In this document: positions 1 to 64,000 of the stretch, piece after piece
Layout of the letters: every line of letters starts with the position of its first letter
How positions within the stretch are numbered: position 1 is the first letter of the stretch
DNA from: a virus
Length of the DNA stretch: 64,000 nucleotides
IMG/VR virus record: IMGVR_UViG_3300047470_000212
Span: 32,001 to 96,000 of that record
Strand: one strand, 5' to 3'
Position numbers and translations under genes: made by a program
The notes under the pieces: model-generated
What the model was told of the DNA's origin: nothing
The model's database searches: none
What the model saw: only the letters and a program-made list of their open reading frames with translations

Positions 1-452
1 CTGTAGAAGGAGTCATGGTGGCCGCCCTCGTGCGTGTAGGCGCGGTCGACCTGGGCTGCCAGAGCCTTGTGCGCGCTGTCGGGGGTGACACCGAACTTGG
101 CCGCCGAGCGCAGCACGCGGGTCTGCTCGGCTGGGGTGTGGTCCTCCCACCTACGGTTGACCGGCATCATGTCCCGGGCGGGGTTCATGGTGTGCTGGCC
201 GTGCCAGACGTTCGAGCCCTCGGGGCCCGCCAGTTCCATCTGTCCGTGGACGTTCGGGGACTTGTCGGTGTTGCCCATCAGCCGGTACGACTGCTTGGCG
301 TTGCGACCGGCGCCGGGCTGGTCCTGGATGGTCTTGAACCGCTCGGGGTTGGCGGCCTCGTAGGACGCGCGCTTAAGCGAGGCGTCCTTGACGGTCTTGT
401 TGTAGACGCGTGTATCGGCAGCCTTCTGTGCCGGTGTTTTCGCAGCAGCCAT
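1..452 (-). CDS. Hypothetical phage protein (partial, runs off the left edge)
   Basis: ATG at 452 preceded by GGAGG; frame MAAAKTPAQKAADTRVYNK... open to position 1; not in the ORF track. Confidence 0.75.
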   Translation of the reverse strand, partial: MAAAKTPAQKAADTRVYNKTVKDASLKRASYEAANPERFKTIQDQPGAGRNAKQSYRLMGNTDKSPNVHGQMELAGPEGSNVWHGQHTMNPARDMMPVNRRWEDHTPAEQTRVLRSAAKFGVTPDSAHKALAAQVDRAYTHEGGHHDSFY

Positions 453-456
453 CGGG

Positions 457-1014
457 CTACCTCCACTGATCGGGGCTGTTGTATGGAGACGCCGAGGGGA
501 GCAGCTTCTTCATCCGCTCGGAGCGCACTGGGTCGATGTCGGCCATGACCTCGGAGATGCCGTACTTCTGCTGGAGCGTGGCCATTTCAGACGGGGACAG
601 GGCGTTGACCTTGCCGCCGTGGGCCAGGCGCTCGGTGACGTTGCCCTGCTGGGTCCACTTGAGGCCTCGGGCCTGGTAGACGAGTCCGGCCTGGGGGTTG
701 ACCCCTCCGGCGTCGGGCCACATGTAGTCCCCGGCGTCGATCTTGTCTCCCTTGTGGACACCGCGTTGATAGCTGCGGTCGGTCAGGCGCTTCTGCACGC
801 CCTGGAGCACTCGGTCCTGGCGCCGGTCATTGATGGTGCCGAGGTAGCCGTCGGGGTATTCCGCCGACGGGACGCGTCCGCCCATGGCAGCGCGCCGGGC
901 GTCGAGTGAATCGCGGAAGGAGAGCGCATCTGTTCCGGCTCCTCCGTTCGCGCGCACTGGTGCGCCCGGCTGCCCAATTCCATATGGCGTGGCGTACTGC
1001 CAGTTGCTGGACAC
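457..1014 (-). CDS. Hypothetical phage protein
   Basis: 185-aa ORF, GC3-rich codons, tightly packed in the operon. Confidence 0.75.
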   Translation of the reverse strand: MSSNWQYATPYGIGQPGAPVRANGGAGTDALSFRDSLDARRAAMGGRVPSAEYPDGYLGTINDRRQDRVLQGVQKRLTDRSYQRGVHKGDKIDAGDYMWPDAGGVNPQAGLVYQARGLKWTQQGNVTERLAHGGKVNALSPSEMATLQQKYGISEVMADIDPVRSERMKKLLPSASPYNSPDQWR

Positions 1015-1031
1015 TGCTGCCTACTTCTGGG

Positions 1032-1373
1032 TCAGAGCCCCTGTCGGTACTGGCGCCGGAGGTAGAAGTCGCGGTTTCCGATAGCGGAGGGGACCACGAC
1101 GGTGTTGCGCTGGACGAGGCCTGCCTCGGCCGCGTTCGCCTGGTAAAGGACTGCGGTCGGACGCAGGGATGCGCCGTTGCGCTCCAGGATGTTCGGTCGG
1201 TGGGTGGCGGTAGCCGCCTCCAGGAATCCGCCCTTGGCCTGGTTCTTCTTCGGGACGGACCGGCCCTTGATGGGCTTGGCCACATTCCCGACTCGGGACG
1301 CATCGGTTCCCATAGTCGGCCGCAGCGACGGGTCATTCGTCGTCACGGTGTTGTCGCTCTTGTTCTTCGCCAC
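1032..1373 (-). CDS. Hypothetical basic phage protein
   Basis: GTG at 1373 after an AAGGAG RBS. Confidence 0.7.
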   Translation of the reverse strand: MAKNKSDNTVTTNDPSLRPTMGTDASRVGNVAKPIKGRSVPKKNQAKGGFLEAATATHRPNILERNGASLRPTAVLYQANAAEAGLVQRNTVVVPSAIGNRDFYLRRQYRQGL

Positions 1374-1383
1374 TTCTGGCTCC

Positions 1384-1662
1384 TTATCCGCCGATGGTTC
1401 GGTACGGGTTCTTGTCGATCCACAGCCGCTTGTCGTACGTCTGCGACGAGGAACCATTCGGGGAAGGGGCCGAGCCCCCGCCTATGCGCCTACGGTCGTA
1501 GTCGTTGCCGGACAGCCCATTGCTTGAGCCGCGCACCTGCGTCTCGTCAAAGACAGAGGTAGGCGTGAATCGCTGGGGCCGGATCGGCAGGGTCGACGGG
1601 TACTTTGTCTCCATTGCACCGGTCGAGAAGGATCCATTCCTTCCGTCCGTTACACCGTTCAT
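1384..1662 (-). CDS. Hypothetical phage protein
   Basis: 92-aa ORF with GGAGG RBS. Confidence 0.65.
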   Translation of the reverse strand: MNGVTDGRNGSFSTGAMETKYPSTLPIRPQRFTPTSVFDETQVRGSSNGLSGNDYDRRRIGGGSAPSPNGSSSQTYDKRLWIDKNPYRTIGG

Positions 1663-1720
1663 TTCGCCTCCACAGGATCATCCCCAGTGTAAAGACGGAA
1701 TGGCGGCGGATTAGAACTCA

Positions 1721-2020
1721 TCAGTGGACGAGGATCCGCAGCAGAAGCGCGCTGATTTCCCCGGCGTCGGGGGTGTTCACCGTGGTGAATCCGGGTCGGC
1801 AGTCGAGCACGATTCCCCGGGGCGCCACAAAACTGTTGGCGATGGCGATTGCCTTCATGGCCTGGTTTACTGCACCGGCACCGATGGCTCGCAGGGTGAC
1901 TCTCTTACCGTCATAGACGGCGTGCGAGATGGCGCTGGCAAGGCTGGCTGCGGACGAGGATGACTTGACCCGCAGGATGGCCTCGCTACTCGCGGACTCG
2001 TCGTCGAACTGAACTCCCAT
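1721..2020 (-). CDS. spoVS: SpoVS-family (Alba-like) nucleic-acid-binding protein
   Basis: LRVKSSS..ASLASAI...RAIGAGAVNQAMKAIAIA..F...G....C.PGF matches the SpoVS signature. Confidence 0.88.
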   Translation of the reverse strand: MGVQFDDESASSEAILRVKSSSSAASLASAISHAVYDGKRVTLRAIGAGAVNQAMKAIAIANSFVAPRGIVLDCRPGFTTVNTPDAGEISALLLRILVH

Positions 2021-2094
2021 TAGTGTCTCCTGTTGCTCCGATTTGCGTCACATTTTGAGAATACGGAGCAGCAGGAATCTTGTGTTAATGACAA

Positions 2095-2128
2095 CAGGCC
2101 CCGGGGCGTCGTCTCCACCCGGGGCCTG
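2095..2128 (-). terminator. Intrinsic terminator-like hairpin
   Basis: CAGGCCCCGGG/CCCGGGGCCTG stem downstream of the Endo VII gene. Confidence 0.6.
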
Positions 2129-2143
2129 CTGCGCTATTAGTTG

Positions 2144-2551
2144 TTACTTCTGGGAGATCCAGCGTCCGATTTCCTGCGCCGGAGGCTTTTCGAGGTAGAC
2201 CTTGGCTCGGGTGAAGAACTCCGGGTCGTCCCGTGCGTGGCCGAGCAGGTCATTGCACGGCCGACATAGAAGTCCTCGAACCAGCAGAGTCTTGTGGTCA
2301 TGGTCGACGGACAGGCGCCGGGTGGCACCGGTTGCTCTGCGGCAGATTGCGCACCGGCCGCCCTGGGCCTCATACAGGGTGGTGTAGTCACCCTCACCGA
2401 GTCCGTAGGTGGTCTGTACGCGCTTCTCGTGCGCGGCCTTGCTTCGGCGCTTCTTCTCGTCGCGCCAGTGGGTGGCGCACCGGGGGCCGGGGTTGGGCGC
2501 TGGGCGCTTGCTCCCCGGCTCACAGTCCTTGCAGACCTTGGGGGTGGTCAC
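2144..2551 (-). CDS. Recombination endonuclease VII
   Basis: YGL...Y..L...QGGRCAIC...LSVDHDH....VRGLLCRPCN..LG; GTGA overlap with the upstream stop. Confidence 0.9.
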   Translation of the reverse strand: MTTPKVCKDCEPGSKRPAPNPGPRCATHWRDEKKRRSKAAHEKRVQTTYGLGEGDYTTLYEAQGGRCAICRRATGATRRLSVDHDHKTLLVRGLLCRPCNDLLGHARDDPEFFTRAKVYLEKPPAQEIGRWISQK

Positions 2552-3150
2552 GCGAGGGCCAGGATGTCCCTGACCTTGGTATGAAGGTCGGTCAGGTCGC
2601 CGTCGTTCTTGATGTGGGCGTCGAACCACTTGTCCGGGAGTTCCTTCTCCGACTTGTGGTCGTTGACCGCGCCGACGCCGGGCCGGGTGACCTTGATGAG
2701 CAGGCCGAGACGGCTGTCGATGGCGTGGTGCTCGTTCTCGAACCGCAGGTCGGTGAACACGTACTTCTTCTTGTCGTCCAGGTCCTTGAAGGCGGCGTTG
2801 ACCCACACGTCCTGGCTGATCATTTCCCGGCCGACCTCGGTACCCAGGACCTGGAGCATCCGGCGGATCTCCTCGTAGCGTCGCTTGGCATCCTCCCAGC
2901 CGATGTCGTCCACGATCTCCTGGAGGGACCAGGTACGGCCATCGGCATCGGAGAGGATGACGGGGTTGAGGACGTACAGGGCCTCGCGCAGGATGTCGGC
3001 GAAGGCGACGCGGTTGTATCCGTAGTCGGCCAGGATGCGGGCGACGGAGTCCTTACCGGCGCCCGGGTAGCCGTGGAGTCCGACGAACTGCGGAAGCCAG
3101 GCCTCAATGATGTCGGGGGCGTCGATGGTGTTGGTGGTGGCGGTGCTCAC
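2548..3150 (-). CDS. Deoxynucleoside monophosphate kinase
   Basis: GLHGYPGAGKDS P-loop, AFAD.LRE, R..LQ.LGTEVGR, TDLRFENE, H.SE. Confidence 0.88.
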   Translation of the reverse strand: MSTATTNTIDAPDIIEAWLPQFVGLHGYPGAGKDSVARILADYGYNRVAFADILREALYVLNPVILSDADGRTWSLQEIVDDIGWEDAKRRYEEIRRMLQVLGTEVGREMISQDVWVNAAFKDLDDKKKYVFTDLRFENEHHAIDSRLGLLIKVTRPGVGAVNDHKSEKELPDKWFDAHIKNDGDLTDLHTKVRDILALA

Positions 3151-3497
3151 TTGTTCTCTCCAGTGATGTTGCGGATGTGGTCGCGGACGAGGGGGATGTC
3201 CCAGAGCGCCTTGCGGGCGTTGTCCACGGTCGTGTTGCGCTTGTTCTCCAGGCGGACGAGGGTGTCGAACTGGCCCTTCCACGCGCCGGTCATCCAGTCC
3301 GTCTTCTCGATCAGCGGGGTGACTCTGCTGACCACTTCGAGGACCTGGTCCTCGGTCTCCTTGAGGCGCTTTCGCTCGGCTTCGAGTTCGGCGATCTTCT
3401 CGTCGAGTACGGCCCGGGTCTTGATCAGGCTGCAACCGGCGTATAGGACGAGCGCGCTGTAGACGGTGGCGCCGAAGACGAGGACGTAGTTGTTCAT
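3147..3497 (-). CDS. Membrane-anchored coiled-coil protein
   Basis: N-terminal hydrophobic segment then coiled coil; overlapping start/stop. Confidence 0.65.
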   Translation of the reverse strand: MNNYVLVFGATVYSALVLYAGCSLIKTRAVLDEKIAELEAERKRLKETEDQVLEVVSRVTPLIEKTDWMTGAWKGQFDTLVRLENKRNTTVDNARKALWDIPLVRDHIRNITGENK

Positions 3498-3652
3498 CGG
3501 TGCATCAAGCACCGGGCGGGCACATCCTTGACCGGCGCGAGTCCGTACCACGAGCAGGGTGCCGAGGCGCGGAACCAGATGCTTCCCAGCACGAGGGCGG
3601 CGAGGGCGGTGCCGACCAGGATGCCGAAGGCGGAGTCAGTGCGTCTGCTCAT
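3494..3652 (-). CDS. Small membrane protein (52 aa)
   Basis: MSRRTDSAFGILVGTALAALVLGSIW...; TGATG and ATGA overlaps on both sides. Confidence 0.6.
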   Translation of the reverse strand: MSRRTDSAFGILVGTALAALVLGSIWFRASAPCSWYGLAPVKDVPARCLMHR

Positions 3653-4359
3653 CAGGGAGCAACCCTTCCGTTCTTGACGAAGGCTTCGTAGGTGAGCGGG
3701 AAGTGCTCGGCGAAGGCGACTTCCATGTCCAGGGCCACGCGCTCGATCTCCTCCTGCGGGAAGGACTTGAACGCGGAGTCGTCGGTCTTGGTCCGCAGGG
3801 ACAGGAAGTGCATCAGTGAGCGCGGGTTCGCCGTGGCGTAGAAGGAGGTGAAGAGTCCGACCGGCAGGACGTTGCGGGCGACCTCGCGGGCGATACCGGC
3901 TCTGAGCATCTGCTGGTAGTGGCTGTATGCCGCGTTGTAGACCACGCTCATGGAGTGCTCGGCGCTGAGGTACTGCTCGTCGCTGCCCTGGATGAACTCG
4001 TACTCGCCGGGCTTGCCCTGCTGCACCAGCGGGCGGTAGCGGCCGGGGATGTAGAAGACGGGGTCCAGTTCCTTGTATCTGCCCGAAGTTTCGTTGTAAC
4101 TCCAGCCAGCGCGGTGCCTCATGAACTCGCGGGCCACGAAGATCGGCGCCTCGACGAGGAAGGACAGTTGGCCGTGCTCGAACGGGCTGCCGTGCCGGTT
4201 CTTCATCAGGTAGTTGATCAGGCCCCGGGCCTCTCCCGATTCCGCCGCAGCGGAGCCGAGGGTGGAGACGCGGGCCGCCTGGCAGATCTTCGCGTCGCTA
4301 CCGGCCAGGTTCTCCTGGTCGAGCGCGGCGGAGACGGAGGAGCGGAAGGTCACGGGCAT
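3652..4359 (-). CDS. thyX: Flavin-dependent thymidylate synthase
   Basis: HGSPFEH, APIFVAREFMRHR..WSYNETSGRY, EVARNVLP, NPRSLMHFLSLR. Confidence 0.96.
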   Translation of the reverse strand: MPVTFRSSVSAALDQENLAGSDAKICQAARVSTLGSAAAESGEARGLINYLMKNRHGSPFEHGQLSFLVEAPIFVAREFMRHRAGWSYNETSGRYKELDPVFYIPGRYRPLVQQGKPGEYEFIQGSDEQYLSAEHSMSVVYNAAYSHYQQMLRAGIAREVARNVLPVGLFTSFYATANPRSLMHFLSLRTKTDDSAFKSFPQEEIERVALDMEVAFAEHFPLTYEAFVKNGRVAP

Positions 4360-4366
4360 GTGGTGG

Positions 4367-4792
4367 TCAGTCCCCTTCGTAGGACGAGTAAGCGCTGAGT
4401 GGGATTCCGAAGCGGGGGCCGTAGGGGGTCTCAACCGTTCCTCCGGCCGCGAGTGCTTCCTTCTTGGAGATACGAAACACCATCTCGCGATGGTTGTCAA
4501 CGTACTCAATCCAATCCGTTGACAAGCGGATTCCAGGCATCTCGGTGTCGAGGTCGTACAGGACGTAGCCCTCCCACCGGACGGACTGCTCCGAGACGCC
4601 GACGTGCTGGTACAGCCGCAGCATCCAGTCGAACTGCCCGACCTTGTAGAGGTGGTCGCCCTGGCGCACGTAGACCGGATCGCGGTAGTTGGACAGGCAC
4701 GTGCGGGGCGCCCCGGCCCGGAAGGAGTTACGCCACTCCCACGGCGGCCGGGGCTGCTCCACGTGTGTCACCTTGCGGCGTACGCGCCTCAT
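4367..4792 (-). CDS. Hypothetical phage protein
   Basis: 141-aa ORF, ATGA overlap with the upstream gene. Confidence 0.65.
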   Translation of the reverse strand: MRRVRRKVTHVEQPRPPWEWRNSFRAGAPRTCLSNYRDPVYVRQGDHLYKVGQFDWMLRLYQHVGVSEQSVRWEGYVLYDLDTEMPGIRLSTDWIEYVDNHREMVFRISKKEALAAGGTVETPYGPRFGIPLSAYSSYEGD

Positions 4793-5298
4793 GCGTTCAT
4801 CCGCCCGGCGCGGTTCTCCCGGTCTCCCCGGCCGACCCTGCGCGTCAGTTCACGGCTCAGGAGGGTGTTCTTGCGGTCGGCGGAGTCGTAGACGGCCTGG
4901 AGCATCTTCCGGTAGGCGTAGGCGGCCGTCTTGGCCTCCTGGGCCGCCACGTACTCCGGGTCCTCGTACGCCATCGCCTTGGCCGCCGTCACGGTTTTCT
5001 GGTTGGAGTTCCGGACGGCGGACAGGGCCTTATGCGCTTCGAGTGTGTCGACGGACGACTTTTCGTCCACCTCCGCTGCTGCCAGACGGGCTCCCGTGTA
5101 CTCCACCCACGACGTCGTTCTGGCGAACAGGCTCATCAGGGCGCCGTCGCTTAGTTCGGTGGGATCCTCCGGAAGTTCGGGCACGTCGCCCGGCGGCTTC
5201 GGGGGCAGGTACAGGTCCTCGCGCTCCAGTCTCCTGGTCGCCTTCTGGCTGGGCGTCTGTACCGCTTCCCAGCCCTTCCTCGCTACTGCTCGCGCCAT
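4789..5298 (-). CDS. Hypothetical helical phage protein
   Basis: 169-aa ORF with GC3-rich codons. Confidence 0.7.
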   Translation of the reverse strand: MARAVARKGWEAVQTPSQKATRRLEREDLYLPPKPPGDVPELPEDPTELSDGALMSLFARTTSWVEYTGARLAAAEVDEKSSVDTLEAHKALSAVRNSNQKTVTAAKAMAYEDPEYVAAQEAKTAAYAYRKMLQAVYDSADRKNTLLSRELTRRVGRGDRENRAGRMNA

Positions 5299-6232
5299 CG
5301 GTGGCGGTCTCCCAACAGGTCGAAAAGAACGGACAGTCCTTGCAGGTCTTCTTGTCGACCCCGCAGAACTCCGGCCGTGGTGGTGGCTTGCCCTTCTTGA
5401 GGGCGTACTTGACGTCCAGAGCGGACTCGAACAGCGGCTCGGCGATCTCCGGGTTGTACTTGACGACGAACTCCTTGTGCGCCTGCGTCGCCTTGTACTC
5501 GTAGAGGAAGATCACCTTGTCGAAGGGCAGACCCATCTCCTTGCACAGCCGGAGGTAGATCTGGGTCTGGCGGATGTGGCTGCCGAAGGGGCGCCGGAGC
5601 GACTTCCACAGACCGTCGGTGTCGATGACGGTCTTGCCGTCCTCGGTCTTCACGGTGAACTGCCGCAGCAGCTCGGGCTGGTCGAACCGAACGGTGCCGT
5701 TACCGATGGACTTGATCTCCACCAGGGCGTTCAGGTCCTCGATGGCGCCGTCCTCGTGCCCGGCTATCAGGAACTCCGACTCCGCCTCGACGGGCACCTC
5801 GCGGTACTCCAGGGGCTGGCGGGCCTCGCAGTTCTGGCAGTGCAGAATGCCGCCCGTGGCCGTTTCCGACCAGCCGCACTCAGCGCAGCGCCACTTGCCC
5901 CAGAGCCGCCCCATCTGCTGGAGCCACTTCTGCCACTTCGCGTGGATGGCATGGCCCTCTTCGAAGACGGTCTCCAGTTGCGCGGAGAAGTTCCGGCTCT
6001 TCTCGGGGGAAGCCCCCGCCAGCCTGTAGTAGGTCTGACGGGGGCACCAGTCGCTCTTGGCCATCTCCGACGGGTGGATGATGTCCTGCCGCCGGTCGGT
6101 CGGCTTGTCGTGCTCCTCCAGGAGGTGCCGGTGGATGTCGCCGAGCAGGACGTTCTTACTCTTCTTCGTCTCCGCCAGCGACGCGATCCGGCCAGACGGC
6201 TTCAAGGGTTTCCTTGCTCGGGGCACTCTCAA
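5030..6232 (-). CDS. Cas4-like PD-(D/E)XK exonuclease
   Basis: HPSE...WCPRQ.YY, G.AIH, GHEDG...LVEIKS, QTQIY, C-terminal C..C..CPF...C Fe-S cysteines. Confidence 0.85.
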   Translation of the reverse strand: MRVPRARKPLKPSGRIASLAETKKSKNVLLGDIHRHLLEEHDKPTDRRQDIIHPSEMAKSDWCPRQTYYRLAGASPEKSRNFSAQLETVFEEGHAIHAKWQKWLQQMGRLWGKWRCAECGWSETATGGILHCQNCEARQPLEYREVPVEAESEFLIAGHEDGAIEDLNALVEIKSIGNGTVRFDQPELLRQFTVKTEDGKTVIDTDGLWKSLRRPFGSHIRQTQIYLRLCKEMGLPFDKVIFLYEYKATQAHKEFVVKYNPEIAEPLFESALDVKYALKKGKPPPRPEFCGVDKKTCKDCPFFSTCWETATDGASSSEEGLGSGTDAQPEGDQETGARGPVPAPEAAGRRARTSGGSHRTKRRRPDEPVRQNDVVGGVHGSPSGSSGGGRKVVRRHTRSA

Positions 6233-6530
6233 AACTCCACTCGGTCTTGGGCACGAACCTCCGTATGTAGGCCCGCTCCAGGACGTTCAGCCCGCCCCAG
6301 ATTCCGTAGTGCTCGTTGTTGACGAGCGCGAATTCGAGACACTGTTCTCGGAGCGGACAGACCGTTCCGGTATAGGTGCCGTTGCAGATGTGCTTGGCCT
6401 GGGATTCGCTGCCGGTGCCATCTCCGAAGAAGTCGTCGTGCTCCCTCGTGGGCCGGAACTTCCGACAGGCGGCCTCCTTGTCGGGATTGCCACCGCCGTC
6501 CCATTCCGGGGCATTGATGCGAAGGTGCAT
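6156..6530 (-). CDS. whiB: WhiB-family transcription factor
   Basis: AAC...FF...AK.IC...CPLREQCLEFAL...E.YGIWGGL...ER. Confidence 0.92.
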   Translation of the reverse strand: MHLRINAPEWDGGGNPDKEAACRKFRPTREHDDFFGDGTGSESQAKHICNGTYTGTVCPLREQCLEFALVNNEHYGIWGGLNVLERAYIRRFVPKTEWSFESAPSKETLEAVWPDRVAGGDEEE

Positions 6531-6874
6531 TACCAAGGCAGAATCTCCTCCGCATCCATTTCCGGATGCGCCAAAGTATGAAGCGACAGGAAAGTCTCTT
6601 CCGACATCGTGATCCAGTTCCTTCCGCTGGCCATCTGAGTGCCGAAGAGCATTTCCCTGCCGTCGAGGAGGGCCTGCTTCTCTGCGGTGATCAGTTCCTT
6701 GTCCTTGAGCGAATACGACACCTTGCTGGTGACCTTGTATTCGATCGAGTAGTCCGTGGTGCGGACGTCGTTCTTCCGGACCCACCCATTCCCGCTACCT
6801 GCATTTACCGTCCCGCCGAGGAGTTCCGCCCCCCGCCTCTCCTGCTTCTGGCTCTTCTTCAACATGTCCGCCAT
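6530..6874 (-). CDS. Holliday-junction-resolvase-like nuclease
   Basis: SQKQE...A..LGG.....SG.....K.DV.....IEYK.T PD-(D/E)XK pattern. Confidence 0.7.
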   Translation of the reverse strand: MADMLKKSQKQERRGAELLGGTVNAGSGNGWVRKNDVRTTDYSIEYKVTSKVSYSLKDKELITAEKQALLDGREMLFGTQMASGRNWITMSEETFLSLHTLAHPEMDAEEILPW

Positions 6875-7007
6875 AAGAGACCTCCAGAAGCGTGGCGAGG
6901 AGATTGAACTTCTCGTGGGCCCGGCCCTGGCGCCGGGAGTACCGGACGCCAAGGACCAGGATGTAAATGGCTGCTAGACCCAGCAGCACGGAGAGCATGG
7001 CCACCAT
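6795..7007 (-). CDS. Small membrane protein
   Basis: Hydrophobic N-terminus; TGATG overlap with the recA stop. Confidence 0.5.
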   Translation of the reverse strand: MVAMLSVLLGLAAIYILVLGVRYSRRQGRAHEKFNLLATLLEVSYGGHVEEEPEAGEAGGGTPRRDGKCR

Positions 7008-8194
7008 CAGGCGGCCTCGGTATGAAGCCCGTCGGTCTCTTCGGGCTTGGGCCGTCGGCTGACCTTCTTGGTTCCTGCGGTCTGGGCGGCGTCGAGGTCG
7101 TCCTCGGAGATGCTTCGCTCGTCGGCGTGCGTGGACGCGGCCAGGACCTGCTCGTAGAGGTCTTCCTGAAGAGTCAGGTCCTGGCGGAGCCGGTCGAGCA
7201 TGGGCTCCTTGCCCTGCCAGCGCAGAACCGGCTTTCCCTTCTCGTCGAATTCCCCGTTGTCGATCTCGAAGTAGGCGCCCTTGCGCTTGATCACGTCGAA
7301 GAGAATGCCCATGATCATGATTTCCTTGACGGTGTCGAAGTCACCGCGAGCGAAATTCAGGAACGGGGCGGAGCGGAAGTAGGCGTCGATCGTTGCGACC
7401 TGCTGCGGGGCGGCCGACTTGTTCTTGATGGTCTTTACCTTGATGACCTGGCCGACATTTACCTTGCCCTTTCCGGGCCGGGCTTCCTGAATCCACTCGT
7501 CGCGCCGGACTTCCACCCGGGTGTAGAAAGCGTAATTCTTGGCGTTTCCACCGGGAGTCGTGGTCGGCGTACCGTGCGGGGAGAACTTACCGATCGCGTC
7601 GCGGTACTGGTTGATGACGATTCCGAGCAGCGGTCGGTCGTCGGGGTCGGTCATGGACCGCTTGGTCGCGGCGCCGGACTTGCGGAAGAACTTGCCGGTG
7701 AGGCGGGCGCCGAGCGCCATGGTCGCCTCGTCCATGTCCTTCTCGGATTCCTCGTCCGGAATGAGGGCCGGGTAGGAGTCGAGCACGATCATGTCGACCG
7801 AGCGGGACGTCGCGAAGTCGAGCATGGTCTGGTAGGCGAATTCCATGGCCTGGGTCGGGACCACGATGACGCGGTCGTTGTCGACGCCCAGCGCCTCGGC
7901 CTGGTCGGTGTCGTAGTGCTCTGCGGCGATCCACAGGCAGGTGAAGTTCGGGTCCTTCTTCTGGTTGGCGGCCAGCGTCTTGTAGACGATGAACGTCTTG
8001 CCGTGGGACTCGCGGCCGATGACCTCGACCCACTGGTTGCCCGGCCAGCCGCCACCGAGGGCGATGTCCAGGGAGAGGGAGCCGGAGGTGAACCGCTTGG
8101 CCACCTTCATCTCGGAGGCGAAGCAGACGGCGCCTGCACCGTGCTCCTTGTTGACCTTGGCGATGAGAGCGAGGGCGTCCTTGTTGATGCTCAA
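7007..8194 (-). CDS. recA: RecA-family recombinase
   Basis: SGSLSLDIALGGG.P, GRESHGKT Walker A, IVLDS, INQYRD.IG, TTPGG.A..Y. Confidence 0.95.
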   Translation of the reverse strand: MSINKDALALIAKVNKEHGAGAVCFASEMKVAKRFTSGSLSLDIALGGGWPGNQWVEVIGRESHGKTFIVYKTLAANQKKDPNFTCLWIAAEHYDTDQAEALGVDNDRVIVVPTQAMEFAYQTMLDFATSRSVDMIVLDSYPALIPDEESEKDMDEATMALGARLTGKFFRKSGAATKRSMTDPDDRPLLGIVINQYRDAIGKFSPHGTPTTTPGGNAKNYAFYTRVEVRRDEWIQEARPGKGKVNVGQVIKVKTIKNKSAAPQQVATIDAYFRSAPFLNFARGDFDTVKEIMIMGILFDVIKRKGAYFEIDNGEFDEKGKPVLRWQGKEPMLDRLRQDLTLQEDLYEQVLAASTHADERSISEDDLDAAQTAGTKKVSRRPKPEETDGLHTEAA

Positions 8195-8223
8195 CAGGGG
8201 CCCCCGTAGGTATGAAGTCGCAT
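8191..8223 (-). CDS. 10-aa leader ORF MRLHTYGGPC, overlapping the recA start
   Basis: AGGAG RBS 9 nt before the ATG; TGA overlaps the recA TTG (TTGA); contains in-frame CTT-CAT-ACC. Confidence 0.55.
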   Translation of the reverse strand: MRLHTYGGPC

Positions 8224-8267
8224 GTGGTGTTACTCCTGATCCGATAACGGCAATGCCGTAACGAAGA

Positions 8268-8308
8268 ACCGGTAGTCCCTATACCGTAATGGTGAAGGAA
8301 CTACCGGT
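8268..8308. terminator. Hairpin between nrdJ and recA
   Basis: ACCGGTAGT...ACTACCGGT inverted repeat. Confidence 0.45.
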
Positions 8309-8352
8309 CCACTCATGTATCAACTAGTCAGAGCAAGATCTTTTGGGAAGTT

Positions 8353-10311
8353 TCAGGTGGTCACGAGGTCGACGACCTCACACGCCCCTGCGACGCACGC
8401 CAGTTCCTGGGAGCCCACGGTCTGGTCGTAGGTCTCGTAGAAAGCGAGGTCCGACCACTCAACGCGGTGCTCCTCAGTGGCCTGCGCCTCGTACTCCTCC
8501 TTCGTGATCTCCGTGTACGGCGCCTGCACGTACGTGTGATCGCTGTAGGGGAGGAAGGAGACACCACTGATCTCGTCCAGGTGCTCCCAGACCCACTCGC
8601 CGACCTCGGCCCACTCGTGCTCACGGACGCTGATGGTCACCGAAGGCTTGTGCTCACACCAGTGCCGCTGATAGGCCAGCCAGATCTCCAGGTGCTCGAT
8701 CGCGGAGACGTCCTCCCGCACCAGGGCCGTGTCGCTGGCCCGCTGGGGGAAGGTGAACACCCACGCGGAGGAGTTGTAGGCGTCCTCCTCGTGCGGGATC
8801 CCGGCGTCGATCATCACGAACGCGATGGGGTCCTTCTTGTCCACGCGCACACGCCGCTCGTAGAAGCGGGCGTGCTTGGTATGAAGCCCGGACTCGCAGT
8901 CGACCAACTGGGAGACGGTGCCGGAGGGCTTGACGCAGGTGATCGCATCCGAGGACGGGATACCGATGCGCTGGGCCTCGGTCTCGTTGGCGACGCGTGC
9001 CGTCAGGCGAAGGTCGGTCAGCGAGAGGGACGTCAGTCCCATGCCCAGGCTGCCATTGGTGAACTGGTTGCCGAAGACACCGGTGAGGCTGACGCCGAGG
9101 AGTCGCTCCTCCTCCGCGTTCTTGCGCCACTCCTCACGCAGGTACGGGTAGTCCGTCAGCGTGCTCTGCCAGGTGCCGAGGATGGCCGCCAGGCGTACCT
9201 TGCGCTCCAGGTCCTCGACGGTGTCCTCCGGCCGGACGACGACCTCGGACAAGTTGCAGAAACTGAACGGCCGCAAAATGATCTCGCTGCACGGGTTGGT
9301 CCCGTAGTCGGTGTCGGCCGACCGGTGCCCGTACTCAGCGGCCTGACGCTGGGCTGCACCACGGTGGAAGATGCCGCGCTCACCCGAGCCGGACGCGACG
9401 ATCGAGTCCCACTCCTGGTTGAAGTCCTCGTAGCGCATGCCGTCGTAGTAGACCGCACTGTTGTTGGCGAGGGCTCGGTAGGCGTGATCGACCCACCACT
9501 CCCCTGCCTTCGCCTGCGCCATCTCCTGGTCGTCCAGGTCGGACAGGGAGATCATCGCCGAGCGCCGGACGCCACCGACCACAACGACGCTGGCTATCTT
9601 GCACGCCAGGTCGTGGACCTCGATCGGACGGAACTGGCGGCCCTTGGCGCCGTGGAACAGCGCGGTGGTGAAGTTGAACAGGTCGTCGAGCGGACCCGGT
9701 CCGGAGGCTCGCCCTCCGAAGGTATGAAGACGGGCGCCCGCCGGTCGCACCTTGGACAGGTCCCACTGCCGTACTTCACCGGCCCACAGACCCTCCAGCA
9801 GCGAGCGGAAGGCCAGTCCCCAACCTTCCTTGCTGTCCTCGACCACGATCACGTCGGAGGCAGCCACCAGGGCGTCGGGGACGGCGGGGAGTTGGTCGGT
9901 GTACTTCTTCTCGACGCTGTAACCGACGCCAGTGCCGTTCATGAGGATGTAGAGGAGTTCGTCCAGGGCGCGGGCGTCCTGCAACGGCAGGTACGAACAG
10001 TTGAAGCCCGCGATATTCGAGCGGTCCAGGGCAGCACCGGCAGTCATCACCGCGCGCATGGACGGCATGACCTCGTGGGTTAGCACGGCCTGGCGGACGG
10101 CCTCGACGACCTCCGGCTCGGGGGTGTAGTCGTGCTTGTTCTTCAACTGGCCGATCATGAAGCCGACGTAGCGGTCCACGGTCTCGGTCCAGGTCTCGCG
10201 GCGATTCGCGTCCTCCAGCCAGCGGCTGTATCGGCTCTTCGCGATGAAGGAGCGGTAAGGGTCGGCGATGTCGCCGGAAGGGGTGAGCAGGGAGGTCACC
10301 AGGAAATCCAT
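8353..10311 (-). CDS. nrdJ: Class II (B12-dependent) ribonucleotide reductase
   Basis: RRETW.ETV.R, MPSMR, FNC, GTGVG, VVVGGVRRSA, TNPCSEI, FCNLSEV, CVKPSGT, EHKPS.T, C-terminal CxxxxC. Confidence 0.96.
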   Translation of the reverse strand: MDFLVTSLLTPSGDIADPYRSFIAKSRYSRWLEDANRRETWTETVDRYVGFMIGQLKNKHDYTPEPEVVEAVRQAVLTHEVMPSMRAVMTAGAALDRSNIAGFNCSYLPLQDARALDELLYILMNGTGVGYSVEKKYTDQLPAVPDALVAASDVIVVEDSKEGWGLAFRSLLEGLWAGEVRQWDLSKVRPAGARLHTFGGRASGPGPLDDLFNFTTALFHGAKGRQFRPIEVHDLACKIASVVVVGGVRRSAMISLSDLDDQEMAQAKAGEWWVDHAYRALANNSAVYYDGMRYEDFNQEWDSIVASGSGERGIFHRGAAQRQAAEYGHRSADTDYGTNPCSEIILRPFSFCNLSEVVVRPEDTVEDLERKVRLAAILGTWQSTLTDYPYLREEWRKNAEEERLLGVSLTGVFGNQFTNGSLGMGLTSLSLTDLRLTARVANETEAQRIGIPSSDAITCVKPSGTVSQLVDCESGLHTKHARFYERRVRVDKKDPIAFVMIDAGIPHEEDAYNSSAWVFTFPQRASDTALVREDVSAIEHLEIWLAYQRHWCEHKPSVTISVREHEWAEVGEWVWEHLDEISGVSFLPYSDHTYVQAPYTEITKEEYEAQATEEHRVEWSDLAFYETYDQTVGSQELACVAGACEVVDLVTT

Positions 10312-10334
10312 TCGCTTGCGTTCGGTAAGGGGGG

Positions 10335-10787
10335 TCAGACGGTGCCGTCAGCCCGGATGATCGTGCTCGGCTTGTAGTTGCTCCGGCCGCCCGCTCCCCC
10401 GCTGGCCGTCTGCTTGGACGGGGTCGCAGGGCCGTCGCTGGTGCTGCCGGACGGCAGTCCTGCGGTGGTCTGCGTGAAGCGGGGGTTGTAGCCGCACGTG
10501 TAGCACTGGGGCATCGCGTTGGGGTGGCCGACGGGCTTGAAGTACTCGCCGCCCTGGCAGTCGGGGCAGTGGGTGTCCTGCTTGGTGACCATCGCCCTGG
10601 CCGGGGGCTTGCCTTGGGGCTGCTCTGGCACTGTCTGCGGAGCCGGTGCCGGGGTGGGGTAGGGCTGCTGTCCCGATGCCCACCACGGGCCGCTGGACTG
10701 CTGCTGCTGTGGGGCCTGTGCGGCCGGGGCCGGGGCGGCCGGACGTGCAGCCGCCCCTCCCAACTTGTTAGCCCAGAAGTTACTCAC
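10335..10787 (-). CDS. Hypothetical protein with a zinc ribbon
   Basis: CPDC...CYTCGY; GTG at 10787. Confidence 0.7.
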   Translation of the reverse strand: MSNFWANKLGGAAARPAAPAPAAQAPQQQQSSGPWWASGQQPYPTPAPAPQTVPEQPQGKPPARAMVTKQDTHCPDCQGGEYFKPVGHPNAMPQCYTCGYNPRFTQTTAGLPSGSTSDGPATPSKQTASGGAGGRSNYKPSTIIRADGTV

Positions 10788-11250
10788 CGAATTGCACTCC
10801 GTCCGCGTACGTGATGATTCCCATGTCGAGCAGGTTGGCGAGGACTGCCACCATTCCGGCACGCAGTACAGAGGAATGATGCCGCTGTAGAGCGACGGCC
10901 GTTTCCTCGTCCGCTGAAATGCCAGAGTTAACCAGCATAGCCGAGGCAGTAATGCCGGAAACTAGTGGACCGAGGAGGTCCAGCATTTCCTTGAGGGGAA
11001 GGACCTGCGCGAGCCTTTCGTGGCTGGCCCGGTGCTCCATTTCGCTGACGTCCGGGCTCTCCGGGCTCAGTTTCATGAGCGGGATCATCTTCTCCACGTC
11101 CGAGCACGGGATGATGTCCCAGAGCAGGCGCTTGGTGAGCATCTGCGGAGTGAAGAGGTCGACCTGCGGCTCTTCTTCCTCGAAGTCCTCGTAGTCCTCG
11201 TAGTCCTCGTAGTCCCCGAAGTCCCTGTTCTTACGGTTGAAGAATCCCAT
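10780..11250 (-). CDS. Hypothetical phage protein
   Basis: 156 aa; TAATG overlap with the polA stop. Confidence 0.7.
   Translation of the reverse strand: MGFFNRKNRDFGDYEDYEDYEDFEEEEPQVDLFTPQMLTKRLLWDIIPCSDVEKMIPLMKLSPESPDVSEMEHRASHERLAQVLPLKEMLDLLGPLVSGITASAMLVNSGISADEETAVALQRHHSSVLRAGMVAVLANLLDMGIITYADGVQFGE
11187..11213. repeat. 9-bp tandem repeat (CCTCGTAGT)x3 encoding DYE repeats
   Basis: Seen directly in the sequence. Confidence 0.8.
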
Positions 11251-13229
11251 TACTTAGCCTCACTCCAGCGGTCAACGATTTTCACGTCCGACGACAGCGG
11301 CACCTTGAGCAGTTTCTGGATGTCCTCGCCGAGCATGGCTTCCCGAACAAGGTCGGCGGCCTCTTCGGCGCGGTCCTCCGGAGCGAGGACGACGAGTTCG
11401 TCGTGCACCGAAAGGATCAGGCGGATTTCGTTCGGCAGGGAGTTGTTCAGCCGGATCATCGCCAACTTGATCAGGTCGGCTGCGCTTCCCTGGATCAGGC
11501 TGTTGACTGCCTGGCGCTCGGCGCCCATTCGCAGGCCGTTGTTCTGCGAGAGCATGAGCGGCAGGCGACGCTTGCGGCCGAGCAGCGTGCGGATGTACGG
11601 AGGTCGCCGCGACCGGCAGACCTGGATGACCCTTTCCTTGAAGGCGTAGATCTCCGGGAACAACTTCTGGTGCATCTCCATGAAGCGCTTGGCTTCCTTG
11701 ACGGAGATCTTCGCCATGCTGGCGACCTTGTCCGGGCCAGCGCCGTAGACCACGGCAAAGTTGATGCCCTTTGCGACCTGCCGGAAGTCGATACACGTAC
11801 GGTCGCCGCTCTTTACCCGCGCCATGAATTCCTGCGGGTCCACGCCCATAAGCGCGGCAGCGGTGGCCGAGTGAGGGTCGACGCCGTTGTGGAATCCCTT
11901 GTAGAGATCGCCTCGACCGATGAAGTGCGCGAGCACCACGAGTTCGATCTGCCCGTAGTCCGCGACGACCAGTTTGTATCCGGCCGGTGCGACGAACAGG
12001 CCACGGATTCGCTTACCGAGGTCCGTGTCCGGGCGCGGGATGTTCTGGAGGTTGGGTTCCCGGCAGGAGAATCGTCCGGTCACCGTTCCGTACTGGACGA
12101 AGTCGGCGTGGATCCTGCCGTCGAAGATGCGGCACGGCTTCTTCGGGTCGTCCTCGATACCGAGGTAGGACAGCGGGTAGTCGAGCAGCTTGCTGACTTC
12201 CGCGTACTCCAGCAGTTTCTTGACGACCGCGTTGTTCTCGTGCTTCTCCAGGCTGTCGGCGTCGGTGGAGTAGTCCTTCCACTCCAGCTCCTGCCCTGCC
12301 TCGCGCTTCTTCTTTCCGCCGTCGGTCGGCTTGGTGGGGCGCAGGCCCTGGCCGCCGTCCTTCTTGGGGGCGTACAGGACTGCGGCCTTCTGGGCCGGGG
12401 CGTTGAGGTTGAACTGCTGTCCGGCAGCGCGGTAGATGTCGGCCTCGATCTCGACCAGGCGGGCGCTCATGTCGCGCACCAGCTCCTGCATGGCCATCTG
12501 GTCGACAGGTGCTCCGGTGATGCCCATGTCGAGCAGCACGCCGAGGACGTCCTCTTCCAGGCGCCGGACGTTGATCAGGCCCTGGTCGTGGATGCGCTTC
12601 TGGAACTTTTTCCAGAGGAGCCAGGTGTACTTGGCGTCCATGTACGCGTAGTGCGCGACCTTGCCGAAGGGGTGGGCCTCGACGCACTTGCCGACGTTCT
12701 CGGTGTCGTAGTCGACCTTGTAGTACTTCTTGACGAGTTCCTTGAGGCCCTTCTGCTTGAGGTTTTCGTCGAGGAGCCACTGGAGGACGATCGTGTCGCT
12801 GTACTGCGGGGGTGCGATCTCGCCCCAGTACTTCGCCGTGGAGATGAGGTCGAAGGTCGCGTTGTGCGCGATCTTGATCTTGTCCTCGGCGAAGAACAGC
12901 GGCTTGAGGATGGAGAACACCTCGCTCGGGAGCATCTGCTCCGGCGGGGCGTCGTAGACAGCCGGGATGGCGTCGAACTTCCCGGTGATCTTGTTCTTCT
13001 TCTTCGTGGCCTTGCTCAGCAGGACGTCGCCGTTGGGGTGGCCGAACGGGATGGCCACAGCCATGCCGTCGGTGGCAAGGCTCATCCAGTTGGCGACGTT
13101 CTGCGTCGGGACGTTCCGGTTGGGGCCGAAGGTCTCGATGTCGAAGGAGAAGGCCGGGCGCTCCATGAAGCGCTCGACCACGGTATGAAGTCGGTCGGGG
13201 GTGAGGATGACGCTGTTCCTGATGGTCAC
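11250..13229 (-). CDS. polA: DNA polymerase, family A, with 3'-5' exonuclease
   Basis: FDIET, AHNATFD, YAYMDA; TVTGRFS..EPNLQNIP, ADYGQIEL, R..AK.INF..VYG, NSLIQGSAAD, VHDE. Confidence 0.96.
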   Translation of the reverse strand: MTIRNSVILTPDRLHTVVERFMERPAFSFDIETFGPNRNVPTQNVANWMSLATDGMAVAIPFGHPNGDVLLSKATKKKNKITGKFDAIPAVYDAPPEQMLPSEVFSILKPLFFAEDKIKIAHNATFDLISTAKYWGEIAPPQYSDTIVLQWLLDENLKQKGLKELVKKYYKVDYDTENVGKCVEAHPFGKVAHYAYMDAKYTWLLWKKFQKRIHDQGLINVRRLEEDVLGVLLDMGITGAPVDQMAMQELVRDMSARLVEIEADIYRAAGQQFNLNAPAQKAAVLYAPKKDGGQGLRPTKPTDGGKKKREAGQELEWKDYSTDADSLEKHENNAVVKKLLEYAEVSKLLDYPLSYLGIEDDPKKPCRIFDGRIHADFVQYGTVTGRFSCREPNLQNIPRPDTDLGKRIRGLFVAPAGYKLVVADYGQIELVVLAHFIGRGDLYKGFHNGVDPHSATAAALMGVDPQEFMARVKSGDRTCIDFRQVAKGINFAVVYGAGPDKVASMAKISVKEAKRFMEMHQKLFPEIYAFKERVIQVCRSRRPPYIRTLLGRKRRLPLMLSQNNGLRMGAERQAVNSLIQGSAADLIKLAMIRLNNSLPNEIRLILSVHDELVVLAPEDRAEEAADLVREAMLGEDIQKLLKVPLSSDVKIVDRWSEAK

Positions 13230-13264
13230 GTGCGGTACCTCCTGGTGGTGTGGTGGGAAGCTGA

Positions 13265-13302
13265 GGGGGAGGCCCCGGCAGCTAGGTGCCAGAACCTCCC
13301 CC
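13265..13302. terminator. Hairpin between the SSB and polA genes
   Basis: GGGGGAGG...CCTCCCCC with inner GGCA/TGCC. Confidence 0.45.
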
Positions 13303-13312
13303 GGGAGGCTGA

Positions 13313-14122
13313 TCAGTCGTTCAGGATCTCGCGGGCGATCTGCTTGAGTTCGTTCCGCGTGTTGACGTGCAGGACGTCCTCGTCGTAGGCCTTGGAGTCG
13401 AACTCCTCCAGGTCCTCCTCGGTCAGCGGGTCGATGTCCCAGTCGTCGAGGAGGTCCCGCTCCTTGACCGGGGTGATGTAGTACGTGGTCTTGTTGTTCT
13501 TGCTCTGCTTGGAGACGCTGAAGTACAGGTCGTCCCGGTTGATCGGGGCGGTCTTCTTGTCCTTGGAGTAGTTCTTGAGGATGTCGGCGACCATCGGACC
13601 GAACTGCCACACCTTGATGACCGGGTCCTCGGGGTCGGTGAAGTCGACGACGTTGAACGCAATCTGCTGGGACGGCTTGTCACCCGCGTCATCGCACAGC
13701 GGGCAGCGGCTCTCCAGGCACGTCCAGGACCGCTTGCCCTTGCGCTCGATCCAGTGCTGGAGGAAGACCAGGAACGGCTCCTCGTCCAGGATCTTCACCA
13801 CCACGGCCTCGTTGGTGACCTTGAAGTTCTCCGGGAAGCCGGACGTGGCGGACTTGGTCTTCTCGTAGGAACCCCAGCCCTTGCCACCGACCTTCGGCGC
13901 AGGCTCGTTGTCCTCCTCGTCGTCCTCCTCGGAGGCGCGGCGCGAGCGGCGGGAGGCGGGGGCCTCCTCGGTATGAAGCGACTCGCGGCGCGAGCGGCGA
14001 GAGCCCCGGGCCGGGCGCTCGGTCTCCTCCTCGGCGTAGCCGTGCTCCTCCTGCTCGTCGTCGGCGGGGGTGTAGGCCTCGGTCGCGGCAGCGGTACGGC
14101 GGCGGGTCAGAGTGCGGGGCAT
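13313..14122 (-). CDS. gp32-like single-stranded DNA-binding protein
   Basis: QHW...C...CPLC zinc site, FNVVD, acidic tail; located next to polA. Confidence 0.7.
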   Translation of the reverse strand: MPRTLTRRRTAAATEAYTPADDEQEEHGYAEEETERPARGSRRSRRESLHTEEAPASRRSRRASEEDDEEDNEPAPKVGGKGWGSYEKTKSATSGFPENFKVTNEAVVVKILDEEPFLVFLQHWIERKGKRSWTCLESRCPLCDDAGDKPSQQIAFNVVDFTDPEDPVIKVWQFGPMVADILKNYSKDKKTAPINRDDLYFSVSKQSKNNKTTYYITPVKERDLLDDWDIDPLTEEDLEEFDSKAYDEDVLHVNTRNELKQIAREILND

Positions 14123-14361
14123 CAGTTGTTCTCCTGCTGGTAGAGATGGATGTACGACTTGTCCTCGGCTGTGTTCAGCCGGGCCTCTTCGATGTCAGCG
14201 GCCAGCGCGTCGTGGATGTAGTCGACGGCGATCTTGTCGAGGTCCATGGGGGTGCGTGCCTTGGGGAAGTTGTCGGAGTCGATCTCCACGGAGGCGGAGA
14301 ACTCGACCCACTCGAAGTTGCCCATGGACACGTGGTGGCTGGCGCTGCGGGTGATCTTCAC
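14122..14361 (-). CDS. Hypothetical phage protein
   Basis: GTGA and TGATG overlaps; VKITRSASHHVSMGNFEWVEF. Confidence 0.65.
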   Translation of the reverse strand: MKITRSASHHVSMGNFEWVEFSASVEIDSDNFPKARTPMDLDKIAVDYIHDALAADIEEARLNTAEDKSYIHLYQQENN

Positions 14362-14822
14362 TGCTCGGCCAGCCTCTTGAAGAGGTCGATGACGCGGGCG
14401 GTGAACTGGGTGCCCTTGATGGGCTTCTGGTGCGAGACCAGAACGCCCTCCTCGTGCGCGATGCGGACGATGCCCTCGACCTGCTCGCGGGTGTAGAGGC
14501 GGCGACGGCCGCGCGGGTCGTCGTCCTTGCCCGGGGACTGGAAGGTGGACTTGGGAATGACTCCCTCCCTCTCCCACTTGCGGATGGTCACCGGCTGACG
14601 GCTCAGTGCCTTGGCGAGTTGACCGAGGGTGAAGAACTCAGTCTCCACACCGCCCACCGTGTACTTCCGGGGCTTGTGGTCCCAGTCGGCCGCCGACGTG
14701 GCGGCCTTGGTATGAAGCCCGTTGCGGTTGTGGTGGCGGACGATCGGCTTGGTGGACCCGGGGTAGAAGGCTTCCCCGATCTCCGCGAAGTCCTGCTCGA
14801 TGCTGGCGAGTGCAGTGCTCAT
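14358..14822 (-). CDS. MerR-like HTH DNA-binding protein
   Basis: FTLGQLAKAL.RQPVTIRKWEREGVIP...RRLYT..QV. Confidence 0.8.
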   Translation of the reverse strand: MSTALASIEQDFAEIGEAFYPGSTKPIVRHHNRNGLHTKAATSAADWDHKPRKYTVGGVETEFFTLGQLAKALSRQPVTIRKWEREGVIPKSTFQSPGKDDDPRGRRRLYTREQVEGIVRIAHEEGVLVSHQKPIKGTQFTARVIDLFKRLAEQ

Positions 14823-14837
14823 GTGGTGGTGCTCCGA

Positions 14838-15314
14838 TCAGCCGGTGAGCGGCTTGAAGGCGTACGAGATCTTCTCGGTGAACAGGGCGTCCAGTTCCTC
14901 GTCGGAGATGACGCCCTCCTGGTTGAGGACGTACAACTCGTCCTGGTCCAGGACGGTCGTGGTGACCTCCTTGAAGACGCGGTCGCGGATGCCCTTGGCG
15001 TTGACCAGGGTGTCGACGGCGTCCTCGTCCAGGCCGATCGAGGTGCGCTTCTCGCGCTTGATCTCGGTGAAGGTCTGGCCGTTGACCTCCATGGGGGCCG
15101 GGAGTTTCCAGAACTTCGAGCCCTTCTCGTCGACCTCGCCGTTCTCGTCCACGTAGGCGCTGATCTCGTCGCGCAGGTGGTTCTTGCGGGTCACGACCTG
15201 GGTTTCCTGGAACTTCAGGACCAGGAACTGGCGGACCTTCTCGACCGGGTTCTCGGGGTTGAGGCTGATGGGCTTCTCAACGCGGCGGGTGGTGCGCCGG
15301 GGCACGGTAGCCAT
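14838..15314 (-). CDS. Hypothetical phage protein
   Basis: 158 aa; own promoter upstream. Confidence 0.75.
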   Translation of the reverse strand: MATVPRRTTRRVEKPISLNPENPVEKVRQFLVLKFQETQVVTRKNHLRDEISAYVDENGEVDEKGSKFWKLPAPMEVNGQTFTEIKREKRTSIGLDEDAVDTLVNAKGIRDRVFKEVTTTVLDQDELYVLNQEGVISDEELDALFTEKISYAFKPLTG

Positions 15315-15361
15315 AGAGCGGGGCTCTCTTTCTTCCGGGGTAGTTGGTGGATCGAGTAGTG

Positions 15362-15390
15362 ACTCTACACTACGGATTCGATGTTGTCGA
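15362..15390 (-). promoter_or_regulatory. HrdB/sigma70-type promoter
   Basis: TCGACA-17-TAGAGT. Confidence 0.55.
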
Positions 15391-15397
15391 TTCCTAA

Positions 15398-15751
15398 TTA
15401 CGGCTTCTTCGGATCCATTCGAACCGTGCGCCGGGCCGCGTAGGCGCGGGCGTCGTCGTCCAACTGATCCATGCGGACTTCAGTCTCGGCCACGTCCTGG
15501 TAGACGGTGACCACGCGGTGGTCGGCCGGGTCGACGATGGCGACGATGTCCCCTCGTACGTGGCGCCACTGTCCGGGGACGCGGGCCGAGGGGTAGGTAT
15601 GAAGCGGCTTGTCGGCCGCGAGGAGAACATCCTCGCTGGTCCAGCCCTTGGCGGCGGCCTGCTTCTGCGCGTGGTAGGTCAGCCGGTACTCCGGCGACTC
15701 GGTGGCGGGAGCGGTCCAGGTGATGCCCAGAGCTTCGGCGATGGTGGCCAT
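15398..15751 (-). CDS. DUF4258-like protein (RelE/BECR-type RNase fold)
   Basis: YRLT.HA..Q....G.T.EDV....P..Y.....Q.RH..G.I.AIVD....RVVTVY; GGAG RBS. Confidence 0.65.
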   Translation of the reverse strand: MATIAEALGITWTAPATESPEYRLTYHAQKQAAAKGWTSEDVLLAADKPLHTYPSARVPGQWRHVRGDIVAIVDPADHRVVTVYQDVAETEVRMDQLDDDARAYAARRTVRMDPKKP

Positions 15752-15797
15752 CTCGGTCTCCTCTGTTCGAGCCTCTGTTCGAGGCCTTGTGAGGACG

Positions 15798-15827
15798 ACT
15801 CTAAGATCACGCACCACCTCATGTCAA
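15798..15827 (-). promoter_or_regulatory. Consensus HrdB-type promoter
   Basis: TTGACA-18-TAGAGT. Confidence 0.75.
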
Positions 15828-15854
15828 CGACTTTCAGCCAATCGTTTGACAAGT

Positions 15855-15989
15855 TCACCAGCGGTCGGCGACAGCACCGCGCAGAGCCAGGCGGACGGGG
15901 GTCAGATCCCAGTCCTCCCGCTCCTCCGGGGGATAGATGACGTCCTCCAGCCCCTCACGGAGCAGGACATCGAGTGGTTCTTCTCGCAT
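15855..15989 (-). CDS. Small hypothetical protein
   Basis: MREEPLDVLLREGLEDV...; fills the gap, weak support. Confidence 0.35.
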   Translation of the reverse strand: MREEPLDVLLREGLEDVIYPPEEREDWDLTPVRLALRGAVADRW

Positions 15990-16054
15990 AGCTTGATACT
16001 GACATGCGATTACGTCTTTAGAACCACTCGACGTCCTGCGTGAGATCCTGAAAG

Positions 16055-17698
16055 TTATGCCGCTTCCAGGCACTGCGTGAGGCTCACCAGGTCGTTCTCG
16101 ATGCGGCCCTTGTCGTCCGCACCACGGCCGTCAGTGATGGCCGCTCCCACCCTGCGCTTGTGCGCGAGCATGGCGTACTTACGGGGCTCGGTCGTGGCCT
16201 GGGTGATCGCGTTCAGCACGTAGATGTTCTTGAACAGGCTGGACGCCCGGTCGTGCCTCTTGTTGATCTGGTCCTGTTTACCGCTGCTCCAGGCCAGGTC
16301 GTAGTTGATCAGGTAGTTCGCCATCCACAGGTCCGTGCCGAACGCTCCGGCGTGGCTGGACAGGAACACCCGGCAGCCCTCCTCCGTCTCGAACCGGGAG
16401 GCCGCGTACGCCTTGGCCCCGGCACTCATCCGACCCGTGTAGGTGACGGCCACACCCTCCGGCAGCCGGTCGGCCATCAGGTCGAGCATGTCGGGGTTGA
16501 CCGAGAAGACGATGGCCTTGTTGCCAGGCACCGCGAGGATGTCCTCGATCGACTGCACCACGGCATCCAACTTCGGGGTCGCAGTGACGTCGTCCAGGAG
16601 CCCGGACTGCCACACCTCGTAGCAGTACTTCGAGCCCGGCCAGGTCTGCTTCTCCGCCCCGCCCTGCCGCGCCTGCTCGCTCTCCTCATACCGCTGCCCG
16701 GACGCGATGATCAGGTCCGGGTGGTTCAGCAGCATGTCGAGCGCCTGCATGCGAGACATGATCTTGCCCTGCTGGCTGTTCTCGTTCGGTGTCTCACCGC
16801 CGTGGTAGTGGGCGAACAGGTCGAAGTCCGAGGTGTTCGGGCCGAGGGCGTGCAGCTCAGCCAGCAGGTCGGCGGAGATGTGCTTGTACGCCTTGCGGGT
16901 CTTGGCGTCCAGGTTCACCGGGATGGTGCTCTCCTGGACCTTGGGCAGGTACGGCTTGACGTCCTCGTCCATGCGGGTCTTGCGCACCATGGCGTCGGCC
17001 AGTTTGGCGTGCAGGACAGGCAGGTTCTTGTAGTGCTGGACCCCGCCGAACTTGTTCCGCACGATGTAGGTCTTGTCGTACAGGTCGAAGCGTCCCAGCA
17101 CCTCGTCGTCGACCCACTGCATGATGCTGAACAACTCCTCCGGCCGCCCGTTCTCCACCGGGGTGCCGGTCAGTGCGTAGCGGTACGGCGCCGTCAGTCG
17201 CTTGATCTTCCGGGTGCGCTGCGCCTTGAAAGTCTTGATGGCGGTCGCCTCGTCCAGGACGATGCACTCCGGCTTGATCCTCCTGACGAAGTTCCAGTCG
17301 TTGACGACGTTCTCGTAGCCCATGATCACGTAGTCCGGCCGGTACGTCTTCACCTTGACGTACTGACCGGCCCGCTTCTTGGTGTCGCCGTCGATGAGGA
17401 TGCAGTACTCCTCCGTCGGCACGGTGATCTCCTGGGTCTGCCCGTCCTCGCGCACCTTGATGACCCGCGTGGGAACGTCGGTGAGTTTGGCGATCTGTTT
17501 GGCCCACTGGTACTTGAGCGAGGCCGGGACCACGATGACGGCGGTCTCGACCTCGCTCTTCTCGATCAACTCCTCAATGGCGGCCAGGGCGATCGGTGTC
17601 TTGCCCAGGCCCATCTCGTAGGCGATGAGGAGGGAACCGCGCTCGACGGCGCGGTCCACTGCGGACTCCTGGTACGTGTGCAGGTCGATGGTCAGCAC
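16055..17698 (-). CDS. SNF2-family helicase
   Basis: EMGLGKT, VVPASLK.QW, LDEAT, LTGTP.EN, G.DL..A...INYDL.W....DQ...R.DR. Confidence 0.92.
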   Translation of the reverse strand: MLTIDLHTYQESAVDRAVERGSLLIAYEMGLGKTPIALAAIEELIEKSEVETAVIVVPASLKYQWAKQIAKLTDVPTRVIKVREDGQTQEITVPTEEYCILIDGDTKKRAGQYVKVKTYRPDYVIMGYENVVNDWNFVRRIKPECIVLDEATAIKTFKAQRTRKIKRLTAPYRYALTGTPVENGRPEELFSIMQWVDDEVLGRFDLYDKTYIVRNKFGGVQHYKNLPVLHAKLADAMVRKTRMDEDVKPYLPKVQESTIPVNLDAKTRKAYKHISADLLAELHALGPNTSDFDLFAHYHGGETPNENSQQGKIMSRMQALDMLLNHPDLIIASGQRYEESEQARQGGAEKQTWPGSKYCYEVWQSGLLDDVTATPKLDAVVQSIEDILAVPGNKAIVFSVNPDMLDLMADRLPEGVAVTYTGRMSAGAKAYAASRFETEEGCRVFLSSHAGAFGTDLWMANYLINYDLAWSSGKQDQINKRHDRASSLFKNIYVLNAITQATTEPRKYAMLAHKRRVGAAITDGRGADDKGRIENDLVSLTQCLEAA

Positions 17699-17985
17699 TG
17701 GGAGTACTGCCGATCGAACTGCCTGCTGGTGCGCGGGCGCCGGGCGAAGGGGACGCCGGGGGTGTAGTGCCCCTCCTGGATGTGGTCCGGGTTGGCGCAC
17801 ATCCGTCGCGTGCACGCGCGGTGCTTCTGGCTGCCGCCTCCGGTGATGAAGGACAGCAGGCTCTGGCCCTTGTAGGTGGGCCGGGTCGCGGTGGACTGGA
17901 AGATCAGGCAGTCGGTGTCCGGGTCCGGCTGGACGCGGTCCCAGAAGGCCTGTCCCAGGTGTTCGTAGCCATCAGGCGGAAGCAT
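17692..17985 (-). CDS. Degenerate HNH-like protein
   Basis: FW.RV......CLI...HRAC.RR.CANPDHI. Confidence 0.55.
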   Translation of the reverse strand: MLPPDGYEHLGQAFWDRVQPDPDTDCLIFQSTATRPTYKGQSLLSFITGGGSQKHRACTRRMCANPDHIQEGHYTPGVPFARRPRTSRQFDRQYSQC

Positions 17986-18031
17986 TGGCGGCCTCCGCCC
18001 AGGTATGAAGCCGGTTGTTCATGGGGTGCAT
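17972..18031 (-). CDS. 19-aa mini-ORF MHPMNNRLHTWAEAANASA
   Basis: TGATG overlap with the primase stop; in-frame CTT-CAT-ACC. Confidence 0.5.
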   Translation of the reverse strand: MHPMNNRLHTWAEAANASA

Positions 18032-18999
18032 CAGAACCTCGCTATGACGGATGAGTAGGCGTTGCGGACGGCGTTCTTGAGGGCGTCGGCCCCCATGTCG
18101 CCGGGGTCCTTGCAGGGGGTGCCGGAGTAGTCCAGGAACTTCAGGGACAGGCCTCGGCCGGTCCACTCCTCGCGCAGCCGCTTGCACGTCTCGGCTCCTG
18201 CGGTGTCGTTGTCGAGCGCGATGATCACGGAGTCGAAGTGGTCCCGGATCAGGGACATCTGGGCGTCGGAGACTCCGGCGCCGAAGGAGGCGAGACCGGC
18301 CTTGAAACCGCAGGCCCGGAGCCGGACGACGTCCAGAGGAGACTCAACCAGGATGGCCGTGTCGTCCTCGTAGGTATGAAGTCCGAAGAGGGTCTTCGAC
18401 TTGGCCATGCCCGGCGGCCGGTTGCGGAAATAGCGCTCGTTCTTCTCCTGCCAGCCCCACAGCATTCCCGTGTCGGGGTCGCGGACCGGGATGATCCACA
18501 TCTCCCGCTCGGTGTCCCACAGCACGCCGCAGGCTTCCGCGTCCTCCGGCATGAAGAACCGCTCGGCGCAGGGGGTCAGCGGCGGGGTGACGTACAGGGC
18601 CAGGCTGGCCTCGTTGATCTGCTTGGTCGTGTCGACCGTCTTGGGGTCAGCCTTCTTCGCCAGGAACTTCTTGACCCGCTCGATCCCGCCCCGCTGCCGG
18701 ACCCAGGCGACCGCGTCCCCGTACGGGAGGTCGAGCATGTCCTTTACGAGGACCACGAAAGGGCCCTGGTAGCGGCAGGAGAAGCAGTTGAAATACCCAG
18801 CGTCGTAGTTTATGGAAAAGGATGGGTGCTTGTCTTTCTTTCCGGTCCGCGCCTCATGCATCGGGCACGGCATGTGAATCTCGTCGCCGCTGACCTTGTA
18901 ATCCAGGCCAATCTCATCCAGGCAGGCGGTGACGTTGCCGGGAACCGGAGTTCCTACTGCGTCCCAGCCGCGCGCCTTAGAACGAACCCTGGTAGCCAT
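18031..18999 (-). CDS. dnaG: DNA primase (CHC2 zinc finger + TOPRIM)
   Basis: CPMH...PSFS...CFSC; LVES.LD; ALDND.AG; KDPGD. Confidence 0.92.
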   Translation of the reverse strand: MATRVRSKARGWDAVGTPVPGNVTACLDEIGLDYKVSGDEIHMPCPMHEARTGKKDKHPSFSINYDAGYFNCFSCRYQGPFVVLVKDMLDLPYGDAVAWVRQRGGIERVKKFLAKKADPKTVDTTKQINEASLALYVTPPLTPCAERFFMPEDAEACGVLWDTEREMWIIPVRDPDTGMLWGWQEKNERYFRNRPPGMAKSKTLFGLHTYEDDTAILVESPLDVVRLRACGFKAGLASFGAGVSDAQMSLIRDHFDSVIIALDNDTAGAETCKRLREEWTGRGLSLKFLDYSGTPCKDPGDMGADALKNAVRNAYSSVIARF

Positions 19000-20242
19000 C
19001 AGTGTTCTCCTCCTCCATGGCGAAAGGATCCTCGTTCAGTTCCTCGAACTTTCCCGTCTCCCAATCCCACTGGCAGTAGGTCTCCAGAGGCGGGCAGTTA
19101 CGGGCCAGGACGACCTTGATCTTGTTGATGTTCGAGTCATCCGTGGACTCGACACCGAGAATGACGTCGGAGTCCTGGGCGAAGGAGGACGAATATCCGA
19201 TGGAGTCGGAGGTAATGCCCTTCTTCTTGTTCATCTTCCATTCCAGGACCTGCGTGGAAATGACGATCGGGAGTTGCAGGTTCTTCGCCATGCGCTTGAA
19301 TCCTCGGGTGAGGTTGGTAAGCGCCTGGCTGGATCCCTGAGCCTCGCCGAGTTCGTCCTGCATCATGTAGATGCCGTCCACGAATACGATCGTCGGCCGA
19401 ATGGCATCGATCTTCGACTGCACACCGGTAAGCGTGGTCGCATTCATGGAGTCCGAGGAAAGGAAGAACGAGGGCATAGCCTCAAGTTCCCGAAGGGCCC
19501 TTTCGAGTTTGTCCCACTCGGTCTTCTTGAGCGTTCCGTTCCGCAGCCGGGCATGGGAAATCCCCGCGCGGATTGCGTCGAAGCGTTCCTCCTGCTCCTC
19601 GTTGCTCATCTCGAAGCCGATGAACAGCGGGCGCTCACCGTGCAGGTGGGCAGCCATGGCGGCCAGCAGAAGCAGCGTCGACTTACCAGCCTTCGGAGGG
19701 CCGACGAAGGTGACCAACTGCTCCTTCTGGAGGCCCTGGGTGGCCCTGTCGATCGTGTTGAAGCCGGTGGGGATACCCCGGAGCCCGTCGGGCAGGTCCT
19801 TGAGCGTGAGGTACCGCGCAAGGCGTTCCTGGCCCGTCTCCGTCAGGTCGGTGTCGCGGGCGTTGGGTACCGCCGAGGCGATGTTGGCCAGCGTGCGGGC
19901 CAACGCCTCCATCGCGGCGGTGGCGTTGCCCTCTTCGTGTGCGTCGACCGAGTCGGCCAGGCCCTGCTCCAGCAGGGCCAAAGTATGAAGTTCTCGCAGC
20001 CGGTCGGTCAGCACTTCCATGCTGTCCTCGACCTTGACGAACCGGTACGTGGGGAAGTCGGTCTTGATCGTGGTGAGGCTCGGGACCTCGCCGTAGTTCC
20101 CCTTGTGCCGCAGGATCGCCTTGAAGACGGACTTGTTGTCCGGGTCTCCGAAGAAGTCGGGGGTGATGCCCGCGTCCGCGACGACAGCCAGGTCCTTGTC
20201 CTGGATGACGCGGGACACGAGCAAGCGCTCGAAGTCCGCCAC
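18977..20242 (-). CDS. dnaB: DnaB-like replicative helicase
   Basis: GIPTGF..ID....GLQ, GPPKAGKS, FEMS, FVDGIY, QDSDVI. Confidence 0.94.
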   Translation of the reverse strand: MADFERLLVSRVIQDKDLAVVADAGITPDFFGDPDNKSVFKAILRHKGNYGEVPSLTTIKTDFPTYRFVKVEDSMEVLTDRLRELHTLALLEQGLADSVDAHEEGNATAAMEALARTLANIASAVPNARDTDLTETGQERLARYLTLKDLPDGLRGIPTGFNTIDRATQGLQKEQLVTFVGPPKAGKSTLLLLAAMAAHLHGERPLFIGFEMSNEEQEERFDAIRAGISHARLRNGTLKKTEWDKLERALRELEAMPSFFLSSDSMNATTLTGVQSKIDAIRPTIVFVDGIYMMQDELGEAQGSSQALTNLTRGFKRMAKNLQLPIVISTQVLEWKMNKKKGITSDSIGYSSSFAQDSDVILGVESTDDSNINKIKVVLARNCPPLETYCQWDWETGKFEELNEDPFAMEEENTDGYQGSF

Positions 20243-20685
20243 TACATTGCTCCGATCAGGGTGGTGGGTACGGCCGGGAGCATGCGTCCCTTGCTGCCGT
20301 AGATCAGGTGGTTCTCGTTGTCGAAGACGGCCGCTACGTCAGGCATGTGGGCCAGGCGGCGGGCCAGCTTCTTGGGGTCCTCGCACCACACGCGGCCGAT
20401 GGGCAGGCCCTCGATGTCCAGGCGCCATTCCAGGGCCTCGGCGAACTCGTCACCCAGGTACGTGATGACGTCGACCGAGTAGCGGTAGCGCCAGACCGTG
20501 TCCCAGATGACGTGGGCCAGCGGCTCGTTGATCTCGTAGGCCTTCACAGCGCGCTTCCACTGGTGCGCCCGGCGGGCCACTGCTTCACCAGCTCGGGCTC
20601 GCGCGGTGGGCAGGTTGCCCAGCAGTCCTTCGAAGACCAGGACCATGCGCGGGGAGACCTCGTTGCTTATGTCCCCGCCCTGCAT
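20242..20685 (-). CDS. Hypothetical protein (possible degenerate HAD fold)
   Basis: 147 aa, overlapping start/stop on both sides. Confidence 0.65.
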   Translation of the reverse strand: MQGGDISNEVSPRMVLVFEGLLGNLPTARARAGEAVARRAHQWKRAVKAYEINEPLAHVIWDTVWRYRYSVDVITYLGDEFAEALEWRLDIEGLPIGRVWCEDPKKLARRLAHMPDVAAVFDNENHLIYGSKGRMLPAVPTTLIGAM

Positions 20686-20930
20686 CAGGCTCGCTCCGCT
20701 TCGGCGCGGAGCCAGATATGAAGTCGTCCGTGCCGGAGTTCTGTGATCACACGGTGCTCGCGCACGCGGAATCCGAGGGCGGCAGCCTTGTAGACCGCGA
20801 GGAAGAGCAGCCGCTTGGCGGTCGCACGCTGCTCGGGGAACCGTCCGGTGATCGTCGCCGGGATCTCGTCCTTGTAGAGAACCGACAAGACCTCGTCCTC
20901 GAAGGGGAGGACCATCTGCTCATGCGGCAC
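20685..20930 (-). CDS. Hypothetical protein
   Basis: GGAGGAG RBS before GTG 20930. Confidence 0.6.
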   Translation of the reverse strand: MPHEQMVLPFEDEVLSVLYKDEIPATITGRFPEQRATAKRLLFLAVYKAAALGFRVREHRVITELRHGRLHIWLRAEAERA

Positions 20931-21579
20931 GGCGATCTCCTCCGACGACGGTGATGTGGGTGAAGGCGCCCTGGATGAAGGAGCCCATCGAGGGGTTGTA
21001 TGTGTCCCCCCACTTGCTCGGCGGGACGTTGGAGGTGACGAGGGTCGGCCGGGCCTCGCGGTGTCGAAGGCGCAGCAGGTCGTCCAGCAGGCCTTCGGCG
21101 TAGCCGGACTTGGTCTTGTGCTCCTTGCCGACGTCGTCGAGGAGGAGGACGGGCGCCTTCTCGGCCGCGACGATCTTGTCCGTGATCTCCCACCAGCGGG
21201 CAACGGCCTCGGGCTCGTGCCGGTCCTGGAGACCCATCCGCTCGATGGACAACTTCACGTAGTCCGAGTAGGCCAGCCACGCCACGGGCAGGCGGCGGCC
21301 GAAGTAGACCTCCAGCAGCGTGGACGTGGCGAGCGTGGTCTTGCCTGTGCCGGGCGGCCCTACGACCAGCAGCCCCTTGCCGATGGTGCTCCAGTCGGCC
21401 GGGTACTCGTTCAGGGGGCGCTTGTCCGTGACGTAGTGGTCCCGGAGGTTGTCCACGAACTCCTGGCAGACGGCCTTGTGCGGCGAGTCCGCCAACGTAT
21501 GAAGACGCAGGTGCTTGTAGTGCGCCGGGATGCCGTACTCCTTGAGCCGCAAGGCGTGGACCCGGGGGTCAGTCGCCAT
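20920..21579 (-). CDS. dnaC: DnaC/IstB-like helicase-loader ATPase
   Basis: GIP..Y, GPPGTGKT, LLLDDVGKE, R.....PTLVTSN. Confidence 0.88.
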   Translation of the reverse strand: MATDPRVHALRLKEYGIPAHYKHLRLHTLADSPHKAVCQEFVDNLRDHYVTDKRPLNEYPADWSTIGKGLLVVGPPGTGKTTLATSTLLEVYFGRRLPVAWLAYSDYVKLSIERMGLQDRHEPEAVARWWEITDKIVAAEKAPVLLLDDVGKEHKTKSGYAEGLLDDLLRLRHREARPTLVTSNVPPSKWGDTYNPSMGSFIQGAFTHITVVGGDRRAA

Positions 21580-21663
21580 GTGGATACCTCCTGGTGGTGG
21601 TGGGTTCAACGTTCAGGAGGCTACCACAGTTATCGCTTCCTGGATACGTCTTCGGAACGCGTA

Positions 21664-21693
21664 AGGGGCGGGCTGCCGAAGCAACCCGCCCCT
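21664..21693. terminator. Hairpin downstream of the initiator gene
   Basis: AGGGGCGGG...CCCGCCCCT. Confidence 0.55.
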
Positions 21694-21702
21694 GTGGGTC
21701 GG

Positions 21703-22770
21703 TCAGGACCAGTAGTCCTCGTTGAACCTGTTGTTCTCCACCTCGTCGACCTTGTCAGCCTTGCCCAGTCGCTGGGTCAGCAGCCCACGGGCGGCAAGGA
21801 AGTCCTTCCAGGCGACCACGTTGTCCGAGCGCTGCCAGGAGGTGGACCAGTAGGTGATGATCATCTGGCGTACCTCTTCGCGCCCAAGGCCCTGGGCCAT
21901 CCACCGGCCGAAGGTCCCAGTCAGGGCTCCGAGGTTGGTGGAGCCGGGGACCGGGTGACCTACTTCCCCGGCCCGGTGGTCGAAGAATTCCGCCAGTTCC
22001 TCCGAAGGCCTCTTGGAGCGCTTCTTAGGAGTTCGCCGGGCCGGAGGGGCCAGGTCGCCATCCGAAGCCGGGAGACGGGCGGCCAGGGACTCTCCTGGAT
22101 CACCGTCACCGATGGCCTGGGATACCACGTAGGCCGGATCGAGTTCCCGCTCGGCCTGCTCCTGCTCCAAGGCCTCCTGCTTCCGGGACTTCCTCTTGCC
22201 GCCAGGACCCCGGAGGGGGCGTACCGCATTCCAGCCCTTGGCTCCCGGCCTGGGAGTCTCCTCGGCATCGTAGAGATCCGACCGCGCCGACTGGCGCGGT
22301 GGAAGAGACGTAGTCTCTTCTATTTCTCTAGTAGTACTAGTTAGGTAGTTAGGGGTTGGGTGCACTCCAGTGCAGGGTGCAATATTTGCAGGGTCCTCTG
22401 GAGTTGTTATGTCACAACTACCTTCGTCGACCCCTGCATTATTTGCAGGTGTAGTTCTTGCACCCTTCTCGGGCTCCGGAATCCACTCTTCGATGGGGAG
22501 AATCCGGCGCACAGCGGACTTGTACCGCAGGGACTCCAGAGGCCTCTCCTCGTCGGAAACGGACTCGATGATGCGACGCTCCTCCAGGTCCCGCAGGACG
22601 TTGTAGGTCTGCCGCTCCTTGATGTTGGCCTTGCTGGCGATGGTTGGTACTGAAAGCCAGCACATCCGGAAGTCGTCATCCGCTGCGTCGGCCATGGCCA
22701 GCAGGACCAGTCGGGATGCAAGTCGGGTGTGCTTGCTCCGCATCACCTCGCCCATGATGATTACGCTCAC
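21703..22770 (-). CDS. Phage replication initiator (N-terminal wHTH)
   Basis: RLVLLAMADAA......CW.SV.TIA.KA....RQ....LR.LE; lies upstream of dnaC. Confidence 0.8.
   Translation of the reverse strand: MSVIIMGEVMRSKHTRLASRLVLLAMADAADDDFRMCWLSVPTIASKANIKERQTYNVLRDLEERRIIESVSDEERPLESLRYKSAVRRILPIEEWIPEPEKGARTTPANNAGVDEGSCDITTPEDPANIAPCTGVHPTPNYLTSTTREIEETTSLPPRQSARSDLYDAEETPRPGAKGWNAVRPLRGPGGKRKSRKQEALEQEQAERELDPAYVVSQAIGDGDPGESLAARLPASDGDLAPPARRTPKKRSKRPSEELAEFFDHRAGEVGHPVPGSTNLGALTGTFGRWMAQGLGREEVRQMIITYWSTSWQRSDNVVAWKDFLAARGLLTQRLGKADKVDEVENNRFNEDYWS
22318..22470. other. Putative replication origin inside the initiator gene
   Basis: AT-rich patch plus repeated (A/T)ATTTGCAGG and TGCA half-sites. 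Confidence 0.5.
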
Positions 22771-22814
22771 TCGGCGACTCCGAGGAAGCGATAAGTATGA
22801 AGCGATAGCGTCAT
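22767..22814 (-). CDS. 15-aa leader ORF MTLSLHTYRFLGVAE
   Basis: TGA overlaps the initiator GTG (GTGA); in-frame CTT-CAT-ACT. Confidence 0.55.
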   Translation of the reverse strand: MTLSLHTYRFLGVAE

Positions 22815-22865
22815 GGTAATGTGCTCTCTATCTCGGGGTTTGTGGTGGGCCTCGGGGTGTGGTGG

Positions 22866-22925
22866 GCAAAGGCCCCCGGCAGTGGCTTGAAGGTCTTGAA
22901 CCTCGCCAGCGCCGGGGGCCTTTGC
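22866..22925. terminator. 15-bp perfect inverted repeat / terminator
   Basis: GCAAAGGCCCCCGGC-N30-GCCGGGGGCCTTTGC. Confidence 0.65.
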
Positions 22926-22930
22926 GTTAC

Positions 22931-24160
22931 TCACTCCGAGTCGAGTTCGAGGCCCTTCTCCTCGATCTCCGCCCGGGTCAACTGCACGACGGTCTGTCCG
23001 GCCGGGATGCGGCCACGGCCGCGACGGGTGTAGTTGCCCTCGTCGTCGACCAGGTAGGCGAACGTCTTGTTCTCGTCACGCGGGCGACCACGACGCCGAC
23101 GGGGAGAGGACTGCTCCTCCTGGTCACCCTCCGGCTCCTGGTCACCCTCCGGCTCCTCGGCCGCCTCCGGCGCCTTCTGCTTCTGCTCGCCGGTCTCCGG
23201 CAGCGTATGAAGCGCCTTGCGCAGCAGTTCGGTCAGCGGTCGCTCGCGCACGTCGGCCTGGTTGATGATCGCGTTGCGCTCGTCCTCCAGACGGAAGGAG
23301 TTGTAGGCACCCTCCAAAGCGGCGCGTATCAGGAGCAGGTCGATCTCGGCGTCCGGGACCGGCTTGTCGGTCTCCTTCTGCTGCGCCTTGTGCTGCGCGC
23401 GGGCGATCGTCTCCTGCAAGGACTCCTTCTCCTCCTCGACAGGCGCCTCTTCCTCGACCGGCTCGGCGGCCTTGCGACCACGACGGCGGGGCTCCGGCTT
23501 CGGCTCCTCCTCCGGCTTGTCCTCGGTCAGCGGCTCCTCTTCCGGCTCGGCCGTCTCCGGCTCGGCGCGACGGCCACGGCGACCGCGACGGCGGGGCTCC
23601 TCCGGCTCGGGCTCCGGCTCGGGCTCCGGCTCGGGCTCCGGCTCCGCCTCGGGCTCGGCGTGGGTCTCGGCAGCGAAGGAGATGTCGTCGAGTCCGGCCG
23701 TCAGGTCCTTGGCCGTGATCCCAGCGGCCTCGGCCGCGTCCAGGAGGAGTTCGGCCTCCTCGCTGCCCTCGGAACCCCACAGCAGGATCACGTGGGCGTC
23801 GCCCTGACTGTCGGCGTTCTTGAGGAGTTCGACGATCCCGGCGGTGACGTTGGCAGTCTTCACGACCTCCTCGGCGTCCTTGAGGATCTTGTCGACGGCC
23901 CGGCTCTTCTCGCCGTCGGTGACCGCGACGAACGGGATGTCGGCCCACTCGGACCACTCCAGGACGGTCTCCAGTCCGTCGGACAGGTGCTTCTTGGTGA
24001 TCGGGAGGATGAGCGTGATCTCGCGCTCGGAGGGCTCGGGGTAGCCGTCCTTGTCTTCCTCGCCGAGGCCCACGAAGTCGTTCAGGAGGGCCTTGACGTT
24101 GTCCAGGTCGGTGGCGGCGTCGCCAGCGAAGGCGAGTGCGATGGGCTGAGTGCTGCTCAA
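22931..24160 (-). CDS. Acidic low-complexity protein with C-terminal RGR/AT-hook-like motifs
   Basis: TTG 24160 after GGGAG; (PE)n tract; RRRGRPR and RGRGRIP. Confidence 0.75.
   Translation of the reverse strand: MSSTQPIALAFAGDAATDLDNVKALLNDFVGLGEEDKDGYPEPSEREITLILPITKKHLSDGLETVLEWSEWADIPFVAVTDGEKSRAVDKILKDAEEVVKTANVTAGIVELLKNADSQGDAHVILLWGSEGSEEAELLLDAAEAAGITAKDLTAGLDDISFAAETHAEPEAEPEPEPEPEPEPEPEEPRRRGRRGRRAEPETAEPEEEPLTEDKPEEEPKPEPRRRGRKAAEPVEEEAPVEEEKESLQETIARAQHKAQQKETDKPVPDAEIDLLLIRAALEGAYNSFRLEDERNAIINQADVRERPLTELLRKALHTLPETGEQKQKAPEAAEEPEGDQEPEGDQEEQSSPRRRRGRPRDENKTFAYLVDDEGNYTRRGRGRIPAGQTVVQLTRAEIEEKGLELDSE
23596..23657. repeat. 12-bp tandem repeat encoding (PE)n
   Basis: CTCCGGCTCGGG units. 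Confidence 0.75.
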
Positions 24161-24281
24161 GTCTGCTCCCGATGTGGTGTGTTTGCCGCCCTTCCGGCGA
24201 CAGGAGAAGACGTTACCGGTTACGGCTTCTAAAAGCAAGAAACCCCCGCTTCGCAAGCGAGGGTTTCAAAGCGTTTGACAA

Positions 24282-24566
24282 CTAGGGCAGGTCAGGAACC
24301 CTGCGACCGGTGGCCGGATGCCTACGAGGAAGCCGCAGCGCCGGGGCCACCGAACCACCCCGGACAGGGATGTGCAGCAGGGCCACCACTCCGGCCGCAG
24401 CCGCAGCAGTCAGCCAGGGGACGGGAACACGCTGCGCCTCGTAGGCCAGGCCGACAACCACGAGGGGCTGGAGCCAGGCCGGGAGGGTGAACGGGAGCAC
24501 GACGACCAGCCACTCCCACGCGGTGAACGTGGCGAATGCGATCAGCAGGAGCCGGAACCAGTCCAT
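24282..24566 (-). CDS. Membrane protein, holin-like
   Basis: Three hydrophobic segments at the end of the tail operon. Confidence 0.6.
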   Translation of the reverse strand: MDWFRLLLIAFATFTAWEWLVVVLPFTLPAWLQPLVVVGLAYEAQRVPVPWLTAAAAAGVVALLHIPVRGGSVAPALRLPRRHPATGRRVPDLP

Positions 24567-24569
24567 AGG

Positions 24570-25100
24570 TCAGACCGACCTCGGGCCGAGGGGAGACTGC
24601 GGGAGCGCCTGGGTGGTGATGGTCTCCTGGGCGACCAGGGCTGGCTTGACCGCACGCTGGAGCGCAGCGTGCAGGGCGACGGCGATCTGCTCGATGGCCT
24701 CGGGACTCAGGGTGGCGCCGCTGACCTGCGCCGGGGGCTCGACTGCCTCCGTCTCCTCGACGTACTTGGCCAAGGTGGCGGGCGATATATGAAGCCGGTT
24801 CTCGGTCTCGGTGATCAGGGCGTTCTGGAGCCAGCCGAACCACGCGTACTTCTTGAGCAGCGAGTGGTAGAAGGCGGTGCCGGTCACCCAGGCGAGGAAG
24901 GACGCGACGACGGCCGGGGCCCAGTAGAAGTGCTGGGGGTGGGCCTGGTAGACGGCCCAGAAGCCCGTGGCGACCGCGAGGACGGCATGCGCGGCACCCT
25001 TGACCGTGGCGTTGGTCGACGGCCGGGTGAACAGCGCGACGATGGCTGGCAGGGCCAGGCCGACGACGAGGGAAGCCGCGTCGGCGTAGTTGGTGAGCAT
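24570..25100 (-). CDS. Membrane protein, holin-like
   Basis: Three TM segments (LVVG..LP.IVAL.T...K...HAVLA...G). Confidence 0.65.
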   Translation of the reverse strand: MLTNYADAASLVVGLALPAIVALFTRPSTNATVKGAAHAVLAVATGFWAVYQAHPQHFYWAPAVVASFLAWVTGTAFYHSLLKKYAWFGWLQNALITETENRLHISPATLAKYVEETEAVEPPAQVSGATLSPEAIEQIAVALHAALQRAVKPALVAQETITTQALPQSPLGPRSV

Positions 25101-25123
25101 GCGTGTCCTTTACGGGTTCGTGG

Positions 25124-26338
25124 TTACTGGGTCGGGAGTACGGCATATTGGGGAACCGCTGAAGTGATTCCCAAAGGAGTATTCTCGTCGAGCAACGTGC
25201 GGATGAGGTAACTCCGCTCGGTGTAGTTCTCGTAGTAGTAGGAGCGGGTCAGGTTCGCGGTGCCGCTGGCTTCCCAGAGGTAGTCGGCGCCCATTGAGCC
25301 GTCGAAGTACGGGCGTACCGCTGCGCCTTCTTCGACCAGGACTCCGTCGAACCAGAAGATGCTCGACTGCCCGGCGGCCATGGTGGTCCGATCAACGAAC
25401 AGCCCCAAGGTCGTCGTTGATGCGCTCACGTCGAAGGTGACCCACACTGTGCGCCAGCGCTTGTTGCTCGGGTCCGGCTTGGCGCTGCGGAAGGAGACGC
25501 GGTTGACCAGGGTTGCGTTGTTCGACGCGTACGGAATGACATCCCCGCAGCCCTGCGCGACGGCGACACGTACGCTCGCCGTGTAGCGGCGCCCCGGGAT
25601 GAGCCCGTTCAGCGTCCAGTGGCTTCCGCCGTTGAGGGTTCCGGCAGATGGCACTGTGACCACGCACGAGGAGGTGCCTCGCCAACACAGGGAGTCCTGC
25701 GCCACGGTGGCGCTATTGAATCCGGTGACCCCTGTAATCCCACTCTCGAAGTTTGGGTTGGCGGCGTAGTTCAACCGTGTTGGCTTGATGACGACGCGCA
25801 GTTCCCTTGCGTTCTGGTAGGCGCTCGGTCCGGCCGAGCCCAGGGACAGCGGCTCGAACTGCACGGCGTCCAGGATCTGGTGTTTGTTCGCTGACATGCT
25901 GGCGAACTTGAAGCCGACGGAGGCGTACGTTGCCCGCTTCCAGGCGTACCCACCGCCGGATACGGGGTAGTCGACCGGGCCGGTGAACGCGGCGTACGGG
26001 CGGCTGTAGGAGCCTGCTACTCCTGACTTGAGCGTGCCGGAGGTGATGCCCATCCATGCCTGCGCCGGGTCGACACCTTGGTAGGGGTAGTGGGAGAAGT
26101 CCTTGAAGGCAGCCGCCGGGGCCTTCACTCCGGCCGAGAGCGCACCGTCCACGGAGAACTGTCCCGCCAGCGGCGCCAGTGGCTTGCCGCGTGGCACCTT
26201 GATGGCCAGGCCACCGTTGATGGTGACCAGGCCGAACAGGTCCGGGGAGTACGTGGTGAACTTCCGCGCGACGATGGTGCCGCTGACGGAGAACTGGTTG
26301 AAGTACTCCGTGGTGTTGCTGAAGGTCAGGTTCGGCAT
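25124..26338 (-). CDS. Minor tail protein with carbohydrate-binding-type module
   Basis: N...NPNFE, PG.RYT.S, DGVLVEEG....PYFDG. Confidence 0.7.
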   Translation of the reverse strand: MPNLTFSNTTEYFNQFSVSGTIVARKFTTYSPDLFGLVTINGGLAIKVPRGKPLAPLAGQFSVDGALSAGVKAPAAAFKDFSHYPYQGVDPAQAWMGITSGTLKSGVAGSYSRPYAAFTGPVDYPVSGGGYAWKRATYASVGFKFASMSANKHQILDAVQFEPLSLGSAGPSAYQNARELRVVIKPTRLNYAANPNFESGITGVTGFNSATVAQDSLCWRGTSSCVVTVPSAGTLNGGSHWTLNGLIPGRRYTASVRVAVAQGCGDVIPYASNNATLVNRVSFRSAKPDPSNKRWRTVWVTFDVSASTTTLGLFVDRTTMAAGQSSIFWFDGVLVEEGAAVRPYFDGSMGADYLWEASGTANLTRSYYYENYTERSYLIRTLLDENTPLGITSAVPQYAVLPTQ

Positions 26339-28320
26339 CAGGTGACCGCCATTCCCACGCGGGTGGCAGTGCTGAGCGTCGAGTTGGTAGTCGTGAGCAC
26401 CTGAGATCCGTTCCGGTAGACCGTGATGTTGCTCCCGGAGTAGGCCACCGTGATGCGGTCGCCGTCCGAGAACGCCGTGGAGTAGTTGAGGGTCGTGGTC
26501 GCCACGCCCGCCTGGATGAGGTGGAGTGCCGTCCTCCCGGCCCGCCAGTAGTTGCTGGAGTCCTGGAGCCGGAAGACCACACCCTGCTTGAGGGTGTTGC
26601 CGGGGTTGGTCAGGAGGGTCCCCGCCACCGTGCCGTCAGCGTGGCCCGGGATCGTGGCGATCGACGCCGTTGCACCAACTGGGTACGCGCAGCCGCCCCC
26701 GTAGCCGCCGGAGGTCCACTGCCCAAGGGTCTCGGCCCAGGACGCGGCCCCGATGTCCGAGGTGCGGGTCGTCCAGTTCACCCATCCCTGGGTGAAGGAG
26801 TCGAGCACGTTGTACGCGGGCAGGGCGTCGCTGTACAGCGAGGTGATCAGAGTTCCGTGGTTGTCGTAGTACTCGACGAACGGGTACACGTTCACCTGCT
26901 CGCCGGAGTACGCCTGCGCGTAGCCGGACAGGCACATCTGCACGCGCTCGTCGTATCCCAGCGGCGTCCACTGTGCGTTCGCGGTAGGTGTGTCCGGCGG
27001 GGCGACGTTGATGCTCGCGGTGAGCGCCTGGTAGACGCGGCCGTGGAAGATGACGGAGTCGCCGGGCTGGTAGTAGGTGTCGTCGTCCCAGGACTGCCAG
27101 GTGTACGGCAGCGGGACGCCGAACAGGACCGGCTGCTGCGGGTCCATCGTCGCCTGCCCGGAGACGCGGCCGACGGAGCGCACGCCCATGGTGGCGACCG
27201 ACCCACCGGAGTTGGTGTTACGCACCCACAGCGCGTTGCCCGCCTTGTCATCAGGGTTGGTTGGGTTCTGCACGCCGATGCCCACCAGGACGCCGTTGGT
27301 GCCCGGGGTGACGCCTGCGGTGAAGGAGATCTCTTCCCATCCGGCGACGTGTCCGTTGGCGTCGACCAGCGTGGAGTCTGTGCCGTACTGAACCACCGTC
27401 CAGTAGGCATTGGAGGAGTTGGTACCCGTAGGGATCTGGGAGGCACCGTAGGCGCCGCTGCTGCCCGCCTGGTAGAGGTAGGAGCCGAACTCAGCCTTGT
27501 CTCCGGCCGCATAGTTCACGCTCGCGTCCCACTGCGGGAAGGACGGGTGGTCGAAGTCCGCCTGGTCGTCGGAGAGCATGAGGTTGTAGCCGATGGACAG
27601 GTCGGCGTCGTAGCCGGTCGTCTCGGAGATGATGGACCTGATCTGCTCCAGGGTGCCCTTCTGGCGGCCGAGGGTCGCAGCGTCACGCACCCGCTGCCGG
27701 AAGAGGTAGGCCGGAGTGGACGCCTCGTACTCGATACCGAACTGCGTAGCCAACTGGGAGATGTTGTCGAAGCGGGTGCGCATCGCATCGTTGGTGTACC
27801 GGTTGGAGTCGTAGTACGACCTCACCATGTCGAAGCCGAACCCGAAGATCGACAGGAACGGATGCAGGAACGGGTTCAAGGTGTTGGAGTCGTCGGTGAC
27901 GTTGTTGCCCGGCGCGATGTCGACCTTGTAGTGCTCGGGAACGAGCCCGTACAGGAGGTCGGTGTACCCGTTGTCCTTCGGCATGAGGCAGGACACTGTG
28001 CCCGCGCGGGACCACTGGCCGGACGCCTTGATGAAGATCGTGTAGTACAGCCAGTGCCCCCCGACCACGCCCCTGTCGACGAACGACGTCGACTTGGATG
28101 TCTGGTCGAGCAGGACCTCTCCGTCGTTCTCGTTGACGGCCCAGCCGAACCTGTTGCGCAGTAGGCGCAGGTTGGTCCACGAACCGGCTGGGGACGCCCA
28201 GTCGAGCAGCACGGTGGAGTAGTCGGCGGGCGTGGCTGTGAACGGGCTGACGTCGAACTCGGCCCGGATGTCCGTGCCGTACTTCGAGAGCCCGTATTTG
28301 GAGACGCCGTATGTACCCAA
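26338..28320 (-). CDS. Baseplate wedge/tail protein (P2 gpI-like) with CBM5/12-like repeats
   Basis: LA..FG...R.KGT...I; W.....Y..GD.V...G..YQA repeats. Confidence 0.7.
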   Translation of the reverse strand: MGTYGVSKYGLSKYGTDIRAEFDVSPFTATPADYSTVLLDWASPAGSWTNLRLLRNRFGWAVNENDGEVLLDQTSKSTSFVDRGVVGGHWLYYTIFIKASGQWSRAGTVSCLMPKDNGYTDLLYGLVPEHYKVDIAPGNNVTDDSNTLNPFLHPFLSIFGFGFDMVRSYYDSNRYTNDAMRTRFDNISQLATQFGIEYEASTPAYLFRQRVRDAATLGRQKGTLEQIRSIISETTGYDADLSIGYNLMLSDDQADFDHPSFPQWDASVNYAAGDKAEFGSYLYQAGSSGAYGASQIPTGTNSSNAYWTVVQYGTDSTLVDANGHVAGWEEISFTAGVTPGTNGVLVGIGVQNPTNPDDKAGNALWVRNTNSGGSVATMGVRSVGRVSGQATMDPQQPVLFGVPLPYTWQSWDDDTYYQPGDSVIFHGRVYQALTASINVAPPDTPTANAQWTPLGYDERVQMCLSGYAQAYSGEQVNVYPFVEYYDNHGTLITSLYSDALPAYNVLDSFTQGWVNWTTRTSDIGAASWAETLGQWTSGGYGGGCAYPVGATASIATIPGHADGTVAGTLLTNPGNTLKQGVVFRLQDSSNYWRAGRTALHLIQAGVATTTLNYSTAFSDGDRITVAYSGSNITVYRNGSQVLTTTNSTLSTATRVGMAVT

Positions 28321-28326
28321 GGCGGA

Positions 28327-28974
28327 TCACATCTCCCGGAGCATGGAGACGGAGAAATTGATCTCGTCCAGGGTGTAGGTCTTGCCACCGAAGGGGTTGC
28401 GCTCGATCATCTCGATCTTCTTGCCCGCGCTCACGGGGCCCTGCCAGAACGCCGTCGTGTGGCTGTAGCCGTTGAAGTTGTGCGTGACGGTGTGGCAGAC
28501 GACGCGGCTACCGCCGACGGCGATGCCCAGCCAGCGCTCGGGGTCTTCGAGCAGGATCGTGCCTCGGCAGTACGCGGAGGCTAGCCACCAGCCGGTGCGG
28601 TTGGCGGTGACCGAGGAGCCGTTGAAGATGCCCTCGGGGTCGTTGGTCGCCGACGGCCTGGGGAACGGGATCGGCACGCGCTCGGCAGCGGCGGAGATGT
28701 GCGTCTTCACAGGCTTGAAGGTGTGCGAGGTCTTGGTCATGTAGCAGACGGGTATGCCCTTGCCGCGCTGGATGGAGTCGAGACGATCGGCGACCGAGGC
28801 CCACTTGTTCGTCTTCATCTTCAGCGTGGTGTCCTGGTGCGGGTTGATGCCCAGGGTCTGCTGCATGGCCAGCACTTCGTCTTGCAGGTTGTTCACGTGG
28901 GAGGCGTCGATATCCTCGACGAGGTTCTTGTGCGTCGTGAACGTCTTGTACTGGTGTGGGTAGACAGCGGCCAT
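28327..28974 (-). CDS. Tail-associated protein
   Basis: IDASHVNNLQDEV.A.Q.TLG.NP motif; TAATG overlap. Confidence 0.65.
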   Translation of the reverse strand: MAAVYPHQYKTFTTHKNLVEDIDASHVNNLQDEVLAMQQTLGINPHQDTTLKMKTNKWASVADRLDSIQRGKGIPVCYMTKTSHTFKPVKTHISAAAERVPIPFPRPSATNDPEGIFNGSSVTANRTGWWLASAYCRGTILLEDPERWLGIAVGGSRVVCHTVTHNFNGYSHTTAFWQGPVSAGKKIEMIERNPFGGKTYTLDEINFSVSMLREM

Positions 28975-30446
28975 TAGCCGATCCCTCCGGTCATGGTGAT
29001 GTTGGAGATGTTTCCGACCTTCGGGATCTCCCAGGCGCGGAAGACAACGTCGGCTGTGCCGGTCTGCGCGGCGTCCGCGCGGGCGATCATGGGGATGTCG
29101 ACGTAGCGCACGCCGTCCACCGCGAGCAGGGCCTTGTAGAAGTCGCTGAGGGTCATCCGCATACCGAAGTCGACGTTGGCGAATCCGAGCATGTTCTTCA
29201 GGGCCTGCTGCACGTCGTAGAGGACCGAGGCCCTGGAGTAGCGGGGCCAGCACTCGACGGTGATGGGCTTGGTGGACGAGCCGACGTTCACGCTGACCAC
29301 GGATGGGCCTGCCACGGTGACTGTGGAGCCCGCCAGGGCCTTGGCCTGGAGGGTGGCCTGCACGTTGTTCAGGGTCGTTGTGTTGGGCTGTCCGCCGTCC
29401 GCTCCGATGACGTACACGGAGACGCTGGTGTAGGTCGAGGCGACGGCGTTGGCCCGGACGATGCCGGGAAGGGTCAGTGCCAGGTCGGAGAAGTCCCGGA
29501 GGGTGACGCAGCGGTCCTGACTGCGGAAGATTCGCGGCGCGTTGGCCCTGATCTGATCGTTGGTCTCGGGGTCTGCACCGCCGGACATGGCCGAGGAGAT
29601 CGCCGTGCCGCTGGAGTTCTGGGCGATGGTGACGCCGGGCAGGTTCGAGGAGGCGAGGGCGTTGACCACGCCCGCGTTGACGTTTCCGATCGTGCCGCCA
29701 CCGACGCGGTAGGTCGCGTAGATGGTCAACTGACTGTTGGGGATGGCGCCGTTGATGTTGTCGCCGAAGCGGATCCACGCTGCGCCGGAGTCGTCCAGGA
29801 ACGTCGTGAACACCTTGTCTTCGGGGTCGGCGTCCACCAGGTAGTTGATGTAGGTCCACTCGGTCGCGGCGTTGACGTCGTCCACGAAGACCTGCACGGT
29901 GCCGTTGATGACGGGCACGTCCGGCAGCCGGAACTCCTGCACGGGCAGGCCCGAGCTGGTGCCAACGTTGACCTGGCTGCGGGTGACTCCCTGGGTGACC
30001 GGGACTGTGGCCTTGCCACCGTTGACCGGCACCAGGATGTCGGAGTCGGTCTCGTAGGTGACCGGGCTGTCGATGGTGTCGATGTAGTCGGTGACGACCT
30101 GAGTGCCCGCAGGCACCAGGACAGCCGGTCCGGGGTTGGACGTCTGGAAGGTGACCGTGCCAGTGGCCGGGACACCGTTGCTCGGGGTGTAGCCGAGCAG
30201 GTCCGCAATCTGGAGCAGGGACAGGCGCTGGGTCGCGGTCGGCAGGAAGGCCTCCTGCTGGAGCCGGTCACCGTAGTAGGAGAGGCTGTCCCCGAGGTAG
30301 GAGAACAGCTCGACCATGAGCACGCCGAAGTCGCCCTCCGAGCCAGGTACCCACTGCGGGAAGGCTCGGGCGGCGTAGTCCAGCAGGGAGGCCTTGAAGC
30401 CCTCGTAATCCCGACTGGTGTAGTCGATAGCCGGTACGTCAGCCAC
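28974..30446 (-). CDS. Baseplate J-like wedge protein
   Basis: IDYT.RD...., DFG..LVELF.Y.GD.LSYY.D, GGAD.ET, R.VT..DF. Confidence 0.9.
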   Translation of the reverse strand: MADVPAIDYTSRDYEGFKASLLDYAARAFPQWVPGSEGDFGVLMVELFSYLGDSLSYYGDRLQQEAFLPTATQRLSLLQIADLLGYTPSNGVPATGTVTFQTSNPGPAVLVPAGTQVVTDYIDTIDSPVTYETDSDILVPVNGGKATVPVTQGVTRSQVNVGTSSGLPVQEFRLPDVPVINGTVQVFVDDVNAATEWTYINYLVDADPEDKVFTTFLDDSGAAWIRFGDNINGAIPNSQLTIYATYRVGGGTIGNVNAGVVNALASSNLPGVTIAQNSSGTAISSAMSGGADPETNDQIRANAPRIFRSQDRCVTLRDFSDLALTLPGIVRANAVASTYTSVSVYVIGADGGQPNTTTLNNVQATLQAKALAGSTVTVAGPSVVSVNVGSSTKPITVECWPRYSRASVLYDVQQALKNMLGFANVDFGMRMTLSDFYKALLAVDGVRYVDIPMIARADAAQTGTADVVFRAWEIPKVGNISNITMTGGIG

Positions 30447-30858
30447 TGATGACCTCGCTTACGGTGCCGCCCACACGCACCACAGCGGTGTTGGTCTGGA
30501 GCGACAGGCTGGATGGGGACGCCCCGGCCTCGCGGCGCATGTAGTCGACCTCGATACGGGCGAGCGACATCTGGGAGGCATCAGGGATAGGGGTGGCCCT
30601 CTGGAGGAGCACACCGGGCTCGTACCGGTCGAATGCAGAGGTCACGGCACGGCTGATTTCCTGCGCGACAAAGGTCGCGTCAGGGTCGAAAAGCAGATCG
30701 GCCACCGGGACTCCATAGTCCGGGAGCATGACCCGCTCCCCCGGCTGCGTGCCGACGAGCGCATTGACATGCTGGGCGATCTGCCTGTCGGGATTCGTCT
30801 CGACGGCGATTTTCCCGTCGGACGCAAGTCGAAATGGAACTGCAATCTCGGTAGGCAT
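30439..30858 (-). CDS. gp25/GpW-like baseplate wedge protein
   Basis: L..T.PGERVM.PDYG.....LF.P...YEP. Confidence 0.9.
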   Translation of the reverse strand: MPTEIAVPFRLASDGKIAVETNPDRQIAQHVNALVGTQPGERVMLPDYGVPVADLLFDPDATFVAQEISRAVTSAFDRYEPGVLLQRATPIPDASQMSLARIEVDYMRREAGASPSSLSLQTNTAVVRVGGTVSEVISG

Positions 30859-30899
30859 GCTTGCATTCTCCCAGGAATGCCTACCGAGATTGCAGTTCC
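30836..30899. repeat. 23-bp perfect inverted repeat covering the gp25 start codon
   Basis: GGAACTGCAATCTCGGTAGGCAT (30836-30858) / ATGCCTACCGAGATTGCAGTTCC (30877-30899). Confidence 0.9.
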
Positions 30900-30908
30900 G
30901 TTCTCAGA

Positions 30909-31208
30909 TCAGAAGCCGGGGAACGCTACCTGCCCGTCGGCCAGCACCTGGTCGTTCTGTGCGGCGACGTCTACGTCTATCTGGTGCCTGGCGGCGTTGT
31001 AGTCCTGGGCGGCCTGGTTGTAGAGCGGCGAGGCAGCGTTCTGGTTCACGTTCTGCTCCCACGACAGCCAGTTGTCCCTGACGTAGGACTTGAACGCGTA
31101 CTCCAGGAGTTCCTGGTCGCCCAACTGAGAGTCGACGTAGATGCCGTGGAAGGACGCTGCTACTCGGGGCCAGAATTCGTCGGGAATAGAGATCGTGATG
31201 TCGGTCAT
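30909..31208 (-). CDS. Hypothetical tail-fibre-associated protein
   Basis: ATG 31208 after GAGGA; 99 aa. Confidence 0.6.
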   Translation of the reverse strand: MTDITISIPDEFWPRVAASFHGIYVDSQLGDQELLEYAFKSYVRDNWLSWEQNVNQNAASPLYNQAAQDYNAARHQIDVDVAAQNDQVLADGQVAFPGF

Positions 31209-31224
31209 TAAAGGGACGTCCTCA

Positions 31225-34200
31225 CTACTTTGTGTACGTGATTTTGAGTTGCGGCGGGTGGCTGTCTCCGACACCGCTGAAGATGCCGTAGTAAGTCTTG
31301 TCGGTGCTGGAGCCGAGATCTCCACCGAGCGTGATTCCACGATACGGGGTAGCGGAGTTCCAACCTGAATTCCAGGACGACGGCAAAGTAACCCACTTGC
31401 CTGCACCAACCGGCCACGATGAAACGGTCAGGTTGTTGCTGGAGGCCATTCCGGACGCAACGCCAGTCTGGGTGTGCACACCGATATGCGCGGTACCGCC
31501 ACCGTTGTAATACCAGTGGCTGGCGTAGAGGTAGATCTCGACCTTGGAGACCTTCGCCGTGGAGCCCATGTCTGTGAACGGCTGGGTACCGAATCCGACC
31601 ATCGACTTCTGGGTGCCCCAGGTTCCGGAGTAGTAGCCCTGGTACATCGTGCCGTCGGTGTTACCTGCGTTACCGAATCGCCGGGACCACACCGCGTTGT
31701 AGGTCTTGGTGTACGTCTTCGTCGCGGTGACCGCAGCGCCGCCCGTGTTGTAGACGCCGCCCTCGGGTACGGCCGGGCCGATGTCCTCGACGTAGAAGTC
31801 CGAGGACTGCGCGGGGCTGTAGTTGCGCAGACCCCAGCCGGTGGCATTGCCCGAGTGGATGGCCCCTACCCACAGGATCCGGTGATCGCCTGGAGCCAGG
31901 GCCGTGTTCGACGCGTAGAGACCGCCTGCGTCGGACGAGCACACGATGATGCCCTCGACCACGCACGTGCCATCCGAGCCCGCGCCGTCGTAGAACATGC
32001 CCATGTTTCGAGCAATGGTCGTGTCAGTGACCTTCGGGCTTACCCCGTTTGGGTTGATGGTCGTGCATCCGTTAAGAACCGTCGTCGTGCCGGAGGCGTT
32101 CACGTACGTCTCCAACTCCTGCACACCGGTCCCGCCGTTGAGGTCGAACTGCGACCGGGCGACGATGCGGTACATCCGTCCCTCGACGGCCGTGAAGGCC
32201 AGCTCGATGATGCCCGTGTCGGTGGTGTAGTAGGTCGTGGCTGTGGGTCTTCCCGTCCACCCTCGCTCGTAGGTGACCATTCCCCATGGCAGGTTCCACA
32301 GCAGGTCGGAGAGTTCCTTGCCCTGGTACCAAATCTGACCGATGGGGTCGTCGCTGGCCGTGCCGACAGGTCGCTGCGGGGTCCATAGGGAGTTGAAGGT
32401 GCCGACACCGTTGGAGTCGATGGCCGCCGCACCGCCTGCGAATGTCGCGTGGGCGTTGTCCGTGGTCATCTCGGTGGCCAGCGTGCCGTCCGGCCCGTAC
32501 AGGCGCAGGCCGCCAGCGGAGATGTCGGTGGCGCCGTAGCCCTCGCGCATGACGATGACGTCGTCCACGCAGATGTACGAGAACGCGGTGGTCGAGAGAC
32601 CGTAGGAGCCTGGGTTCAACTGCTGGAAGGAGACGCGGCCCCACACCGCACCGGTCGGGATGGTGACCTCGAAGATGTCCTCGGTGTACGAGGCGGCGTT
32701 GTACGTGATGTCGTTGACGCCCGCCATCTGGTCGGTCCAGGTGACGTTGTCCGGGCTGGTCTCAAAGGTGACGTGTAGGTGGCCGATGCCGTAGTACCAG
32801 TACCGGAGCATGTAGGTCTCGGCCGCGACGACCGGGAAGGCGTTGCTGGTGACGGTCGCGGTGCCGGTGTTCTTCACTCCCAGGGCCGCCTTGCCCTGGC
32901 CGGAGCGCGCGGGGTAACCGCCCTGGGCAATCTCAATCTTGGCCGCTGTGGTGGCCAGAGTGCTGTCGCTCTGGGTGAGGGTCCAGCCGGTGCGGGAGGT
33001 GTCCTCGAAGCCGCCGTTGGTCACCAGGTTGCCGGAGACCGCACCGAGGGAGATGTGCTGGGCGTTGACGTTGCCCAGGTTGATGTTGCTGGAGCCCACC
33101 TGCCCCGTCTCGACGACCTCGATGGTGAAGATGTCGAGTTCGGCGGTGCCTGTGCCACCCGAGTAGTTGAGGTACAGGCAGGGGCTGATGTACTTCACGT
33201 TCTGGTGAAGCCTCATGGGCGAGGTCGGGTTGGGGTTGGGACCAGCGTCTCCGGTCGCGGCCGTGCCCTTGATATATCCGGTGTACGTAATCCACCCGGA
33301 GCCTGTGGTCAGGGGTGTGGCCCTCACGGCTGCGTAGGCCTGGCTGCCGGTGCTGTTGGCGCCGGAGATGTTGACGAGGGTCACACCGTCGGCTGCGATG
33401 CCTGTGACACCTGCGTAGACGGTCTGGTTGGTGCCTGGGGTGGAGTTGTCGACGGTCTGCCGCACCCGGGCGGTAACGCGGTAGGTCACCCCCGGGTCGA
33501 AGGGTATGAGCAGGTCCGGCCGACGGGCGCCCTGGATGTATCCGACGCAACGCATGACAGTCCCGCCGGAGGCTGCGTCGCTGACGCTGACGGTGGTCAT
33601 GGTGCCGGTACCGGATGGGCCGTTGACCCACTTGCTCGCCGAGTTGCCGAAGTCGTAGAACTTCTGGCCGACGGTGCCCTGGAGTCCGGCACTGAGTTTA
33701 TCGACGGTCAGCGTCCCGGCCTTGATGCTTGCGGCGTCCAGGTTGGTCACGCTGACCAGGCTGGCGTCGATGGTGCCGGTCTTGATCGAGCCGCCGCTGA
33801 TCGTGGTCGTGGTCGGGATGGTTCCGTTGCTCAACTGCCCGGCGGGTACGCTGACCCCCGCGCCAATGGAGCCGGTGACTGTGCCCGCGTTCGTGGCGGT
33901 GGTCGCGGAGGTAGCCGAGGTGGCGGCCGGTACGGTGCCGGTGACCTGGGTGCCTGGGACGGCGACTCCGGCGCCGAGAGATCCCGTGACGGTCCCTGCG
34001 CTGGTTGCCGAGGTAGCCGTGCCTGCCGTGGTCGCACTGGCGACCGGGCCGCTTACGTTCCCACCACCGATGACGAGGTTGGTCGCGTCGATCTGGGTAG
34101 CCGTCAACTTACCGACGGTGATCTTGCTGGCGTCGATGCTGGCGATGACACCGCTCTGGGCCGTGATCGTTCCGGCCGCCATCTGGTTGGCCGTGATCGT

Positions 34201-35583
34201 GTTCGCCGCGATCTGGTTGGCCGTGATGGTGTTGGCTGCCAGCCGGTCGCCCGTGATGGACCCGGCCAGGATCTGCGTGGCGGTGAGCGTCCCCGAGGTG
34301 ATCTTCGAGGCGTCCAGCGATCCGGTCGCGATGCGTGCAGCGTTGAGCGTGCCAGCGTTGATCTTGCCTGCGTCAAGGTTGGCGATCTTGGCGTTGTTGA
34401 TGGCGGCGTCGGCGATCTGAGCGGTGCCGACTGCGAGGTTGGCGATCTTCGCCGTGCCGATCGTGGCGTCGGCGATCTGCGCGCCGGTTACGGCGTTGTT
34501 GGCGATGTTGATCGTGCCGACGGCCAGGGCGGCCAGCTTCCCGGCTTCGATCGCACCGTTGGCAACGGCCTGCGCTGTCACCGCGTTGGCGGCCAGCTTG
34601 GTGTCGTCGATGGCGCCGACCGCGATCTTCGCTGCGGTCAGTTGGCCGTCGAGGATGTCCTGTGCGACGGCCTGCTTGGGGGTGTCCGAGGCGTATCCGG
34701 ACGGTGCCGAGGCGACGCCCACCTTGGAGTAGGCGACCAGCCGGTAGTAGTAGGCGTTGCCGTAGTTCTGTATGGAGTCGTAGGTGAAGTCAGCGCCGCG
34801 CAGTGTGGCGACGGTGACCGGGTTGGAAAACGCCGTGACGGTGTCCCGCTGCACCTGGACGCGGTCGAAGATGGCGGGCATGGCTGTACCGGTGGTGTCC
34901 AGGCCGTTCCACGTGACGCGCAGGCCTCCGAGCACGCCGACGACAGTCGGAGTGGACGGGACCGGAGGAGGCGTCGTCGAGGATGCGGTGACGATGTTCG
35001 CGGTCGCCCAGAGAGAGGCGTTACCGCTGGTGTCGATGGCCTGGGCGCGGACGTAAAGAGTCCGCCCGGTATGAAGTCCGTCGTAGACGATGAGGGTGTC
35101 TTCGGTGGCTGACCCGCCAGCCCAGTTCGTGCCGTCGTAGGAGGTCTGCACGAGGTAGTGCGACATGTCGGTGAGGGTGGTGCCGTCCTGGTTCTCCGTC
35201 GGTGCGGTCCACATCGCCGTCACGCTGGCCGAGGTGTCGCCCTCGGCGGTGACGTGCTGAACGGTGGTCAGGGAGAGGGCGGTCGGTTCCTTGGGAGGGA
35301 GGACGTCGGTGCCGTCGGTCGGCAGTTCGTCGACCTGGTCCTGGACCTCCTTGATGCCCAGCGGTGCATAGACCGGCCTGGTGATGTCACCGCCGGAGAA
35401 CTGCACCCACACCGACTGGCCGACGGGCGGCACGGTATTGGTGGGCGAGGACGGAACCGACCAGGCGCTCTCCGCATTGCCCAGAACCTGCGGGATCAGC
35501 AGAGTGACCCGGGCCTCGTTCAGAGGGTCCTGGTTATTGGCGACGCTCGCCCGGTACATGCCCAAAATGGGCTCAGCCGACAT
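31225..35583 (-). CDS. Baseplate spike (gp5/gpV OB-fold) fused to FN3 domains and a long fibre/receptor-binding region
   Basis: YRA.V..N.DP....RV...IP.V.G....W......P.VG..VWV.F.GGD...PV; decapeptide IxAGxITA repeats. Confidence 0.8.
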   Translation of the reverse strand: MSAEPILGMYRASVANNQDPLNEARVTLLIPQVLGNAESAWSVPSSPTNTVPPVGQSVWVQFSGGDITRPVYAPLGIKEVQDQVDELPTDGTDVLPPKEPTALSLTTVQHVTAEGDTSASVTAMWTAPTENQDGTTLTDMSHYLVQTSYDGTNWAGGSATEDTLIVYDGLHTGRTLYVRAQAIDTSGNASLWATANIVTASSTTPPPVPSTPTVVGVLGGLRVTWNGLDTTGTAMPAIFDRVQVQRDTVTAFSNPVTVATLRGADFTYDSIQNYGNAYYYRLVAYSKVGVASAPSGYASDTPKQAVAQDILDGQLTAAKIAVGAIDDTKLAANAVTAQAVANGAIEAGKLAALAVGTINIANNAVTGAQIADATIGTAKIANLAVGTAQIADAAINNAKIANLDAGKINAGTLNAARIATGSLDASKITSGTLTATQILAGSITGDRLAANTITANQIAANTITANQMAAGTITAQSGVIASIDASKITVGKLTATQIDATNLVIGGGNVSGPVASATTAGTATSATSAGTVTGSLGAGVAVPGTQVTGTVPAATSATSATTATNAGTVTGSIGAGVSVPAGQLSNGTIPTTTTISGGSIKTGTIDASLVSVTNLDAASIKAGTLTVDKLSAGLQGTVGQKFYDFGNSASKWVNGPSGTGTMTTVSVSDAASGGTVMRCVGYIQGARRPDLLIPFDPGVTYRVTARVRQTVDNSTPGTNQTVYAGVTGIAADGVTLVNISGANSTGSQAYAAVRATPLTTGSGWITYTGYIKGTAATGDAGPNPNPTSPMRLHQNVKYISPCLYLNYSGGTGTAELDIFTIEVVETGQVGSSNINLGNVNAQHISLGAVSGNLVTNGGFEDTSRTGWTLTQSDSTLATTAAKIEIAQGGYPARSGQGKAALGVKNTGTATVTSNAFPVVAAETYMLRYWYYGIGHLHVTFETSPDNVTWTDQMAGVNDITYNAASYTEDIFEVTIPTGAVWGRVSFQQLNPGSYGLSTTAFSYICVDDVIVMREGYGATDISAGGLRLYGPDGTLATEMTTDNAHATFAGGAAAIDSNGVGTFNSLWTPQRPVGTASDDPIGQIWYQGKELSDLLWNLPWGMVTYERGWTGRPTATTYYTTDTGIIELAFTAVEGRMYRIVARSQFDLNGGTGVQELETYVNASGTTTVLNGCTTINPNGVSPKVTDTTIARNMGMFYDGAGSDGTCVVEGIIVCSSDAGGLYASNTALAPGDHRILWVGAIHSGNATGWGLRNYSPAQSSDFYVEDIGPAVPEGGVYNTGGAAVTATKTYTKTYNAVWSRRFGNAGNTDGTMYQGYYSGTWGTQKSMVGFGTQPFTDMGSTAKVSKVEIYLYASHWYYNGGGTAHIGVHTQTGVASGMASSNNLTVSSWPVGAGKWVTLPSSWNSGWNSATPYRGITLGGDLGSSTDKTYYGIFSGVGDSHPPQLKITYTK

Positions 35584-36721
35584 TGATATCCTCCAGAAGA
35601 CTCGACTCCCAGAACTGCCGATTTCTCAGGACAGCCGGGACGGTGTCGAATTTGAAACGCTTGTTCGCGTCGCTTCGAAATGTTACCGAGTAAGGTTGGT
35701 CTCTTTCTGCATCGACGGTTGTGGTGAACACCCATCCCGAGTTGCTCTTGTCCCGGTTGATGATGTGTTTGGTGCCGGTAACCATCCATCGACCCGTGCG
35801 ATCTGAGGAAATGGAGTTCCCTGTGACAGCGACCAGAGATCCCGGGACGATCTTTGCCGTCCCATACAGCGTGGCCTGCATGGTGATCCAGCCACGGGAA
35901 GCCAGCGTGCGGGCCTCCATAAGGGCCTGCGCGTCCGCGTAGTTGTCGACGGCCCTGGCGGTCGATATGGAATTGAGGAATGCAGACGCCCCGGTATTCG
36001 ACGAAGACGAAGCCTTGATCACCCGCCCGGTCTTCGCGTCCAGTCCGGAAATGCTGCTGGTGCCCGTCGTCCCGTTCTCGCGGGGAACCATGGTGCCCGT
36101 CAGGATCGACATCTCCCGCAAGGTGTCCATAACCCCGGGCTGCTGATTCTTGGAGAACACAGGGATGTTCTGCGCGTTCTGCCCCACAAGGAGAATGCGC
36201 GGGTCGAGGAAGTAGAGCGTCGTCCCCTCCACCCAGAAACGGAATCCGACTTCGTGCGCCAGGTCCTGGAGGAGTTTGAAATCGCTCTGCCCGCTCTGCG
36301 CCCAGTAGGTAAGGCGCCGAGAGGACGGGGAGATGACTGTGCGCAGCCCGTTCTGTCGGCCCACCTGGCGGGCGATGGAGGTGGGGCTGACGTTCTTCCA
36401 GGACCGGGTCCGCTGGATGTTCAGCGGGAGGGTGGTGCCGATACACACGTACCGCGTGGTGACCGTCTGGGCACCGCCGCTGGCCAGGACGCTGGAGTGG
36501 TGCACGTAGCCGTACCAGCGGACCATGTCGTTGGGGCTGCGGCCGTAGTCGAGAACCACCGGAGCCAGCTCGGGGTAGGCCGAGCTGTTGGCGCTGGTCG
36601 TGACGTCCACGAGCGCCATGGAGTGCACGCCGTATCCCTCGCGGACTTCGACGCGCTTGATGAGGTTGTTGATGCGGTTGCCGGAGATGGTCAGGTTGGT
36701 TACTGGCGTCGACTCAGGCAT
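35573..36721 (-). CDS. Baseplate hub (late control D/gp27-like)
   Basis: Q.GQSDF.LL..LA...GF.FWV....LYF; G.W.VT...H. Confidence 0.8.
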   Translation of the reverse strand: MPESTPVTNLTISGNRINNLIKRVEVREGYGVHSMALVDVTTSANSSAYPELAPVVLDYGRSPNDMVRWYGYVHHSSVLASGGAQTVTTRYVCIGTTLPLNIQRTRSWKNVSPTSIARQVGRQNGLRTVISPSSRRLTYWAQSGQSDFKLLQDLAHEVGFRFWVEGTTLYFLDPRILLVGQNAQNIPVFSKNQQPGVMDTLREMSILTGTMVPRENGTTGTSSISGLDAKTGRVIKASSSSNTGASAFLNSISTARAVDNYADAQALMEARTLASRGWITMQATLYGTAKIVPGSLVAVTGNSISSDRTGRWMVTGTKHIINRDKSNSGWVFTTTVDAERDQPYSVTFRSDANKRFKFDTVPAVLRNRQFWESSLLEDINVG

Positions 36722-36986
36722 TCGGGATCCTGACAATCTGGCCCGGCGTAAGGACCGTCCAGTCCAAGATCTCGGGATTGGCGTCGGCGATGTGCCACCA
36801 CATCCGGGCGTCGCCGAAGTACTGCACGGCGAGCAGGTCGATACGGTCGGAGCCGTTCAACTGGTGGTAGGTGAAGTTGAATGCCCACTCCCGCTGCTGG
36901 GATGGCACGAGGGTGAGGTTCGTCCCGCGTCCGGAGGCGACCAGCGTGAGCGTGGATTCTGCATACCGGGAAGTAGCGGAGATCAT
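36714..36986 (-). CDS. LysM/tail-X-like baseplate protein
   Basis: SRY...DRID.LA..Y.GD...WW.IADANP.....L.PG..VRIP. Confidence 0.85.
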   Translation of the reverse strand: MISATSRYAESTLTLVASGRGTNLTLVPSQQREWAFNFTYHQLNGSDRIDLLAVQYFGDARMWWHIADANPEILDWTVLTPGQIVRIPNA

Positions 36987-37741
36987 CGTCCGGCCTTTCC
37001 GTTCGCGCCCTTGGCGAATTCGTCCGGCGTCAGTCCGGCCGGGAGCCTGCCGAAGGACACGAACTCCCCGCCGCCCTTTGGCTTCGGAAGCAACTGCATG
37101 GTGATGCCGACTTGGCAGCGGGACGGGATCATCTGCTGGGTCCAGTGGGTGTACTGGATTTCCAGGTCCTGGATGACCCCGTAGTAGTTCAGGGTGTCGC
37201 CGACGATGAGGTAGACCGGGACGTAGAGCATGGGTCCGGCCGCATCGAAACTGAACTGACCCTTTCGGAAGGACTTCGTGGAGTCGCCCTTGGCGTCCTC
37301 CCCCTCACCGGTTACCGCTACCGACGCGGAAATACCGGTGATCTTGTAGAGCAGGGAGATGTCCCAGCCCACGCCGAGAGCAGGCACGAATACGTTCTCG
37401 GCGCCGGACACCCGGGAGGAGTCCCACATCTCGTAGGTGCGGTCGAACAGCAGGTTGAACTGGACCGTCTGCTGCAACGGCATCAGGAAGTCCTTTGCCG
37501 TCACGTCGTTCGGGTTCAGTGCGTTGTCGTCTGCCTGGACCGCCGAGTTCACGGAGTGGGAAACGTTCAGGACGCTTGGGTTGTAGAGGAAGTTGCACCG
37601 GTAGCGCACTCCGTCGACCGGCTTTTCCTGGATGATGAAGCCACGGCTCAACTTCTTCCCGCCGCCCACAAGGGACTGGAGGCCGGGGAGTTTCGTTATC
37701 CGTGGGTCGAAGGAGCCGTTGTCCTGGATCCGCGTAGCCAT
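36983..37741 (-). CDS. Tail tube initiator-like protein
   Basis: F.YNP..L, F.LLFDRT, GVI..L.I.YTH......P.R; position after the tape measure gene. Confidence 0.7.
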   Translation of the reverse strand: MATRIQDNGSFDPRITKLPGLQSLVGGGKKLSRGFIIQEKPVDGVRYRCNFLYNPSVLNVSHSVNSAVQADDNALNPNDVTAKDFLMPLQQTVQFNLLFDRTYEMWDSSRVSGAENVFVPALGVGWDISLLYKITGISASVAVTGEGEDAKGDSTKSFRKGQFSFDAAGPMLYVPVYLIVGDTLNYYGVIQDLEIQYTHWTQQMIPSRCQVGITMQLLPKPKGGGEFVSFGRLPAGLTPDEFAKGANGKAGR

Positions 37742-37827
37742 CAGACACCCACCGCAAAGTCGAAGCGGCGAGTGTTCCGGAGGCGGGGCCCAGGGCCCCA
37801 GGTATGAAGTCGGTCAGTGAAAGCCAT
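37741..37827 (-). CDS. 28-aa bridging ORF MAFTDRLHTWGPGPRLRNTRRFDFAVGV
   Basis: TAATG overlap with the tape-measure stop and TGATG overlap with the next start; in-frame CTT-CAT-ACC. Confidence 0.65.
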   Translation of the reverse strand: MAFTDRLHTWGPGPRLRNTRRFDFAVGV

Positions 37828-40820
37828 TAGTTACCTGCCGCGATGAGATTGATCCGGTTGTCCTCGGCGATGGCCTGCATGAACTGCTGGGCTGCATCCC
37901 GGGCCGAGCGCTGGTCCATGACGCCCTGTACCTGCACGGTGATCGCACCGGTGTGGAAGTTCAGGGTGGGCGAGGCGCCCTTGGTATGAAGCCCGCCGAC
38001 GCTGGCCATGGCGTTGTTCCCGGCCAGGACGTTACGGATGGCCTCGGCCTGGTAGGCGGGGATGATCATCTCGCCCTTGTGGATGCGTGCCGTCTGGTCG
38101 ACGTCCACGTTGGTCGAGCCGACCGCGTATCCCTTGTAGCCACCGCCGTTGTTCATGCTCTTGATGCCGGGGGTATTTCCCAGCGAGCCGTAGCGGGAGT
38201 CCGCGTAACGCACACCAGCGATGATGTTGTCGACCGGGTTCCAAATGTCTTTATGGCCCTTGATCGAGTAGTGATTGAACGTCGAATCGATGGTCTGCAT
38301 AATGCCCTTGGACGGGTGACCGGCCTTGGCATTGCTGTCCGTCAGGTTGATGGCTCGGGGGTTACCACCGGACTCGTGCATGATCATCGTGTTGACGATC
38401 CGCTCGTTGGCCTTCGAGTCCTGCTTGATGATTCCGAGCGCAGACTTGATCCACTTCGCGACGTTCCCCTTCGGCATAGGGCCGGTAGGAACGCCGTTGT
38501 CGCTCTTCTCCTTCTTGTCCCCGGCACCTCCGCTGGAGCCGACGCTCGCCGAACCGATGGCGGAGATACCGGCCGCGATGGCGTCGGCCTCCTCGGTGGA
38601 CCCGTAACTGCCGACGTCCCCGCCGAAGCCCATGGTGGACAGGCGGTTGTCGGAGGAACCGGCGGTGTCGGTGCTGTCGTCGGACGGGTCGCCCATGTTG
38701 CCGACCGAGCCCAGGATCCGGCGTGCGTTGGTGAACTCGCTTGGCCGGTAGGAGCGGACGCGGACCACGGCGCCCGTGTGCGGCGCCTCGATGATCTTGC
38801 CGTTGCCTATGCACATCACGACGTGATGGGCGGGGTTCCCGTTGAAGAGAAGGTCGCCTGCACGGACCTCGGAGAGTTTCACTGCCGAGCCGGTCTTCTG
38901 CTGCTGCGCAGCCGTGCGGGGAATCGACACACCGATCTGCCGGAACGAGTACTGAAGCAGGCCGGAGCAGTCGAAGCCCTTGGGAGTACTGCCACCCCAC
39001 ACGTACTTCACGCCGAGGTACTTCATGGCGACCTTGATGACCGCAGCGGCCGTCTTGCCTGCGCCCTGCGTACCGGTGGCCTTCGACCCGGACTTACCCG
39101 AGCCTCCCGTGGCGGCCGAGGCGTTGCTCTCCCCGGCGCCACCGAAGATGCCGATACCGGCGCCGATCGCACCACCGACCACAGCACCGACACCGGTACC
39201 GATGACCGGGACGATGGAACCGATCGCAGCACCGGTCAGTGCACCCGTGGCGGTGTCCACGCCGACATGGCCCCACTTGTTGCCAGTCGAGCCCTTCTTG
39301 CTGACCTTGTCGACCAACTGACCACCGAAGTGGTGCGTGCCCAACGCGGCCAGACCGAAGCCACCTGCCGCGCCCAGGGCGGCACCGGACAGGTCCAGCG
39401 CTCCGGCCGCAGTGGCGGAACCTATTGCGCCTCGGGCGGCACCCAGGATGCCTCCCCCACTACTTCCGCCCATGCCAGCGAGACGGCCCACGCTGGCCAG
39501 GCCACGCGCAGCGCCGTAGGCGCCGATACCGCTGCCGATGCTGGAGCCCAGCAGGGAGCCAGCGCCACCACCCCAGCCCAGGAGTGTGTCCGCGCCAGAC
39601 GACTTGAGAACGCTCTGGAGCGCGGTGGAGAACTTGTCCAGGTAGTCCGTAGCGGTCTTGAGACCTTCGGTGAACGCGTCGTTGGTGTTCACGTCTTGGT
39701 TTCGCAGGGTGCCCGCACGAGTCATCAGGGTGTTGGCCGACGAACCGCCGATACCCATCTTCCCGAGCGCGCTCTGAGCGGCGTTCTTCTTCTCCTGCGT
39801 GGAGCCGCTGTCGCGCTGGTTGGCGAGGCTGGTGTACGTCTGCGCGGAGCCTCCGTGGATCTGCGCGAGCATCATGCCCTTGAGTTCACCCTTGACCAGT
39901 TGCAGGGTGTTCGCGTCCAGGCCCCAGGAGTTCAACGACTGGTTCAGACCCGAGCCCGGGTCGTCGAGGGTCGCCGACAACTGTGCGTTCGACTTGACCC
40001 GCTTGAGTTCCGGGAACCGCTGGAAGATCTGCTGGGCGATCTGGCGAGGGCTCTGCTTCTGGCCGCTCTTGATCGTCTGAATGCCCATGCCGCGCAGCGT
40101 GTTGTACGTCGGCGCACTCCACGCGGCGACTGTGCCCTGGGCTCGCTGCGCCTCGGTCATGCCCGGGTTCATGTACCCCGAGGTGCCCTTGACGTAGTTC
40201 CAGTTCGTGTTGAAGTTCGCAGAGCCGGGCGACATGCCCACCTGCGAAATCGTGCCGTAGGCCTGCCCGGCATCCTGGGTGGACGCGGCGGTGAAGTTGT
40301 TCTTGAAGGCCTGGTCCCGCAGGGTGTGCCAGGACTGAGACGAGTACTGCGCCGCCTGGTAGGCGGTCGTCTGCATCAGGACCTGGTCGGGCAACTGCTT
40401 CTGGCCCCAGGCGACAGCAGCGGTGAGACCACCCTTGAGGGTGTGCGGGCTCCTCCGGCCACCGTTGTTGGCTGCGCCACCGCCCTGACGGGTAGTGCCC
40501 GAGCCACCGGATCCGCCGGAACTACCGGAGCCGCCGTTGTTGGCCGCACCGCCGCCCTGCGAGCCGTTGTTGGAGAAGCGGACGCCGCCACCGTTGCCGG
40601 TGCCACCGTTCCGCGACATGTGGTAGTTGCTGGTGCCGTTCCATACGTCACCGAGCGCCATACCGAGGCCTCGGCTGCGGGACATCTGCCCGACACCGGA
40701 ACTCACACCCTGGAGACCCCTGTTGAGGTCCGTCACGGTACGCGCGAGGGCAGAGATCGCGTCCTGGGCCTTGTTCCATCCCAAGAGCGGTCCCTGCCCC
40801 GCCACAGTACTCTCAGCCAT
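37827..40820 (-). CDS. Tape measure protein with NlpC/P60 peptidase and SLT transglycosylase domains
   Basis: LGV.YVWGG.TP.GFDCSGL, HV; ESGGNP.AIN..D.NA..G.PSKG.MQ.I..TF. Confidence 0.9.
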   Translation of the reverse strand: MAESTVAGQGPLLGWNKAQDAISALARTVTDLNRGLQGVSSGVGQMSRSRGLGMALGDVWNGTSNYHMSRNGGTGNGGGVRFSNNGSQGGGAANNGGSGSSGGSGGSGTTRQGGGAANNGGRRSPHTLKGGLTAAVAWGQKQLPDQVLMQTTAYQAAQYSSQSWHTLRDQAFKNNFTAASTQDAGQAYGTISQVGMSPGSANFNTNWNYVKGTSGYMNPGMTEAQRAQGTVAAWSAPTYNTLRGMGIQTIKSGQKQSPRQIAQQIFQRFPELKRVKSNAQLSATLDDPGSGLNQSLNSWGLDANTLQLVKGELKGMMLAQIHGGSAQTYTSLANQRDSGSTQEKKNAAQSALGKMGIGGSSANTLMTRAGTLRNQDVNTNDAFTEGLKTATDYLDKFSTALQSVLKSSGADTLLGWGGGAGSLLGSSIGSGIGAYGAARGLASVGRLAGMGGSSGGGILGAARGAIGSATAAGALDLSGAALGAAGGFGLAALGTHHFGGQLVDKVSKKGSTGNKWGHVGVDTATGALTGAAIGSIVPVIGTGVGAVVGGAIGAGIGIFGGAGESNASAATGGSGKSGSKATGTQGAGKTAAAVIKVAMKYLGVKYVWGGSTPKGFDCSGLLQYSFRQIGVSIPRTAAQQQKTGSAVKLSEVRAGDLLFNGNPAHHVVMCIGNGKIIEAPHTGAVVRVRSYRPSEFTNARRILGSVGNMGDPSDDSTDTAGSSDNRLSTMGFGGDVGSYGSTEEADAIAAGISAIGSASVGSSGGAGDKKEKSDNGVPTGPMPKGNVAKWIKSALGIIKQDSKANERIVNTMIMHESGGNPRAINLTDSNAKAGHPSKGIMQTIDSTFNHYSIKGHKDIWNPVDNIIAGVRYADSRYGSLGNTPGIKSMNNGGGYKGYAVGSTNVDVDQTARIHKGEMIIPAYQAEAIRNVLAGNNAMASVGGLHTKGASPTLNFHTGAITVQVQGVMDQRSARDAAQQFMQAIAEDNRINLIAAGN

Positions 40821-40987
40821 TTTCTGCCTCAGCCATTCGCCTATGTCGCTGCGCCTTGAACCACTTCACCCAGTGAAGACGCTCGCGCACGGTCAACCGG
40901 CGAATCTCGCTGAGGCTCCATGCCGGACTTAGTTCAACTAGTTGCTCGTATTCAAAGTACGTGTCGTGGTAATTACAGGCCCTGAAA
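40813..40987 (-). CDS. Tail chaperone C-terminal extension (GT-like), probably made by +1 frameshift
   Basis: EYEQL......WSLSEI..LT.RER..W motif but no usable start codon; +1 frame relative to the upstream gene. Confidence 0.65.
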
Positions 40988-41836
40988 CAGATCCCCCGCA
41001 CTGATAAAGAGGGGGACCTCCTTTCCACACACATCGTGTGTGAACTTGACATCATTGTACTGAGGGCCAGGTTGCTTTTCCTCAATCGCGTCGAGGATGC
41101 GCTTCCGGTCGATGATGCCCATGGAACGCGCGAACTCGGGATTACCGGTGACGGCATTCTCGGAGCCGTCTGCCTCCACCACGGAAATGAGGCAGCGCGA
41201 AAGCAGGAGGGTGTTCTGCTCGGACTCGGTGGTGCGCTCGACAACGGCGAGGATCGCGTCCTGGTCGGAGCCGACGGGCAGCCGGACGAAAGCCTTCCGG
41301 CCCCGGCGGAGTTCGACTTCGAAGATGCGCTGGGACGGGTCGTCCAGGCGCCGGACGGGGATCTCGTCGAGGGTGACGGAGAGACGGAACTCCTCGCCGC
41401 AGTGCGGGCAGGAGAAGCGCTCCCACACGATCTCGTCGCCGTAGGTAGCGCGCCGGATCTCCATCAGCAGCGCGTCGCGGTCGCCGAGCAGGAGGTTGCC
41501 CAGGAGAGCGGGGCCTGCCTTCTCGTCGCCCACCGAGATGGTGCCGGAGGTGAGCAGGGTGGAGATGAACTTGGCGATGCCGCCCTGGCGGGCCTTGGTG
41601 ATGGCCTCTTCGTCCGCGCCGGTCAGTTCTCGTACCTCGGCGTCGTAACGAGTGCTGGCGAAGTCGTTGCCCAGAACATAGCCGCCCGGCAGGCTGAAAT
41701 TGCCACCTGCCGGGAAGGCTATGTCGGGCTTCTTGACCTCGGTACCCTCGGAGAGCAAAGCCGCAATGGCAGAGTTTGCTGCACCAGGGTTCGCAAGGGG
41801 GTTGGAGTACCCCTCGGTATGAAGGTCGTTAGCCAC
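40973..41836 (-). CDS. Tail assembly chaperone / T4 gp26-like hub assembly protein
   Basis: RELTGADEE, L..GDRD.LL..IR..TYG, CPHCG; located between tube and tape measure. Confidence 0.75.
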   Translation of the reverse strand: MANDLHTEGYSNPLANPGAANSAIAALLSEGTEVKKPDIAFPAGGNFSLPGGYVLGNDFASTRYDAEVRELTGADEEAITKARQGGIAKFISTLLTSGTISVGDEKAGPALLGNLLLGDRDALLMEIRRATYGDEIVWERFSCPHCGEEFRLSVTLDEIPVRRLDDPSQRIFEVELRRGRKAFVRLPVGSDQDAILAVVERTTESEQNTLLLSRCLISVVEADGSENAVTGNPEFARSMGIIDRKRILDAIEEKQPGPQYNDVKFTHDVCGKEVPLFISAGDLFQGL

Positions 41837-41872
41837 TGGTTGTGCTCCTAGTCGAGTTTCGGGAATCCGCTA

Positions 41873-42424
41873 TTAGAAACTAACGGAAGAGGAGCCAGTA
41901 CTGTTAGCCAACTTGAACTCGAAACCCTCATGGGCGAGGGTCATCTGCTGGACGATGATCGCGTTGGCACCCGCGTCCAGGTCGGAGAAGGCCACTGCCG
42001 TCGGCCACGCGTTGTAGACGCGGAATGCCGCCTTGGCGGGAGTGGAGCCGGAAGTCACCGGGTGGTCGAGCACCTTGATGTCGACCATGTGCCGGAATTC
42101 CGCACCGGCCTTTCCGTTGCCGGTGCCCTGGAGGACAGTGAACAACTGCCGCATCCAGTCCATCATCTGGCTGTCGCCGACCGCGAGGCCCTTGGACAGC
42201 GTGATGGGGGCGAAGTCGCTCTGCCCTGGCATTTTCTGGGTCGTAGTGTTCATTCCGCCCTCACGGTACGGAATCACCTCAGTCGTTACGTTCAGCCCCG
42301 AAACGGACATGAAGCCCATGCGGGCGAAGCCCTTGATGCCGGGGTGCTGGATCTGCACCTGGAACTTGAAGTTCCTCAAGGGATCGGTGGCGATGTGCCC
42401 GATGGTGGGCGAAGTCGTAGCCAT
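41873..42424 (-). CDS. Tail tube protein (T4 gp19-like)
   Basis: DPLRNFKF.V, GF..VSGL...TE.I.YREGG, PG......ITL.KG, NAWP, LAHEG. Confidence 0.93.
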   Translation of the reverse strand: MATTSPTIGHIATDPLRNFKFQVQIQHPGIKGFARMGFMSVSGLNVTTEVIPYREGGMNTTTQKMPGQSDFAPITLSKGLAVGDSQMMDWMRQLFTVLQGTGNGKAGAEFRHMVDIKVLDHPVTSGSTPAKAAFRVYNAWPTAVAFSDLDAGANAIIVQQMTLAHEGFEFKLANSTGSSSVSF

Positions 42425-42438
42425 CAGTGGGTTACCTC

Positions 42439-43983
42439 TCAGGAAGTGGTCGTGCTGTCGTTGACGGTGGCCCCGCCGCTGGACTGACCGATCTCGATGA
42501 CGATGAACTCGGCAGGGGTCTGAAGAGCGACACCGACGGAGATGTTCACCGCACCGTTCGCCACCGACGCGGGGGTGTTGTTGGTCGAGTCGCAGACGAC
42601 GAAGAACGACTGGTCCGGAGTGGATCCGGCCAGCACGCCGGTCTGCATCAGCGTCAGCAGGTACTGCGAGATGACGGCGTTGACCTGGTCCCACAGGATC
42701 TGGTCGTTGGGCTCGAACACCGCGAAGCGGGTGGCGTCGAGGATGCCCTTCTTGATCAGCATCAGCGACCGGCGAACGGAGACGTAACGGTCCGGCATGC
42801 CGAGGCTCAGCGTGCGAGCCCCGTAGATGACGAAGCCGGTGCCCGGCATGGACTTGAGCACGTTGACGCCCGCCACGTTCAGCGTGTCCTGGTCGGCGTT
42901 GGAGAACCGGAACTGCACATCGAGCACGCCCTTGAGGACCGTGTCGATACCGGCCGGGGGCTTCTGCACACCGCGCGAGGCGTCGGTGCGGCTGTACTGA
43001 CCGAGGACCGCGCCGCCAGGAGGCAGCAGACGGGCCGAGCCGGACGACGAGGTGGCCGGGTCGTTGACGATCAGCCACGGCCCGTAGATCGCCGCGTACG
43101 AGGACGCACGGATCGCCGAGCCGCCCGAGGACATGCCCTGGAGGCTCAGTGCGTACGAGTGCGCGTTGTCGGCGCTGGTGGCCTTCTGGCCGTCCACGAC
43201 GACGAAGACCGTGCCCTGCCCTTCGGCCCACGTGATGATGGGGTTCAGGACGGTGGAGGAGGTGACACCGGGAACGTTCAGGACCAGGTTCTCCTCGACG
43301 ACCTCCAGCCGCTGGGCAGCGGTGGCCAAGTCAGCCGCAGCCACGCCGTCCGAACCGCCCGCCAGTGGGACGCCCGCCTGGAGCACCGGGGCGTGGTTGG
43401 CCGCCCACGCGGTCTGAAGCAGGCTCTCGACCTGAATGAACGCGGAGCCCGTGACCGGGGAGTTGATCAGGGCCGTCGCGTTGCGGGAGTCGGCAGGGTC
43501 CAGGGAGACGTCGGTGAAGCGCTCCTTGAGGAACGCAGCCGTGGCGCCGCCCACGTAGACGTACAGGTCGAACCGACCGGCGCCGGAGGAGGCCGCCGTG
43601 ACGTCGAGGTAAACGCCGTTGCCCCACCCGCCCGGGGATATCGCCTTGACCTTGAGGGTGTCCTTCGCGGTCGTCTCGGTGTCCTGAAGGGTGACGGACG
43701 CCGTGACCGCGTCGGAGGCGGCAGCGCGCACGATGTAGGCGCTGTTGCCACCGTTGTTGAAGAACTGGTAGACGGCGAACGGGAGCATGTCCGAGGTGTC
43801 GCCGAAGCCGCCGTAGGTGGCGACGTACTGCGAGAAGGACGAGACCAGCGTCGGGGCGAGCGGGCCGCCCTGCTTGGACGTGCCGACGAAGGCCGCGACG
43901 GACTCGCCGGGAGTCGTTGCGGTCTGCGCGAGCGGGGTCAGCGTCTCGTTGATGTAGACACCAGGCCGCTTGTAGACAGTCAT
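42439..43983 (-). CDS. Tail sheath protein
   Basis: Y.RPGVYI.E, YAA.Y.PW, D..RGV.K.PAG, GARTL, YV.VRR, VFEPN, PAEFI. Confidence 0.95.
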   Translation of the reverse strand: MTVYKRPGVYINETLTPLAQTATTPGESVAAFVGTSKQGGPLAPTLVSSFSQYVATYGGFGDTSDMLPFAVYQFFNNGGNSAYIVRAAASDAVTASVTLQDTETTAKDTLKVKAISPGGWGNGVYLDVTAASSGAGRFDLYVYVGGATAAFLKERFTDVSLDPADSRNATALINSPVTGSAFIQVESLLQTAWAANHAPVLQAGVPLAGGSDGVAAADLATAAQRLEVVEENLVLNVPGVTSSTVLNPIITWAEGQGTVFVVVDGQKATSADNAHSYALSLQGMSSGGSAIRASSYAAIYGPWLIVNDPATSSSGSARLLPPGGAVLGQYSRTDASRGVQKPPAGIDTVLKGVLDVQFRFSNADQDTLNVAGVNVLKSMPGTGFVIYGARTLSLGMPDRYVSVRRSLMLIKKGILDATRFAVFEPNDQILWDQVNAVISQYLLTLMQTGVLAGSTPDQSFFVVCDSTNNTPASVANGAVNISVGVALQTPAEFIVIEIGQSSGGATVNDSTTTS

Positions 43984-44023
43984 CTGTTATCTCCTGTTAG
44001 GGGTTATTTCCTGGGGCTCCGAA

Positions 44024-44674
44024 TTACTGATCCGGTGTCTGTGGTGCGGTTACGTCTTCCAGGTAGTACTCGAAGTCCAGTGCCACGGTCTGTGCCTTCA
44101 CGTACTGCAAGGCCGTTGCCGGAAGCATTTCGCTGGAAACAGAGATCAGGTATTCGCGGCGGAACAGCCGCTTTCCGTCCTCGTCTCGGGTGTCGACCAG
44201 CTCGGGCCCCCCAAGCAGATCCAGTCGGCGCACCGTTCCGTCTTCGGGAATCGCGAGGAATCCGAAGCGGGAAGGAATCCGGTCGTGCTGGGCAAGGGCC
44301 GCAGCAAGCGCCATGTCGTGCCAGTAGGTGCGGGAGAAGACGACAATCCGGTACCGCAGGTCGTACGGGATGGGGTACTCGACGATGTACGGGGACTTGG
44401 TGACGTCGTACGACGGGGAGTCCGGGTTCCACCACGGCTCGGAGCCCTCGGGTGCGTACGGGAGCCGTACCTGACCTCGGTGCTCGCGCTCGTCGGCCTT
44501 GTCGATCCCCGCGTGCTCGATGACGATCAGGGGGAACGTCTGCTTGGCCATCTCGCTTTCCGGCACGCGATAGCGCACCGGGACATCACGGCCATCCGGT
44601 GCGTTCACGTCAGTGACGGTGAGGCCCTGGAGTTTCGCCTTTACGGCGCGGTCCTCATTAATGAGCCATGGCAA
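44024..44674 (-). CDS. Tail completion/terminator protein
   Basis: Position directly upstream of the sheath gene; 216 aa. Confidence 0.6.
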   Translation of the reverse strand: MPWLINEDRAVKAKLQGLTVTDVNAPDGRDVPVRYRVPESEMAKQTFPLIVIEHAGIDKADEREHRGQVRLPYAPEGSEPWWNPDSPSYDVTKSPYIVEYPIPYDLRYRIVVFSRTYWHDMALAAALAQHDRIPSRFGFLAIPEDGTVRRLDLLGGPELVDTRDEDGKRLFRREYLISVSSEMLPATALQYVKAQTVALDFEYYLEDVTAPQTPDQ

Positions 44675-44750
44675 AGCGGGCCTCTTGAGATCTCGGAAAG
44701 CGGAAGTCCTCCGGCATTCAGGATCTCAAGAAGCCCGTCGAAGTTTGTAG

Positions 44751-45269
44751 TCAGGCCTTCTGGGACCAGCGCGCGAACTGCGCGTCGTTCACCAGCTCGT
44801 CCGGTTTCATCTGGACACATTCCATGCCGACGATGATGTCTCGGTTCTGGATCTGTCCCAGAACGGAAATCGACGAGACCCGAAATACCGTGTCGTCGTA
44901 GACGATCCGGTCGGTCAGGTACTTCTCGTGGTCGATGTCCTGGTCGGTGAAGCCCATTTTCCGCAGCGCGTCGAACGAGGCGGTGATGTGCAGGTTGTCC
45001 ACCGTGTAGAGACCCTGGGTCGTGTCCTGCGCAGGGCCCTGGTTGTGGACGATGTGCAGCGCAGGGATCCGGTACGGGCCGACGAAGATCTTCCCCTGGC
45101 CCGTGCCCTCGTCGTACAGGTCGTCTCCGGCCGAGTCGGCGTGGGAGAAGCGGTAGTACTCCGCCCGTTCGCCGACCTCTGTCTGGCGCCCTCGAAGGAC
45201 CCCCATGATGTCGGTGGTCTCGTAGGTGGCGTTGAATCTTCCGTGGGTCTTCCAGTCGAGTCGGCCCAT
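44751..45269 (-). CDS. Head-tail joining protein
   Basis: Position in the neck module. Confidence 0.55.
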   Translation of the reverse strand: MGRLDWKTHGRFNATYETTDIMGVLRGRQTEVGERAEYYRFSHADSAGDDLYDEGTGQGKIFVGPYRIPALHIVHNQGPAQDTTQGLYTVDNLHITASFDALRKMGFTDQDIDHEKYLTDRIVYDDTVFRVSSISVLGQIQNRDIIVGMECVQMKPDELVNDAQFARWSQKA

Positions 45270-46084
45270 CAGTAGCCCCAGGATCCGAAGACGCTGGAAG
45301 GCACGCCGGACTCGTCGTCGTTCTGGTGGCCCGGCCCGATTGGCGGGAGGATCCGCTGCGGCAGGGAGTGGTCGTCGTACTCGCGCTCACGGAAGATGGG
45401 CACCAGGCGGCCGGTCGTACGGGAGACCCGGCGCAGGTTGGTGACCTCGATCGAGTACAGGCCGACGCCCATCTTTTCGCAGAGCGTCTTGTACCTATCG
45501 GTGAGCATGCCGATCTGCGTCTGGATCTGGGCGAACCTCTGGCCACGGTCCACCGAAGTGCCGTCCGAGGTCTGCACGTTGATGTCAGTCGCCGCGTCCG
45601 TGGACAGCGCCCACATGGCCTCAATGGCGGCCAGCATGACCACCATGACGTCCTCCTCCGGCGGGAGGGTGGAGACATCGACAGCGACCTCGTCGTACTT
45701 GATGAAGCCGTGGCTGTCCTTGTAGCGGGTCGTGATGGTGCGTCCCCGGTTGTGCTGGGCCAGCGCGTCGTTCAGGTAGTTGTCCAACTCGTCGTCGGCG
45801 AACAGTCCGTACGAGGACCCGGACACCAGCAGCAGGGCATCGAGCGCCAGCGGCTGGGTCAGGTCGAGGATGCCGTTGAGTGCGTCGAGGACGTAGTCGG
45901 CGGGGGTGCTCAGCGTGGTCTGCGAGCCCCCCGAGATATGAAGCACTTCCAGGCCGGTGACGTTGTTCGCACTCAGTTCGTACTGAGCGACGTCACCTGT
46001 GCCCCGGATGGTGTCGCGGAACGGCTGGAGCCGGTCGCCCAGCTCGGAGCGCACCCGGATACGCAGTTCATCGAGAGTTGCCAT
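45269..46084 (-). CDS. Head-tail adaptor-like virion protein
   Basis: L...VR.ELGD...F.DDEL..Y pattern; position. Confidence 0.6.
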   Translation of the reverse strand: MATLDELRIRVRSELGDRLQPFRDTIRGTGDVAQYELSANNVTGLEVLHISGGSQTTLSTPADYVLDALNGILDLTQPLALDALLLVSGSSYGLFADDELDNYLNDALAQHNRGRTITTRYKDSHGFIKYDEVAVDVSTLPPEEDVMVVMLAAIEAMWALSTDAATDINVQTSDGTSVDRGQRFAQIQTQIGMLTDRYKTLCEKMGVGLYSIEVTNLRRVSRTTGRLVPIFREREYDDHSLPQRILPPIGPGHQNDDESGVPSSVFGSWGY

Positions 46085-46100
46085 TCCGCGACTCCTCCTG

Positions 46101-46523
46101 TCAGGCGTTCAGCGTCAGAGCGCCAGCGGCGATCTGGAGCGATTCGTTGGTGACGGCCAGCAGCGGGTCGTCGATGGGCCACACGTAGATGCACGTGCCG
46201 CCCGTACCCGAGACCGTGGTGACCAGGGCCGCGAAGGAGGCCGCGTCGACCATGTCGGCAGTGAACGGGCCGTAGAACAGCAGCGCGTTGTTGGCTGTGG
46301 TCATCGGGGCTCCGGACGGCGCCGTCCACGCCACCTGCTGCCGCGCGTAGCCGGGGGTCGTGATCTCCGCCAGCGTGGTCATGTCGACGGGGGTGCCGTC
46401 ATCGTTGCTCGGGTCGGCGGTGAGCAGAGCCAGGTAGGTGTTGCGGGGAGCGGTGTAGGCCACCGCCCGGCCGGTGAGGAAGTCCAGGGCGTTGCCCGCC
46501 CAGGTGGGGACAGTACCGGCCAT
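46101..46523 (-). CDS. Virion structural protein
   Basis: YLAL.TADP......E....GYARQ.V.W. Confidence 0.65.
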   Translation of the reverse strand: MAGTVPTWAGNALDFLTGRAVAYTAPRNTYLALLTADPSNDDGTPVDMTTLAEITTPGYARQQVAWTAPSGAPMTTANNALLFYGPFTADMVDAASFAALVTTVSGTGGTCIYVWPIDDPLLAVTNESLQIAAGALTLNA

Positions 46524-46822
46524 CAGGCATCACTCTTCTTGAACAGGCGCAGGAAGTCGGACAGGTGCAGGGAGAAGTGCCGTACGGCCGTGCCCGGCGC
46601 GTGAGCGCCTGCATCGGTGATCACGTGGGTGTCGTGCTCGTAGGCGAGGAGGACTGAGTCCTCACCCGCGTGGCCAACGCCAGCGGTGCCTGCCGGGTGG
46701 ACGTCGACCACGGACACCACGGAGCCGGAGGGAACGTGTCCCAGCCCGGCCCCGAAGCCCTCGGCGTTCTCCAGCACGAACGTCTCCCCAGCAGTGGGGG
46801 TGACAGGAGCGGGAGTCTTCAT
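46523..46822 (-). CDS. Hypothetical protein
   Basis: AAGGAG RBS; TGATG overlap. Confidence 0.6.
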   Translation of the reverse strand: MKTPAPVTPTAGETFVLENAEGFGAGLGHVPSGSVVSVVDVHPAGTAGVGHAGEDSVLLAYEHDTHVITDAGAHAPGTAVRHFSLHLSDFLRLFKKSDA

Positions 46823-46843
46823 GGGATAGGTCTCCTTGGACCG

Positions 46844-47224
46844 TCAGTGCCAGATGTAGCCGAGGCCGTCAAGGTGGTCGTAGAGCGCCTTGGGCGCCTT
46901 GTACCGGACACCCTCTTCGAAATCGAAGTGGTTGCCGTGGCCGAAGGTCATGTTCTCCAGCGAGGTGTTCACACGGAACTCACGCATGGGGGTCTCGACC
47001 TCGACAGCCTCCGACACCTCGATCGGCGCCGGGGCCGGAGGGGCACTCATGTCCCTCGGTACGACCTCATGGACGGTGTCGTCGCGCTCGGCAGCGGCCT
47101 GGGCGTTGATGAGCGAGATCTCGTGCTCGCGAGCCTTCAACTCCTCGGCGTGCTCCTTGGCGAGAGCGGCCTTGTTGCGGCCGGTCAGATCACCGGGGCG
47201 AGCGACGTTGCGTGCAGTAGGCAT
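46844..47224 (-). CDS. Hypothetical protein downstream of the capsid gene
   Basis: GGAG RBS; 126 aa. Confidence 0.7.
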   Translation of the reverse strand: MPTARNVARPGDLTGRNKAALAKEHAEELKAREHEISLINAQAAAERDDTVHEVVPRDMSAPPAPAPIEVSEAVEVETPMREFRVNTSLENMTFGHGNHFDFEEGVRYKAPKALYDHLDGLGYIWH

Positions 47225-47281
47225 TTCAATTCTCCGGGTTCGGGACTCGTTTATCGTGAAGCGGTACTACTCTAACGAGGA

Positions 47282-47318
47282 AGGGGAGCGGTCCTGGTAA
47301 TCCAGAACCCGCTCCCCT
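47282..47318 (-). terminator. Terminator after the major capsid gene
   Basis: AGGGGAGCGG...CCGCTCCCCT. Confidence 0.65.
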
Positions 47319-47383
47319 AACTTGTGGACTAGCCGGTTACCGCGAATACCAACTCAACTAGGATTCCTTGCGGAATCGCTGGC

Positions 47384-48376
47384 TCAGTTGGTCTCCGCGA
47401 TGAGGACCGCCTGGTCGGTGATGAGGCCAAGACCCCAAATCGCGTACCAGGCCAGGGCGTGCTCTCGTCCGAAGTCGAGAATGCCGCCGTCACGCAGTTC
47501 GACCGGCAGCGAGATCGCGTGGCCGAACGCGTTGTCGCCCAGGAAGATCGACTGGTAGACGGTCTTGCCACCAGCGAAGTTGTTGGTGAACTGCTTGACC
47601 TGAGTCGTCTCAATGAAAACGACATCGTTCAGGCGGCCAATCTCACCGAGCATGAAGTTGCCCGGCGCGGCATACTTCGTGACCTCGATGAATTCCGGGT
47701 CATCACGCAGACGGCGGCTCTGGTGCGGGTGGATGAAGCAGACGTAGGTCTCGCCCAAGCGGGGGACGTTCTTCGTCGCCAAGGTCTCCACGGCGTCCTT
47801 GACGAGCGCGGCGGTGAAGTTGTGGGTGCCGTCCAGAAGGTCGGTCCCAGCAGCGGCGGTACCCGGGGCGTAGACACCCATGCCGGTCTGGGCCGACGCG
47901 GTCGCGTACTTGTTGTAACCCCAGATCTTCGAGGACGCCTGGAGCAGGGTGTCTCGGGCAGACTGGTCGAGGTAGAGAGCCATGTTGCGGCCCAGGAGAC
48001 GCGAGGCCGAGGCCATGACGTCGTCGAACGAGGCGTTCAGCAGCAGTTCGGAGACCGCGACCGCGTAGCCGTGCTCCGCGACGGTGATGGAGAACTGGCT
48101 GGCGGACAGGGCGTTGGTCTGCATGCGCACACCTTCGACCAACTGCCCGGCGGAGCCGAGGTTGTTGTACCTCATGAAGTTGATCGTGAGGCCGGGCTGA
48201 ACGCCCAATTCGGTCTTCTTCACCGCGAACTGCTCGAAGCGGAGAATCGGCATGGACTGGAACAAAATCTCCTTGCTCCAGATGGTCTGAATGGCCGCAC
48301 CGAGAGTGCTGTTGGCGCCCGAGTAGTTCGTCGGAGAAGCCGACAGGTTCGGGGTACCAGTGATCGCGCTTGGCAT
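47384..48376 (-). CDS. Major capsid protein (N4-gp56 family)
   Basis: P.L.F.QFA......PG.TI.F.RY, L.EG, IHP.....LR.DP.F, GEIG....V.F.ET, DFGR....AWY. Confidence 0.9.
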   Translation of the reverse strand: MPSAITGTPNLSASPTNYSGANSTLGAAIQTIWSKEILFQSMPILRFEQFAVKKTELGVQPGLTINFMRYNNLGSAGQLVEGVRMQTNALSASQFSITVAEHGYAVAVSELLLNASFDDVMASASRLLGRNMALYLDQSARDTLLQASSKIWGYNKYATASAQTGMGVYAPGTAAAGTDLLDGTHNFTAALVKDAVETLATKNVPRLGETYVCFIHPHQSRRLRDDPEFIEVTKYAAPGNFMLGEIGRLNDVVFIETTQVKQFTNNFAGGKTVYQSIFLGDNAFGHAISLPVELRDGGILDFGREHALAWYAIWGLGLITDQAVLIAETN

Positions 48377-48411
48377 ACTGTGAATTCCTTAGTTACGGGT
48401 ACTCGACCGAA

Positions 48412-49272
48412 TTACGAGTACAGTCCACGCTGGTTCTGGGCGGCATTACCGACGCCCAACTGGCCCCGAATCTTGGCGTACTCGGACATAGGCATGGCCT
48501 GGAGGTCCTGGAGGGAGTACGACTTGTGCCCCGGATCAGTGTCCATAGGTCCGGTGGTGGAATAGCCCGTGGGGCTCACACCACGCATGGTGGCTCGCTG
48601 CTGAATAGCGGCCTGCTGGACCGACTCCAGGATAGCCTGGGTCTTTGCCTTGACTGTATTGATGCTTGCCTCTACCTCGTCCGGCGAATTACCACCGACG
48701 AAGTCGAGAAGTTCCGGAGCGATGTTCTCGGACTCCTCGCCCACACGCTTCTGAATGTAGGTCTGGAGGTTGTTGAACTCCTGCTCCTTGGCGAACAGGG
48801 TGCGCTCCTGCTCACGCTCGCGCTCGAACTGCTCGAAGCGGGAAGTCCACTCCTGCTCCTTCTGCGCCAGCAAGTCCTTCGCGGACATGTCCTGCTCCGC
48901 CAGCGACTTGGCCTGAGTCTCGGCGTCCTTGCGACGCTTCTCCTCGTCGGCCTGCGCGGCCTCACGGGCCTTGCGCTGGTCCTCGATCTCCTTGAGGAAC
49001 TTGTTGTTCTGCTCCTCGATCTTGGAGATCCGGCCGTACAACTTGTCCTTCTCCTCCTGCCGCGCCTTGGCGATGTCCTCGGCGGTGAAGCGAGGTTCGG
49101 CAGGCGTGGCGGCGGGCGGCTCGACGACAGCGGCCGGTACGACGATGACAGGGTCGCCACCTTCACCGGGCTGCGGAGCCCCACCCGCGATGGGGTGGAT
49201 CGGACGGCCATCCTTGCGGTAGCCAAGTACGGTCTGAGCGGGCACGGAAATGCCCTGGGTATGAAGCGACAT
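48412..49272 (-). CDS. Capsid scaffolding protein
   Basis: Coiled coil; C-terminal M.M.EYAK.R; between portal and capsid. Confidence 0.8.
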   Translation of the reverse strand: MSLHTQGISVPAQTVLGYRKDGRPIHPIAGGAPQPGEGGDPVIVVPAAVVEPPAATPAEPRFTAEDIAKARQEEKDKLYGRISKIEEQNNKFLKEIEDQRKAREAAQADEEKRRKDAETQAKSLAEQDMSAKDLLAQKEQEWTSRFEQFEREREQERTLFAKEQEFNNLQTYIQKRVGEESENIAPELLDFVGGNSPDEVEASINTVKAKTQAILESVQQAAIQQRATMRGVSPTGYSTTGPMDTDPGHKSYSLQDLQAMPMSEYAKIRGQLGVGNAAQNQRGLYS

Positions 49273-49285
49273 GCGCTCTCGACTC

Positions 49286-51004
49286 CTAGTCGGTCTGGGT
49301 GTCCGGGTCTCGGCGAAGTCCGGCCCGTGGGCCGTACGCCTGTGTCACGATTTCAGTAGTCATTTTCTGAATCTCGGGAGCCGTGATGTTGCCGAGTTCG
49401 ACACCACCGGGAAGCGTCACCGGATTCGGACCCGCAGGCTGATTGATGGGGTTGCCATCCGCATCAGTTTGCGGTGCAGGCGCATCCACCCCATCAGGTG
49501 GCAATCCCGTCAGTTGCAGAATAGTCGAATCGATCTGTGCCTTTAGCATTCGCAGAGCGCCCTGTTGCTTGGCGTCCTCGATCTGCTCCTCGAAGATCTC
49601 GCGGACCTTCTCGTCCGGGAACTCCTCGCCCAAGTCGTGGAGGGCTCCGCGCATGGACTCAAGGCCCATGGACATCTTCGCCTGGATCTCGTTCAACTTG
49701 ATGAGGGTGTCGACCGGCAGAGGGGCAGGCCATTCGCACTCGGTGAAGTAGGCCATAGGGTCGAGCACATCGACCATAGGCGGCTGATCGTCCTTCATGA
49801 TGCCCTCGGTTGCAGGGTCATACAGCCGGGATTCCGGCTCGAAGGTGAACAGCGTCTTGAGGATGAGTTCGTTGACCTTCTGGAGGCCGACGGAGTACTG
49901 CATCTTCTTCTGGTCGTAGCGGGACATCATGGGTCGATACATGATGGCCAATGCCACACCCGATGTATTGCTCGCGGGTTGCATCTGCCCGAGCGCCGTT
50001 TCCGGAACGCCCGTTATCTCGTGCATGGAACGCTTGATCATCTCCAGGTACTGGAGCGGTCCCGCGATGTCGACGCCATTCTCCAAGTTGAACACGTTCG
50101 CGTCTTTGGGGAGTCCGCCCCACACCTTGCGAGGACCCTTCTCAAGGTTGCTCGCTTTCGCGCCCGTGATGATCGTTACGGGGGCGGCGTGGTAATTGAT
50201 GATGTCGCTGATGTCGGTGGCCTTCTCGTTGTACTCACGATTCAGGCTGATGATGTCGGCGATATCGGAGAGACCCCAGGGTGAGCCGCTGACCTGCGAG
50301 TTGGCGATGTGGACCACGGGTATGAGGCCCAGCGGGTTCGGCCGGGAGTCTATGAGTTCGTCATTCAGATACTCTTCGATCGTCGAGTCCGTGAGCACTT
50401 CGACGTAGGTGTAGACGGATCGCGTCCCATCTTCGCCGGTAGCCCAAAAACGGTACTTGAGTTTGAAGCGGATCAGGCGGTCCCTGTCATGGGGGTGCCA
50501 CTCTGGAAAGCAGAAAGCAGAGTTGAGCGGGAGGATCCTTACGCGGCCGGGCTGTTCTTGTCCCAGATCATCTACGTATGCCGGTGCGTAGGCCACCTTC
50601 ACAAAGCAGTCGCCACCGACGCCGCCTTGCTGGCCCATCTCCCAGAGCAACTGCTCCTTGCGGTTGTCCACCTCCCAGGCCCTCTTGAGGAGGGAGGGGA
50701 CGATGTGTTCGTACTGCTTGACGGACTTGAAGTGAACTCCGCGCCCGAAGGTGAAATTGTTGATGTAGTCGGCGAAGGCTTTCACGTAGTTGAACGTGAT
50801 CTGGCTCTCTCCAGCCTCACGGCGGTACCCCCAGTGGTGTCCCAAGTAGTATGCAAAGTTCTGGGAATAACGGTTGAGGCGCGGGCCATGCACTTCGAAC
50901 TCCTCGTCGGCCAATTCGACTAGGCCGAGAGGAGAGATCGACACAGTAAGGTCTGATCCCGAGGCCCGCATAGACGGGCTGGCGAATGAGATGGCACCGC
51001 TCAT
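49286..51004 (-). CDS. Portal protein (SPP1 gp6-like)
   Basis: NPLG.IPVVH..N......G.SDI.....LN..YN; position. Confidence 0.88.
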   Translation of the reverse strand: MSGAISFASPSMRASGSDLTVSISPLGLVELADEEFEVHGPRLNRYSQNFAYYLGHHWGYRREAGESQITFNYVKAFADYINNFTFGRGVHFKSVKQYEHIVPSLLKRAWEVDNRKEQLLWEMGQQGGVGGDCFVKVAYAPAYVDDLGQEQPGRVRILPLNSAFCFPEWHPHDRDRLIRFKLKYRFWATGEDGTRSVYTYVEVLTDSTIEEYLNDELIDSRPNPLGLIPVVHIANSQVSGSPWGLSDIADIISLNREYNEKATDISDIINYHAAPVTIITGAKASNLEKGPRKVWGGLPKDANVFNLENGVDIAGPLQYLEMIKRSMHEITGVPETALGQMQPASNTSGVALAIMYRPMMSRYDQKKMQYSVGLQKVNELILKTLFTFEPESRLYDPATEGIMKDDQPPMVDVLDPMAYFTECEWPAPLPVDTLIKLNEIQAKMSMGLESMRGALHDLGEEFPDEKVREIFEEQIEDAKQQGALRMLKAQIDSTILQLTGLPPDGVDAPAPQTDADGNPINQPAGPNPVTLPGGVELGNITAPEIQKMTTEIVTQAYGPRAGLRRDPDTQTD

Positions 51005-51020
51005 GGAAAGGTTCTCCGAC

Positions 51021-51311
51021 TCAGATTTCGATGACGCGAGTGGGCTTCATCTGCCGCGTCTCGCGCTTGGCCTTGGCACGGCTCTCGAAAGGCTCTCCGC
51101 GCTCGATAACGTCACCGCTGGGAAGCACCTCATGCAGGACGTACTGTCGCGTCTTGGCGCCTTCCTCGTCCTCTACGGGAACTCCGCGAACGAGGTAGCG
51201 TCCCCCGATGAGGCTCTTCCCGACCGTCTCGCCCTTTTGGAGCGGGAGGCGCGGAAGAACCTCATCGAAGGAGGCTCGTGGGGACCTGCGACGGTCGTTG
51301 AAGGCGACCAC
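51021..51311 (-). CDS. Hypothetical protein
   Basis: 96-aa ORF in the operon. Confidence 0.55.
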   Translation of the reverse strand: MVAFNDRRRSPRASFDEVLPRLPLQKGETVGKSLIGGRYLVRGVPVEDEEGAKTRQYVLHEVLPSGDVIERGEPFESRAKAKRETRQMKPTRVIEI

Positions 51312-51316
51312 GTGAA

Positions 51317-51715
51317 TCAGTCCTCGACGACAGCCGGGGACTGGCGCTCGTACCGGCTGCCGTTACGAACGACCTCCTCGTAGCGCACCGCCGCGTAGTC
51401 GGAGAAGGAGCCCTGGGCGAACTCACCGAGGTAGGTGGGAGCCTCGACCCAGGAGGCGGAACCGACGTGGACACGCTCGGCCATGGTCTCCTGCGGCGAC
51501 TTCTCGTAGACGTTGGCGTTGTGGTTCGGGCGGCCCGGGGCCGTTATGTAGCCCTGGAGAGCGCCCTTGGTGAACTCGTTCGGCACGTCTGTGTCTGTGG
51601 CGACACCCTCCTCGAACCGAAGAGGACCGCGCCGTACAGCGTTGTCAGCGAGCTTGCGCTCATAGACCGTGCCGACGCGCTCCTGAAACTGCGGGTCGGG
51701 TGCGAGATTAGTCAT
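51317..51715 (-). CDS. Conserved phage protein
   Basis: RGPLRFEEGVATDTDVP..F; GAGGA RBS. Confidence 0.7.
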   Translation of the reverse strand: MTNLAPDPQFQERVGTVYERKLADNAVRRGPLRFEEGVATDTDVPNEFTKGALQGYITAPGRPNHNANVYEKSPQETMAERVHVGSASWVEAPTYLGEFAQGSFSDYAAVRYEEVVRNGSRYERQSPAVVED

Positions 51716-51778
51716 TCCGTAATCCTCTTCTGATAGCGAGGTAGCGATACCAGGGTATGAGGAATCAGAAAGGCGTTG

Positions 51779-52192
51779 TTAACTAGCGATAGTCCGAAGC
51801 GAGAAAAGGCTCACCGGGGAAGTCGTAGCGGCGGGAACCGTGATGTCGTACTCCTCGCCCCCGGGGAAGCACTCCTTCACGCGCCAGGTGAATGCAGGCG
51901 TCACTCCGGCGACGTCGGTGGCCAGCAGGCTGATGGTGAGCAGGCCCCTTTCGACCCGCTCGTGCACCTCGTGCAGCCACACCACGGTGTCCCCGTCGGT
52001 CACCCGGCGCACCGACGGCGTGAACCTGACCATGGAGCCGTTGAGCGCGTTGCCCTGGTCGTCCACGTATTTGGCCGTGACGGTGACGGCCGTGAAGTTG
52101 GGCGGAAGAGTAAGGGGCGGAGTATCAGGGCCTGCCACGGTGGAGGGCTTCTGAGCCGTCCACCCGGGGGCATTCCATTCGTCGGCCATCAA
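51779..52192 (-). CDS. Hypothetical virion-associated protein
   Basis: V.VT..Y.D..G..L.G.V.FTP, L.ATD.....P..TW.V.E. Confidence 0.6.
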   Translation of the reverse strand: MMADEWNAPGWTAQKPSTVAGPDTPPLTLPPNFTAVTVTAKYVDDQGNALNGSMVRFTPSVRRVTDGDTVVWLHEVHERVERGLLTISLLATDVAGVTPAFTWRVKECFPGGEEYDITVPAATTSPVSLFSLRTIAS

Positions 52193-52198
52193 AGGTCC

Positions 52199-53785
52199 TT
52201 AGCGCTGGAAGGGAGAATTGGAAACTTCGACCTCGGGCATCGTGTAGTCCTTGGTCAGAACGCAGGCGAGCGCCAGGGAATCCGCGTAGTCGTCGTGGGC
52301 GTCGGCCGCGCGAGGGGCCTCAGCCAATACGTACGGGCCCTCGAATTTCTTCTCCAGGTCTTCCATCTGCTGACGGAAACGCTTGTAACTCTTGAGACGC
52401 CGGGTGTAAGCGTGGGCGGGCCAGGAGATGAGTCCCCGGTTCATCAATTCCATGAGGTGCTTCCACCGCTTGGACTGCTCGGGGCGCTGGGATCCCAGGG
52501 CCACGATGTCGATATCCGGCATGAGGACGCGCAGCCGGGATATGACGACGTCACCGACACCGCCCTCGTCGACCGCGATAGCCATCACGTTATAGTTCCG
52601 TGCGAATTCGACGATGCGGAAGTACTGGTTCTCCCAGTCCATTCCGCCGAGGTCCATCCAGTTGAGGATGCGGTGCTCGAAGTTGCCGAACTCGTCGGGT
52701 GCGTCCCAGCGGACCCACACGGCCGTGACGATCGTGGAGTCCTGCTTGCGAGCAGGGTCGATGCCGATGACGACGGGGCTCTTGTGGTAGGCCGGGACGA
52801 CCTGCATGGAGACGTCGCCGAGTTCGTCCAGCCGCTCGGTCGTGGTGAACATACCCTTGTCGAGCAGCCACATGAGGCGGTACGACAATTTGAATTCGTC
52901 GGAGTCCTCGCCGATGCGCAGGAGTTCCTTCTTGACGAATTTCGCATAGTTCTCGTTCCACTTCGAGACTTCTTTCCAGTCCGCATCGAAATGGTTCTGC
53001 CGGGCGCCACGCTTTGTCGCGGTACGCCGGTTGATCTGGATCTGGTTGTAGAAGACGCCCTTCTCGTACGTGGGCGTTCCTGTGAAAACCATCGTTGCAT
53101 TGGTCGAGGCACCCATCGGGCCGATCGACTTGTTGACCATTTTCTCGTCGGCGCCCTGGCACTCGTCGATAAGGATCAGGTGATAGGTGCGGCCTTCAAT
53201 GGTGGCGCGAGGGTGACAGGTCTGCTTTCGCACGAGGCTGCCGGACCGCTTCAGGGATATCGAGCGTCCCTTGCCCGCCACGGTGTCGTCGATTTCCGGG
53301 TCGGCCATGATTTCCAGGGCGTGGTCACTGGTAAGGCGGGCCACGATTCGGCCGTACAAGTTGTCGGCCTGCTCCTCGACGGGAGCAAATGCGCCGACCC
53401 AAAGGCCTTCCTTGAATTTGCCCATCAGGTCGGGGAAGATTTTCGCCAGCCTGGGGAACATGATCATGCAGGCGGCGACGCAGTTGGCCACGGTCTCAGA
53501 CTTGCCGGACTGCCGGGAGAAGAGCGCGGTAAGGGTGGCGCCATCATTGATGATCAGCGACTCGATCAGACGAGCCGCGAAAGGGCGCTGGTACCCGTAC
53601 AGGGGGTGTCCGGAGACCTCATCGACGATGAGGAGCATCTTGGCGACGATCTGGTCGACGAATGCCTGCGAGGTCTGGTCCAGGACCACCTCGGTGTCGA
53701 TCCTTGCCTGACGCTCTTCGTCAGTTTCGTCGCTGATGAACTCGTCGTACTCGACGTCCTCCGTTACAGACACAACTAACCCCAA
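52199..53785 (-). CDS. terL: Terminase large subunit
   Basis: SRQSGKS Walker A, ILIDE, GTP, GID.A...D.T, HDDY.DS. Confidence 0.93.
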   Translation of the reverse strand: MGLVVSVTEDVEYDEFISDETDEERQARIDTEVVLDQTSQAFVDQIVAKMLLIVDEVSGHPLYGYQRPFAARLIESLIINDGATLTALFSRQSGKSETVANCVAACMIMFPRLAKIFPDLMGKFKEGLWVGAFAPVEEQADNLYGRIVARLTSDHALEIMADPEIDDTVAGKGRSISLKRSGSLVRKQTCHPRATIEGRTYHLILIDECQGADEKMVNKSIGPMGASTNATMVFTGTPTYEKGVFYNQIQINRRTATKRGARQNHFDADWKEVSKWNENYAKFVKKELLRIGEDSDEFKLSYRLMWLLDKGMFTTTERLDELGDVSMQVVPAYHKSPVVIGIDPARKQDSTIVTAVWVRWDAPDEFGNFEHRILNWMDLGGMDWENQYFRIVEFARNYNVMAIAVDEGGVGDVVISRLRVLMPDIDIVALGSQRPEQSKRWKHLMELMNRGLISWPAHAYTRRLKSYKRFRQQMEDLEKKFEGPYVLAEAPRAADAHDDYADSLALACVLTKDYTMPEVEVSNSPFQR

Positions 53786-53857
53786 TCCCGTTTCTTGCTA
53801 CGGAATTGAGGTTAGGCGTTTTCTGCTATCGGTTTGTAATTACGGCTTCCGAAGGGT

Positions 53858-54118
53858 TCAGGCGTCCCTTCGGATGTCCCTGTTCGCGATGATCTGCTGG
53901 GCGCGCTGCCGCGTGAAGCCGAACATCCTGCCCAGGTTCTCGTAGGTGTAGCGGCCCTTTGCGTAGACCGCCTCCACCAGAGCGTCCCGGGCCTCGGTCG
54001 ACACGGCCGGGTAGTCCTCGAAGCACATCTGGTCGCAGAAGATGGGGGCGTCCTTCTTGGCCACACCCAGCAGCCTGCGGCAGCCTCGGCACCGAAGATC
54101 AACCAGCATGTCAGGCAT
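53858..54118 (-). CDS. Zinc-finger + HTH DNA-binding protein
   Basis: CRGC...FCDQMC; YTYENLGRMFGFTRQRAQQI. Confidence 0.7.
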   Translation of the reverse strand: MPDMLVDLRCRGCRRLLGVAKKDAPIFCDQMCFEDYPAVSTEARDALVEAVYAKGRYTYENLGRMFGFTRQRAQQIIANRDIRRDA

Positions 54119-54395
54119 CGATCTTCGCCTCCCCCGTCATGCGGTCATCGGTCTCGTCGTCCACAGACCCGCCACCGTTCTCGTGCCAGGCACTCTCCAC
54201 ACCCTGGAGCAACTGGTCGAGCAGCCCCAGTGGAAGGGTCAGGCCGCGCCCGTAGGTCTCCAGGGACGGGATGTACTCGCGCAGGTCGACGAACAGCCCG
54301 TCGTGGGGGCTCTGAACTGTGGAGACGTGAATCTCCTTGTCGTGCACGTACGCGACCCGGGCGTGGATCGTCCGTCCCTCAGCAAGTTCGTCCAT
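54111..54395 (-). CDS. PC4/YdbC-like ssDNA-binding protein
   Basis: I.VS......G..VDLREY.......RGLTL. Confidence 0.65.
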   Translation of the reverse strand: MDELAEGRTIHARVAYVHDKEIHVSTVQSPHDGLFVDLREYIPSLETYGRGLTLPLGLLDQLLQGVESAWHENGGGSVDDETDDRMTGEAKIDA

Positions 54396-54434
54396 GACTC
54401 CTCCATCGCTCTATGTGTCCGAGACTACACCGCG

Positions 54435-54458
54435 CAAGCGGTCTCGACAACCCGCTTG
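54435..54458. promoter_or_regulatory. Palindromic operator-like site between divergent genes
   Basis: CAAGCGG-N10-CCGCTTG; same geometry at six other sites. Confidence 0.6.
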
Positions 54459-54505
54459 ACGAGCGAGTACAGTGAGTCTGTTGACAAGAGATAGAGGAGC
54501 ACACG

Positions 54506-54724
54506 ATGGGCATGTACCCGATGAACGACCCGGAGAAGTGCCCGAAGTGCGGGCGGGTCCTCTCCGAGGCACCTGCACCTGAGCGGGTAAAGGTCGAAAA
54601 CTTCCCCGCCGGGGTAACCTACGGACTTGATCCGGTCTGTGGGGGGCGCTGGCACGTGTGGGATCGCACCTCTCCGCTGCGGAAGAAGGCACAACCCTTC
54701 GTGGACGGAGAGAACGATGGATGA
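54506..54724 (+). CDS. Small zinc-ribbon protein
   Basis: GAGGAG RBS; CPKC...C. Confidence 0.6.
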   Translation: MGMYPMNDPEKCPKCGRVLSEAPAPERVKVENFPAGVTYGLDPVCGGRWHVWDRTSPLRKKAQPFVDGENDG

Positions 54725-54947
54725 CTTCAACCTCCAGAACGGCATACAGCGCGCCACAGGCTCCGAGGAGCTGGACGCCCTCCAGCAGCGCGAGCTGCGG
54801 TCCGAGCAGATGCAGTACTACAAGAACGCCAACACCGAGCCCTTCGAGGGCTTCGGCGGGTTGCAGGGACTCAAGGAGGCTGCGATCGGTGTGGCGATCT
54901 TCCTGGGCGTGGCCCTGTTCATCAAGTACGTCCTCGGCATTGGCTAG
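54717..54947 (+). CDS. Small membrane protein
   Basis: C-terminal TM helix; GGAG RBS. Confidence 0.6.
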   Translation: MDDFNLQNGIQRATGSEELDALQQRELRSEQMQYYKNANTEPFEGFGGLQGLKEAAIGVAIFLGVALFIKYVLGIG

Positions 54948-54957
54948 CCCGCACAGC

Positions 54958-54994
54958 AGAAGGCCCCCGCTCCGGTCTGGAGTCGGGGGCCTTC
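54958..54994. terminator. Bidirectional terminator
   Basis: AGAAGGCCCCCG...CGGGGGCCTTCT between convergent genes. Confidence 0.7.
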
Positions 54995-55001
54995 TTCTTG
55001 C

Positions 55002-56078
55002 CTACTGCGCCCGCCGCAGTGGTACGACGTTCTCCTGGCTGACCATGGCGGTCAGGAACGGCTTGCCCTTCATGGTCTCGTCACGGCGCCTGCGCTCCGA
55101 GGACAGGCCCAGGTACCGCTCGGTGGTTGCCATGTTCGAGTGGTGCAGCAGGGCCGAGACCGTACGGAGCGCAGCGTCGTATCCGACCTCCGTGGACAGC
55201 GCGTCGAAGTAGGCACGGGCCACCGCCCGGCGGATGGTGTGGGTGCCCTCGTAGCGGGTCGGCAGGCCCACGGCGGCCAGCGCGTGCTTGACGATCTTCT
55301 CCGTGCGCTGCACCGGCCGGTCCGGGTGCCACATGAACGGCGTGCGGACGTAGACCCGCTGGCCGGTCTCCTTGTCCAGGTAGTGCGTGGCGATGGTGTT
55401 GCCGGTACGGGCCGGGAAGAGGTAGTCGTCCGCGCGTAGGGGTCGGCCCAGCAGCTCGGCGTACTCGACCAGCCATACGCGCAGCTCGCGCTCCAGGTCG
55501 GCGGTCAGGGGCATCTCGTCCTCCTCCCTGGTCTTGATCACGGTCACGAAGACCTCGGACCGCGCGAAGTCGATGTCGCCGACGCGCATGTTCGTGATCT
55601 CCGAGGCACGGCACGCGGTGTTCACGGCCGTGGCCAAGTAGGCCCGGTGCATGGCGCACTCAGCCTGGTCCAGGAGCTGGAGCAGGATGGACGGGGCGGG
55701 CTGCTGGCGGCGCCTCTTCGGTTCCGGCAGGGGGTCGACGCCGGTCAGGTAGTTGTCCAGCGGGGTGAAGCCGCTGTTCTTGCAGAAGGAGAAGAACACC
55801 TTCAGCCGGGCGCGGTAGTTGTTGTGGGTGCCGGGGCCGACGGCCTCCCGAACCGGCTGTCCCTTGATGCGGGTGGAGTGGGTGTCCATGATCCCGCCGG
55901 GCCCGTAGAAGAAGTCCCGGACCTCCACGGCGCTCAGCTTGTCGAACTCCAGGTTGCCCAGGTGCTCGACGAACCGGGGCAGCAGAGTCTCGTCGACCCT
56001 CATCGTGTTGTCGGCCTTGCCGGAGCGCTTACGGATGTCCAGGTACTCCTCGACGGCGCTGCGCAGTGCGATGGTCAC
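55002..56078 (-). CDS. Tyrosine recombinase/integrase
   Basis: TACRASE (R), K, HTIRR, LLHHS....TERY catalytic set; AGGAGG RBS before GTG. Confidence 0.92.
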   Translation of the reverse strand: MTIALRSAVEEYLDIRKRSGKADNTMRVDETLLPRFVEHLGNLEFDKLSAVEVRDFFYGPGGIMDTHSTRIKGQPVREAVGPGTHNNYRARLKVFFSFCKNSGFTPLDNYLTGVDPLPEPKRRRQQPAPSILLQLLDQAECAMHRAYLATAVNTACRASEITNMRVGDIDFARSEVFVTVIKTREEDEMPLTADLERELRVWLVEYAELLGRPLRADDYLFPARTGNTIATHYLDKETGQRVYVRTPFMWHPDRPVQRTEKIVKHALAAVGLPTRYEGTHTIRRAVARAYFDALSTEVGYDAALRTVSALLHHSNMATTERYLGLSSERRRRDETMKGKPFLTAMVSQENVVPLRRAQ

Positions 56079-56187
56079 GCTTCCTCCTGGTGCGGGGTTG
56101 GCTGCGTGTCCGACTCTACAGACGTCAAGCACATTCATCAAGATGATTGCGTAGCACTTCTTGAGAAGCGATAGTAGGGTGTGCGTC

Positions 56188-56346
56188 ATGGAAACCAACG
56201 CGCTTCATACCTCGGGGCTCACCGAGCCCCAGAGCAACATGACCGTCAGCCTGACGAACAACCGCATGGAGGACAGCCGCTGGAACCGACTCCTCACCAT
56301 CCTCTTCACCCCGCAGGACGAGGACGCCCAGGCAGCCACCGCCTAG
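56188..56346 (+). CDS. Small protein (52 aa), possibly leaderless
   Basis: TAGGGT -10-like box 7 nt before the ATG; in-frame CTT-CAT-ACC at codons 6-8. Confidence 0.55.
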   Translation: METNALHTSGLTEPQSNMTVSLTNNRMEDSRWNRLLTILFTPQDEDAQAATA

Positions 56347-56402
56347 AACAACTACCCTTCCCAACAGGGACGTTCCCCATATACTGCACTGATCAACACA
56401 AC

Positions 56403-56440
56403 GGGCCTGTCACCGCGAGTCTAGGCGCGGCGACAGGCCC
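56403..56440. other. Imperfect inverted repeat upstream of the serine recombinase (terminator or att-site candidate)
   Basis: GGGCCTGTCACCGCG/CGCGGCGACAGGCCC, flanked by TGATCA on both sides. Confidence 0.45.
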
Positions 56441-56468
56441 TTGATCAGTCTGTAAAGGAGACTGAACC

Positions 56469-58553
56469 ATGGCCAGCATAGCGGCCGAGCGGGCCCGTGT
56501 ACGCGCGCAGAAGGTCAACGGCACCCGCCCCGGAACCCCCGGAACCTTCCAGTCCAGCACCGCCCTCGCACGCATCGTCAAGCGTGTCGGCGCCTACCTC
56601 CGTGTGTCCACCAAGGACCAGATCGTCGGCTACGGCCTCGACGTCCAGCTCAAGGGCATCCAGGACAACATCGACCTCAAGAACGCGACGGAAGAGCGCA
56701 ACGGCACCAACATCGTCTGGGAACTCTCCGACGTCTACGAAGACGCGGGCGAGTCCGGCGCCAAGCAGGACCGGCCCGAGATGATGCGCCTGGAGCGCGA
56801 CGTCCTCGCCAAGAAGATCGACGTCGTCGCCGTCCACAAGTTCGACCGCATCGGCCGCACCGGCCGCGCCTTCTGGCACTGGGTCTGGGCCCTCGAAGAT
56901 GCCGGAACCTCGATCATCTCCGTCACCCAGGAGATCGACACCACCACCACCCACGGCGTCACCGCGCTCCAGCAGCTCGCATCCTTCTCCGAGATGGAAT
57001 GGCGCACCATCCTGGAGCGCACCCAGAACGGCCTCAACATGAAGGCCGCCTCCGGAGGCTGGACCGGTGGCCCCCCGCCCTTCGGCTACTACATCGAGAA
57101 CCAGGGCAAGCGCGACTCCAAGCTGGGCCTCGATACCGAAGAGTGCCGCACCCTCGAACTCGCCGCCCAGTTCATCGTCGAAGGCGGCTACACCGTCGAC
57201 CGCGCCGCCCACATGCTCAACCTCATCGGCCGACTCACCCGCAAGGGCGTGGAGTGGACCGGATCCAACCTCCGGCACAAATTCTTCAACACCGCCCTGG
57301 ACGGATTCGTCGTCTACCGAAACACCGACGAAGTCGTCAACAAGCGCCGTAAGCGCGCCACCCGGATGAACCCTGACGGCACCCCCAAGCACGGCCCCAT
57401 GGTGATCATCGACACCCCGATGGTCTTCGAACTCGACCGGCTCATCTCCATCCGCCACGCCCTCAAGCGAAACGGCTGGAACCTCACCGGCCCGTACAAG
57501 TACCACCCCCTCAGCACCCGCGTGATCGGTGAATGCGGCGCCCACTACACCGGAGTCTGGGTAAAGGCCGAGAACCGCCGCACCTACCGCTGCACCGGAA
57601 ACAAGTGCGGCGACTCCGTGATCGACGCCGTGGCGCTCGAAGAAGTCGTCTGGGACAGCCTGAAGAACTTCCTCGGCGACAAGGAGAAGCTGCGCGAGAT
57701 CGCCAAGGACTGGGTGACCACCGCACCGGATCACCGCAAGATGTACGAGGCTCGTATTGAAGAACTCACGCGGGAAATCGCAGGTCTGCGTGAGCTGACC
57801 ACCACCACGCTGGTCAACCTCGCGAAGGCGGGCGTCGATGCGCTGGCCATCAATTCAGCAGTGGCGAAGCTGAACGAGGAGATCAACAACAAGCAGGCGA
57901 TGCTGGACGACGCCGTGTCGATGCTGGCGGAGGCGGAAGAGTCCGCTACTCGCGCCGAGGATTTCCAGCGCCTGGTCGAGATCGCCACCTTCAACCTGGA
58001 GTTCATCACCGACCGGCAGAAGGCCGAAGTGATGGACCTGCTGGAGATTCAGGTGACGCTCATCGGGCCGGTTCCGCTGGACGGCCGCTTCGGGCCGGAC
58101 TCCGACATCGAGCAGTGGTTCGGAAAGCGCAGTGTTCAGCCGGTCGAGATGACCGATGCGCTGTGGGAGGAGATCCGTCCTCGGATCAGCTTCCGGGCCT
58201 CGAAGAAGAGCCACGATCTGCGGGGGCTGGTGGAGGGTCTGCTCTACAAGGCCCGCACGGGTTGCCCGTGGTCTGAGATGCCGGAGCACTTCCCGCCGAA
58301 GGAGGCTCTGAGGGCCCGCTGGAGGGCCTGGAAGGACGGGGCGTGGGAGAACATCGTCGAGCCTCTTCTGGAGCCCGCTCCGCCGCGTAAGCCGCCGCTG
58401 CCGCCCATGAAGGTGACGGGGAACATCGACCCCCGTCTGGTCGAGTTCACCAACGGTCAGGCGACGAGCCAGGTTCCGCACTCTGCTGGACGAACTTCCA
58501 GGGGATTGTTCACGTACGTCATCAACCTGGAAAAATGGCGATTGGCCGCCTGA
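56469..58553 (+). CDS. Large serine recombinase with an inserted IS5-type DUF4096 domain
   Basis: YLRVST catalytic Ser, D.G.SG...RP, DRIGR, GG.PPFGY, Zn-ribbon cysteines, coiled coil; AAGGAG RBS. Confidence 0.93.
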   Translation: MASIAAERARVRAQKVNGTRPGTPGTFQSSTALARIVKRVGAYLRVSTKDQIVGYGLDVQLKGIQDNIDLKNATEERNGTNIVWELSDVYEDAGESGAKQDRPEMMRLERDVLAKKIDVVAVHKFDRIGRTGRAFWHWVWALEDAGTSIISVTQEIDTTTTHGVTALQQLASFSEMEWRTILERTQNGLNMKAASGGWTGGPPPFGYYIENQGKRDSKLGLDTEECRTLELAAQFIVEGGYTVDRAAHMLNLIGRLTRKGVEWTGSNLRHKFFNTALDGFVVYRNTDEVVNKRRKRATRMNPDGTPKHGPMVIIDTPMVFELDRLISIRHALKRNGWNLTGPYKYHPLSTRVIGECGAHYTGVWVKAENRRTYRCTGNKCGDSVIDAVALEEVVWDSLKNFLGDKEKLREIAKDWVTTAPDHRKMYEARIEELTREIAGLRELTTTTLVNLAKAGVDALAINSAVAKLNEEINNKQAMLDDAVSMLAEAEESATRAEDFQRLVEIATFNLEFITDRQKAEVMDLLEIQVTLIGPVPLDGRFGPDSDIEQWFGKRSVQPVEMTDALWEEIRPRISFRASKKSHDLRGLVEGLLYKARTGCPWSEMPEHFPPKEALRARWRAWKDGAWENIVEPLLEPAPPRKPPLPPMKVTGNIDPRLVEFTNGQATSQVPHSAGRTSRGLFTYVINLEKWRLAA

Positions 58554-58568
58554 CCTGGGAAAACACCG

Positions 58569-58600
58569 AAGGCCCCTACCCGATCGGGGGTGGGGGCCTT
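58569..58600. terminator. Bidirectional terminator
   Basis: AAGGCCCC...GGGGCCTT between convergent genes. Confidence 0.7.
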
Positions 58601-58602
58601 TC

Positions 58603-58845
58603 TCATGCCTCGCGCTTGGAGAGCACATCCAGGACTCCGAGGAGACTCTGCGCCCCCTGGTGGGCCTCCAGCAGACTCTCCGGCGTCGACTGCTTGCGGT
58701 AGTCGTCCAGGGCCTTGGCCAGCCCACTGCCGACCGCATCCGCCCAGTCGAGCACGTCCCCCGTGGCGAGCCGGTCCAGCCTCTTGGCCGCCTTCGCGCG
58801 GATGGGGTCGATCGTTCCTTCGCCGCCCCGAAGGGCTCGCTTCAC
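58603..58845 (-). CDS. Hypothetical phage protein
   Basis: GTGA overlap at 58842-58845; helical, 80 aa. Confidence 0.65.
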   Translation of the reverse strand: MKRALRGGEGTIDPIRAKAAKRLDRLATGDVLDWADAVGSGLAKALDDYRKQSTPESLLEAHQGAQSLLGVLDVLSKREA

Positions 58846-58961
58846 ATCAGCCCAAGAGCGCACAGGACCTCGTGCTCCATTTCCATGTCGTCGTTCTTCT
58901 TGGCTACGAGTCGGCGGGCCGCCGCCTTCTCTTCCTCGGTGTTCTCAGACGACGAGTTCAT
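58842..58961 (-). CDS. Small hypothetical protein (39 aa)
   Basis: MNSSSENTEEEKAAARRL...; fills the gap and overlaps the next start. Confidence 0.45.
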   Translation of the reverse strand: MNSSSENTEEEKAAARRLVAKKNDDMEMEHEVLCALGLM

Positions 58962-59244
58962 CAGGCACCTCGTCGAATCTGTGGGCGTTGTCGCGGATCG
59001 AGTCCGTGGTGAGCGCGTCCTCTGTTCCCCGGACGGCTTCCAGCAGGGCTTCTCTTTCACTGCGCCCGGTATGCCGCCAGCGGCCGAACACGAGGCCCTT
59101 TCGCCATATCCGGATAATCCAGGAGTGGGACCGGCGGTACGGCGGGTCCAGTTCATCGGTAGGCGCGGTATGAAGCAACGGTGTCTTTGGGGCCAGGTCG
59201 ATGAACTGAACGAAGAAAGGCCCCACGTCATGGGTTCTAGGCAT
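58945..59244 (-). CDS. Hypothetical phage protein
   Basis: MPRTHDVGPFF...E.DPPYR.S; in-frame CTT-CAT-ACC. Confidence 0.6.
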   Translation of the reverse strand: MPRTHDVGPFFVQFIDLAPKTPLLHTAPTDELDPPYRRSHSWIIRIWRKGLVFGRWRHTGRSEREALLEAVRGTEDALTTDSIRDNAHRFDEVPDELVV

Positions 59245-59247
59245 GAC

Positions 59248-59493
59248 ATGGAGCCTATTCTTCGGACGCTCAGGACTGGTAACTTGGCGGCTATGACTGC
59301 CGATGAAGGACTGAACCTCTCCCCCGCCGAGGCTGCTGTACTCGCGTGGTTCGTTATCGACGAGCCCAGGATGACCTATGTCGACGCGGCTAAGAAACTT
59401 GGAGTCGCAGAAGACTTCGTCCGAATTATCGAGTCGCGAGCAAAGAGCAAGCTGCGCCGGTTCACCGGCGAGCGTTGGCCTTTGGACCAATGA
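59248..59493 (+). CDS. Stand-alone sigma70 region-4-like HTH protein
   Basis: LS..E..VL...F......TY...A..LGV....VR.IE.RA..KLR; start uncertain (59248 or 59293). Confidence 0.7.
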   Translation: MEPILRTLRTGNLAAMTADEGLNLSPAEAAVLAWFVIDEPRMTYVDAAKKLGVAEDFVRIIESRAKSKLRRFTGERWPLDQ

Positions 59494-59494
59494 T

Positions 59495-59953
59495 TCAGTT
59501 CACTCCGGTCGGCTCGTCGAGATCGTGCTCCGGCGCATAGGCGAAGTTGTTCAGCGTTCGGTTGATAGCACGGCCCGGAGACTTCACTCGCTTGAAGTTC
59601 CGCCACACATTCGGCGGGACGTTGTAGTAGCCGTAGACCTGACCGTTCCGGAATCGAACCCGTAGCGTCTGAGAATCCCTGTCGTAACCAGCGGCAAGAG
59701 TTCTCGGGCGCGGCGGATTGATAGAGGGGGTCGGCTGATACGGGAGAAGGTCGAAGTCGTCGCCGTCCTTGGCCAACTGGATTGCGTCGGCCAGCTCCTG
59801 GGACATGACCCTGCGGGATCCCGCTCGGGCGGCTGGGTTGGGTATCGAGATCGGGGGCTCGGGCTTGTTCAGGTCACCGAAGTCGAAGGACAACTGCTCG
59901 TAGGCGTTCGCGCGGTTGTTCCTCCCCCCGCGCTTGGGGTTGCGTGGTGCCAC
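59495..59953 (-). CDS. KTSC-domain protein
   Basis: GYD....TL.V.F..G..Y.Y..VP..VW..F....S.GR..N. Confidence 0.85.
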   Translation of the reverse strand: MAPRNPKRGGRNNRANAYEQLSFDFGDLNKPEPPISIPNPAARAGSRRVMSQELADAIQLAKDGDDFDLLPYQPTPSINPPRPRTLAAGYDRDSQTLRVRFRNGQVYGYYNVPPNVWRNFKRVKSPGRAINRTLNNFAYAPEHDLDEPTGVN

Positions 59954-59970
59954 TGTGTCTCCTTACAAAA

Positions 59971-60000
59971 ACAGCCCCGACCCGGGTGGGACGAGGCTGT
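59971..60000 (-). terminator. Terminator-like hairpin
   Basis: ACAGCC...GGCTGT followed by a T-run on the minus strand. Confidence 0.5.
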
Positions 60001-60027
60001 CAGTCCAGGCGATCAACCCCGGATGGA

Positions 60028-60456
60028 TCAGGCGGGAACGTTGTCGACCGTGGAGGCGGTGGCCGGGCCCTCCGTGGCGCCTGGAGCGGTGCTGGCGCCT
60101 GCGTTGGTCGTGCCCGCGTAGACGGCGGTGCCCGCGAGCAGGTCGTGCGGCTCCGGGCCGCCCGGGTGGGCCTTGGCCTCGTCGTGAGTCAGGACGACCA
60201 GACCGGCGTTCGAGGTGGCCGGGTGGATGCCCGCAGCGGCCTGCGCCTTGGGGTCCGGCAACTGCTTGGCGACGAAGACCTGGCCGGGGATCGGGTCGGT
60301 GTTCTCGTACTTCGTGCCGTGCTGGACGGTCCAGCCCAGGTTCGGGTGGTCCCAGTCGGACGCGCGGCCGGGGACGATCTCCTGGACGGCAGCAGGGGTC
60401 TCGCCGACGGGAGCAGGTGTCTCGGCGACGGGAGCGCTCTTGGATGCAGCAGCCAC
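60028..60456 (-). CDS. Hypothetical protein
   Basis: 142 aa, GC3-rich. Confidence 0.65.
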   Translation of the reverse strand: MAAASKSAPVAETPAPVGETPAAVQEIVPGRASDWDHPNLGWTVQHGTKYENTDPIPGQVFVAKQLPDPKAQAAAGIHPATSNAGLVVLTHDEAKAHPGGPEPHDLLAGTAVYAGTTNAGASTAPGATEGPATASTVDNVPA

Positions 60457-60619
60457 TGGCTTCTTCTTTCGTAAGGGTTACCGGTTTTGCTGGACGGTCC
60501 AGCCTGGTTCTTTGACCGGGCCCTCTTCGTCCTCTGTTTGATTATGAGGGCAATCGGGGCCGGAATAGACATGCTGGCCCTCTTGGAAGATGCAACTCGT
60601 TACGTACATAGGTGTGCTC

Positions 60620-60808
60620 CTACAGGGAACTGCCTGCCTCGGCATTCGAGCCTACCGGCATTCCCCCGTCGGTTTCCCATGGCTGGGATCCGGCGAATTG
60701 GTCTGCGGAAAGGAGAGCGCCGCGCAGGGGTGCCCCGTTGACGGTGAATGCGTAGCCGCCTGCGTAGGCGTCGCCGGTCGCGGGGATCGGTTCAGGTGTC
60801 TTCGGCAT
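60620..60808 (-). CDS. Small hypothetical protein
   Basis: GGGAGGG RBS; 62 aa. Confidence 0.45.
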   Translation of the reverse strand: MPKTPEPIPATGDAYAGGYAFTVNGAPLRGALLSADQFAGSQPWETDGGMPVGSNAEAGSSL

Positions 60809-60998
60809 GGGAGCCCTCCCGGGCGGCCTCGAAGCCGGAGCGGAGCCGGGTCATCTTGACCTTGTAGGTGCGGAGCCGGGACATGTGCTCGCAGGCTGAC
60901 TCGACTATGGCGCCTACCTCTTCGAGGCAGCGGTCGAGCAGGTCTTCGATGTCGGCGATGTCGTCGCGCGTCTCGCGCGTCTGGGGCAGCAGTGGCAT
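60792..60998 (-). CDS. Small coiled-coil protein
   Basis: GGAGGAG RBS; MPLLPQTRE... Confidence 0.55.
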   Translation of the reverse strand: MPLLPQTRETRDDIADIEDLLDRCLEEVGAIVESACEHMSRLRTYKVKMTRLRSGFEAAREGSHAEDT

Positions 60999-60999
60999 C

Positions 61000-61344
61000 T
61001 CAGGAACTCCTCCGTCGGCGCGGCCGGGGAGTCTGGTCGCTCTGGAACAGGTCCAGCACGTCTTCGAGGACGTCGGTGACGGTGGCCTGCGCGGCGACGC
61101 TGTCCTGGGTGGCCTGCACCAGGTCTCGGGCGGCGGTGACCATCTGCTCGGCGAGGGGGACCACTTTCTCCGTAAGCGCGCGGAGCCTCTTGTTCTCTTC
61201 CACCTCGCGGCGGTAGGCCTTGCCAGAGACGACGACTTCAGTGACGAAGACCGCGAAGATGAAAGCCGCGATCGGGCCGAGGACGAGGGGGTTGTCAACG
61301 GACAAGCCTCCGCCCCCTGAGTCCGAAGCGAGAAAAACAAACAT
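61000..61344 (-). CDS. Membrane protein with coiled coil
   Basis: One TM segment, then V.G..Y.R..E coiled coil. Confidence 0.6.
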   Translation of the reverse strand: MFVFLASDSGGGGLSVDNPLVLGPIAAFIFAVFVTEVVVSGKAYRREVEENKRLRALTEKVVPLAEQMVTAARDLVQATQDSVAAQATVTDVLEDVLDLFQSDQTPRPRRRRSS

Positions 61345-61410
61345 CCCGGGTACCGCCCGTCGCTTAATTGTGCTTGCGACTTAAGGATACCCGGGATGCC
61401 GTAATTGCTT

Positions 61411-61653
61411 TTAGATATGAAGACCGGCCTTCTTAAGCTGATTCTTGGCCTTGATCCAGCCAGGGGTCGCTCCGGTTAGCCCGCTGATGCAGACCGTGTT
61501 CCCCTTTGGGTCGACCCACCGGATGTGGTTTCCTCCGGTGACTGTCACCGTCCATTTGTCCTTTCGCGCCTTCTTTACGACCTTCTCGATCTCCTTGTCG
61601 GCTCCGAGTCGGCCAGAGCTGCTGCTGGCCACTGGTGCACCCTTGCGGGCCAT
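61411..61653 (-). CDS. HicA-like (dsRBD-fold) mRNA interferase
   Basis: VK.A....W.V...GGNH.....P.G..V.........LKKAGL; AAGGAGG RBS. Confidence 0.65.
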   Translation of the reverse strand: MARKGAPVASSSSGRLGADKEIEKVVKKARKDKWTVTVTGGNHIRWVDPKGNTVCISGLTGATPGWIKAKNQLKKAGLHI

Positions 61654-61701
61654 GGGTCCGCCTCCTTGTTCAATTTGGCTGTGCTGTTGTTTGTTAGCTA
61701 C

Positions 61702-61731
61702 AGACTAGGGTGACGGATTATCAGTTAGCAA
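61702..61731 (-). promoter_or_regulatory. HrdB-type promoter for the HicA-like gene
   Basis: TTGCTA-18-TAGTCT. Confidence 0.55.
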
Positions 61732-61848
61732 GCGGTTAGGGGGATTTACTTGACGTGACCCGGACCACAAACCACTGGTAACCCCTTGACCTGCGGAAAC
61801 TTGCCTCCCTGGCATATGCCAACCTCTGAGCGGTCCTGCACAGCACGA

Positions 61849-61879
61849 AGCCCCGACTGCCAGTGTGGCAGCCGGGGCT
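61849..61879 (-). terminator. Terminator hairpin
   Basis: AGCCCCGACTGCCA/TGGCAGCCGGGGCT. Confidence 0.6.
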
Positions 61880-61893
61880 CGGCAGGGCGCGGA

Positions 61894-62412
61894 TCAGGCC
61901 TTGGTCCGGAGGGCTTCCAGGGTCTTGGCCAGCAGCGCGGAGTACTCCTCCTGGTGGGCGGCGATCAGGGCGGCCACGGCCATCTCTGTGGCCTTTTCGA
62001 ACCGCTCCCTGTCCCGCTTCTCGTCTCCGCGAGCCGTGATGGCCGCGTTGCTCTCGGCGCAGGCGTAGTACAGGCCGTTAGCCGCCAGGCCTGCGGATGG
62101 CAGCCCGATCGCGTACCACTCGGGGCCGTTGTGGGCGAACACCTGGCCGTCCTTGAACATCTTCTCCAGCAGCCGCTCGGCGGCCGGGACGTCGATGACA
62201 CGACGAGCCCAGGTGATCTCCGGGACGTTCCAGTCCCGGTCGGCGGTCACCGCTTGAGCGCACGCTACGAAGATGTCCTTCTTGCTCATGACGGCGTTGC
62301 CGAGGCGTTGCGGATCCCACTTGCCGAGGACGGCGAGGATGTCCTCCTTGGTGACCTCGACCTTCTCGACCACGGGGTCTCCGCCTACGGGGTAGCGACG
62401 GGGTCGGCTCAT
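61894..62412 (-). CDS. Hypothetical protein
   Basis: AGGAG RBS; 172 aa. Confidence 0.7.
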   Translation of the reverse strand: MSRPRRYPVGGDPVVEKVEVTKEDILAVLGKWDPQRLGNAVMSKKDIFVACAQAVTADRDWNVPEITWARRVIDVPAAERLLEKMFKDGQVFAHNGPEWYAIGLPSAGLAANGLYYACAESNAAITARGDEKRDRERFEKATEMAVAALIAAHQEEYSALLAKTLEALRTKA

Positions 62413-62425
62413 AACGCTCTCCTGC

Positions 62426-63568
62426 CTACTTTCCTATCGTCTTCCTGCGGCGCAGCGGATCCTTGCGCTGGGGGTCCACGGGGACAATCTGCGTGGGCGC
62501 GTCCGTCCCTTCCGGCAGGTCCTCCAGCTTGGTCCAGTAGGGCTCGATCCAGGTGGTGGTGGACTGCGTGCGCTGGCCGGACTTCCCGGGCCCGATCCAG
62601 ACCGTCTTGAAGTGGCCCGCTCTGTGCTGCGGCCCGTACTCGACGCCCGACGGGATGGAGATGCCGGAGCGGTTCAGTGCGGCAGCCCGCTGACGGGCGG
62701 TGTGCAGTTGAGGACCGACGTACCAACCGACACGGACCCAGAACGGGTCACGTTCCTTGGGCCTTCGCCCCTTGCCGGTCTTCTTCCTGCCCTGCGCCGT
62801 CGTCCACTCCGGGGGTTCCTTGACGTCCCGGTTGTCGGTGCACAGGTAGGTGAGGACCGCGAAGGCCTTCTGGAGGATGGGCCGGAAGGTCTTGACCGCG
62901 TCGCTGCGGTCCTTCCCGTCGGCGCTTCCGCCCTGCCACTCCTCGGCGAACCGGATGGCCTCTGCGGCCGTGAATGTCTTCCGGTCCATCGGGAGGGGGA
63001 TGAGGTCTCGGTGACCTCCGGGAAGGATCTCCCCGGTGTCCTCGTCGACCACGTCGTAGCAGAAGAGGAGCGCCAGTCCGTCGCGGTCCGGGTCGTTGGA
63101 GTTGCACAGGCCCATTCCGGAGAAGCCGGTGATGAAGAAGCACCGCACGTAACCCTCTGCCAGGCCGCCACGGCCCTTGCCAGCAGGCCAAGGGTCGGGG
63201 ATGACGACCATGGGGTTGATGTGCGGCAGCTTGTTGAACAGCTCGCCGGGAACCTTGTCCATCTTGGAGCGGTACAGGGCGTCGGCCAGCTCCTGGTGGA
63301 GGTCGTAGACGACCCGACCGTTGCGCTTCCACAGCTCGCTGGCGGCGATCTCCCCCATGAGGTCCCCGGTCCGCTCCAGAGTCGCCTGGTCGAACTGGAC
63401 ACGGTCCTGGGCGTCCCAGCCGGGAGCGATCCCGCGCATCATCGAGTCGATCCGTCGCGCGATCTTCGGGATGCTGCGTAGCTCCCGAGAAGCCTCGGTC
63501 AGCATGTCCACATGAGCCATGGCGGCCTTGTGCGCCTCGGCGGCCCTGCGGGTTCGGTCTTGTGCCAT
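62426..63568 (-). CDS. AcrVA2/FinQ-like protein (tentative)
   Basis: W...VY.....L..AL......VP......LP; L.YLC; W.VG...G..L; P.HR.GH....W.G.G.....W..P. Confidence 0.55.
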   Translation of the reverse strand: MAQDRTRRAAEAHKAAMAHVDMLTEASRELRSIPKIARRIDSMMRGIAPGWDAQDRVQFDQATLERTGDLMGEIAASELWKRNGRVVYDLHQELADALYRSKMDKVPGELFNKLPHINPMVVIPDPWPAGKGRGGLAEGYVRCFFITGFSGMGLCNSNDPDRDGLALLFCYDVVDEDTGEILPGGHRDLIPLPMDRKTFTAAEAIRFAEEWQGGSADGKDRSDAVKTFRPILQKAFAVLTYLCTDNRDVKEPPEWTTAQGRKKTGKGRRPKERDPFWVRVGWYVGPQLHTARQRAAALNRSGISIPSGVEYGPQHRAGHFKTVWIGPGKSGQRTQSTTTWIEPYWTKLEDLPEGTDAPTQIVPVDPQRKDPLRRRKTIGK

Positions 63569-63603
63569 CGATCCCTCCCTGACGTGCAAATCCTACGGGC
63601 AGA

Positions 63604-63632
63604 AATCTACCCAGCACGCTACGCACTGTCAA
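63604..63632 (-). promoter_or_regulatory. Consensus HrdB-type promoter
   Basis: TTGACA-17-TAGATT. Confidence 0.75.
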
Positions 63633-63674
63633 GCGGTCTCATTAATCAGCTTGACTAAAGATTCCGGGAAGCAC

Positions 63675-63721
63675 GAAACCCCGGCCACTGCCACGGGGGG
63701 AGCAGTACAGACCGGGGTTTC
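63675..63721 (-). terminator. Terminator-like hairpin
   Basis: GAAACCCCGG...CCGGGGTTTC. Confidence 0.55.
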
Positions 63722-63780
63722 GCTGATCCTCCTCCAGCCGCTCGACCTGTCCAAGGGTGGGGCCGACCGAAGGAGGACTC

Positions 63781-64000
63781 TTATGGGTTGGGCAGTGGCT
63801 CTTCGTGCCGCGTCACGCGGTAGTAGTTGGTGGTCTGGAGCCGGAAGCCGGTGTGCTTGGTTCGGCCGGTGTGCTTCATGGCCCAGTCGCGGGCGTCATC
63901 GAGAGAAACGCACCCGGACTGCTCGGGGCAGCTCGTGCAGAACATCTCCTCCATGTCCCGCTCGGCCGCCGGGTCCAGGTCGATCGAGTGCATCACGTAC
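63781..64000 (-). CDS. Small zinc-finger protein (start may lie outside the window)
   Basis: C..C...S.........WA..H.....H..F. Confidence 0.6.
   Translation of the reverse strand, partial: YVMHSIDLDPAAERDMEEMFCTSCPEQSGCVSLDDARDWAMKHTGRTKHTGFRLQTTNYYRVTRHEEPLPNP

What the first reader, a model, noticed from the sequence alone, without database searches (positions are those of the whole stretch)
2580..61422. Genome-wide, frame-locked heptamer CTT-CAT-A(C/T): a candidate translation-coupled control system
SEEN: TATGAAG (CTTCATA on the coding strand) starts at 2580, 6577, 7021, 8211, 8880, 9723, 13184, 13972, 14711, 15598, 18004, 18375, 19984, 20717, 21498, 22796, 23206, 24788, 35070, 37803, 37985, 41818, 45937, 49260, 59169 and 61416. 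One opposite-orientation copy at 56203 lies in a plus-strand gene. That is 27 by hand count; a rough base-composition estimate at about 65% GC gives about 1 per strand. Every copy is on the sense strand and in frame as Leu(CTT)-His(CAT)-Thr/Ile (23 ACN, 4 ATN). It never reads as TTC-ATA or TCA-TAC, although Phe-Ile is common. Most genes carry one copy, spread across replication, metabolism and virion genes, often near a start or a coupled stop. LHT written with ordinary codons also occurs (CTG-CAC-ACG at 17675-17683, CTG-CAC-ACC at 62699-62707), so the signal is nucleotide plus frame, not peptide alone. KNOWN: CTT and CAT are rare codons in high-GC actinobacteria. CUU-NNN-N is the architecture of +1 frameshift heptamers (Ty1 CUU-AGG-C, prfB CUU-UGA-C). 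RelE and B. subtilis Rae1 cleave mRNA in a ribosome- and frame-dependent way. Mycobacteriophage L5 stoperators are oriented DNA sites, but are not frame-locked. INFERENCE: a single switch throttles many lytic genes at once. It could be a stall/+1-slip site (tRNA-Leu GAG can re-pair CUU to UUC, exposing AUA), a ribosome-dependent cleavage site for a phage RNase, or, less likely, a stoperator-like DNA site.
Basis: partly seen in the sequence, partly recalled or inferred. Interest (0 to 1): 0.96.

Follow-up and report, generated by a model that had tools for sequence, protein, structure and literature searches.

The report
Frame-locked three-codon signal in phage
A temperate Streptomyces phage and its relatives keep about 45 copies of one exact nine-letter word, always on the coding strand and always read as the same three codons, and whole lineages have changed one letter of it at all sites together, which points to an undescribed gene-control signal read during translation, possibly by a small phage RNA-cutting enzyme.

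Summary
CTTCATA occurs 27 times in the window and 48 times in the 107-kb phage. All copies are on the sense strand, and all 40 that fall inside my gene calls are in frame as CTT-CAT-A(C/T)N. A codon shuffle expects 0.1 and a synonymous shuffle 1.9. The full word is g-CTTCATACC.

At least 27 sites are orthologous in relatives whose flanks are only 70-90% identical. One set of lineages reads CTT-AAT-ACC at the same places, so His becomes Asn. A distant phage has its own in-frame word, CTT-CTA-GVC. What is kept is therefore nucleotides plus frame, not a peptide.

Near-cognate words are commoner in another frame, yet that frame has no true sites, so the frame lock is itself selected. Sites cluster just after start codons, before stops, and in 6- to 28-codon leader ORFs coupled to recA and other genes.

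A HicA-like gene (window 61411-61653) is present in every motif-bearing genome tested and absent from two motif-free relatives.

Best reading (about 0.45): a translation-coupled mRNA signal, probably cut or bound by this nuclease. Main rival: stoperator-like repressor sites on DNA. Other first-stage readers noted the same motif in overlapping windows of this genome.

The parts
2578..2586 (-). motif site CTTCATACC, codon 189 of 200 of a dNMP-kinase-like gene
6575..6583 (-). motif site CTTCATACT, in a short ORF (MSEETFLSLHT...) whose stop overlaps the next start (TAATG)
7019..7027 (-). motif site CTTCATACC, codon 390 of 395 of recA
8191..8240 (-). 10-codon leader ORF MRLHTYGGPC with an AGGAG SD; motif at codons 3-5 (site 8209-8217); its TGA overlaps the recA TTG start. 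In AAT-type relatives the same start is fused in frame to recA as M-x-L-N-T
8878..8886 (-). motif site, codon 472 of 648 of class II ribonucleotide reductase
9721..9729 (-). motif site, codon 191 of 648 of ribonucleotide reductase
13182..13190 (-). motif site, codon 14 of 659 of family A DNA polymerase
13970..13978 (-). motif site, codon 49 of 269
14709..14717 (-). motif site, codon 36 of 154
15596..15604 (-). motif site, codon 50 of 117
18002..18010 (-). motif site in a 19-codon ORF MHPMNNRLHTW... whose TGA overlaps the ATG of the primase gene
18373..18381 (-). motif site, codon 207 of 322 of DnaG-type primase
19982..19990 (-). motif site CTTCATACT, codon 85 of 421 of DnaB-like helicase
20715..20723 (-). 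motif site CTTCATATC, codon 70 of 81
21496..21504 (-). motif site CTTCATACG, codon 26 of 219
22767..22830 (-). 15-codon leader ORF MTLSLHTYRFLGVAE; motif at codons 5-7 (site 22794-22802); its TGA overlaps the GTG of the next gene. The leader is conserved in the one AAT-type relative that aligned (G002), where it carries CTTAATATC
23204..23212 (-). motif site CTTCATACG, codon 317 of 409
24786..24794 (-). motif site CTTCATATA, codon 103 of 176
35068..35076 (-). motif site, codon 170 of the 1452-aa ORF (tape-measure-like by size)
37741..37827 (-). 28-codon bridging ORF MAFTDRLHTWGPG... between two coupled tail genes (site 37801-37809). G003 has a different 9-codon ORF, MRLHTRAVA, at the same junction; G004, G002 and G005 have none
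37983..37991 (-). motif site, codon 944 of 997
41816..41824 (-). motif site, codon 5 of 287 (V-A-N-D-L-H-T), AGGAG SD upstream
45935..45943 (-). motif site CTTCATATC, codon 48 of 271
49258..49266 (-). motif site, codon 3 of 286 (M-S-L-H-T), AGGAG SD upstream
56203..56211 (+). the only + strand copy; sense and in frame at codon 6 of a 52-codon + strand ORF (56188-56346) upstream of a serine recombinase gene
59167..59175 (-). motif site in an open frame outside my gene calls; kept as CTTCATACC even in the AAT-type relative G005
61411..61653 (-). 80-aa HicA-like gene, candidate reader of the motif. Invariant T-G-G-N-H, alpha-beta-beta-beta-alpha model. Its own last three codons are a motif site (61414-61422, CTTCATATC then TAA)

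Best explanation
The 9-mer CUU-CAU-ACC (CUU-AAU-ACC in sister lineages, CUU-CUA-GVC in a distant relative) is a cis-acting signal in the mRNAs of a group of temperate Streptomyces myoviruses. It works only when ribosomes read it in that frame. The most likely reader is the phage's own HicA-like small endoribonuclease (window 61411-61653). That enzyme would cut, or possibly only bind, the message at this codon-phased word, mostly within the first codons of a gene, near its stop, or in a short leader ORF translationally coupled to the next gene. That would tune or shut off about 45 genes at once, above all the replication and recombination module. Shown here: the motif's excess, strand lock and frame lock; purifying selection at synonymous positions; the concerted lineage-specific change of one base; enrichment at starts and stops; and co-occurrence with the HicA-like gene.
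For: 1. Excess and frame lock. 40 of 40 copies inside gene calls are in frame 0, against 0.1-1.9 expected. The same holds in relatives: 39/0/0 in G003 and 36/0/0 for CTTAATA in G002. The third variant in G006 gives 28/1/1 against 1.6 expected.
2. The frame lock is not a by-product of mutational access. Near-cognate 9-mers are commoner in the frame xxC-TTC-ATN-CCx (44 at distance 2, 316 at distance 3) than in frame 0 (15 and 140), yet that frame holds no true site.
3. The motif follows the coding strand. Each of six genomes has exactly one reversed copy, always sense and in frame in a reversed small ORF, and these ORFs belong to two unrelated families.
4. Nucleotide-level selection and concerted switching. 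38 of 47 G000 sites are kept in G003, and 27 have CTTAATA(C/T)C at the orthologous place in AAT-type genomes, while flanks are 70-90% identical. Relatives sort cleanly into a CAT or an AAT type.
5. Position in genes. In the CAT and AAT genomes, 19-38% of sites lie within 9 codons of an SD plus start, against a null of 8-9%. 22-30% lie within 16 codons of a stop, against a null of 8%. Mini-ORFs of 6-28 codons are built around the motif, with stop-start overlaps such as TGATG, GTGA and TAATG. The motif stays at codons 3-5 after the recA-region start whether that start opens a leader ORF or recA itself.
6. The candidate reader. The 80-aa protein gives a weak HicA Pfam/PHROG match (E 0.004 and 0.0007). 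Its AF2 model is alpha-beta-beta-beta-alpha, and its best-probability fold matches are HicA structures 1whz and 6g26_F. T-G-G-N-H is invariant. Among G000 genes it shows the largest gap between CAT-type identity (75-85%) and AAT-type identity (38-40%). It is one of 18 G000 genes shared with the motif-bearing G006 but absent from the motif-free Alone3 and GiJojo, and it is the only gene on both lists.
7. Precedent. E. coli HicA cleaves with a strong preference immediately before the first codon position, and ribosome-dependent toxins cut preferentially near the 5' ends of ORFs (PMC8546651). Rae1 cuts inside short ORFs in a translation-dependent way (PMC10351889).
Against: The HicA-like match is below Pfam's cut-off, and the fold matches are weak (E about 0.1-1). 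The link between HicA-like and motif type rests on few independent lineages. A Streptomyces prophage (L159) carries the long, insert-bearing form of the protein, as AAT types do, yet has the CAT motif, so overall similarity does not track specificity. Only a few residues do: I/L after N-H, and G/A versus P versus M after G-L-T. More distant HicA-like homologues (L146-L149) show no such motif in the 11-14 kb held. A 9-nt specificity would be unusual for an 80-aa HicA fold. The G006 motif lacks the start and stop enrichment. It is not obvious why a phage should keep 45 self-cleavage sites.
Confidence: 0.45

Rival explanations
1. Stoperator-like DNA sites. An immunity repressor of this temperate phage binds the asymmetric 9-10-bp word at about 45 places and blocks RNA polymerase in an orientation-dependent way, silencing the prophage. 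The sites co-evolve with the repressor. The frame lock would be a side effect of fitting the site into tightly packed genes.
For: The phage group is temperate. G002 is classed as a provirus. A HicA-like homologue that looks like G002's copy is named from a 951-kb Streptomyces sp. BK022 contig. L159 is a prophage end in Streptomyces sp. NPDC002088, where GC rises from 0.64 to 0.71 past the last phage gene. Integrase and recombinase genes are present. The copy number, the one-orientation rule relative to transcription, the bias to gene boundaries and the lineage-specific motif variants all match Cluster A stoperators (PMC6550527). In two of the three variants the other frames contain a stop or TTA (CT-TAA-T, C-TTA-A, C-TTC-TAG), which explains their frame lock. 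An earlier scan note (e1-3263117) describes a frame-locked dispersed DNA dyad in another phage.
Against: The CAT variant has no stop or forbidden codon in the other frames, and its near-cognates are commonest in another frame, yet 0 of about 45 sites, including at least 8 lineage-specific gains, lie there. The rooted sheath tree places CAT types basal, so the lock is not simply inherited from an AAT ancestor, although the root is uncertain. Intergenic copies come with their own SD, start and coupled stop, which a DNA site does not need. No repressor that co-varies with motif type was found; the HTH protein tested (window 53858-54118) does not track type.
Confidence: 0.2
2. Rare-codon stall without a nuclease. 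Two consecutive rare, wobble-read codons (CUU plus CAU, AAU or CUA) placed early in ORFs or in coupled leaders slow ribosomes. Expression of marked genes then depends on the supply of a tRNA, partly phage-encoded, much as bldA/TTA control works in Streptomyces.
For: The middle codon is always a rare A/T-ending codon. The phages carry a tRNA that reads it: tRNA-Asn(GUU) in all; an odd long-arm tRNA-His(GUG) in G000, G003, G004 and eight further contigs, all CAT-type; and tRNA-Leu(UAG) in G006. The frame lock and the start-proximal and leader-ORF placement fit a translation-speed device.
Against: Rarity alone does not need an exact 9-mer. The third codon is conserved as letters (A-Y-C for Thr or Ile; G-V-C for Ala, Gly or Asp) across different tRNAs, and its wobble C is kept. 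CTT-CAC, CTC-CAT and similar pairs are not enriched. G001 is CAT-type but lacks tRNA-His, and CAT types keep tRNA-Asn yet have no AAT sites. A switch of the controlling tRNA does not explain why all sites changed together.
Confidence: 0.15
3. Programmed +1 frameshift or abortive slip at CUU-NNN-N, as in prfB or Ty1.
For: All three variants begin with the shifty CUU followed by a rare codon. In G006 the +1 frame gives an immediate UAG at every site.
Against: The variants share no feature. In G000 the +1 and -1 frames after sites run no shorter than controls (median 44 versus 33 codons, and 90 versus 63). In AAT types it is the -1 frame, not the +1 frame, that hits a stop. There is no SD-like stimulator upstream. 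Conservation extends two bases beyond a heptamer. Sites at codons 3-9 of essential genes such as DNA polymerase would yield only waste products.
Confidence: 0.05
4. A peptide-level signal (Leu-His-Thr as a tag or processing site), or a mere codon-usage or compositional artefact.
For: The LHT tripeptide is about 10-fold over-represented.
Against: Orthologous sites read L-N-T in sister lineages and L-L-(A/G/D) in G006. 33 of 36 LHT use the same rare codons. No shuffle approaches the observed counts.
Confidence: 0.02

Closest known systems
Stoperators of Cluster A mycobacteriophages (L5 gp71-type immunity repressor sites; PMC6550527, PMC9283540)
   Same: Dozens of copies of one short asymmetric word per temperate phage genome. 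One orientation relative to transcription. Bias to gene boundaries. Motif variants that differ between lineages.
   Different: Stoperators are 13 bp, lie mostly in intergenic spacers and are not reported as frame-locked. Here the word is 9 nt, exactly three codons, always in frame, and even intergenic copies sit in dedicated mini-ORFs. No cognate repressor was identified.
T4 RegB endoribonuclease and its GGAG targets (from my own knowledge, not checked in a paper here)
   Same: A phage-encoded sequence-specific RNase would act on many of the phage's own mRNAs near translation starts to shift the expression programme.
   Different: RegB cuts a 4-nt word inside Shine-Dalgarno sequences, not a 9-nt in-frame coding word, and belongs to a different protein family.
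HicA and RelE-type mRNA interferases (PMC8546651)
   Same: Small RNases of toxin-antitoxin origin. E. coli HicA cuts preferentially just before the first codon position, and ribosome-dependent toxins cut near the 5' ends of ORFs. Both features mirror the motif's frame lock and start-proximal bias. The candidate protein has the HicA fold and the conserved His.
   Different: Known interferases have 1-5-nt, loosely defined specificities, and their sites are not positively selected in a genome. No HicB-like antitoxin was recognised next to this gene.
Bacillus subtilis Rae1 (PMC10351889, PMC12407103)
   Same: Translation- and frame-dependent cleavage inside short, cryptic ORFs that controls downstream genes.
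   Different: Rae1 is a NYN/PIN-like host enzyme with a handful of known targets tied to stalled ribosomes. It has no genome-wide conserved word.
bldA tRNA / TTA codon control in Streptomyces (from my own knowledge)
   Same: A rare Leu codon marks a regulon at the level of translation in the same host genus.
   Different: bldA control needs only one codon in any context. Here an exact three-codon word with conserved wobble letters is required.

Membership tests
HicA toxin family (PF07927), for the 80-aa protein at window 61411-61653 | Sequence match to the family profile above the curated threshold | tested here: not met
   Pfam score 17.8 bits against a cut-off of 27, E 0.0038. PHROG 353 'toxin' E 0.0007. 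No PDB sequence match.
HicA toxin family (PF07927), for the 80-aa protein at window 61411-61653 | dsRBD-like alpha-beta-beta-beta-alpha fold | tested here: met
   The AF2 model has H20-31, E35-39, E43-47, E53-58 and H64-76, with mean pLDDT 70. The highest-probability Foldseek matches are HicA structures: 1whz (prob 0.93, TM 0.49/0.54) and 6g26_F (prob 0.80, TM 0.49/0.60), but the E-values are only 0.1-0.3.
HicA toxin family (PF07927), for the 80-aa protein at window 61411-61653 | Conserved Gly-x-His catalytic motif at the start of strand 2 | tested here: met
   T39-G40-G41-N42-H43 is invariant in 11 homologues spanning the three motif types. That this His is the catalytic one is my reading from the known HicA G-S-H motif.
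HicA toxin family (PF07927), for the 80-aa protein at window 61411-61653 | Adjacent HicB antitoxin gene | tested here: not met
   The neighbouring genes (window 61000-61305 and 61894-62373) have no Pfam match. The co-varying 64-aa protein g013 is beta-beta-alpha-beta but gave no HicB match, and it fails co-variation in L159.
HicA toxin family (PF07927), for the 80-aa protein at window 61411-61653 | Endoribonuclease activity | not testable with these tools
   Needs an in vitro or in vivo cleavage assay.
Stoperator system (Cluster A mycobacteriophages) | Many copies of an asymmetric site in one orientation relative to transcription | tested here: met
   47 copies plus 1, all sense; the reversed copies lie in reversed genes.
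Stoperator system (Cluster A mycobacteriophages) | A cognate immunity repressor that binds the site as DNA | tested here: inconclusive
   No repressor was identified. Small reversed genes next to the integrase have no family match. Binding itself is not testable here.
Stoperator system (Cluster A mycobacteriophages) | Sites independent of reading frame, mainly intergenic | tested here: not met
   All sites lie in open frames in frame 0; intergenic copies lie in mini-ORFs.
Programmed +1 frameshift heptamer (prfB or Ty1 type) | A functional product or a defined stop in the +1 frame, plus a slow zero-frame A-site codon | tested here: not met
   The +1 frame after sites is no shorter than controls in G000 and G002. 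Only G006 has an immediate +1 stop. The A-site codon is rare in all variants.

The most novel reading that the evidence does not exclude
The word is a true translation-coupled control element of a new kind. An exact three-codon sequence is recognised only while it occupies the ribosome's decoding sites, by a phage factor (the HicA-like protein or another) whose specificity has been retuned at least twice: CAU to AAU, and a separate CUA-GVC version. Some 30-45 sites per genome have followed each change. The phage would then carry a private, re-programmable in-frame code word that gates replication, recombination and some virion genes through start-proximal sites and coupled leader ORFs.
Probability: 0.3. 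Interest if true: 0.93.

Novelty: new variant of a known kind. Interest (0 to 1): 0.82.

Why it matters
If the signal is read during translation, it would be the first case I know of in which a virus keeps a genome-wide, positively selected, frame-dependent sequence word. It would also be a natural example of about 30 cis sites and their reader changing specificity together. It would give HicA-type nucleases a defined, long, codon-phased target, which bears on the open question of whether HicA depends on the ribosome (PMC8546651). It would offer an orthogonal three-codon on/off tag for gene control in Streptomyces. Even if the word proves to be a DNA-level stoperator analogue, it would extend that silencing strategy from mycobacterial siphoviruses to large Streptomyces myoviruses, and it would leave the frame lock to be explained. 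The system can be tested directly, because relatives lie as prophages in strains named in public records (Streptomyces sp. BK022 and NPDC002088).

Tried and rejected
1. The literature search for the 9-mer returned only primers. Searches on Streptomyces phage plus HicA, and on in-frame rare-codon motifs in phages, found no description of this signal.
3. Replication-, packaging- or Chi/KOPS-type DNA polarity signals are rejected, because the reversed copies follow reversed genes.
4. A promoter is rejected. About 70% of sites are mid-gene, several lie right after start codons, and there is no -10-like T at the key position.
5. Lsr2-like binding to the AT-rich core is rejected. The phage Lsr2-like gene (L104:7732-8097) co-occurs with the motif, but minor-groove AT binding would not give a 100% strand and frame bias.
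6. An antisense guide RNA is rejected. The only sense-strand copy of the complement lies inside a reversed coding ORF.
7. g013 (L104:3083-3274), the second type-associated gene, has no family match, no informative fold match or atlas lead, and is only 54% identical in the CAT-type prophage L159, so I dropped it as a specificity partner.
8. The apparent motif CTTCAAG in L146 is just Phe-Lys (TTC-AAG) in preferred codons. L147-L149 show nothing consistent.
9. Isolated phages in the INPHARED collection hold no homologue of the HicA-like protein. Alone3 and GiJojo have neither the motif nor the gene.
10. The conservation table is conditioned on the target also being a site, so I do not use it as evidence.

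Full report
**What is there**

The window is bases 32001-96000 of a 107,080-bp virus record with direct terminal repeats and 64.6% GC. It is a myovirus: it has sheath and tube genes, and its nearest isolated kin are the Streptomyces phages Alone3, LuckySocke and GiJojo, matching at only 74% over 355 bases. About 94% of its genes lie on the - strand.

The whole genome has 48 copies of CTTCATA, 47 on the - strand and one on the + strand.

I built a simple gene caller from codon usage and Shine-Dalgarno (SD) sites. With it, all 40 copies inside called genes are in frame as CTT-CAT-AYN. Codon shuffling expects 0.13 in that frame and synonymous shuffling 1.9. Nearly half of all CAT codons (40 of 84) and a quarter of CTT codons (40 of 164) sit in the motif. 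All 40 in-frame CTT-CAT pairs are followed by A. LHT is ten times over-represented, and 33 of 36 LHT tripeptides use these exact codons.

The information profile shows a 9-mer: positions 1-7 are invariant, position 8 is C (40) or T (7), and position 9 is C in 41 of 48. There is a weak G before it and a weak (T/G)-A-G after it. In other words the motif is exactly three codons.

**Relatives**

A sheath-protein scan of IMG/VR found 62 related loci. Those with at least 76% sheath identity fall into two classes. One class carries CTTCATACC. The other has none of it but carries CTTAATACC with the same strand bias. Complete genomes confirm this: G001, G003 and G004 have 27-31 copies of the CAT 9-mer, while G002, G005, G007 and G008 have 22-37 copies of the AAT 9-mer or its close variants.

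The AAT word is also frame-locked: 36/0/0 by frame in G002, against 0.7 expected.

The sites are orthologous. Of the 47 G000 sites, 38 are kept in G003. 27 have CTTAATA(C/T)C at the aligned position in an AAT-type genome, although the flanks are only 70-90% identical. So one base has changed at some thirty sites together, turning His into Asn. This rules out a peptide signal. It shows selection on the nucleotides, including two T-ending wobble positions that compositional drift in a high-GC genome would be expected to erase.

Lineage-specific gains also exist. For example, CTGCACACC in all five relatives has become CTTCATACC in G000. All such gains are in frame 0.

A sheath tree rooted on distant relatives places CAT types basal and AAT types nested, with two changes. 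The root sits on long branches and is not secure. AAT-type genomes of the G005 clade retain one CAT site. No CAT-type genome retains an AAT site.

**A third variant**

A profile of the HicA-like protein (described below) pulled in a 100-kb phage, G006, with 59.8% GC. It lacks CTTNATA but has CTTCTAG 32 times on the gene strand. By frame the counts are 28/1/1, against 1.6 expected from synonymous shuffling. Its consensus is CTT-CTA-G-V-C: position 8 is never T and position 9 is C in 27 of 32.

Alone3 and GiJojo (53% GC) show no such word.

**Is the frame lock a by-product?**

For the AAT and CTA variants, the other frames contain a stop codon or the near-forbidden TTA. For the CAT variant they do not.

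In G000, 9-mers at Hamming distance 2 or 3 from the motif are commoner in the frame xxC-TTC-ATN-CCx (44 and 316) than in frame 0 (15 and 140). 18 copies of CTTCATC and 11 of CTTCATG in that frame each need one change to give the heptamer, yet no site exists there. ATA (38 codons) and TCA (37) are about as frequent as CAT outside the motif (44).

I conclude that the frame is part of what is selected.

**Strand**

Each of six genomes has exactly one reversed copy. It always lies in frame near the start of a small reversed ORF with high GC3. These ORFs belong to two unrelated families. The motif therefore follows the coding strand, which excludes replication- or packaging-polarity signals.

**Place in genes**

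Sites are about 2.4 times enriched within 60 nt of gene starts in all genomes. In the CAT and AAT genomes, 19-38% lie within nine codons of an SD plus start, against a null of 8-9%. 22-30% lie within 16 codons of a stop, against a null of 8%. Because the sites are orthologous, the genomes are not independent tests. G006 does not show this bias.

Copies that looked intergenic lie in mini-ORFs with their own SD and a stop that overlaps the next start:
- MRLHTYGGPC lies before recA.
- MTLSLHTYRFLGVAE lies before the next replication gene.
- A 28-codon ORF lies between two tail genes.
- Relatives have ORFs as short as V-R-R-L-N-T-stop.

Other first-stage readers had noted three of these leader ORFs, and I checked them. 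The recA case is telling. In AAT types the same SD and ATG open recA itself (M-P-L-N-T...). In CAT types a frame difference makes a 10-codon leader coupled to recA. In both, the motif stays at codons 3-5. At the tail-gene junction G003 has a different 9-codon ORF (MRLHTRAVA) and three genomes have none, so such cassettes come and go.

Sites are dense in the replication and recombination module: RNR, RecA, PolA, SNF2 helicase, primase and DnaB. They are sparser in virion genes. In genome coordinates they are almost absent from 5.2-23.3 kb (one imperfect copy) and absent from 56.8-67.1 kb.

**Candidate reader**

I compared every G000 protein with three CAT-type and two AAT-type genomes.

- The largest type-associated gap belongs to an 80-aa protein (window 61411-61653): 75-85% identity in CAT types and 38-40% in AAT types. 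This holds even though G001 is otherwise the most distant genome.
- The second largest gap belongs to a 64-aa protein, g013. The reverse comparison starting from G002 gives the same two genes.
- The 80-aa protein has a sub-threshold HicA match and an alpha-beta-beta-beta-alpha model. HicA structures are its highest-probability fold matches, though with weak E-values. T-G-G-N-H is invariant. Its own last codons are a motif site.
- It is one of 18 G000 genes shared with G006 but absent from Alone3 and GiJojo, and the only gene on both lists.

There are caveats.

- A prophage end in Streptomyces sp. NPDC002088 (L159) is syntenic with G000 genes g005-g032, and host-like GC begins just past them. 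It has 8 CAT-type sites, all on the gene strand and most of them clearly in frame by GC3. Yet it carries the long form of the protein, with the insert, which is otherwise seen in AAT types.
- So only a few residues track motif type: I or L after N-H, and G/A, P or M after G-L-T. The number of independent lineages is small.
- g013 fails in L159, at 54% identity.
- More remote HicA-like genes show no motif.

**Why an RNA and translation reading**

Strand lock, frame lock, a word of exactly three codons, start-proximal bias and dedicated translated mini-ORFs are what one expects of a signal seen by, or next to, a translating ribosome.

Culviner et al. report that E. coli HicA cuts with a strong preference just before the first codon position. 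They say this is hard to reconcile with ribosome independence. They also report that ribosome-dependent toxins cut near the 5' ends of ORFs (PMC8546651). Rae1 cuts inside short ORFs in a translation-dependent way.

The third codon is conserved as letters across different amino acids (A-Y-C; G-V-C). This argues for direct base recognition by a factor rather than a pure tRNA-supply effect.

The +1 slip idea finds no common feature in the shifted frames.

**Why not certain**

The group is temperate. Cluster A stoperators share the copy number, the orientation rule and the lineage-specific variation. I found no repressor, and the frame lock speaks against this model, but no experiment separates the two.

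The phage tRNAs match the middle codon in each type. tRNA-Asn(GUU) is present in all. A long-arm tRNA-His(GUG) with G-1 and C73 is present in G000, G003, G004 and eight further contigs, all CAT-type. tRNA-Leu(UAG) is present in G006. This fits any model in which these codons must be translated. G001, however, is CAT-type without tRNA-His.

**Verdict**

My weights are:
- about 0.6 that the signal acts at the RNA and translation level;
- about 0.35-0.45 that the HicA-like protein reads it;
- 0.2 for a stoperator-like DNA site;
- 0.15 for a nuclease-free rare-codon stall;
- 0.05 for frameshifting.

I found no published description.

Noticed in passing
genome 101737-101822 (- strand) = L104:5738-5822, outside the window: An 86-nt tRNA-His(GUG) with a long variable arm (a class II body with a Leu-like D arm), G-1 encoded upstream and C73. 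Rfam scores it as tRNA at 48 bits. It occurs in G000, G003, G004 and eight further contigs, all CAT-type, and is absent from the AAT types and from G001.
   Followed up: partly
L104:6995-7129 (- strand) = genome 102995-103129: A full-length c-di-AMP (ydaO) riboswitch inside the phage, between tRNA genes (71.9 bits against a gathering score of 38). Its position suggests the phage puts a downstream gene under host c-di-AMP control.
   Followed up: no
window 55002-58553: A tyrosine integrase-like gene (- strand) lies next to a 694-aa + strand serine recombinase with a C-terminal DUF4096 (IS4/5 transposase-like) domain. The serine recombinase has close homologues (84-94% identity) only in G002 and G005. 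It has no match in G003 or G001 and only a 30% match in G004. The region looks like a swappable integration module.
   Followed up: partly
L159:1-12400 (Streptomyces sp. NPDC002088 contig) and G002: This 105-110-kb myovirus group with terminal repeats also occurs integrated in Streptomyces chromosomes. In L159, phage synteny (g005-g032) ends at about 12.4 kb, where GC rises from 0.64 to 0.70-0.72.
   Followed up: partly
L104:7732-8097 (- strand): A phage-encoded Lsr2-like nucleoid protein (Pfam Lsr2_DNA-bd, PHROG 1223). It is shared with G006 and L159 but absent from Alone3 and GiJojo.
   Followed up: no
whole genome, gene strand: Other strand-biased over-represented 7-mers: AGCAGAT (28 observed against 3.5 expected; 4 on the other strand), TCTACAA (24 against 3.3; 1 on the other strand) and AGCAGTT. 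AGCAGTT and AGCAGAT recur in several relatives. Their frames and meaning were not examined.
   Followed up: no
window 59167-59175 and its orthologue in G005 (G005:C1:27986-27994): AAT-type genomes of the G005 clade keep one CTTCATACC at a site orthologous to a CAT-type site. It is either a relic of a CAT ancestor or a recombined patch.
   Followed up: partly
G006 (L128-L132): The distant motif-bearing phage carries 17 tRNA genes and a tmRNA gene (tag GNVEKVDFLSGSRDLVLA).
   Followed up: no
L102:7223-7600 (- strand): A gene with a phage ProQ C-terminal-like domain (Pfam E 5e-17), a possible RNA chaperone. Homologues are seen in G003 and G001, but not in G004 or the AAT-type genomes.
   Followed up: no

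Follow-up and report, generated by a model that had tools for sequence, protein, structure and literature searches.

Why would a phage place a 28-codon open reading frame between two tail genes, starting on the stop codon of one and ending on the start codon of the other? We examined this question in a stretch of viral DNA of 64,000 nucleotides (hereafter the window), which represents bases 32001-96000 of a complete virus record of 107,080 bp with terminal repeats and 64.6% GC. Coordinates below refer to the window.

Anatomy of the junction

The genes at the junction lie on the minus strand, and PHROG and profile matches identify the whole region as a myovirus tail module. The upstream gene (37827..40820, minus strand) encodes a protein of 997 aa that matches PHROG tape-measure and minor-tail families. 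The final A of its stop codon (TAA, 37829-37827) is the first base of the mini-ORF start codon, giving TAATG. The bridging mini-ORF of 28 codons (37741..37827, minus strand) corresponds to an insertion of 86 bp, which has an ATGGCT repeat on its flanks and is found in few relatives. Its own stop codon (TGA, 37743-37741) shares an A with the ATG of the downstream gene, giving TGATG. This gene (36983..37741, minus strand) encodes a tube-fold, tube-initiator-like protein of 252 aa (CIS_tube, E 2e-4, below the cut-off), which resembles the minor tail protein of Streptomyces phages, with matches of only 35-40%, e.g. to BRock. Genes for tail protein X-like, gpD-hub-like, gpV-spike and gp25 proteins are located 3' of it, and the sheath gene is located upstream. 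The original prediction, made from this DNA alone, had named the two flanking genes tape measure and tube initiator. Both labels are reasonable in view of the tape-measure PHROGs, the sub-threshold tube match and the neighbouring tail genes. Its description of the two overlaps, and of CGA-CTT-CAT-ACC as the in-frame reading within the mini-ORF, agrees with the minus-strand sequence.

The mini-ORF carries one copy of the motif CTTCATACC (37801..37809, minus strand), which encodes Leu-His-Thr in the mini-ORF frame. Two nucleotides past the motif a hairpin with a 6-bp GC stem and a 3-nt loop is predicted (37785..37799, minus strand), and it is followed by a second predicted hairpin of 10 bp (37742..37779, minus strand), whose 3' arm covers a purine-rich stretch and the stop/start overlap of the downstream gene. 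The predicted minimum free energy of the 101 nt around the mini-ORF (37735-37835) is -45.2 kcal/mol (z = -4.55). Another motif copy lies within the tape-measure gene, 54 codons ahead of its stop (37983..37991, minus strand), at a site where sister genomes have CTTAATACC. An open frame of 28 codons in DNA of 64% GC is not remarkable and, taken alone, is weak evidence; a second reading frame is also open across the 87 nt of the mini-ORF. It is the motif and the pattern formed by all its copies that are above chance, rather than the mini-ORF as such.

Distribution and reading frame of the motif

The core unit of the motif is the 9-mer CTTCATACC, with weak preferences at the next four bases. Its 8-base core, CTTCATAC, is present 23 times in the window against 0.67 expected, a number that no shuffled sequence reached, and 40 times in the 107-kb genome, with 39 copies on the strand that carries nearly all genes. 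Besides the two copies at and near the junction, a motif scan recovered minus-strand core copies with their 5' bases at 2586, 6583, 7027, 8217, 8886, 9729, 13190, 13978, 14717, 15604, 18010, 18381, 19990, 21504, 22802, 23212, 35076, 41824, 49266 and 59175 (span 2578..59175). The sole copy on the opposite strand (56203..56211, plus strand) is in frame and lies five codons inside the one gene block on the plus strand, ahead of the serine integrase. Exactly one such reverse copy is found in each related genome, and all copies, including the reverse one, are on the sense strand of their genes. The mean spacing is ~2.7 kb and very uneven, with gaps of up to 12 and 18 kb; 24 copies are concentrated in a 32-kb replication module, and an 18-kb accessory region has none.

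Literature searches with the motif strings returned only unrelated primer matches, and no description of such a motif system was found in the searchable literature, which is incomplete. No Rfam family was matched in the window at the gathering score, and no near relative was present among the isolated phages of the phage collection. More distant relatives (a Terracoccus prophage and others) were considered as carriers of analogous motifs; their enriched 8-mers turned out to be protein repeats or apparently common-codon strings.

All 215 copies with a confidently called coding frame in nine related genomes are read in frame 0, as CTT-MAT-ACC, and every coding copy of CTTCATACC encodes Leu-His-Thr. 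The apparent exceptions to this frame are copies just 5' of a gene, which lie within short ORFs of their own, and intergenic copies likewise occupy short ORFs, in which a start codon of the same frame precedes them by a few codons. Of 276 scanned copies, 25 (about five or six gene families) have an in-frame ATG at a distance of exactly two codons on the 5' side, with 0-9 at other distances, and none has an out-of-frame ATG within four codons. At the other end, 77 of 316 copies are followed by a stop within 25 codons, and in 57 of these 77 the stop overlaps the next start, against a background of 36 of 111 genes in genome G000; orthologous copies in these counts are not independent events. Short motif-bearing ORFs are located ahead of recA, an HTH replication-initiator gene, the gene after primase, and others. 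Because of these start and stop positions, a sizeable subset of copies can be regarded as built into initiation or coupling regions, and the positions fit translation control better than a purely DNA-level signal.

A hairpin at a fixed distance from the motif

The predicted structures around the motif are strongly one-sided. The 40 nt 3' of the motif fold with a mean of -14.5 kcal/mol, compared with -10.1 kcal/mol at random genome positions (p ~2e-9), and a second genome agrees; the 40 nt 5' of the motif fold no differently from controls. Predicted folds leave the centre of the motif unpaired (0.14 versus 0.55 in controls), and positions +11 to +15 are predicted to be paired in 79-86% of sites versus ~57% of controls. 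Therefore, the element appears to consist of a single-stranded 9-mer, a spacer of 2 nt and a GC hairpin of variable sequence, which in RNA form would be CUUCAUACC-hairpin, with CUUAAUACC as the counterpart form. Several of the hairpins adjoin or enclose such a stop/start overlap. Covariation at orthologous hairpins does not exceed that of controls (8 covarying pairs versus 17.7). All structures reported here are predictions.

Two types of genomes with a concerted one-base difference

In close relatives, the sites of CTTCATACC are occupied by CTTAATACC, which encodes Leu-Asn-Thr. Genomes are of two kinds, with either ~30-40 copies of CTTCATAC (His type) or ~20-37 copies of CTTAATAC (Asn type), and both motifs are strand-locked. 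Each genome is pure for one type, save for one stray orthologous copy in one lineage, and the type of the single reverse copy switches along with the others. More than 20 clusters of orthologous sites hold both types, in peptides that are otherwise conserved and differ as Leu-His-Thr versus Leu-Asn-Thr. The copy at recA lies inside the recA N-terminus in Asn-type genomes and within a separate 10-codon leader overlapping the TTG start in His-type genomes. Integrated relatives are found in Streptomyces, Terracoccus and Nonomuraea; among them, the prophage of Streptomyces sp. NPDC002088 has 40 copies of CTTCATAC.

A one-base switch at ~30 orthologous sites points, therefore, to a type-specific trans-acting reader of nucleic acid. 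Comparison of the two types implies that decoding alone would leave the concerted switch without an account. Part of the frame lock may have a cause other than translation of the motif. When CTTAATACC is read in its shifted frames, one has TAA and the other gives TTA-ATA, and both TTA and ATA are very rare codons in high-GC actinobacteria. Coding constraint in the sister motif is thus probably a partial explanation of the frame lock, but it does not fully explain frame 0 of the CTTCATACC copies, many of which are without a sister-type orthologue.

The mini-ORF in related genomes

We collected 49 related loci via the tube-fold protein and found that the junction falls into three states. In most relatives, whichever their motif type, TAATG links one gene directly to the other. 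The 28-codon form is found in L009, L010 and L023, where the motif and the first hairpin are conserved as nucleotides; between G000 and L023 the rest of the mini-ORF has diverged by codon changes of which 9 are non-synonymous and 3 synonymous, and it has acquired neither an indel nor a stop. A 9-codon form with the same frame and overlaps carries CTTAATACC in L032 and L038-L047, and the CTTCATACC (His) form of this 9-codon bridge is found in the Streptomyces sp. NPDC002088 prophage. Given the three junction states and the codon changes, we regard the mini-ORF as an insertion that is dispensable and whose peptide is unconstrained. A mobile or repeated element was rejected as the origin of the 86-bp insert, since nothing of it is found again at other places except the motif with a few bases on its flanks.

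At every junction that has the motif, in 28-codon and 9-codon forms alike, the motif is wrapped in a coupled frame-0 ORF, so that the frame and overlaps have been conserved as the original prediction expected. The opposite case, a motif kept after loss of the ORF or its frame, was looked for among the relatives' junctions and did not occur. In every reading considered below, the most fitting view of the mini-ORF is that of an adaptor through which the tape measure and tube initiator stay translationally coupled across an inserted structured element, and not that of a peptide gene. Because the predicted second hairpin buries the region of the downstream start, ribosome transit of the mini-ORF is plausibly needed for downstream reinitiation. 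To this extent, and in the retention of frame and overlaps, the proposal that the spacer forces ribosomes over the motif before they reach the baseplate genes is supported. The further proposal, that the mini-ORF is the strongest argument for a function at the level of translation, is not upheld. The junction copy is dispensable, the peptide is unconserved and the frame lock has in part a coding explanation. A factor that reads nucleic acid is indicated instead by the one-base switch across the genome, by the hairpin at its fixed distance and by the allele associations described in the following section.

Genes associated with motif type

We searched for a possible reader by comparing 134 ORFs of G000 with eight relatives. 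The best type-associated candidate for a trans factor is a HicA-fold protein of 80 aa (61411..61653, minus strand), whose own gene has at its 3' end a near-cognate motif of the matching type. Its identity is 65-79% within a type and 38-40% between types, and the Asn-type allele has an insertion of 14-15 residues. The protein scan ranks it first among genes that segregate by type, and in the DNA scan it and a 64-aa ORF are the top two loci. Eleven further loci with one HicA-like allele have purely CTTCATAC, and 10 loci with the other allele have essentially CTTAATAC. Type-discriminating columns number 16 of 80 among 8 + 7 distinct sequences, and this density places the HicA-like gene first, and the primase gene second, among well-sampled genes, although such association counts are inflated because the sampled Asn-type (CTTAATACC) genomes are closely related in many genes.

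The assignment of the fold rests on several matches of limited strength. The Pfam HicA_toxin profile scores 17.8 bits (E 0.004), under the cut-off of 27, with homologues scoring 18.7-20.2 bits, and there is a PHROG 'toxin' match (E 7e-4). The structural model (pLDDT 70) has an alpha-beta-beta-beta-alpha, double-stranded-RNA-binding-like arrangement. Its matches are modest for a small domain and include E. coli HicA (6hpb, Z 4.6, rmsd 3.0 over 55 residues), with further HicA matches to 4p78 (Z 4.5), 6g26 (Z 4.2) and 1whz (Z 4.1), so that four HicA structures are among the best six. Residues G40, G41, N42 and H43 are invariant over all alleles and form a Gly-x-His motif preceding the second strand; the invariant His of this GGNH motif is presumably the HicA catalytic His. 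No HicB-like Pfam match was found among the neighbours of the gene, a PDB sequence profile search with the HicA-like alignment returned nothing relevant, and no paper on a phage HicA regulon was found in the searchable literature. On the basis of its association with motif type, we consider the HicA-fold protein the best candidate reader.

The Streptomyces prophage, which is of the CTTCATACC type, has a hybrid HicA-like allele that is overall nearer to the other type (59% versus 51%) but still His-type at the 16 columns. This allele makes the case for the HicA-like protein as reader weaker. Once this prophage is included, no gene splits cleanly by motif type along its whole length. The co-varying 64-aa protein, for which a fold search gave no clear match, was rejected as the specificity determinant since the CTTCATACC-type Streptomyces prophage has the other allele. 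A third-allele search (P0003 and P0004) gave no new loci in viral and metagenome contigs; P0003 was later found in the Streptomyces prophage.

The second type-associated gene encodes a DnaG-type primase with a CHC2 zinc finger and a Toprim domain (18031..18999, minus strand). For the replication module, the sample comprised 19 His-type and 17 Asn-type loci. The primase has 25 discriminating columns out of 322, among 12 + 11 distinct sequences, and eight of these columns are in the zinc-finger region. The flanking genes keep 1-12 such columns, with 1 in the adjacent DnaB-like helicase and 12 of 586 in the SNF2 helicase. Sequence variation in the primase thus appears to follow motif type, which would suit a reading of the motif in DNA, and shared descent may contribute to this.

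Possible mechanisms

The explanation that we prefer, tentatively and at somewhat less than even chances, is that the motif and hairpin form an RNA element near translation starts that is read by a phage factor, and that the mini-ORF keeps translational coupling through the element. The 86-bp insert would have put one phage-wide cis element between two translationally coupled tail genes, and it would persist solely as an open frame running from the tape-measure stop to the tube-initiator start. Ribosomes would pass the element and the second hairpin, which is predicted to hide the downstream start, and would then reinitiate. The element would most likely act in mRNA, where a sequence-specific factor encoded by the phage would recognise it and either bind or cleave it. 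The best candidate for this factor is the 80-aa HicA-fold protein. Such a factor would control translation or coupling, as well as the fate of the mRNA, for many genes of the phage. On this view, the two motif types would represent two specificity groups, comparable to immunity groups. The anatomy, the copy numbers, the lock on frame and strand, the predicted hairpin, the one-base switch at orthologous sites, the allele associations and the junctions of relatives are what the analysis shows; that the element acts as RNA, which factor reads it and what regulation results is our inference. Reading in RNA, again a possibility that we rate a little short of even, would cover the sense orientation of all copies including the reverse one, the unpaired motif with its hairpin, the positions at starts and junctions, the uneven distribution, the existence of two types and the association with the HicA-like gene. 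The strict frame 0 is not accounted for by RNA binding alone, unless the factor acts on translating mRNA or needs ribosome passage.

This last point leads to a more specific and distinctly unlikely version, an 'RNA stoperator', in which a small HicA-fold nuclease or RNA-binding protein would recognise ~40 in-frame copies of the 9-mer and hairpin on mRNA that is being translated, and a one-base flip of specificity between sister lineages would have given rise to two immunity-like groups at the post-transcriptional level. If the protein acts on mRNA with ribosomes on it, the position of every copy, intergenic ones included, in a translated frame 0 would be explained.

If the element is read as our preferred explanation has it, this group of temperate actinobacterial myophages would have a previously undescribed genome-wide layer of control, exerted at ~40 places in coding sequence, with two mutually exclusive specificities that evolved by joint change of the reader and ~30 orthologous sites. 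It would be a natural, sequence-defined case of concerted evolution of regulator and sites, and for the engineering of Streptomyces it might provide a cis element and its reader as a compact orthogonal pair.

Several other explanations address parts of the same evidence. The 9-mer and its 3' hairpin might be a single-stranded DNA priming signal, a site of the DnaG-type primase on the lagging-strand template, which we consider unlikely. The template would be the sense strand if forks follow transcription, or in rolling-circle replication, and at the same unlikely level the mini-ORF and the frame lock would be merely the cheapest fit into coupled coding sequence. The primase alone in its well-sampled neighbourhood keeps many discriminating columns, and zinc-binding domains are reported to set primase template specificity (T7; PMC2910064). 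The strand bias, with all copies but one on one strand at a mean spacing of ~2.7 kb, and the predicted single-stranded motif with a hairpin on its 3' side are also in line with priming. RSF1010 ssiA, the site of the RepB' primase, is a single-stranded stretch with a 3' hairpin. However, the reverse copy, which in every genome is in frame within the reverse gene block, fits transcript orientation better than fork direction; the spacing is very uneven, with 24 copies in the replication module; and priming predicts neither the one intervening codon after ATG nor the preference for coupled stops and starts. To our knowledge, DnaG-type primases read trinucleotides and not 9-mers. Both this mechanism and the preferred reading in RNA would depart from known examples, the one in a 9-base primase signal and the other in the RNA target of a HicA-fold protein. 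An antisense RNA, in which the opposite-strand copy, the exact complement of the motif on the main strand, would be the source of a small RNA pairing with all copies, seems to us very improbable. It would make sense of the one complementary copy per genome that switches type with its targets, and a single base change in the RNA would explain two specificity groups; but on its own strand the reverse copy looks in every respect like an ordinary target, being in frame 0 with an ATG five codons ahead of it and a hairpin 2 nt past it. Neither a promoter nor a terminator nor an Rfam family points to an RNA gene at this place, and the protein allele associations would be left unexplained.

A pure translation signal, in which decoding of CUU-CAU-ACC, perhaps with a phage tRNA-His, pauses or modulates ribosomes while the hairpin stimulates the effect and the bridge ORF forces passage, is improbable in our view, although it accounts for the frame lock. 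Frame 0 in 215 of 215 called coding copies and in every mini-ORF, the in-frame starts upstream of intergenic copies, the codons CTT-CAT-ACC, which are rare for the genome, the hairpin close 3' of the motif, and the ORF and frame kept in both junction architectures would all be expected of it. The difficulty is the change from a His to an Asn codon at ~30 orthologous sites in type-pure genomes, which needs a type-specific reader, and tRNA-Asn(GTT) is present in all the genomes. Frame 0 is moreover imposed to some extent, since the other frames hold TAA and rare codons, and the motif is not a slippery heptamer, with shifted frames that are not conserved as ORFs at coding copies. A long-arm tRNA-His was rejected as a necessary decoder, since two of the 4 complete CTTCATACC genomes, G003 and G004, lack it. 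For a programmed frameshift, C-TTC-ATA-C is not slippery, and the next 0-frame codon is His or Asn, with no stop; no conserved extended shifted-frame ORF was found at coding copies, the shifted frames being short and of low GC3. Quite improbable, finally, is a stoperator-like system, in which the repressor of a temperate phage binds the 9-mer as an asymmetric double-stranded DNA site and blocks transcription, and the types are immunity groups. The family is temperate, with a tyrosine-recombinase-like gene, a large serine recombinase and integrated relatives. Its ~30-40 asymmetric sites are co-oriented with transcription and differ in type between close relatives, and in one case a site and a partial copy of it are arranged as an inverted repeat, in which a compensatory change between types keeps the pairing. 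Against this, no HTH gene segregates with type in the association scans, in which sampling is limited, and a MerR-like 154-aa gene keeps just 4 discriminating columns, one of them a His/Asn position. A double-stranded site requires neither an unpaired motif nor a hairpin at fixed distance, and a stoperator predicts neither the frame lock nor the mini-ORFs.

Comparison with known systems

One likeness is to the stoperators of Cluster A mycobacteriophages (the L5 gp71 sites), which are likewise ~25-40 short asymmetric sites, co-oriented with transcription and often at gene boundaries, and whose sequence likewise varies among related phages and sets specificity groups. Those are double-stranded DNA sites read by an HTH repressor, whereas here the motif is predicted to be unpaired, a variable hairpin follows at a fixed 2 nt, the reading frame is one and the same, and no HTH gene tracks type. 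The T4 endoribonuclease RegB and repressor RegA are phage proteins that act on a short RNA motif near many starts, the corresponding factor here being a candidate. The T4 motifs are in the ribosome-binding site (GGAG, or AU-rich around AUG) and are neither in frame within ORFs nor adjoined by a hairpin; no sister type with switched specificity is known for them, and the candidate factor here has a different, HicA-like fold.

The ssi signals (RSF1010 ssiA with RepB', and the origin of phage G4 with DnaG) also consist of a single-stranded stretch beside a hairpin on one strand and are read by the cognate primase, but they are present once or twice per replicon, at origins, compared with 40 copies inside genes. 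In the antisense-RNA immunity of P1/P7 (C4) and P4 (CI), one or two bases likewise set specificity, and reader and targets change together near ribosome-binding sites. C4 and CI have two or three targets per genome and are defined processed RNAs; no such RNA gene was found here in the window with Rfam. For the junction itself, the nearest comparison is with known termination-reinitiation leader or bridge ORFs, which have the same stop/start overlaps, in which a short ORF opens structure at the next start and the peptide sequence is free. The mini-ORF differs from these in existing only as the carrier of a conserved nucleic-acid element, and comparable short ORFs with the same element precede at least five further gene families of the phage group.

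Variation at the recA start and other motif sites

The start of recA (window 7007-8223, minus strand) is not alike in the two motif types. In Asn-type genomes, where the motif reads Leu-Asn-Thr, it lies within the RecA N-terminus, whereas in His-type genomes (Leu-His-Thr) recA is preceded by a 10-codon leader ending on a TTG start. The recA-start motif together with the following 9-10 bases recurs elsewhere in the genome as an identical stretch that opens an unrelated gene. Nearby, a conserved 25-codon ORF with the N-terminus MSEETFL and a motif copy inside (window 6530-6607, minus strand) terminates as TAATG on the following gene, and is found in all genomes of both motif types.

Outside the window, at locus L119 (L119:4215-4241, genome 4215-4241, minus strand), a motif copy lies at the end of another small ORF, with a stop and a partial inverted self-copy of the motif (CATACC...GGTATG) directly after it. 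Each arm of this inverted repeat is altered in the sister type (AATACC...GGTATT), indicating that pairing has been kept. Downstream come a strong hairpin and an HTH_17/DUF2637 gene. Window 59167-59175 (minus strand) is the sole site at which an Asn-type lineage (genome G001 and loci L109-L111) retains CTTCATACC. This may be a patch acquired by recent recombination, or the constraint on this site may differ.

Distribution of integrase and tRNA genes

The large serine recombinase encoded in the window (56469-58553, plus strand) has a DUF4096 domain, IS4/5 transposase-like, at its C-terminus. This allele is common to the related genomes G001, G005 and G008, with identity of 80-94%, whereas the alleles of G002 and G004 reach just 30-32%, and G003 yielded nothing comparable. 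This distribution indicates that integrase alleles do not track motif type.

Six complete or near-complete genomes were scanned for tRNA genes. tRNA-Pro, Leu and Asn are present in all six and tRNA-Phe in every genome except G004, while tRNA-His(GTG) occurs only in G002 and in G000, the genome holding the window (genome 101737-101822, minus strand, outside the window). At 86 nt, the latter gene is unusually long for a tRNA-His.

RNA-related features

A long, strongly conserved hairpin lies directly downstream of the HicA-like gene (window 61330-61400, minus strand), and is also present in the related loci L098-L118 and in both motif types. Its arms, CCCGGGTACC and GGTACCCGGG, pair around a smaller internal stem (GTCGC/GCGAC), and it may serve as a terminator or represent a small RNA. 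Genes for a polynucleotide kinase-phosphatase (PNKP; L121:9637-10827, minus strand) and an RlaP-like nucleotidyltransferase of an RNA repair family (L119:1864-2517, minus strand) lie elsewhere in the phage, beyond the window; the occurrence of this RNA-repair pair alongside a putative phage RNase is notable.

Follow-up and report, generated by a model that had tools for sequence, protein, structure and literature searches.

The window analysed here, a stretch of 64,000 nucleotides taken from a complete virus record of 107,080 bp (bases 32001-96000), carries on its minus strand, at 62426-63568, a gene for a 380-aa protein of the AcrVA2/FinQ family (PF26125). The protein is a genuine, full-length member of this family. 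The original prediction had made the same assignment from sequence motifs, and it was correct: profile, structure and Pfam evidence agree. As regards function, the protein is probably a silencer, encoded on a mobile element and transcribed by the host RNA polymerase, that would act on the mRNA of one specific host or rival protein. Its description as a candidate translation-dependent mRNA silencer is a fair extrapolation from family membership, the mechanism being carried over from a single studied member that has about 14% sequence identity to it.

The open reading frame extends on the minus strand from 62426 to 63589 and encodes 387 amino acids when read from a TTG codon. It is clearly coding, because its GC3 is 0.88. 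The likely true start is the ATG at 63568, which gives the 380-aa protein. This codon was chosen because a GGGAGGG ribosome-binding site (63573-63579, minus strand) ends 4 nt before it, because all phage orthologs, which are 379-381 aa long, start with MAQDRTRR, and because the start of the Atlas record coincides with it. Residue numbers in this text nevertheless follow the 387-aa reading frame with the TTG start, not the 380-aa protein. All the motifs that had been quoted for the frame are found in it, namely LWKRNGRVVYDLHQELADAL...VPGELFNKLP, LTYLC, FWVRVGWYVGPQL and PQHRAGHFKTVWIGPG...WIEP. The only correction concerns W..GRVVYDL, in which the spacing from W to G is three residues and not the two claimed.

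Scans of the protein against PADLOC, NCBIfam and a Pfam copy without PF26125 gave no match. The missing Pfam match is due to the absence of PF26125 from the copy searched and not to any novelty of the protein. The sole match in PHROGs was phrog_6160, whose function is unknown. A single-sequence phmmer search of the PDB returned nothing meaningful, and a family profile was needed. With a profile of 23 Streptomyces-type sequences, AcrVA2 (7CI1/7CI2) was the only PDB entry retrieved (E = 6.7e-4). The profile of 116 diverse representatives, drawn from 338 matches at E <= 0.001 in a library of 1.84 billion proteins, gave AcrVA2 chain 7CI1_A as the sole significant PDB match in hmmsearch, with E = 1e-13 and 54 bits. 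In the profile alignment, PHIRRGHWHGYWQGTG stands opposite the family's PHxRRaHFktvWtGpGr and, more weakly, AWRNTLGIYQLD stands opposite lWrrgRvvyavd. According to precomputed annotation of a set of 5.8 billion proteins, PF26125 is carried by all 87 of 87 homologs; the Atlas (Pfam 38.1) names this family 'AcrVA2-like', and 29 of the 30 nearest Atlas clusters have the same family set, the top ones being automatically named AcrVA2-family. The clade is already covered by current Pfam, and the annotation as such is ordinary.

The fold leads to the same assignment. An AlphaFold2 model of the protein (pLDDT 87.6, pTM 0.85) was compared with known structures, and for this predicted structure Foldseek reported AcrVA2 as the sole match (E = 1.3e-9, probability 1.0; next 0.065). 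Comparison with 48,161 chains by VIA-align gave AcrVA2 a Z of 16.4 (rmsd 4.7, 257 residues), with the next match at Z 3.5; the aligned span covers model residues 18-354 and residues 0-316 of the AcrVA2 chain. FinQ of plasmid R621a matched the family profile in hhalign at 99.3% and E = 1.7e-20 over 251 columns, when the full 363-aa R621a reading frame was used, the RefSeq start lying 104 codons inside it. The comparison with AcrVA2 and FinQ that had been proposed as a check on the prediction therefore yields significant similarity by profile, structure and hhalign, and the window protein, AcrVA2 and FinQ are homologous over their whole length, including all three domains. The name of a tyrosine recombinase was also considered, since one UniRef homolog is called 'Recombinase' and integrases lie nearby. 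It is unsupported by sequence or fold, as no recombinase similarity was found in Pfam, NCBIfam or PHROG searches or among the structural matches from Foldseek and VIA-align. The real integrases of the phage are separate genes, at 55002-56198 and 56469-58553.

The phage is a temperate myovirus of Streptomyces. Its record has 64.6% GC and a 127-bp terminal repeat, and its genes include those for the portal, TerL, major head protein, sheath, DNA polymerase, RNR, and both a tyrosine and a serine integrase. The host genus is fixed by a prophage in the genome of a Streptomyces sp. (locus L033), which has the gene at 93% identity within the same gene order. Megablast and tblastn searches of 50,697 isolated-phage records found no relative. 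AcrVA2-like loci are present on 31 viral contigs of IMG/VR, and a further 17 were found in actinobacterial genomes, in Streptomyces, Kitasatospora, an Embleya plasmid and Nocardia. The family is thus carried on mobile genetic elements, including virus, prophage and plasmids. Within the phage lineage, the gene remains lodged between genes of the DUF7848 and HicA-like types. A C-terminal [VIT]-D-G-x-T-Q tag occurs in 0 of the 127 phage proteins.

Transcription of the gene is expected to start at a sigma-70/HrdB-type promoter, TTGACA-17-TAGATT, located at 63604-63632 on the minus strand (TTGACA at 63632-63627, a 17-nt spacer, TAGATT at 63609-63604). This element had been claimed in the original prediction and was recovered by a consensus scan of 2.7 kb, in which it was the one site found against 0.2 expected, with 10 of 12 positions matching. 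In orthologs, the promoter reads TTGACA-17-TAGGTT. The palindrome said to overlap it is likewise present as an operator-like inverted repeat, GTCAAGC-N14-GCTTGAC (63628-63655, minus strand). Its 7-bp arms, GTCAAGC at 63655-63649 and GCTTGAC at 63634-63628 on the coding strand, are separated by 14 nt, and the second, promoter-proximal arm contains the -35 element.

The inverted repeat is in excess across the genome. The pattern CAAG-N15-17-CTTG occurs in 13 copies against 3.1 +/- 1.8 expected from Markov simulations; ten of the 13 are intergenic, and those ten all have a spacer of N16. On the coding strand, full TTGACA-N17-TAnnnT promoters are found at six of the copies, five of which lie between genes. 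Searching from the promoter side, 11 TTGAC-N16-18-TAnnnT sites were found in the genome, all on the minus strand, and 10 of the 11 have (G/T/A)CAA(G/A/T) about 16 nt upstream of CTTGAC. The majority of the operator copies fall in the replication/early region. The operator is consequently a phage-wide feature that recurs at about 10 promoters and is not private to the AcrVA2-like gene. At orthologous loci, both arms, the -10 (TAGGTT) and a leader of about 30 nt are kept while the bases between the arms vary, a pattern that reads as a phylogenetic footprint. A structured 5' leader was considered and rejected, the leader of about 30 nt having no significant RNA structure (z = +0.94).

The boundaries of the transcription unit can be placed with reasonable probability. 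Upstream, a hairpin at 63674-63722 (minus strand), whose 11-bp stem (CGAAACCCCGG...CCGGGGTTTCG) is perfect and precedes TGCTT, has a conserved equivalent in orthologous loci; it probably terminates the upstream DUF7848 gene and marks where the unit is bounded on its 5' side. Downstream, a 172-aa gene (61894-62412, minus strand) with its own AGGAGA begins 13 nt after the AcrVA2-like gene and is probably co-transcribed with it. This gene was tried as an obligate partner and rejected, since only 5 of about 22 orthologous loci contain it. A second hairpin (61849-61879, minus strand), whose 14-bp stem is followed by a GGGGCTTCGTGCT tail, is the probable terminator and 3' boundary, after which the next operator/promoter, GTCAAG-N16-CTTG at 61729-61752 on the minus strand, drives the downstream HicA-like gene. 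With probable terminators on both sides and its own promoter, the unit therefore has the moron-like layout terminator-promoter-gene(s)-terminator. Acr-Aca operons are similar in that a strong promoter under an inverted repeat drives a counter-defence-type gene. They have, however, a local HTH autorepressor, whereas the window unit contains no HTH gene and its repeat recurs at about 10 phage promoters. A WhiJ-type regulator (HTH_31 + DUF5753) with a DUF397 partner is encoded 1.1 kb upstream on the other strand, at positions 96685-97584 of the genome, and it is, we infer, the nearest candidate for the protein that binds the operator.

In the proposed mechanism, the gene would be transcribed by the host RNA polymerase from a promoter type common to about ten early-region phage genes, and a phage regulator would probably gate this promoter by binding the inverted repeat over the -35 element. 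The protein would then bind one specific host or rival-element protein while that protein is being translated. Binding of the target would involve the more variable N-terminal and middle parts of the protein, and the conserved C-terminal [H/Q][x/H]R-x-x-H domain would lead to loss of the target's mRNA. The outcome would be the silencing of a defence or competitor function. Host machinery presumably suffices for these steps, as it does for AcrVA2 expressed alone in Pseudomonas. Across 34 loci, no partner gene was common to all context groups, and because a conserved partner gene is lacking, the protein presumably works with host machinery.

Cas12a itself is unlikely to be the target. The profile TIGR04330 (cas_Cpf1) matched none of the 401 genomes searched from the host genus, in a search in which no control genome matched either, and it did not match the prophage-bearing genome, in a search that likewise had no positive control. 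Such a distribution is common in the family: most of the approximately 1,800 AcrVA2 homologs occur in bacteria without Cas12a, and roles other than Cas12a inhibition were predicted for them (Marino et al., bioRxiv 10.1101/2022.11.29.518452).

AcrVA2, from a Moraxella bovoculi prophage, resembles the window protein in its three-domain fold over the whole length, in the N-terminal Trp block, in the C-terminal Y-L-C...D, VGW.xGP.L and R-x-x-H-[FW]..xW.G.G blocks, and in being encoded by a stand-alone accessory gene of a temperate phage. The window protein differs in being about 60 residues longer, in sharing only the low identity given above, and in belonging to a phage of a Cas12a-free host genus, as far as the search just described extends; its gene also lacks a neighbouring acrVA1-like partner. 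To our knowledge, no bacterial protein other than AcrVA2 has yet been described as destroying a specific mRNA upon recognition of the nascent protein.

An alternative with the same family and the same mode of action places the protein in competition between mobile elements. According to this explanation, which is rather unlikely yet the strongest of the competing ones, the protein would act in the manner of FinQ and shut down a gene belonging to a competing plasmid, ICE or superinfecting phage that resides in Streptomyces. FinQ (IncI plasmids R621a and R820a) is a mobile-element-encoded member of the same family, with the W-block and the C-terminal block. Its target is not part of a CRISPR system: it inhibits F-plasmid transfer and is reported to lower the tra mRNA (Marino et al., bioRxiv 10.1101/2022.11.29.518452). 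Unlike the window gene, it is plasmid-borne in enterobacteria and acts on F tra expression. Relatives with 24-42% identity to the window protein are nevertheless found on 15 large Streptomyces/Nocardia plasmids, all of these copies being annotated 'hypothetical protein', and on the Embleya plasmid, which suits a role in competition. The phage is temperate, as its two integrases and the prophage copy indicate, and a role in protecting the lysogen is conceivable. The operator, however, is common to early-region promoters, and if the prophage repressor binds it, the gene would be off in the lysogen. Moreover, no target on a rival element can be named. The broader reading, an early protein that silences the mRNA of one host or rival protein, is the more probable one.

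The residues required for activity in AcrVA2 allow a closer comparison. In AcrVA2, the substitutions H286A, R288A and H291A abolish downregulation while binding of Cas12a is kept, and the mutants W79A and D89A function less well (Marino et al., bioRxiv 10.1101/2022.11.29.518452). In the window protein, the N-terminal signature block WKRNGRVVYDLH (63296-63331, minus strand) contains W87, equivalent to AcrVA2 W79, and H98, equivalent to D89. The C-terminal signature block PQHRAGH (62612-62632, minus strand) contains R323 and H326, equivalent to R288 and H291. Among the 116 family representatives, the tryptophan is present in 116, the arginine in 113 and the second histidine in 109. Three of the five residues marked by mutagenesis in AcrVA2 (W79, R288 and H291) are thus conserved in the window protein. 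The D89 column is less uniform, with H in 55 representatives, D in 49 and N in 8. The H286 column holds H in 78 and Q in 31 of the 116, and in 29 the Q is followed by H. The window protein belongs to this last group, with Q321 at the H286 column and H322 adjacent to it, so that it reads QHRAGH where AcrVA2 has HIRRGH; FinQ also has the canonical HIRRGH. From its recurrence among the aligned representatives, QHR appears to be a conserved variant or subclass of the family motif, and H322 may or may not substitute for H286.

This substitution gives rise to a further explanation, namely that the protein is a decayed or neofunctionalised member which, with Q321, binds its target only, as a stoichiometric inhibitor or adaptor, and causes no loss of mRNA. 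The behaviour of AcrVA2 H286A, which binds Cas12a stably without downregulating it, provides a precedent (Marino et al., bioRxiv 10.1101/2022.11.29.518452), and the window protein has Q at precisely this column. However, the occurrence of Q-then-H in 29 of 116 diverse representatives and the retention of R323 and H326 argue against decay, as does the pattern of selection. Pairwise dN/dS values of the gene are between 0.12 and 0.31, which indicates purifying selection, and the minimum, 0.12-0.20, is reached in the C-terminal domain, suggesting a conserved functional variant. Simple decay or loss of the mRNA-directed activity is accordingly improbable, more so than a role in competition between elements.

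The remainder of the protein changes more readily. In divergent pairs, dN/dS peaks in the N-terminal part and at residues 181-240 (0.39-0.58), in agreement with the identity profile, in which residues 47-66 and 187-246 vary most. Compared with the relative G403, the AcrVA2-like protein is 65% identical while the MCP is 94% identical; the protein evolves much faster than core genes. At a further locus, L014, whose allele is 70% identical, the flanks share 95-100% DNA identity with the window, whereas the segment that starts just beyond the upstream gene, takes in the promoter and ends at the stop codon shares 56-83%. Such a divergent promoter-plus-gene segment within near-identical flanks is a replacement of the whole cassette. 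The gene, under a promoter of its own, is a cassette that diverges and passes between Streptomyces phages which are otherwise nearly identical. In addition, it represents a clean case of the family, with a recurrent QHR variant, in a genetically tractable host genus, and RNA-seq on this cassette would be a reasonable route to a non-CRISPR target.

The last explanation concerns a heptamer of the phage genome. According to it, the protein reads the phage's in-frame CTT-CAT-A(C/T) heptamers and thereby controls the translation or mRNA stability of the phage's own genes. The heptamer excess itself is real. The coding strand has 47 copies of CTTCATA and the opposite strand one, where 1-3 are expected. 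The 31 copies that fall within called genes all lie in frame 0, and the consensus extends to G-CTTCATA-CC. Of 29 LHT tripeptides, 27 use CTT-CAT-ACN, in a genome in which CTT accounts for 7% of Leu codons and CAT for 12% of His codons. The window phage, G402, G403 and G404 also combine the gene with the excess (34-47 copies against 1-3), and both are absent from five complete relatives with MCP identity <= 83%. In that more distant group, the gene is found in 0 of 8 records (6 of them >= 99% complete) and the excess in 0 of the 5 that were scanned for the heptamer.

The co-occurrence that had been suggested as a check is therefore observed, but it is confounded by kinship. All genomes with both gene and heptamer belong to one sub-clade (MCP 86-94%), which makes them one clade with one possible event, to be counted once. 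Two distant elements, G405 and G406, carry AcrVA2-like genes at 37-40% identity and have no heptamer excess (5:2 and 1:0). Recognition by AcrVA2 is based on the peptide and is independent of codons (Marino et al., bioRxiv 10.1101/2022.11.29.518452), whereas the LHT sites of the phage are written almost entirely in rare codons. Nor are the sites N-terminal: the heptamers are spread along genes with a median relative position of 0.42, only 5 of 47 falling within 15 codons of the gene start and 11 of 47 within 15 codons of its end. In addition, the heptamer is invariant while the versions of the protein in phages that share it are only 56-70% identical and are exchanged as a cassette, and such divergence and exchange are unlike those of a core regulator of more than 40 sites. 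Of the suggestion that the protein reads these sites, what stands is the shared sub-clade, and a heptamer reader is very improbable. Any functional tie between the protein and the clade-specific, frame-locked G-CTT-CAT-ACC motif is just as hard to credit, although, if true, it would mean that a family known for mRNA decay triggered by nascent peptides had been co-opted to control genes of the phage itself at a site defined by codons. As had been claimed, the protein's own LHT, at residue 295, is encoded by CTG-CAC-ACC. This does not amount to avoidance of the heptamer, as the original prediction held, because by our estimate about four background LHT are expected from composition, and because L295-H296 is a conserved family position written in the genome's normal codons: in the Streptomyces clade, L295 is invariant and H296 is present in 22 of 23 sequences.

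The promoter layout GTCAAG-N16-CTTGACA-N17-TAGnnT is repeated at about 10 intergenic phage sites, found at window positions 63628-63655, 61729-61752 and 54435-54458, and at positions 8216, 9447, 17203, 18300, 20399, 21997 and 105547 of the complete 107,080-bp temperate Streptomyces myovirus genome that contains the window. These recurring promoters look like a single regulon under a common putative operator.

Immediately after the AcrVA2-like gene lies a gene for a 172-aa protein (window 61894-62412, minus strand), the product of which has no match in Pfam or PHROG. This gene is present in only 5 of the approximately 22 orthologous loci and is therefore a second variable accessory cassette. 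An 80-aa HicA-like protein is also encoded in this region (window 61411-61653, minus strand). Its match to the HicA toxin is weak (Pfam E = 0.004, under the cut-off; PHROG 353, E = 7e-4), no obvious HicB partner adjoins the gene, and its C-terminal end is formed by a copy of the heptamer (…GLHI*).

Across the whole genome, the coding strand carries 47 copies of the motif G-CTTCATA-CC and the opposite strand a single one, against an expectation of 1-3; copies in the window include those at 2586, 8217, 22802, 37809 and 61422. All 31 copies located within called genes are in frame, where they are read as Leu-His-Thr/Ile using rare codons, and 11 of the 47 fall in the final 15 codons of their ORF. 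Several copies are also found inside intergenic mini-ORFs. The excess is restricted to the sub-clade with major head protein (MCP) identity of at least 86% and is not found in complete relatives with MCP identity of 83% or less.

The right arm of the phage genome (locus L131) encodes, on the minority strand, a 299-aa WhiJ-type regulator with HTH_31 and DUF5753 domains, together with a DUF397 partner whose gene overlaps it (genome 96685-97778 = L131:685-1778, plus strand). Such pairs are developmental regulators in Streptomyces, and the phage may have recruited this one to serve as its repressor. The same arm carries a polynucleotide kinase-phosphatase with AAA_33 and HAD_PNKP domains (genome 105637-106827 = L131:9637-10827, minus strand), which is an enzyme of the RNA-repair type and is consistent with a counter-defence region.

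Some high-GC viral records from the 59-260 kb group, namely L025, L026 and L030, have a Thg1-like cluster gene upstream of their distant AcrVA2-like gene and a ParA-like ATPase gene downstream of it. The upstream neighbour is a Thg1-like tRNA-His guanylyltransferase in L026 (3089-3910, plus strand), and those in L025 and L030 were assigned by clustering with it.

The FinQ ORF of plasmid R621a (L050:45396-46487, minus strand) comprises 363 aa, compared with 259 aa in the RefSeq annotation. Because the additional N-terminal stretch aligns with the W-block of the AcrVA2/FinQ family, the RefSeq start was probably set too far downstream. The major head protein gene of G404, a complete relative, aligns in segments (C1:56514-58343, minus strand): four matching pieces, 86-100% identical, are separated by gaps of approximately 265-285 nt, an arrangement that suggests introns or other insertions.
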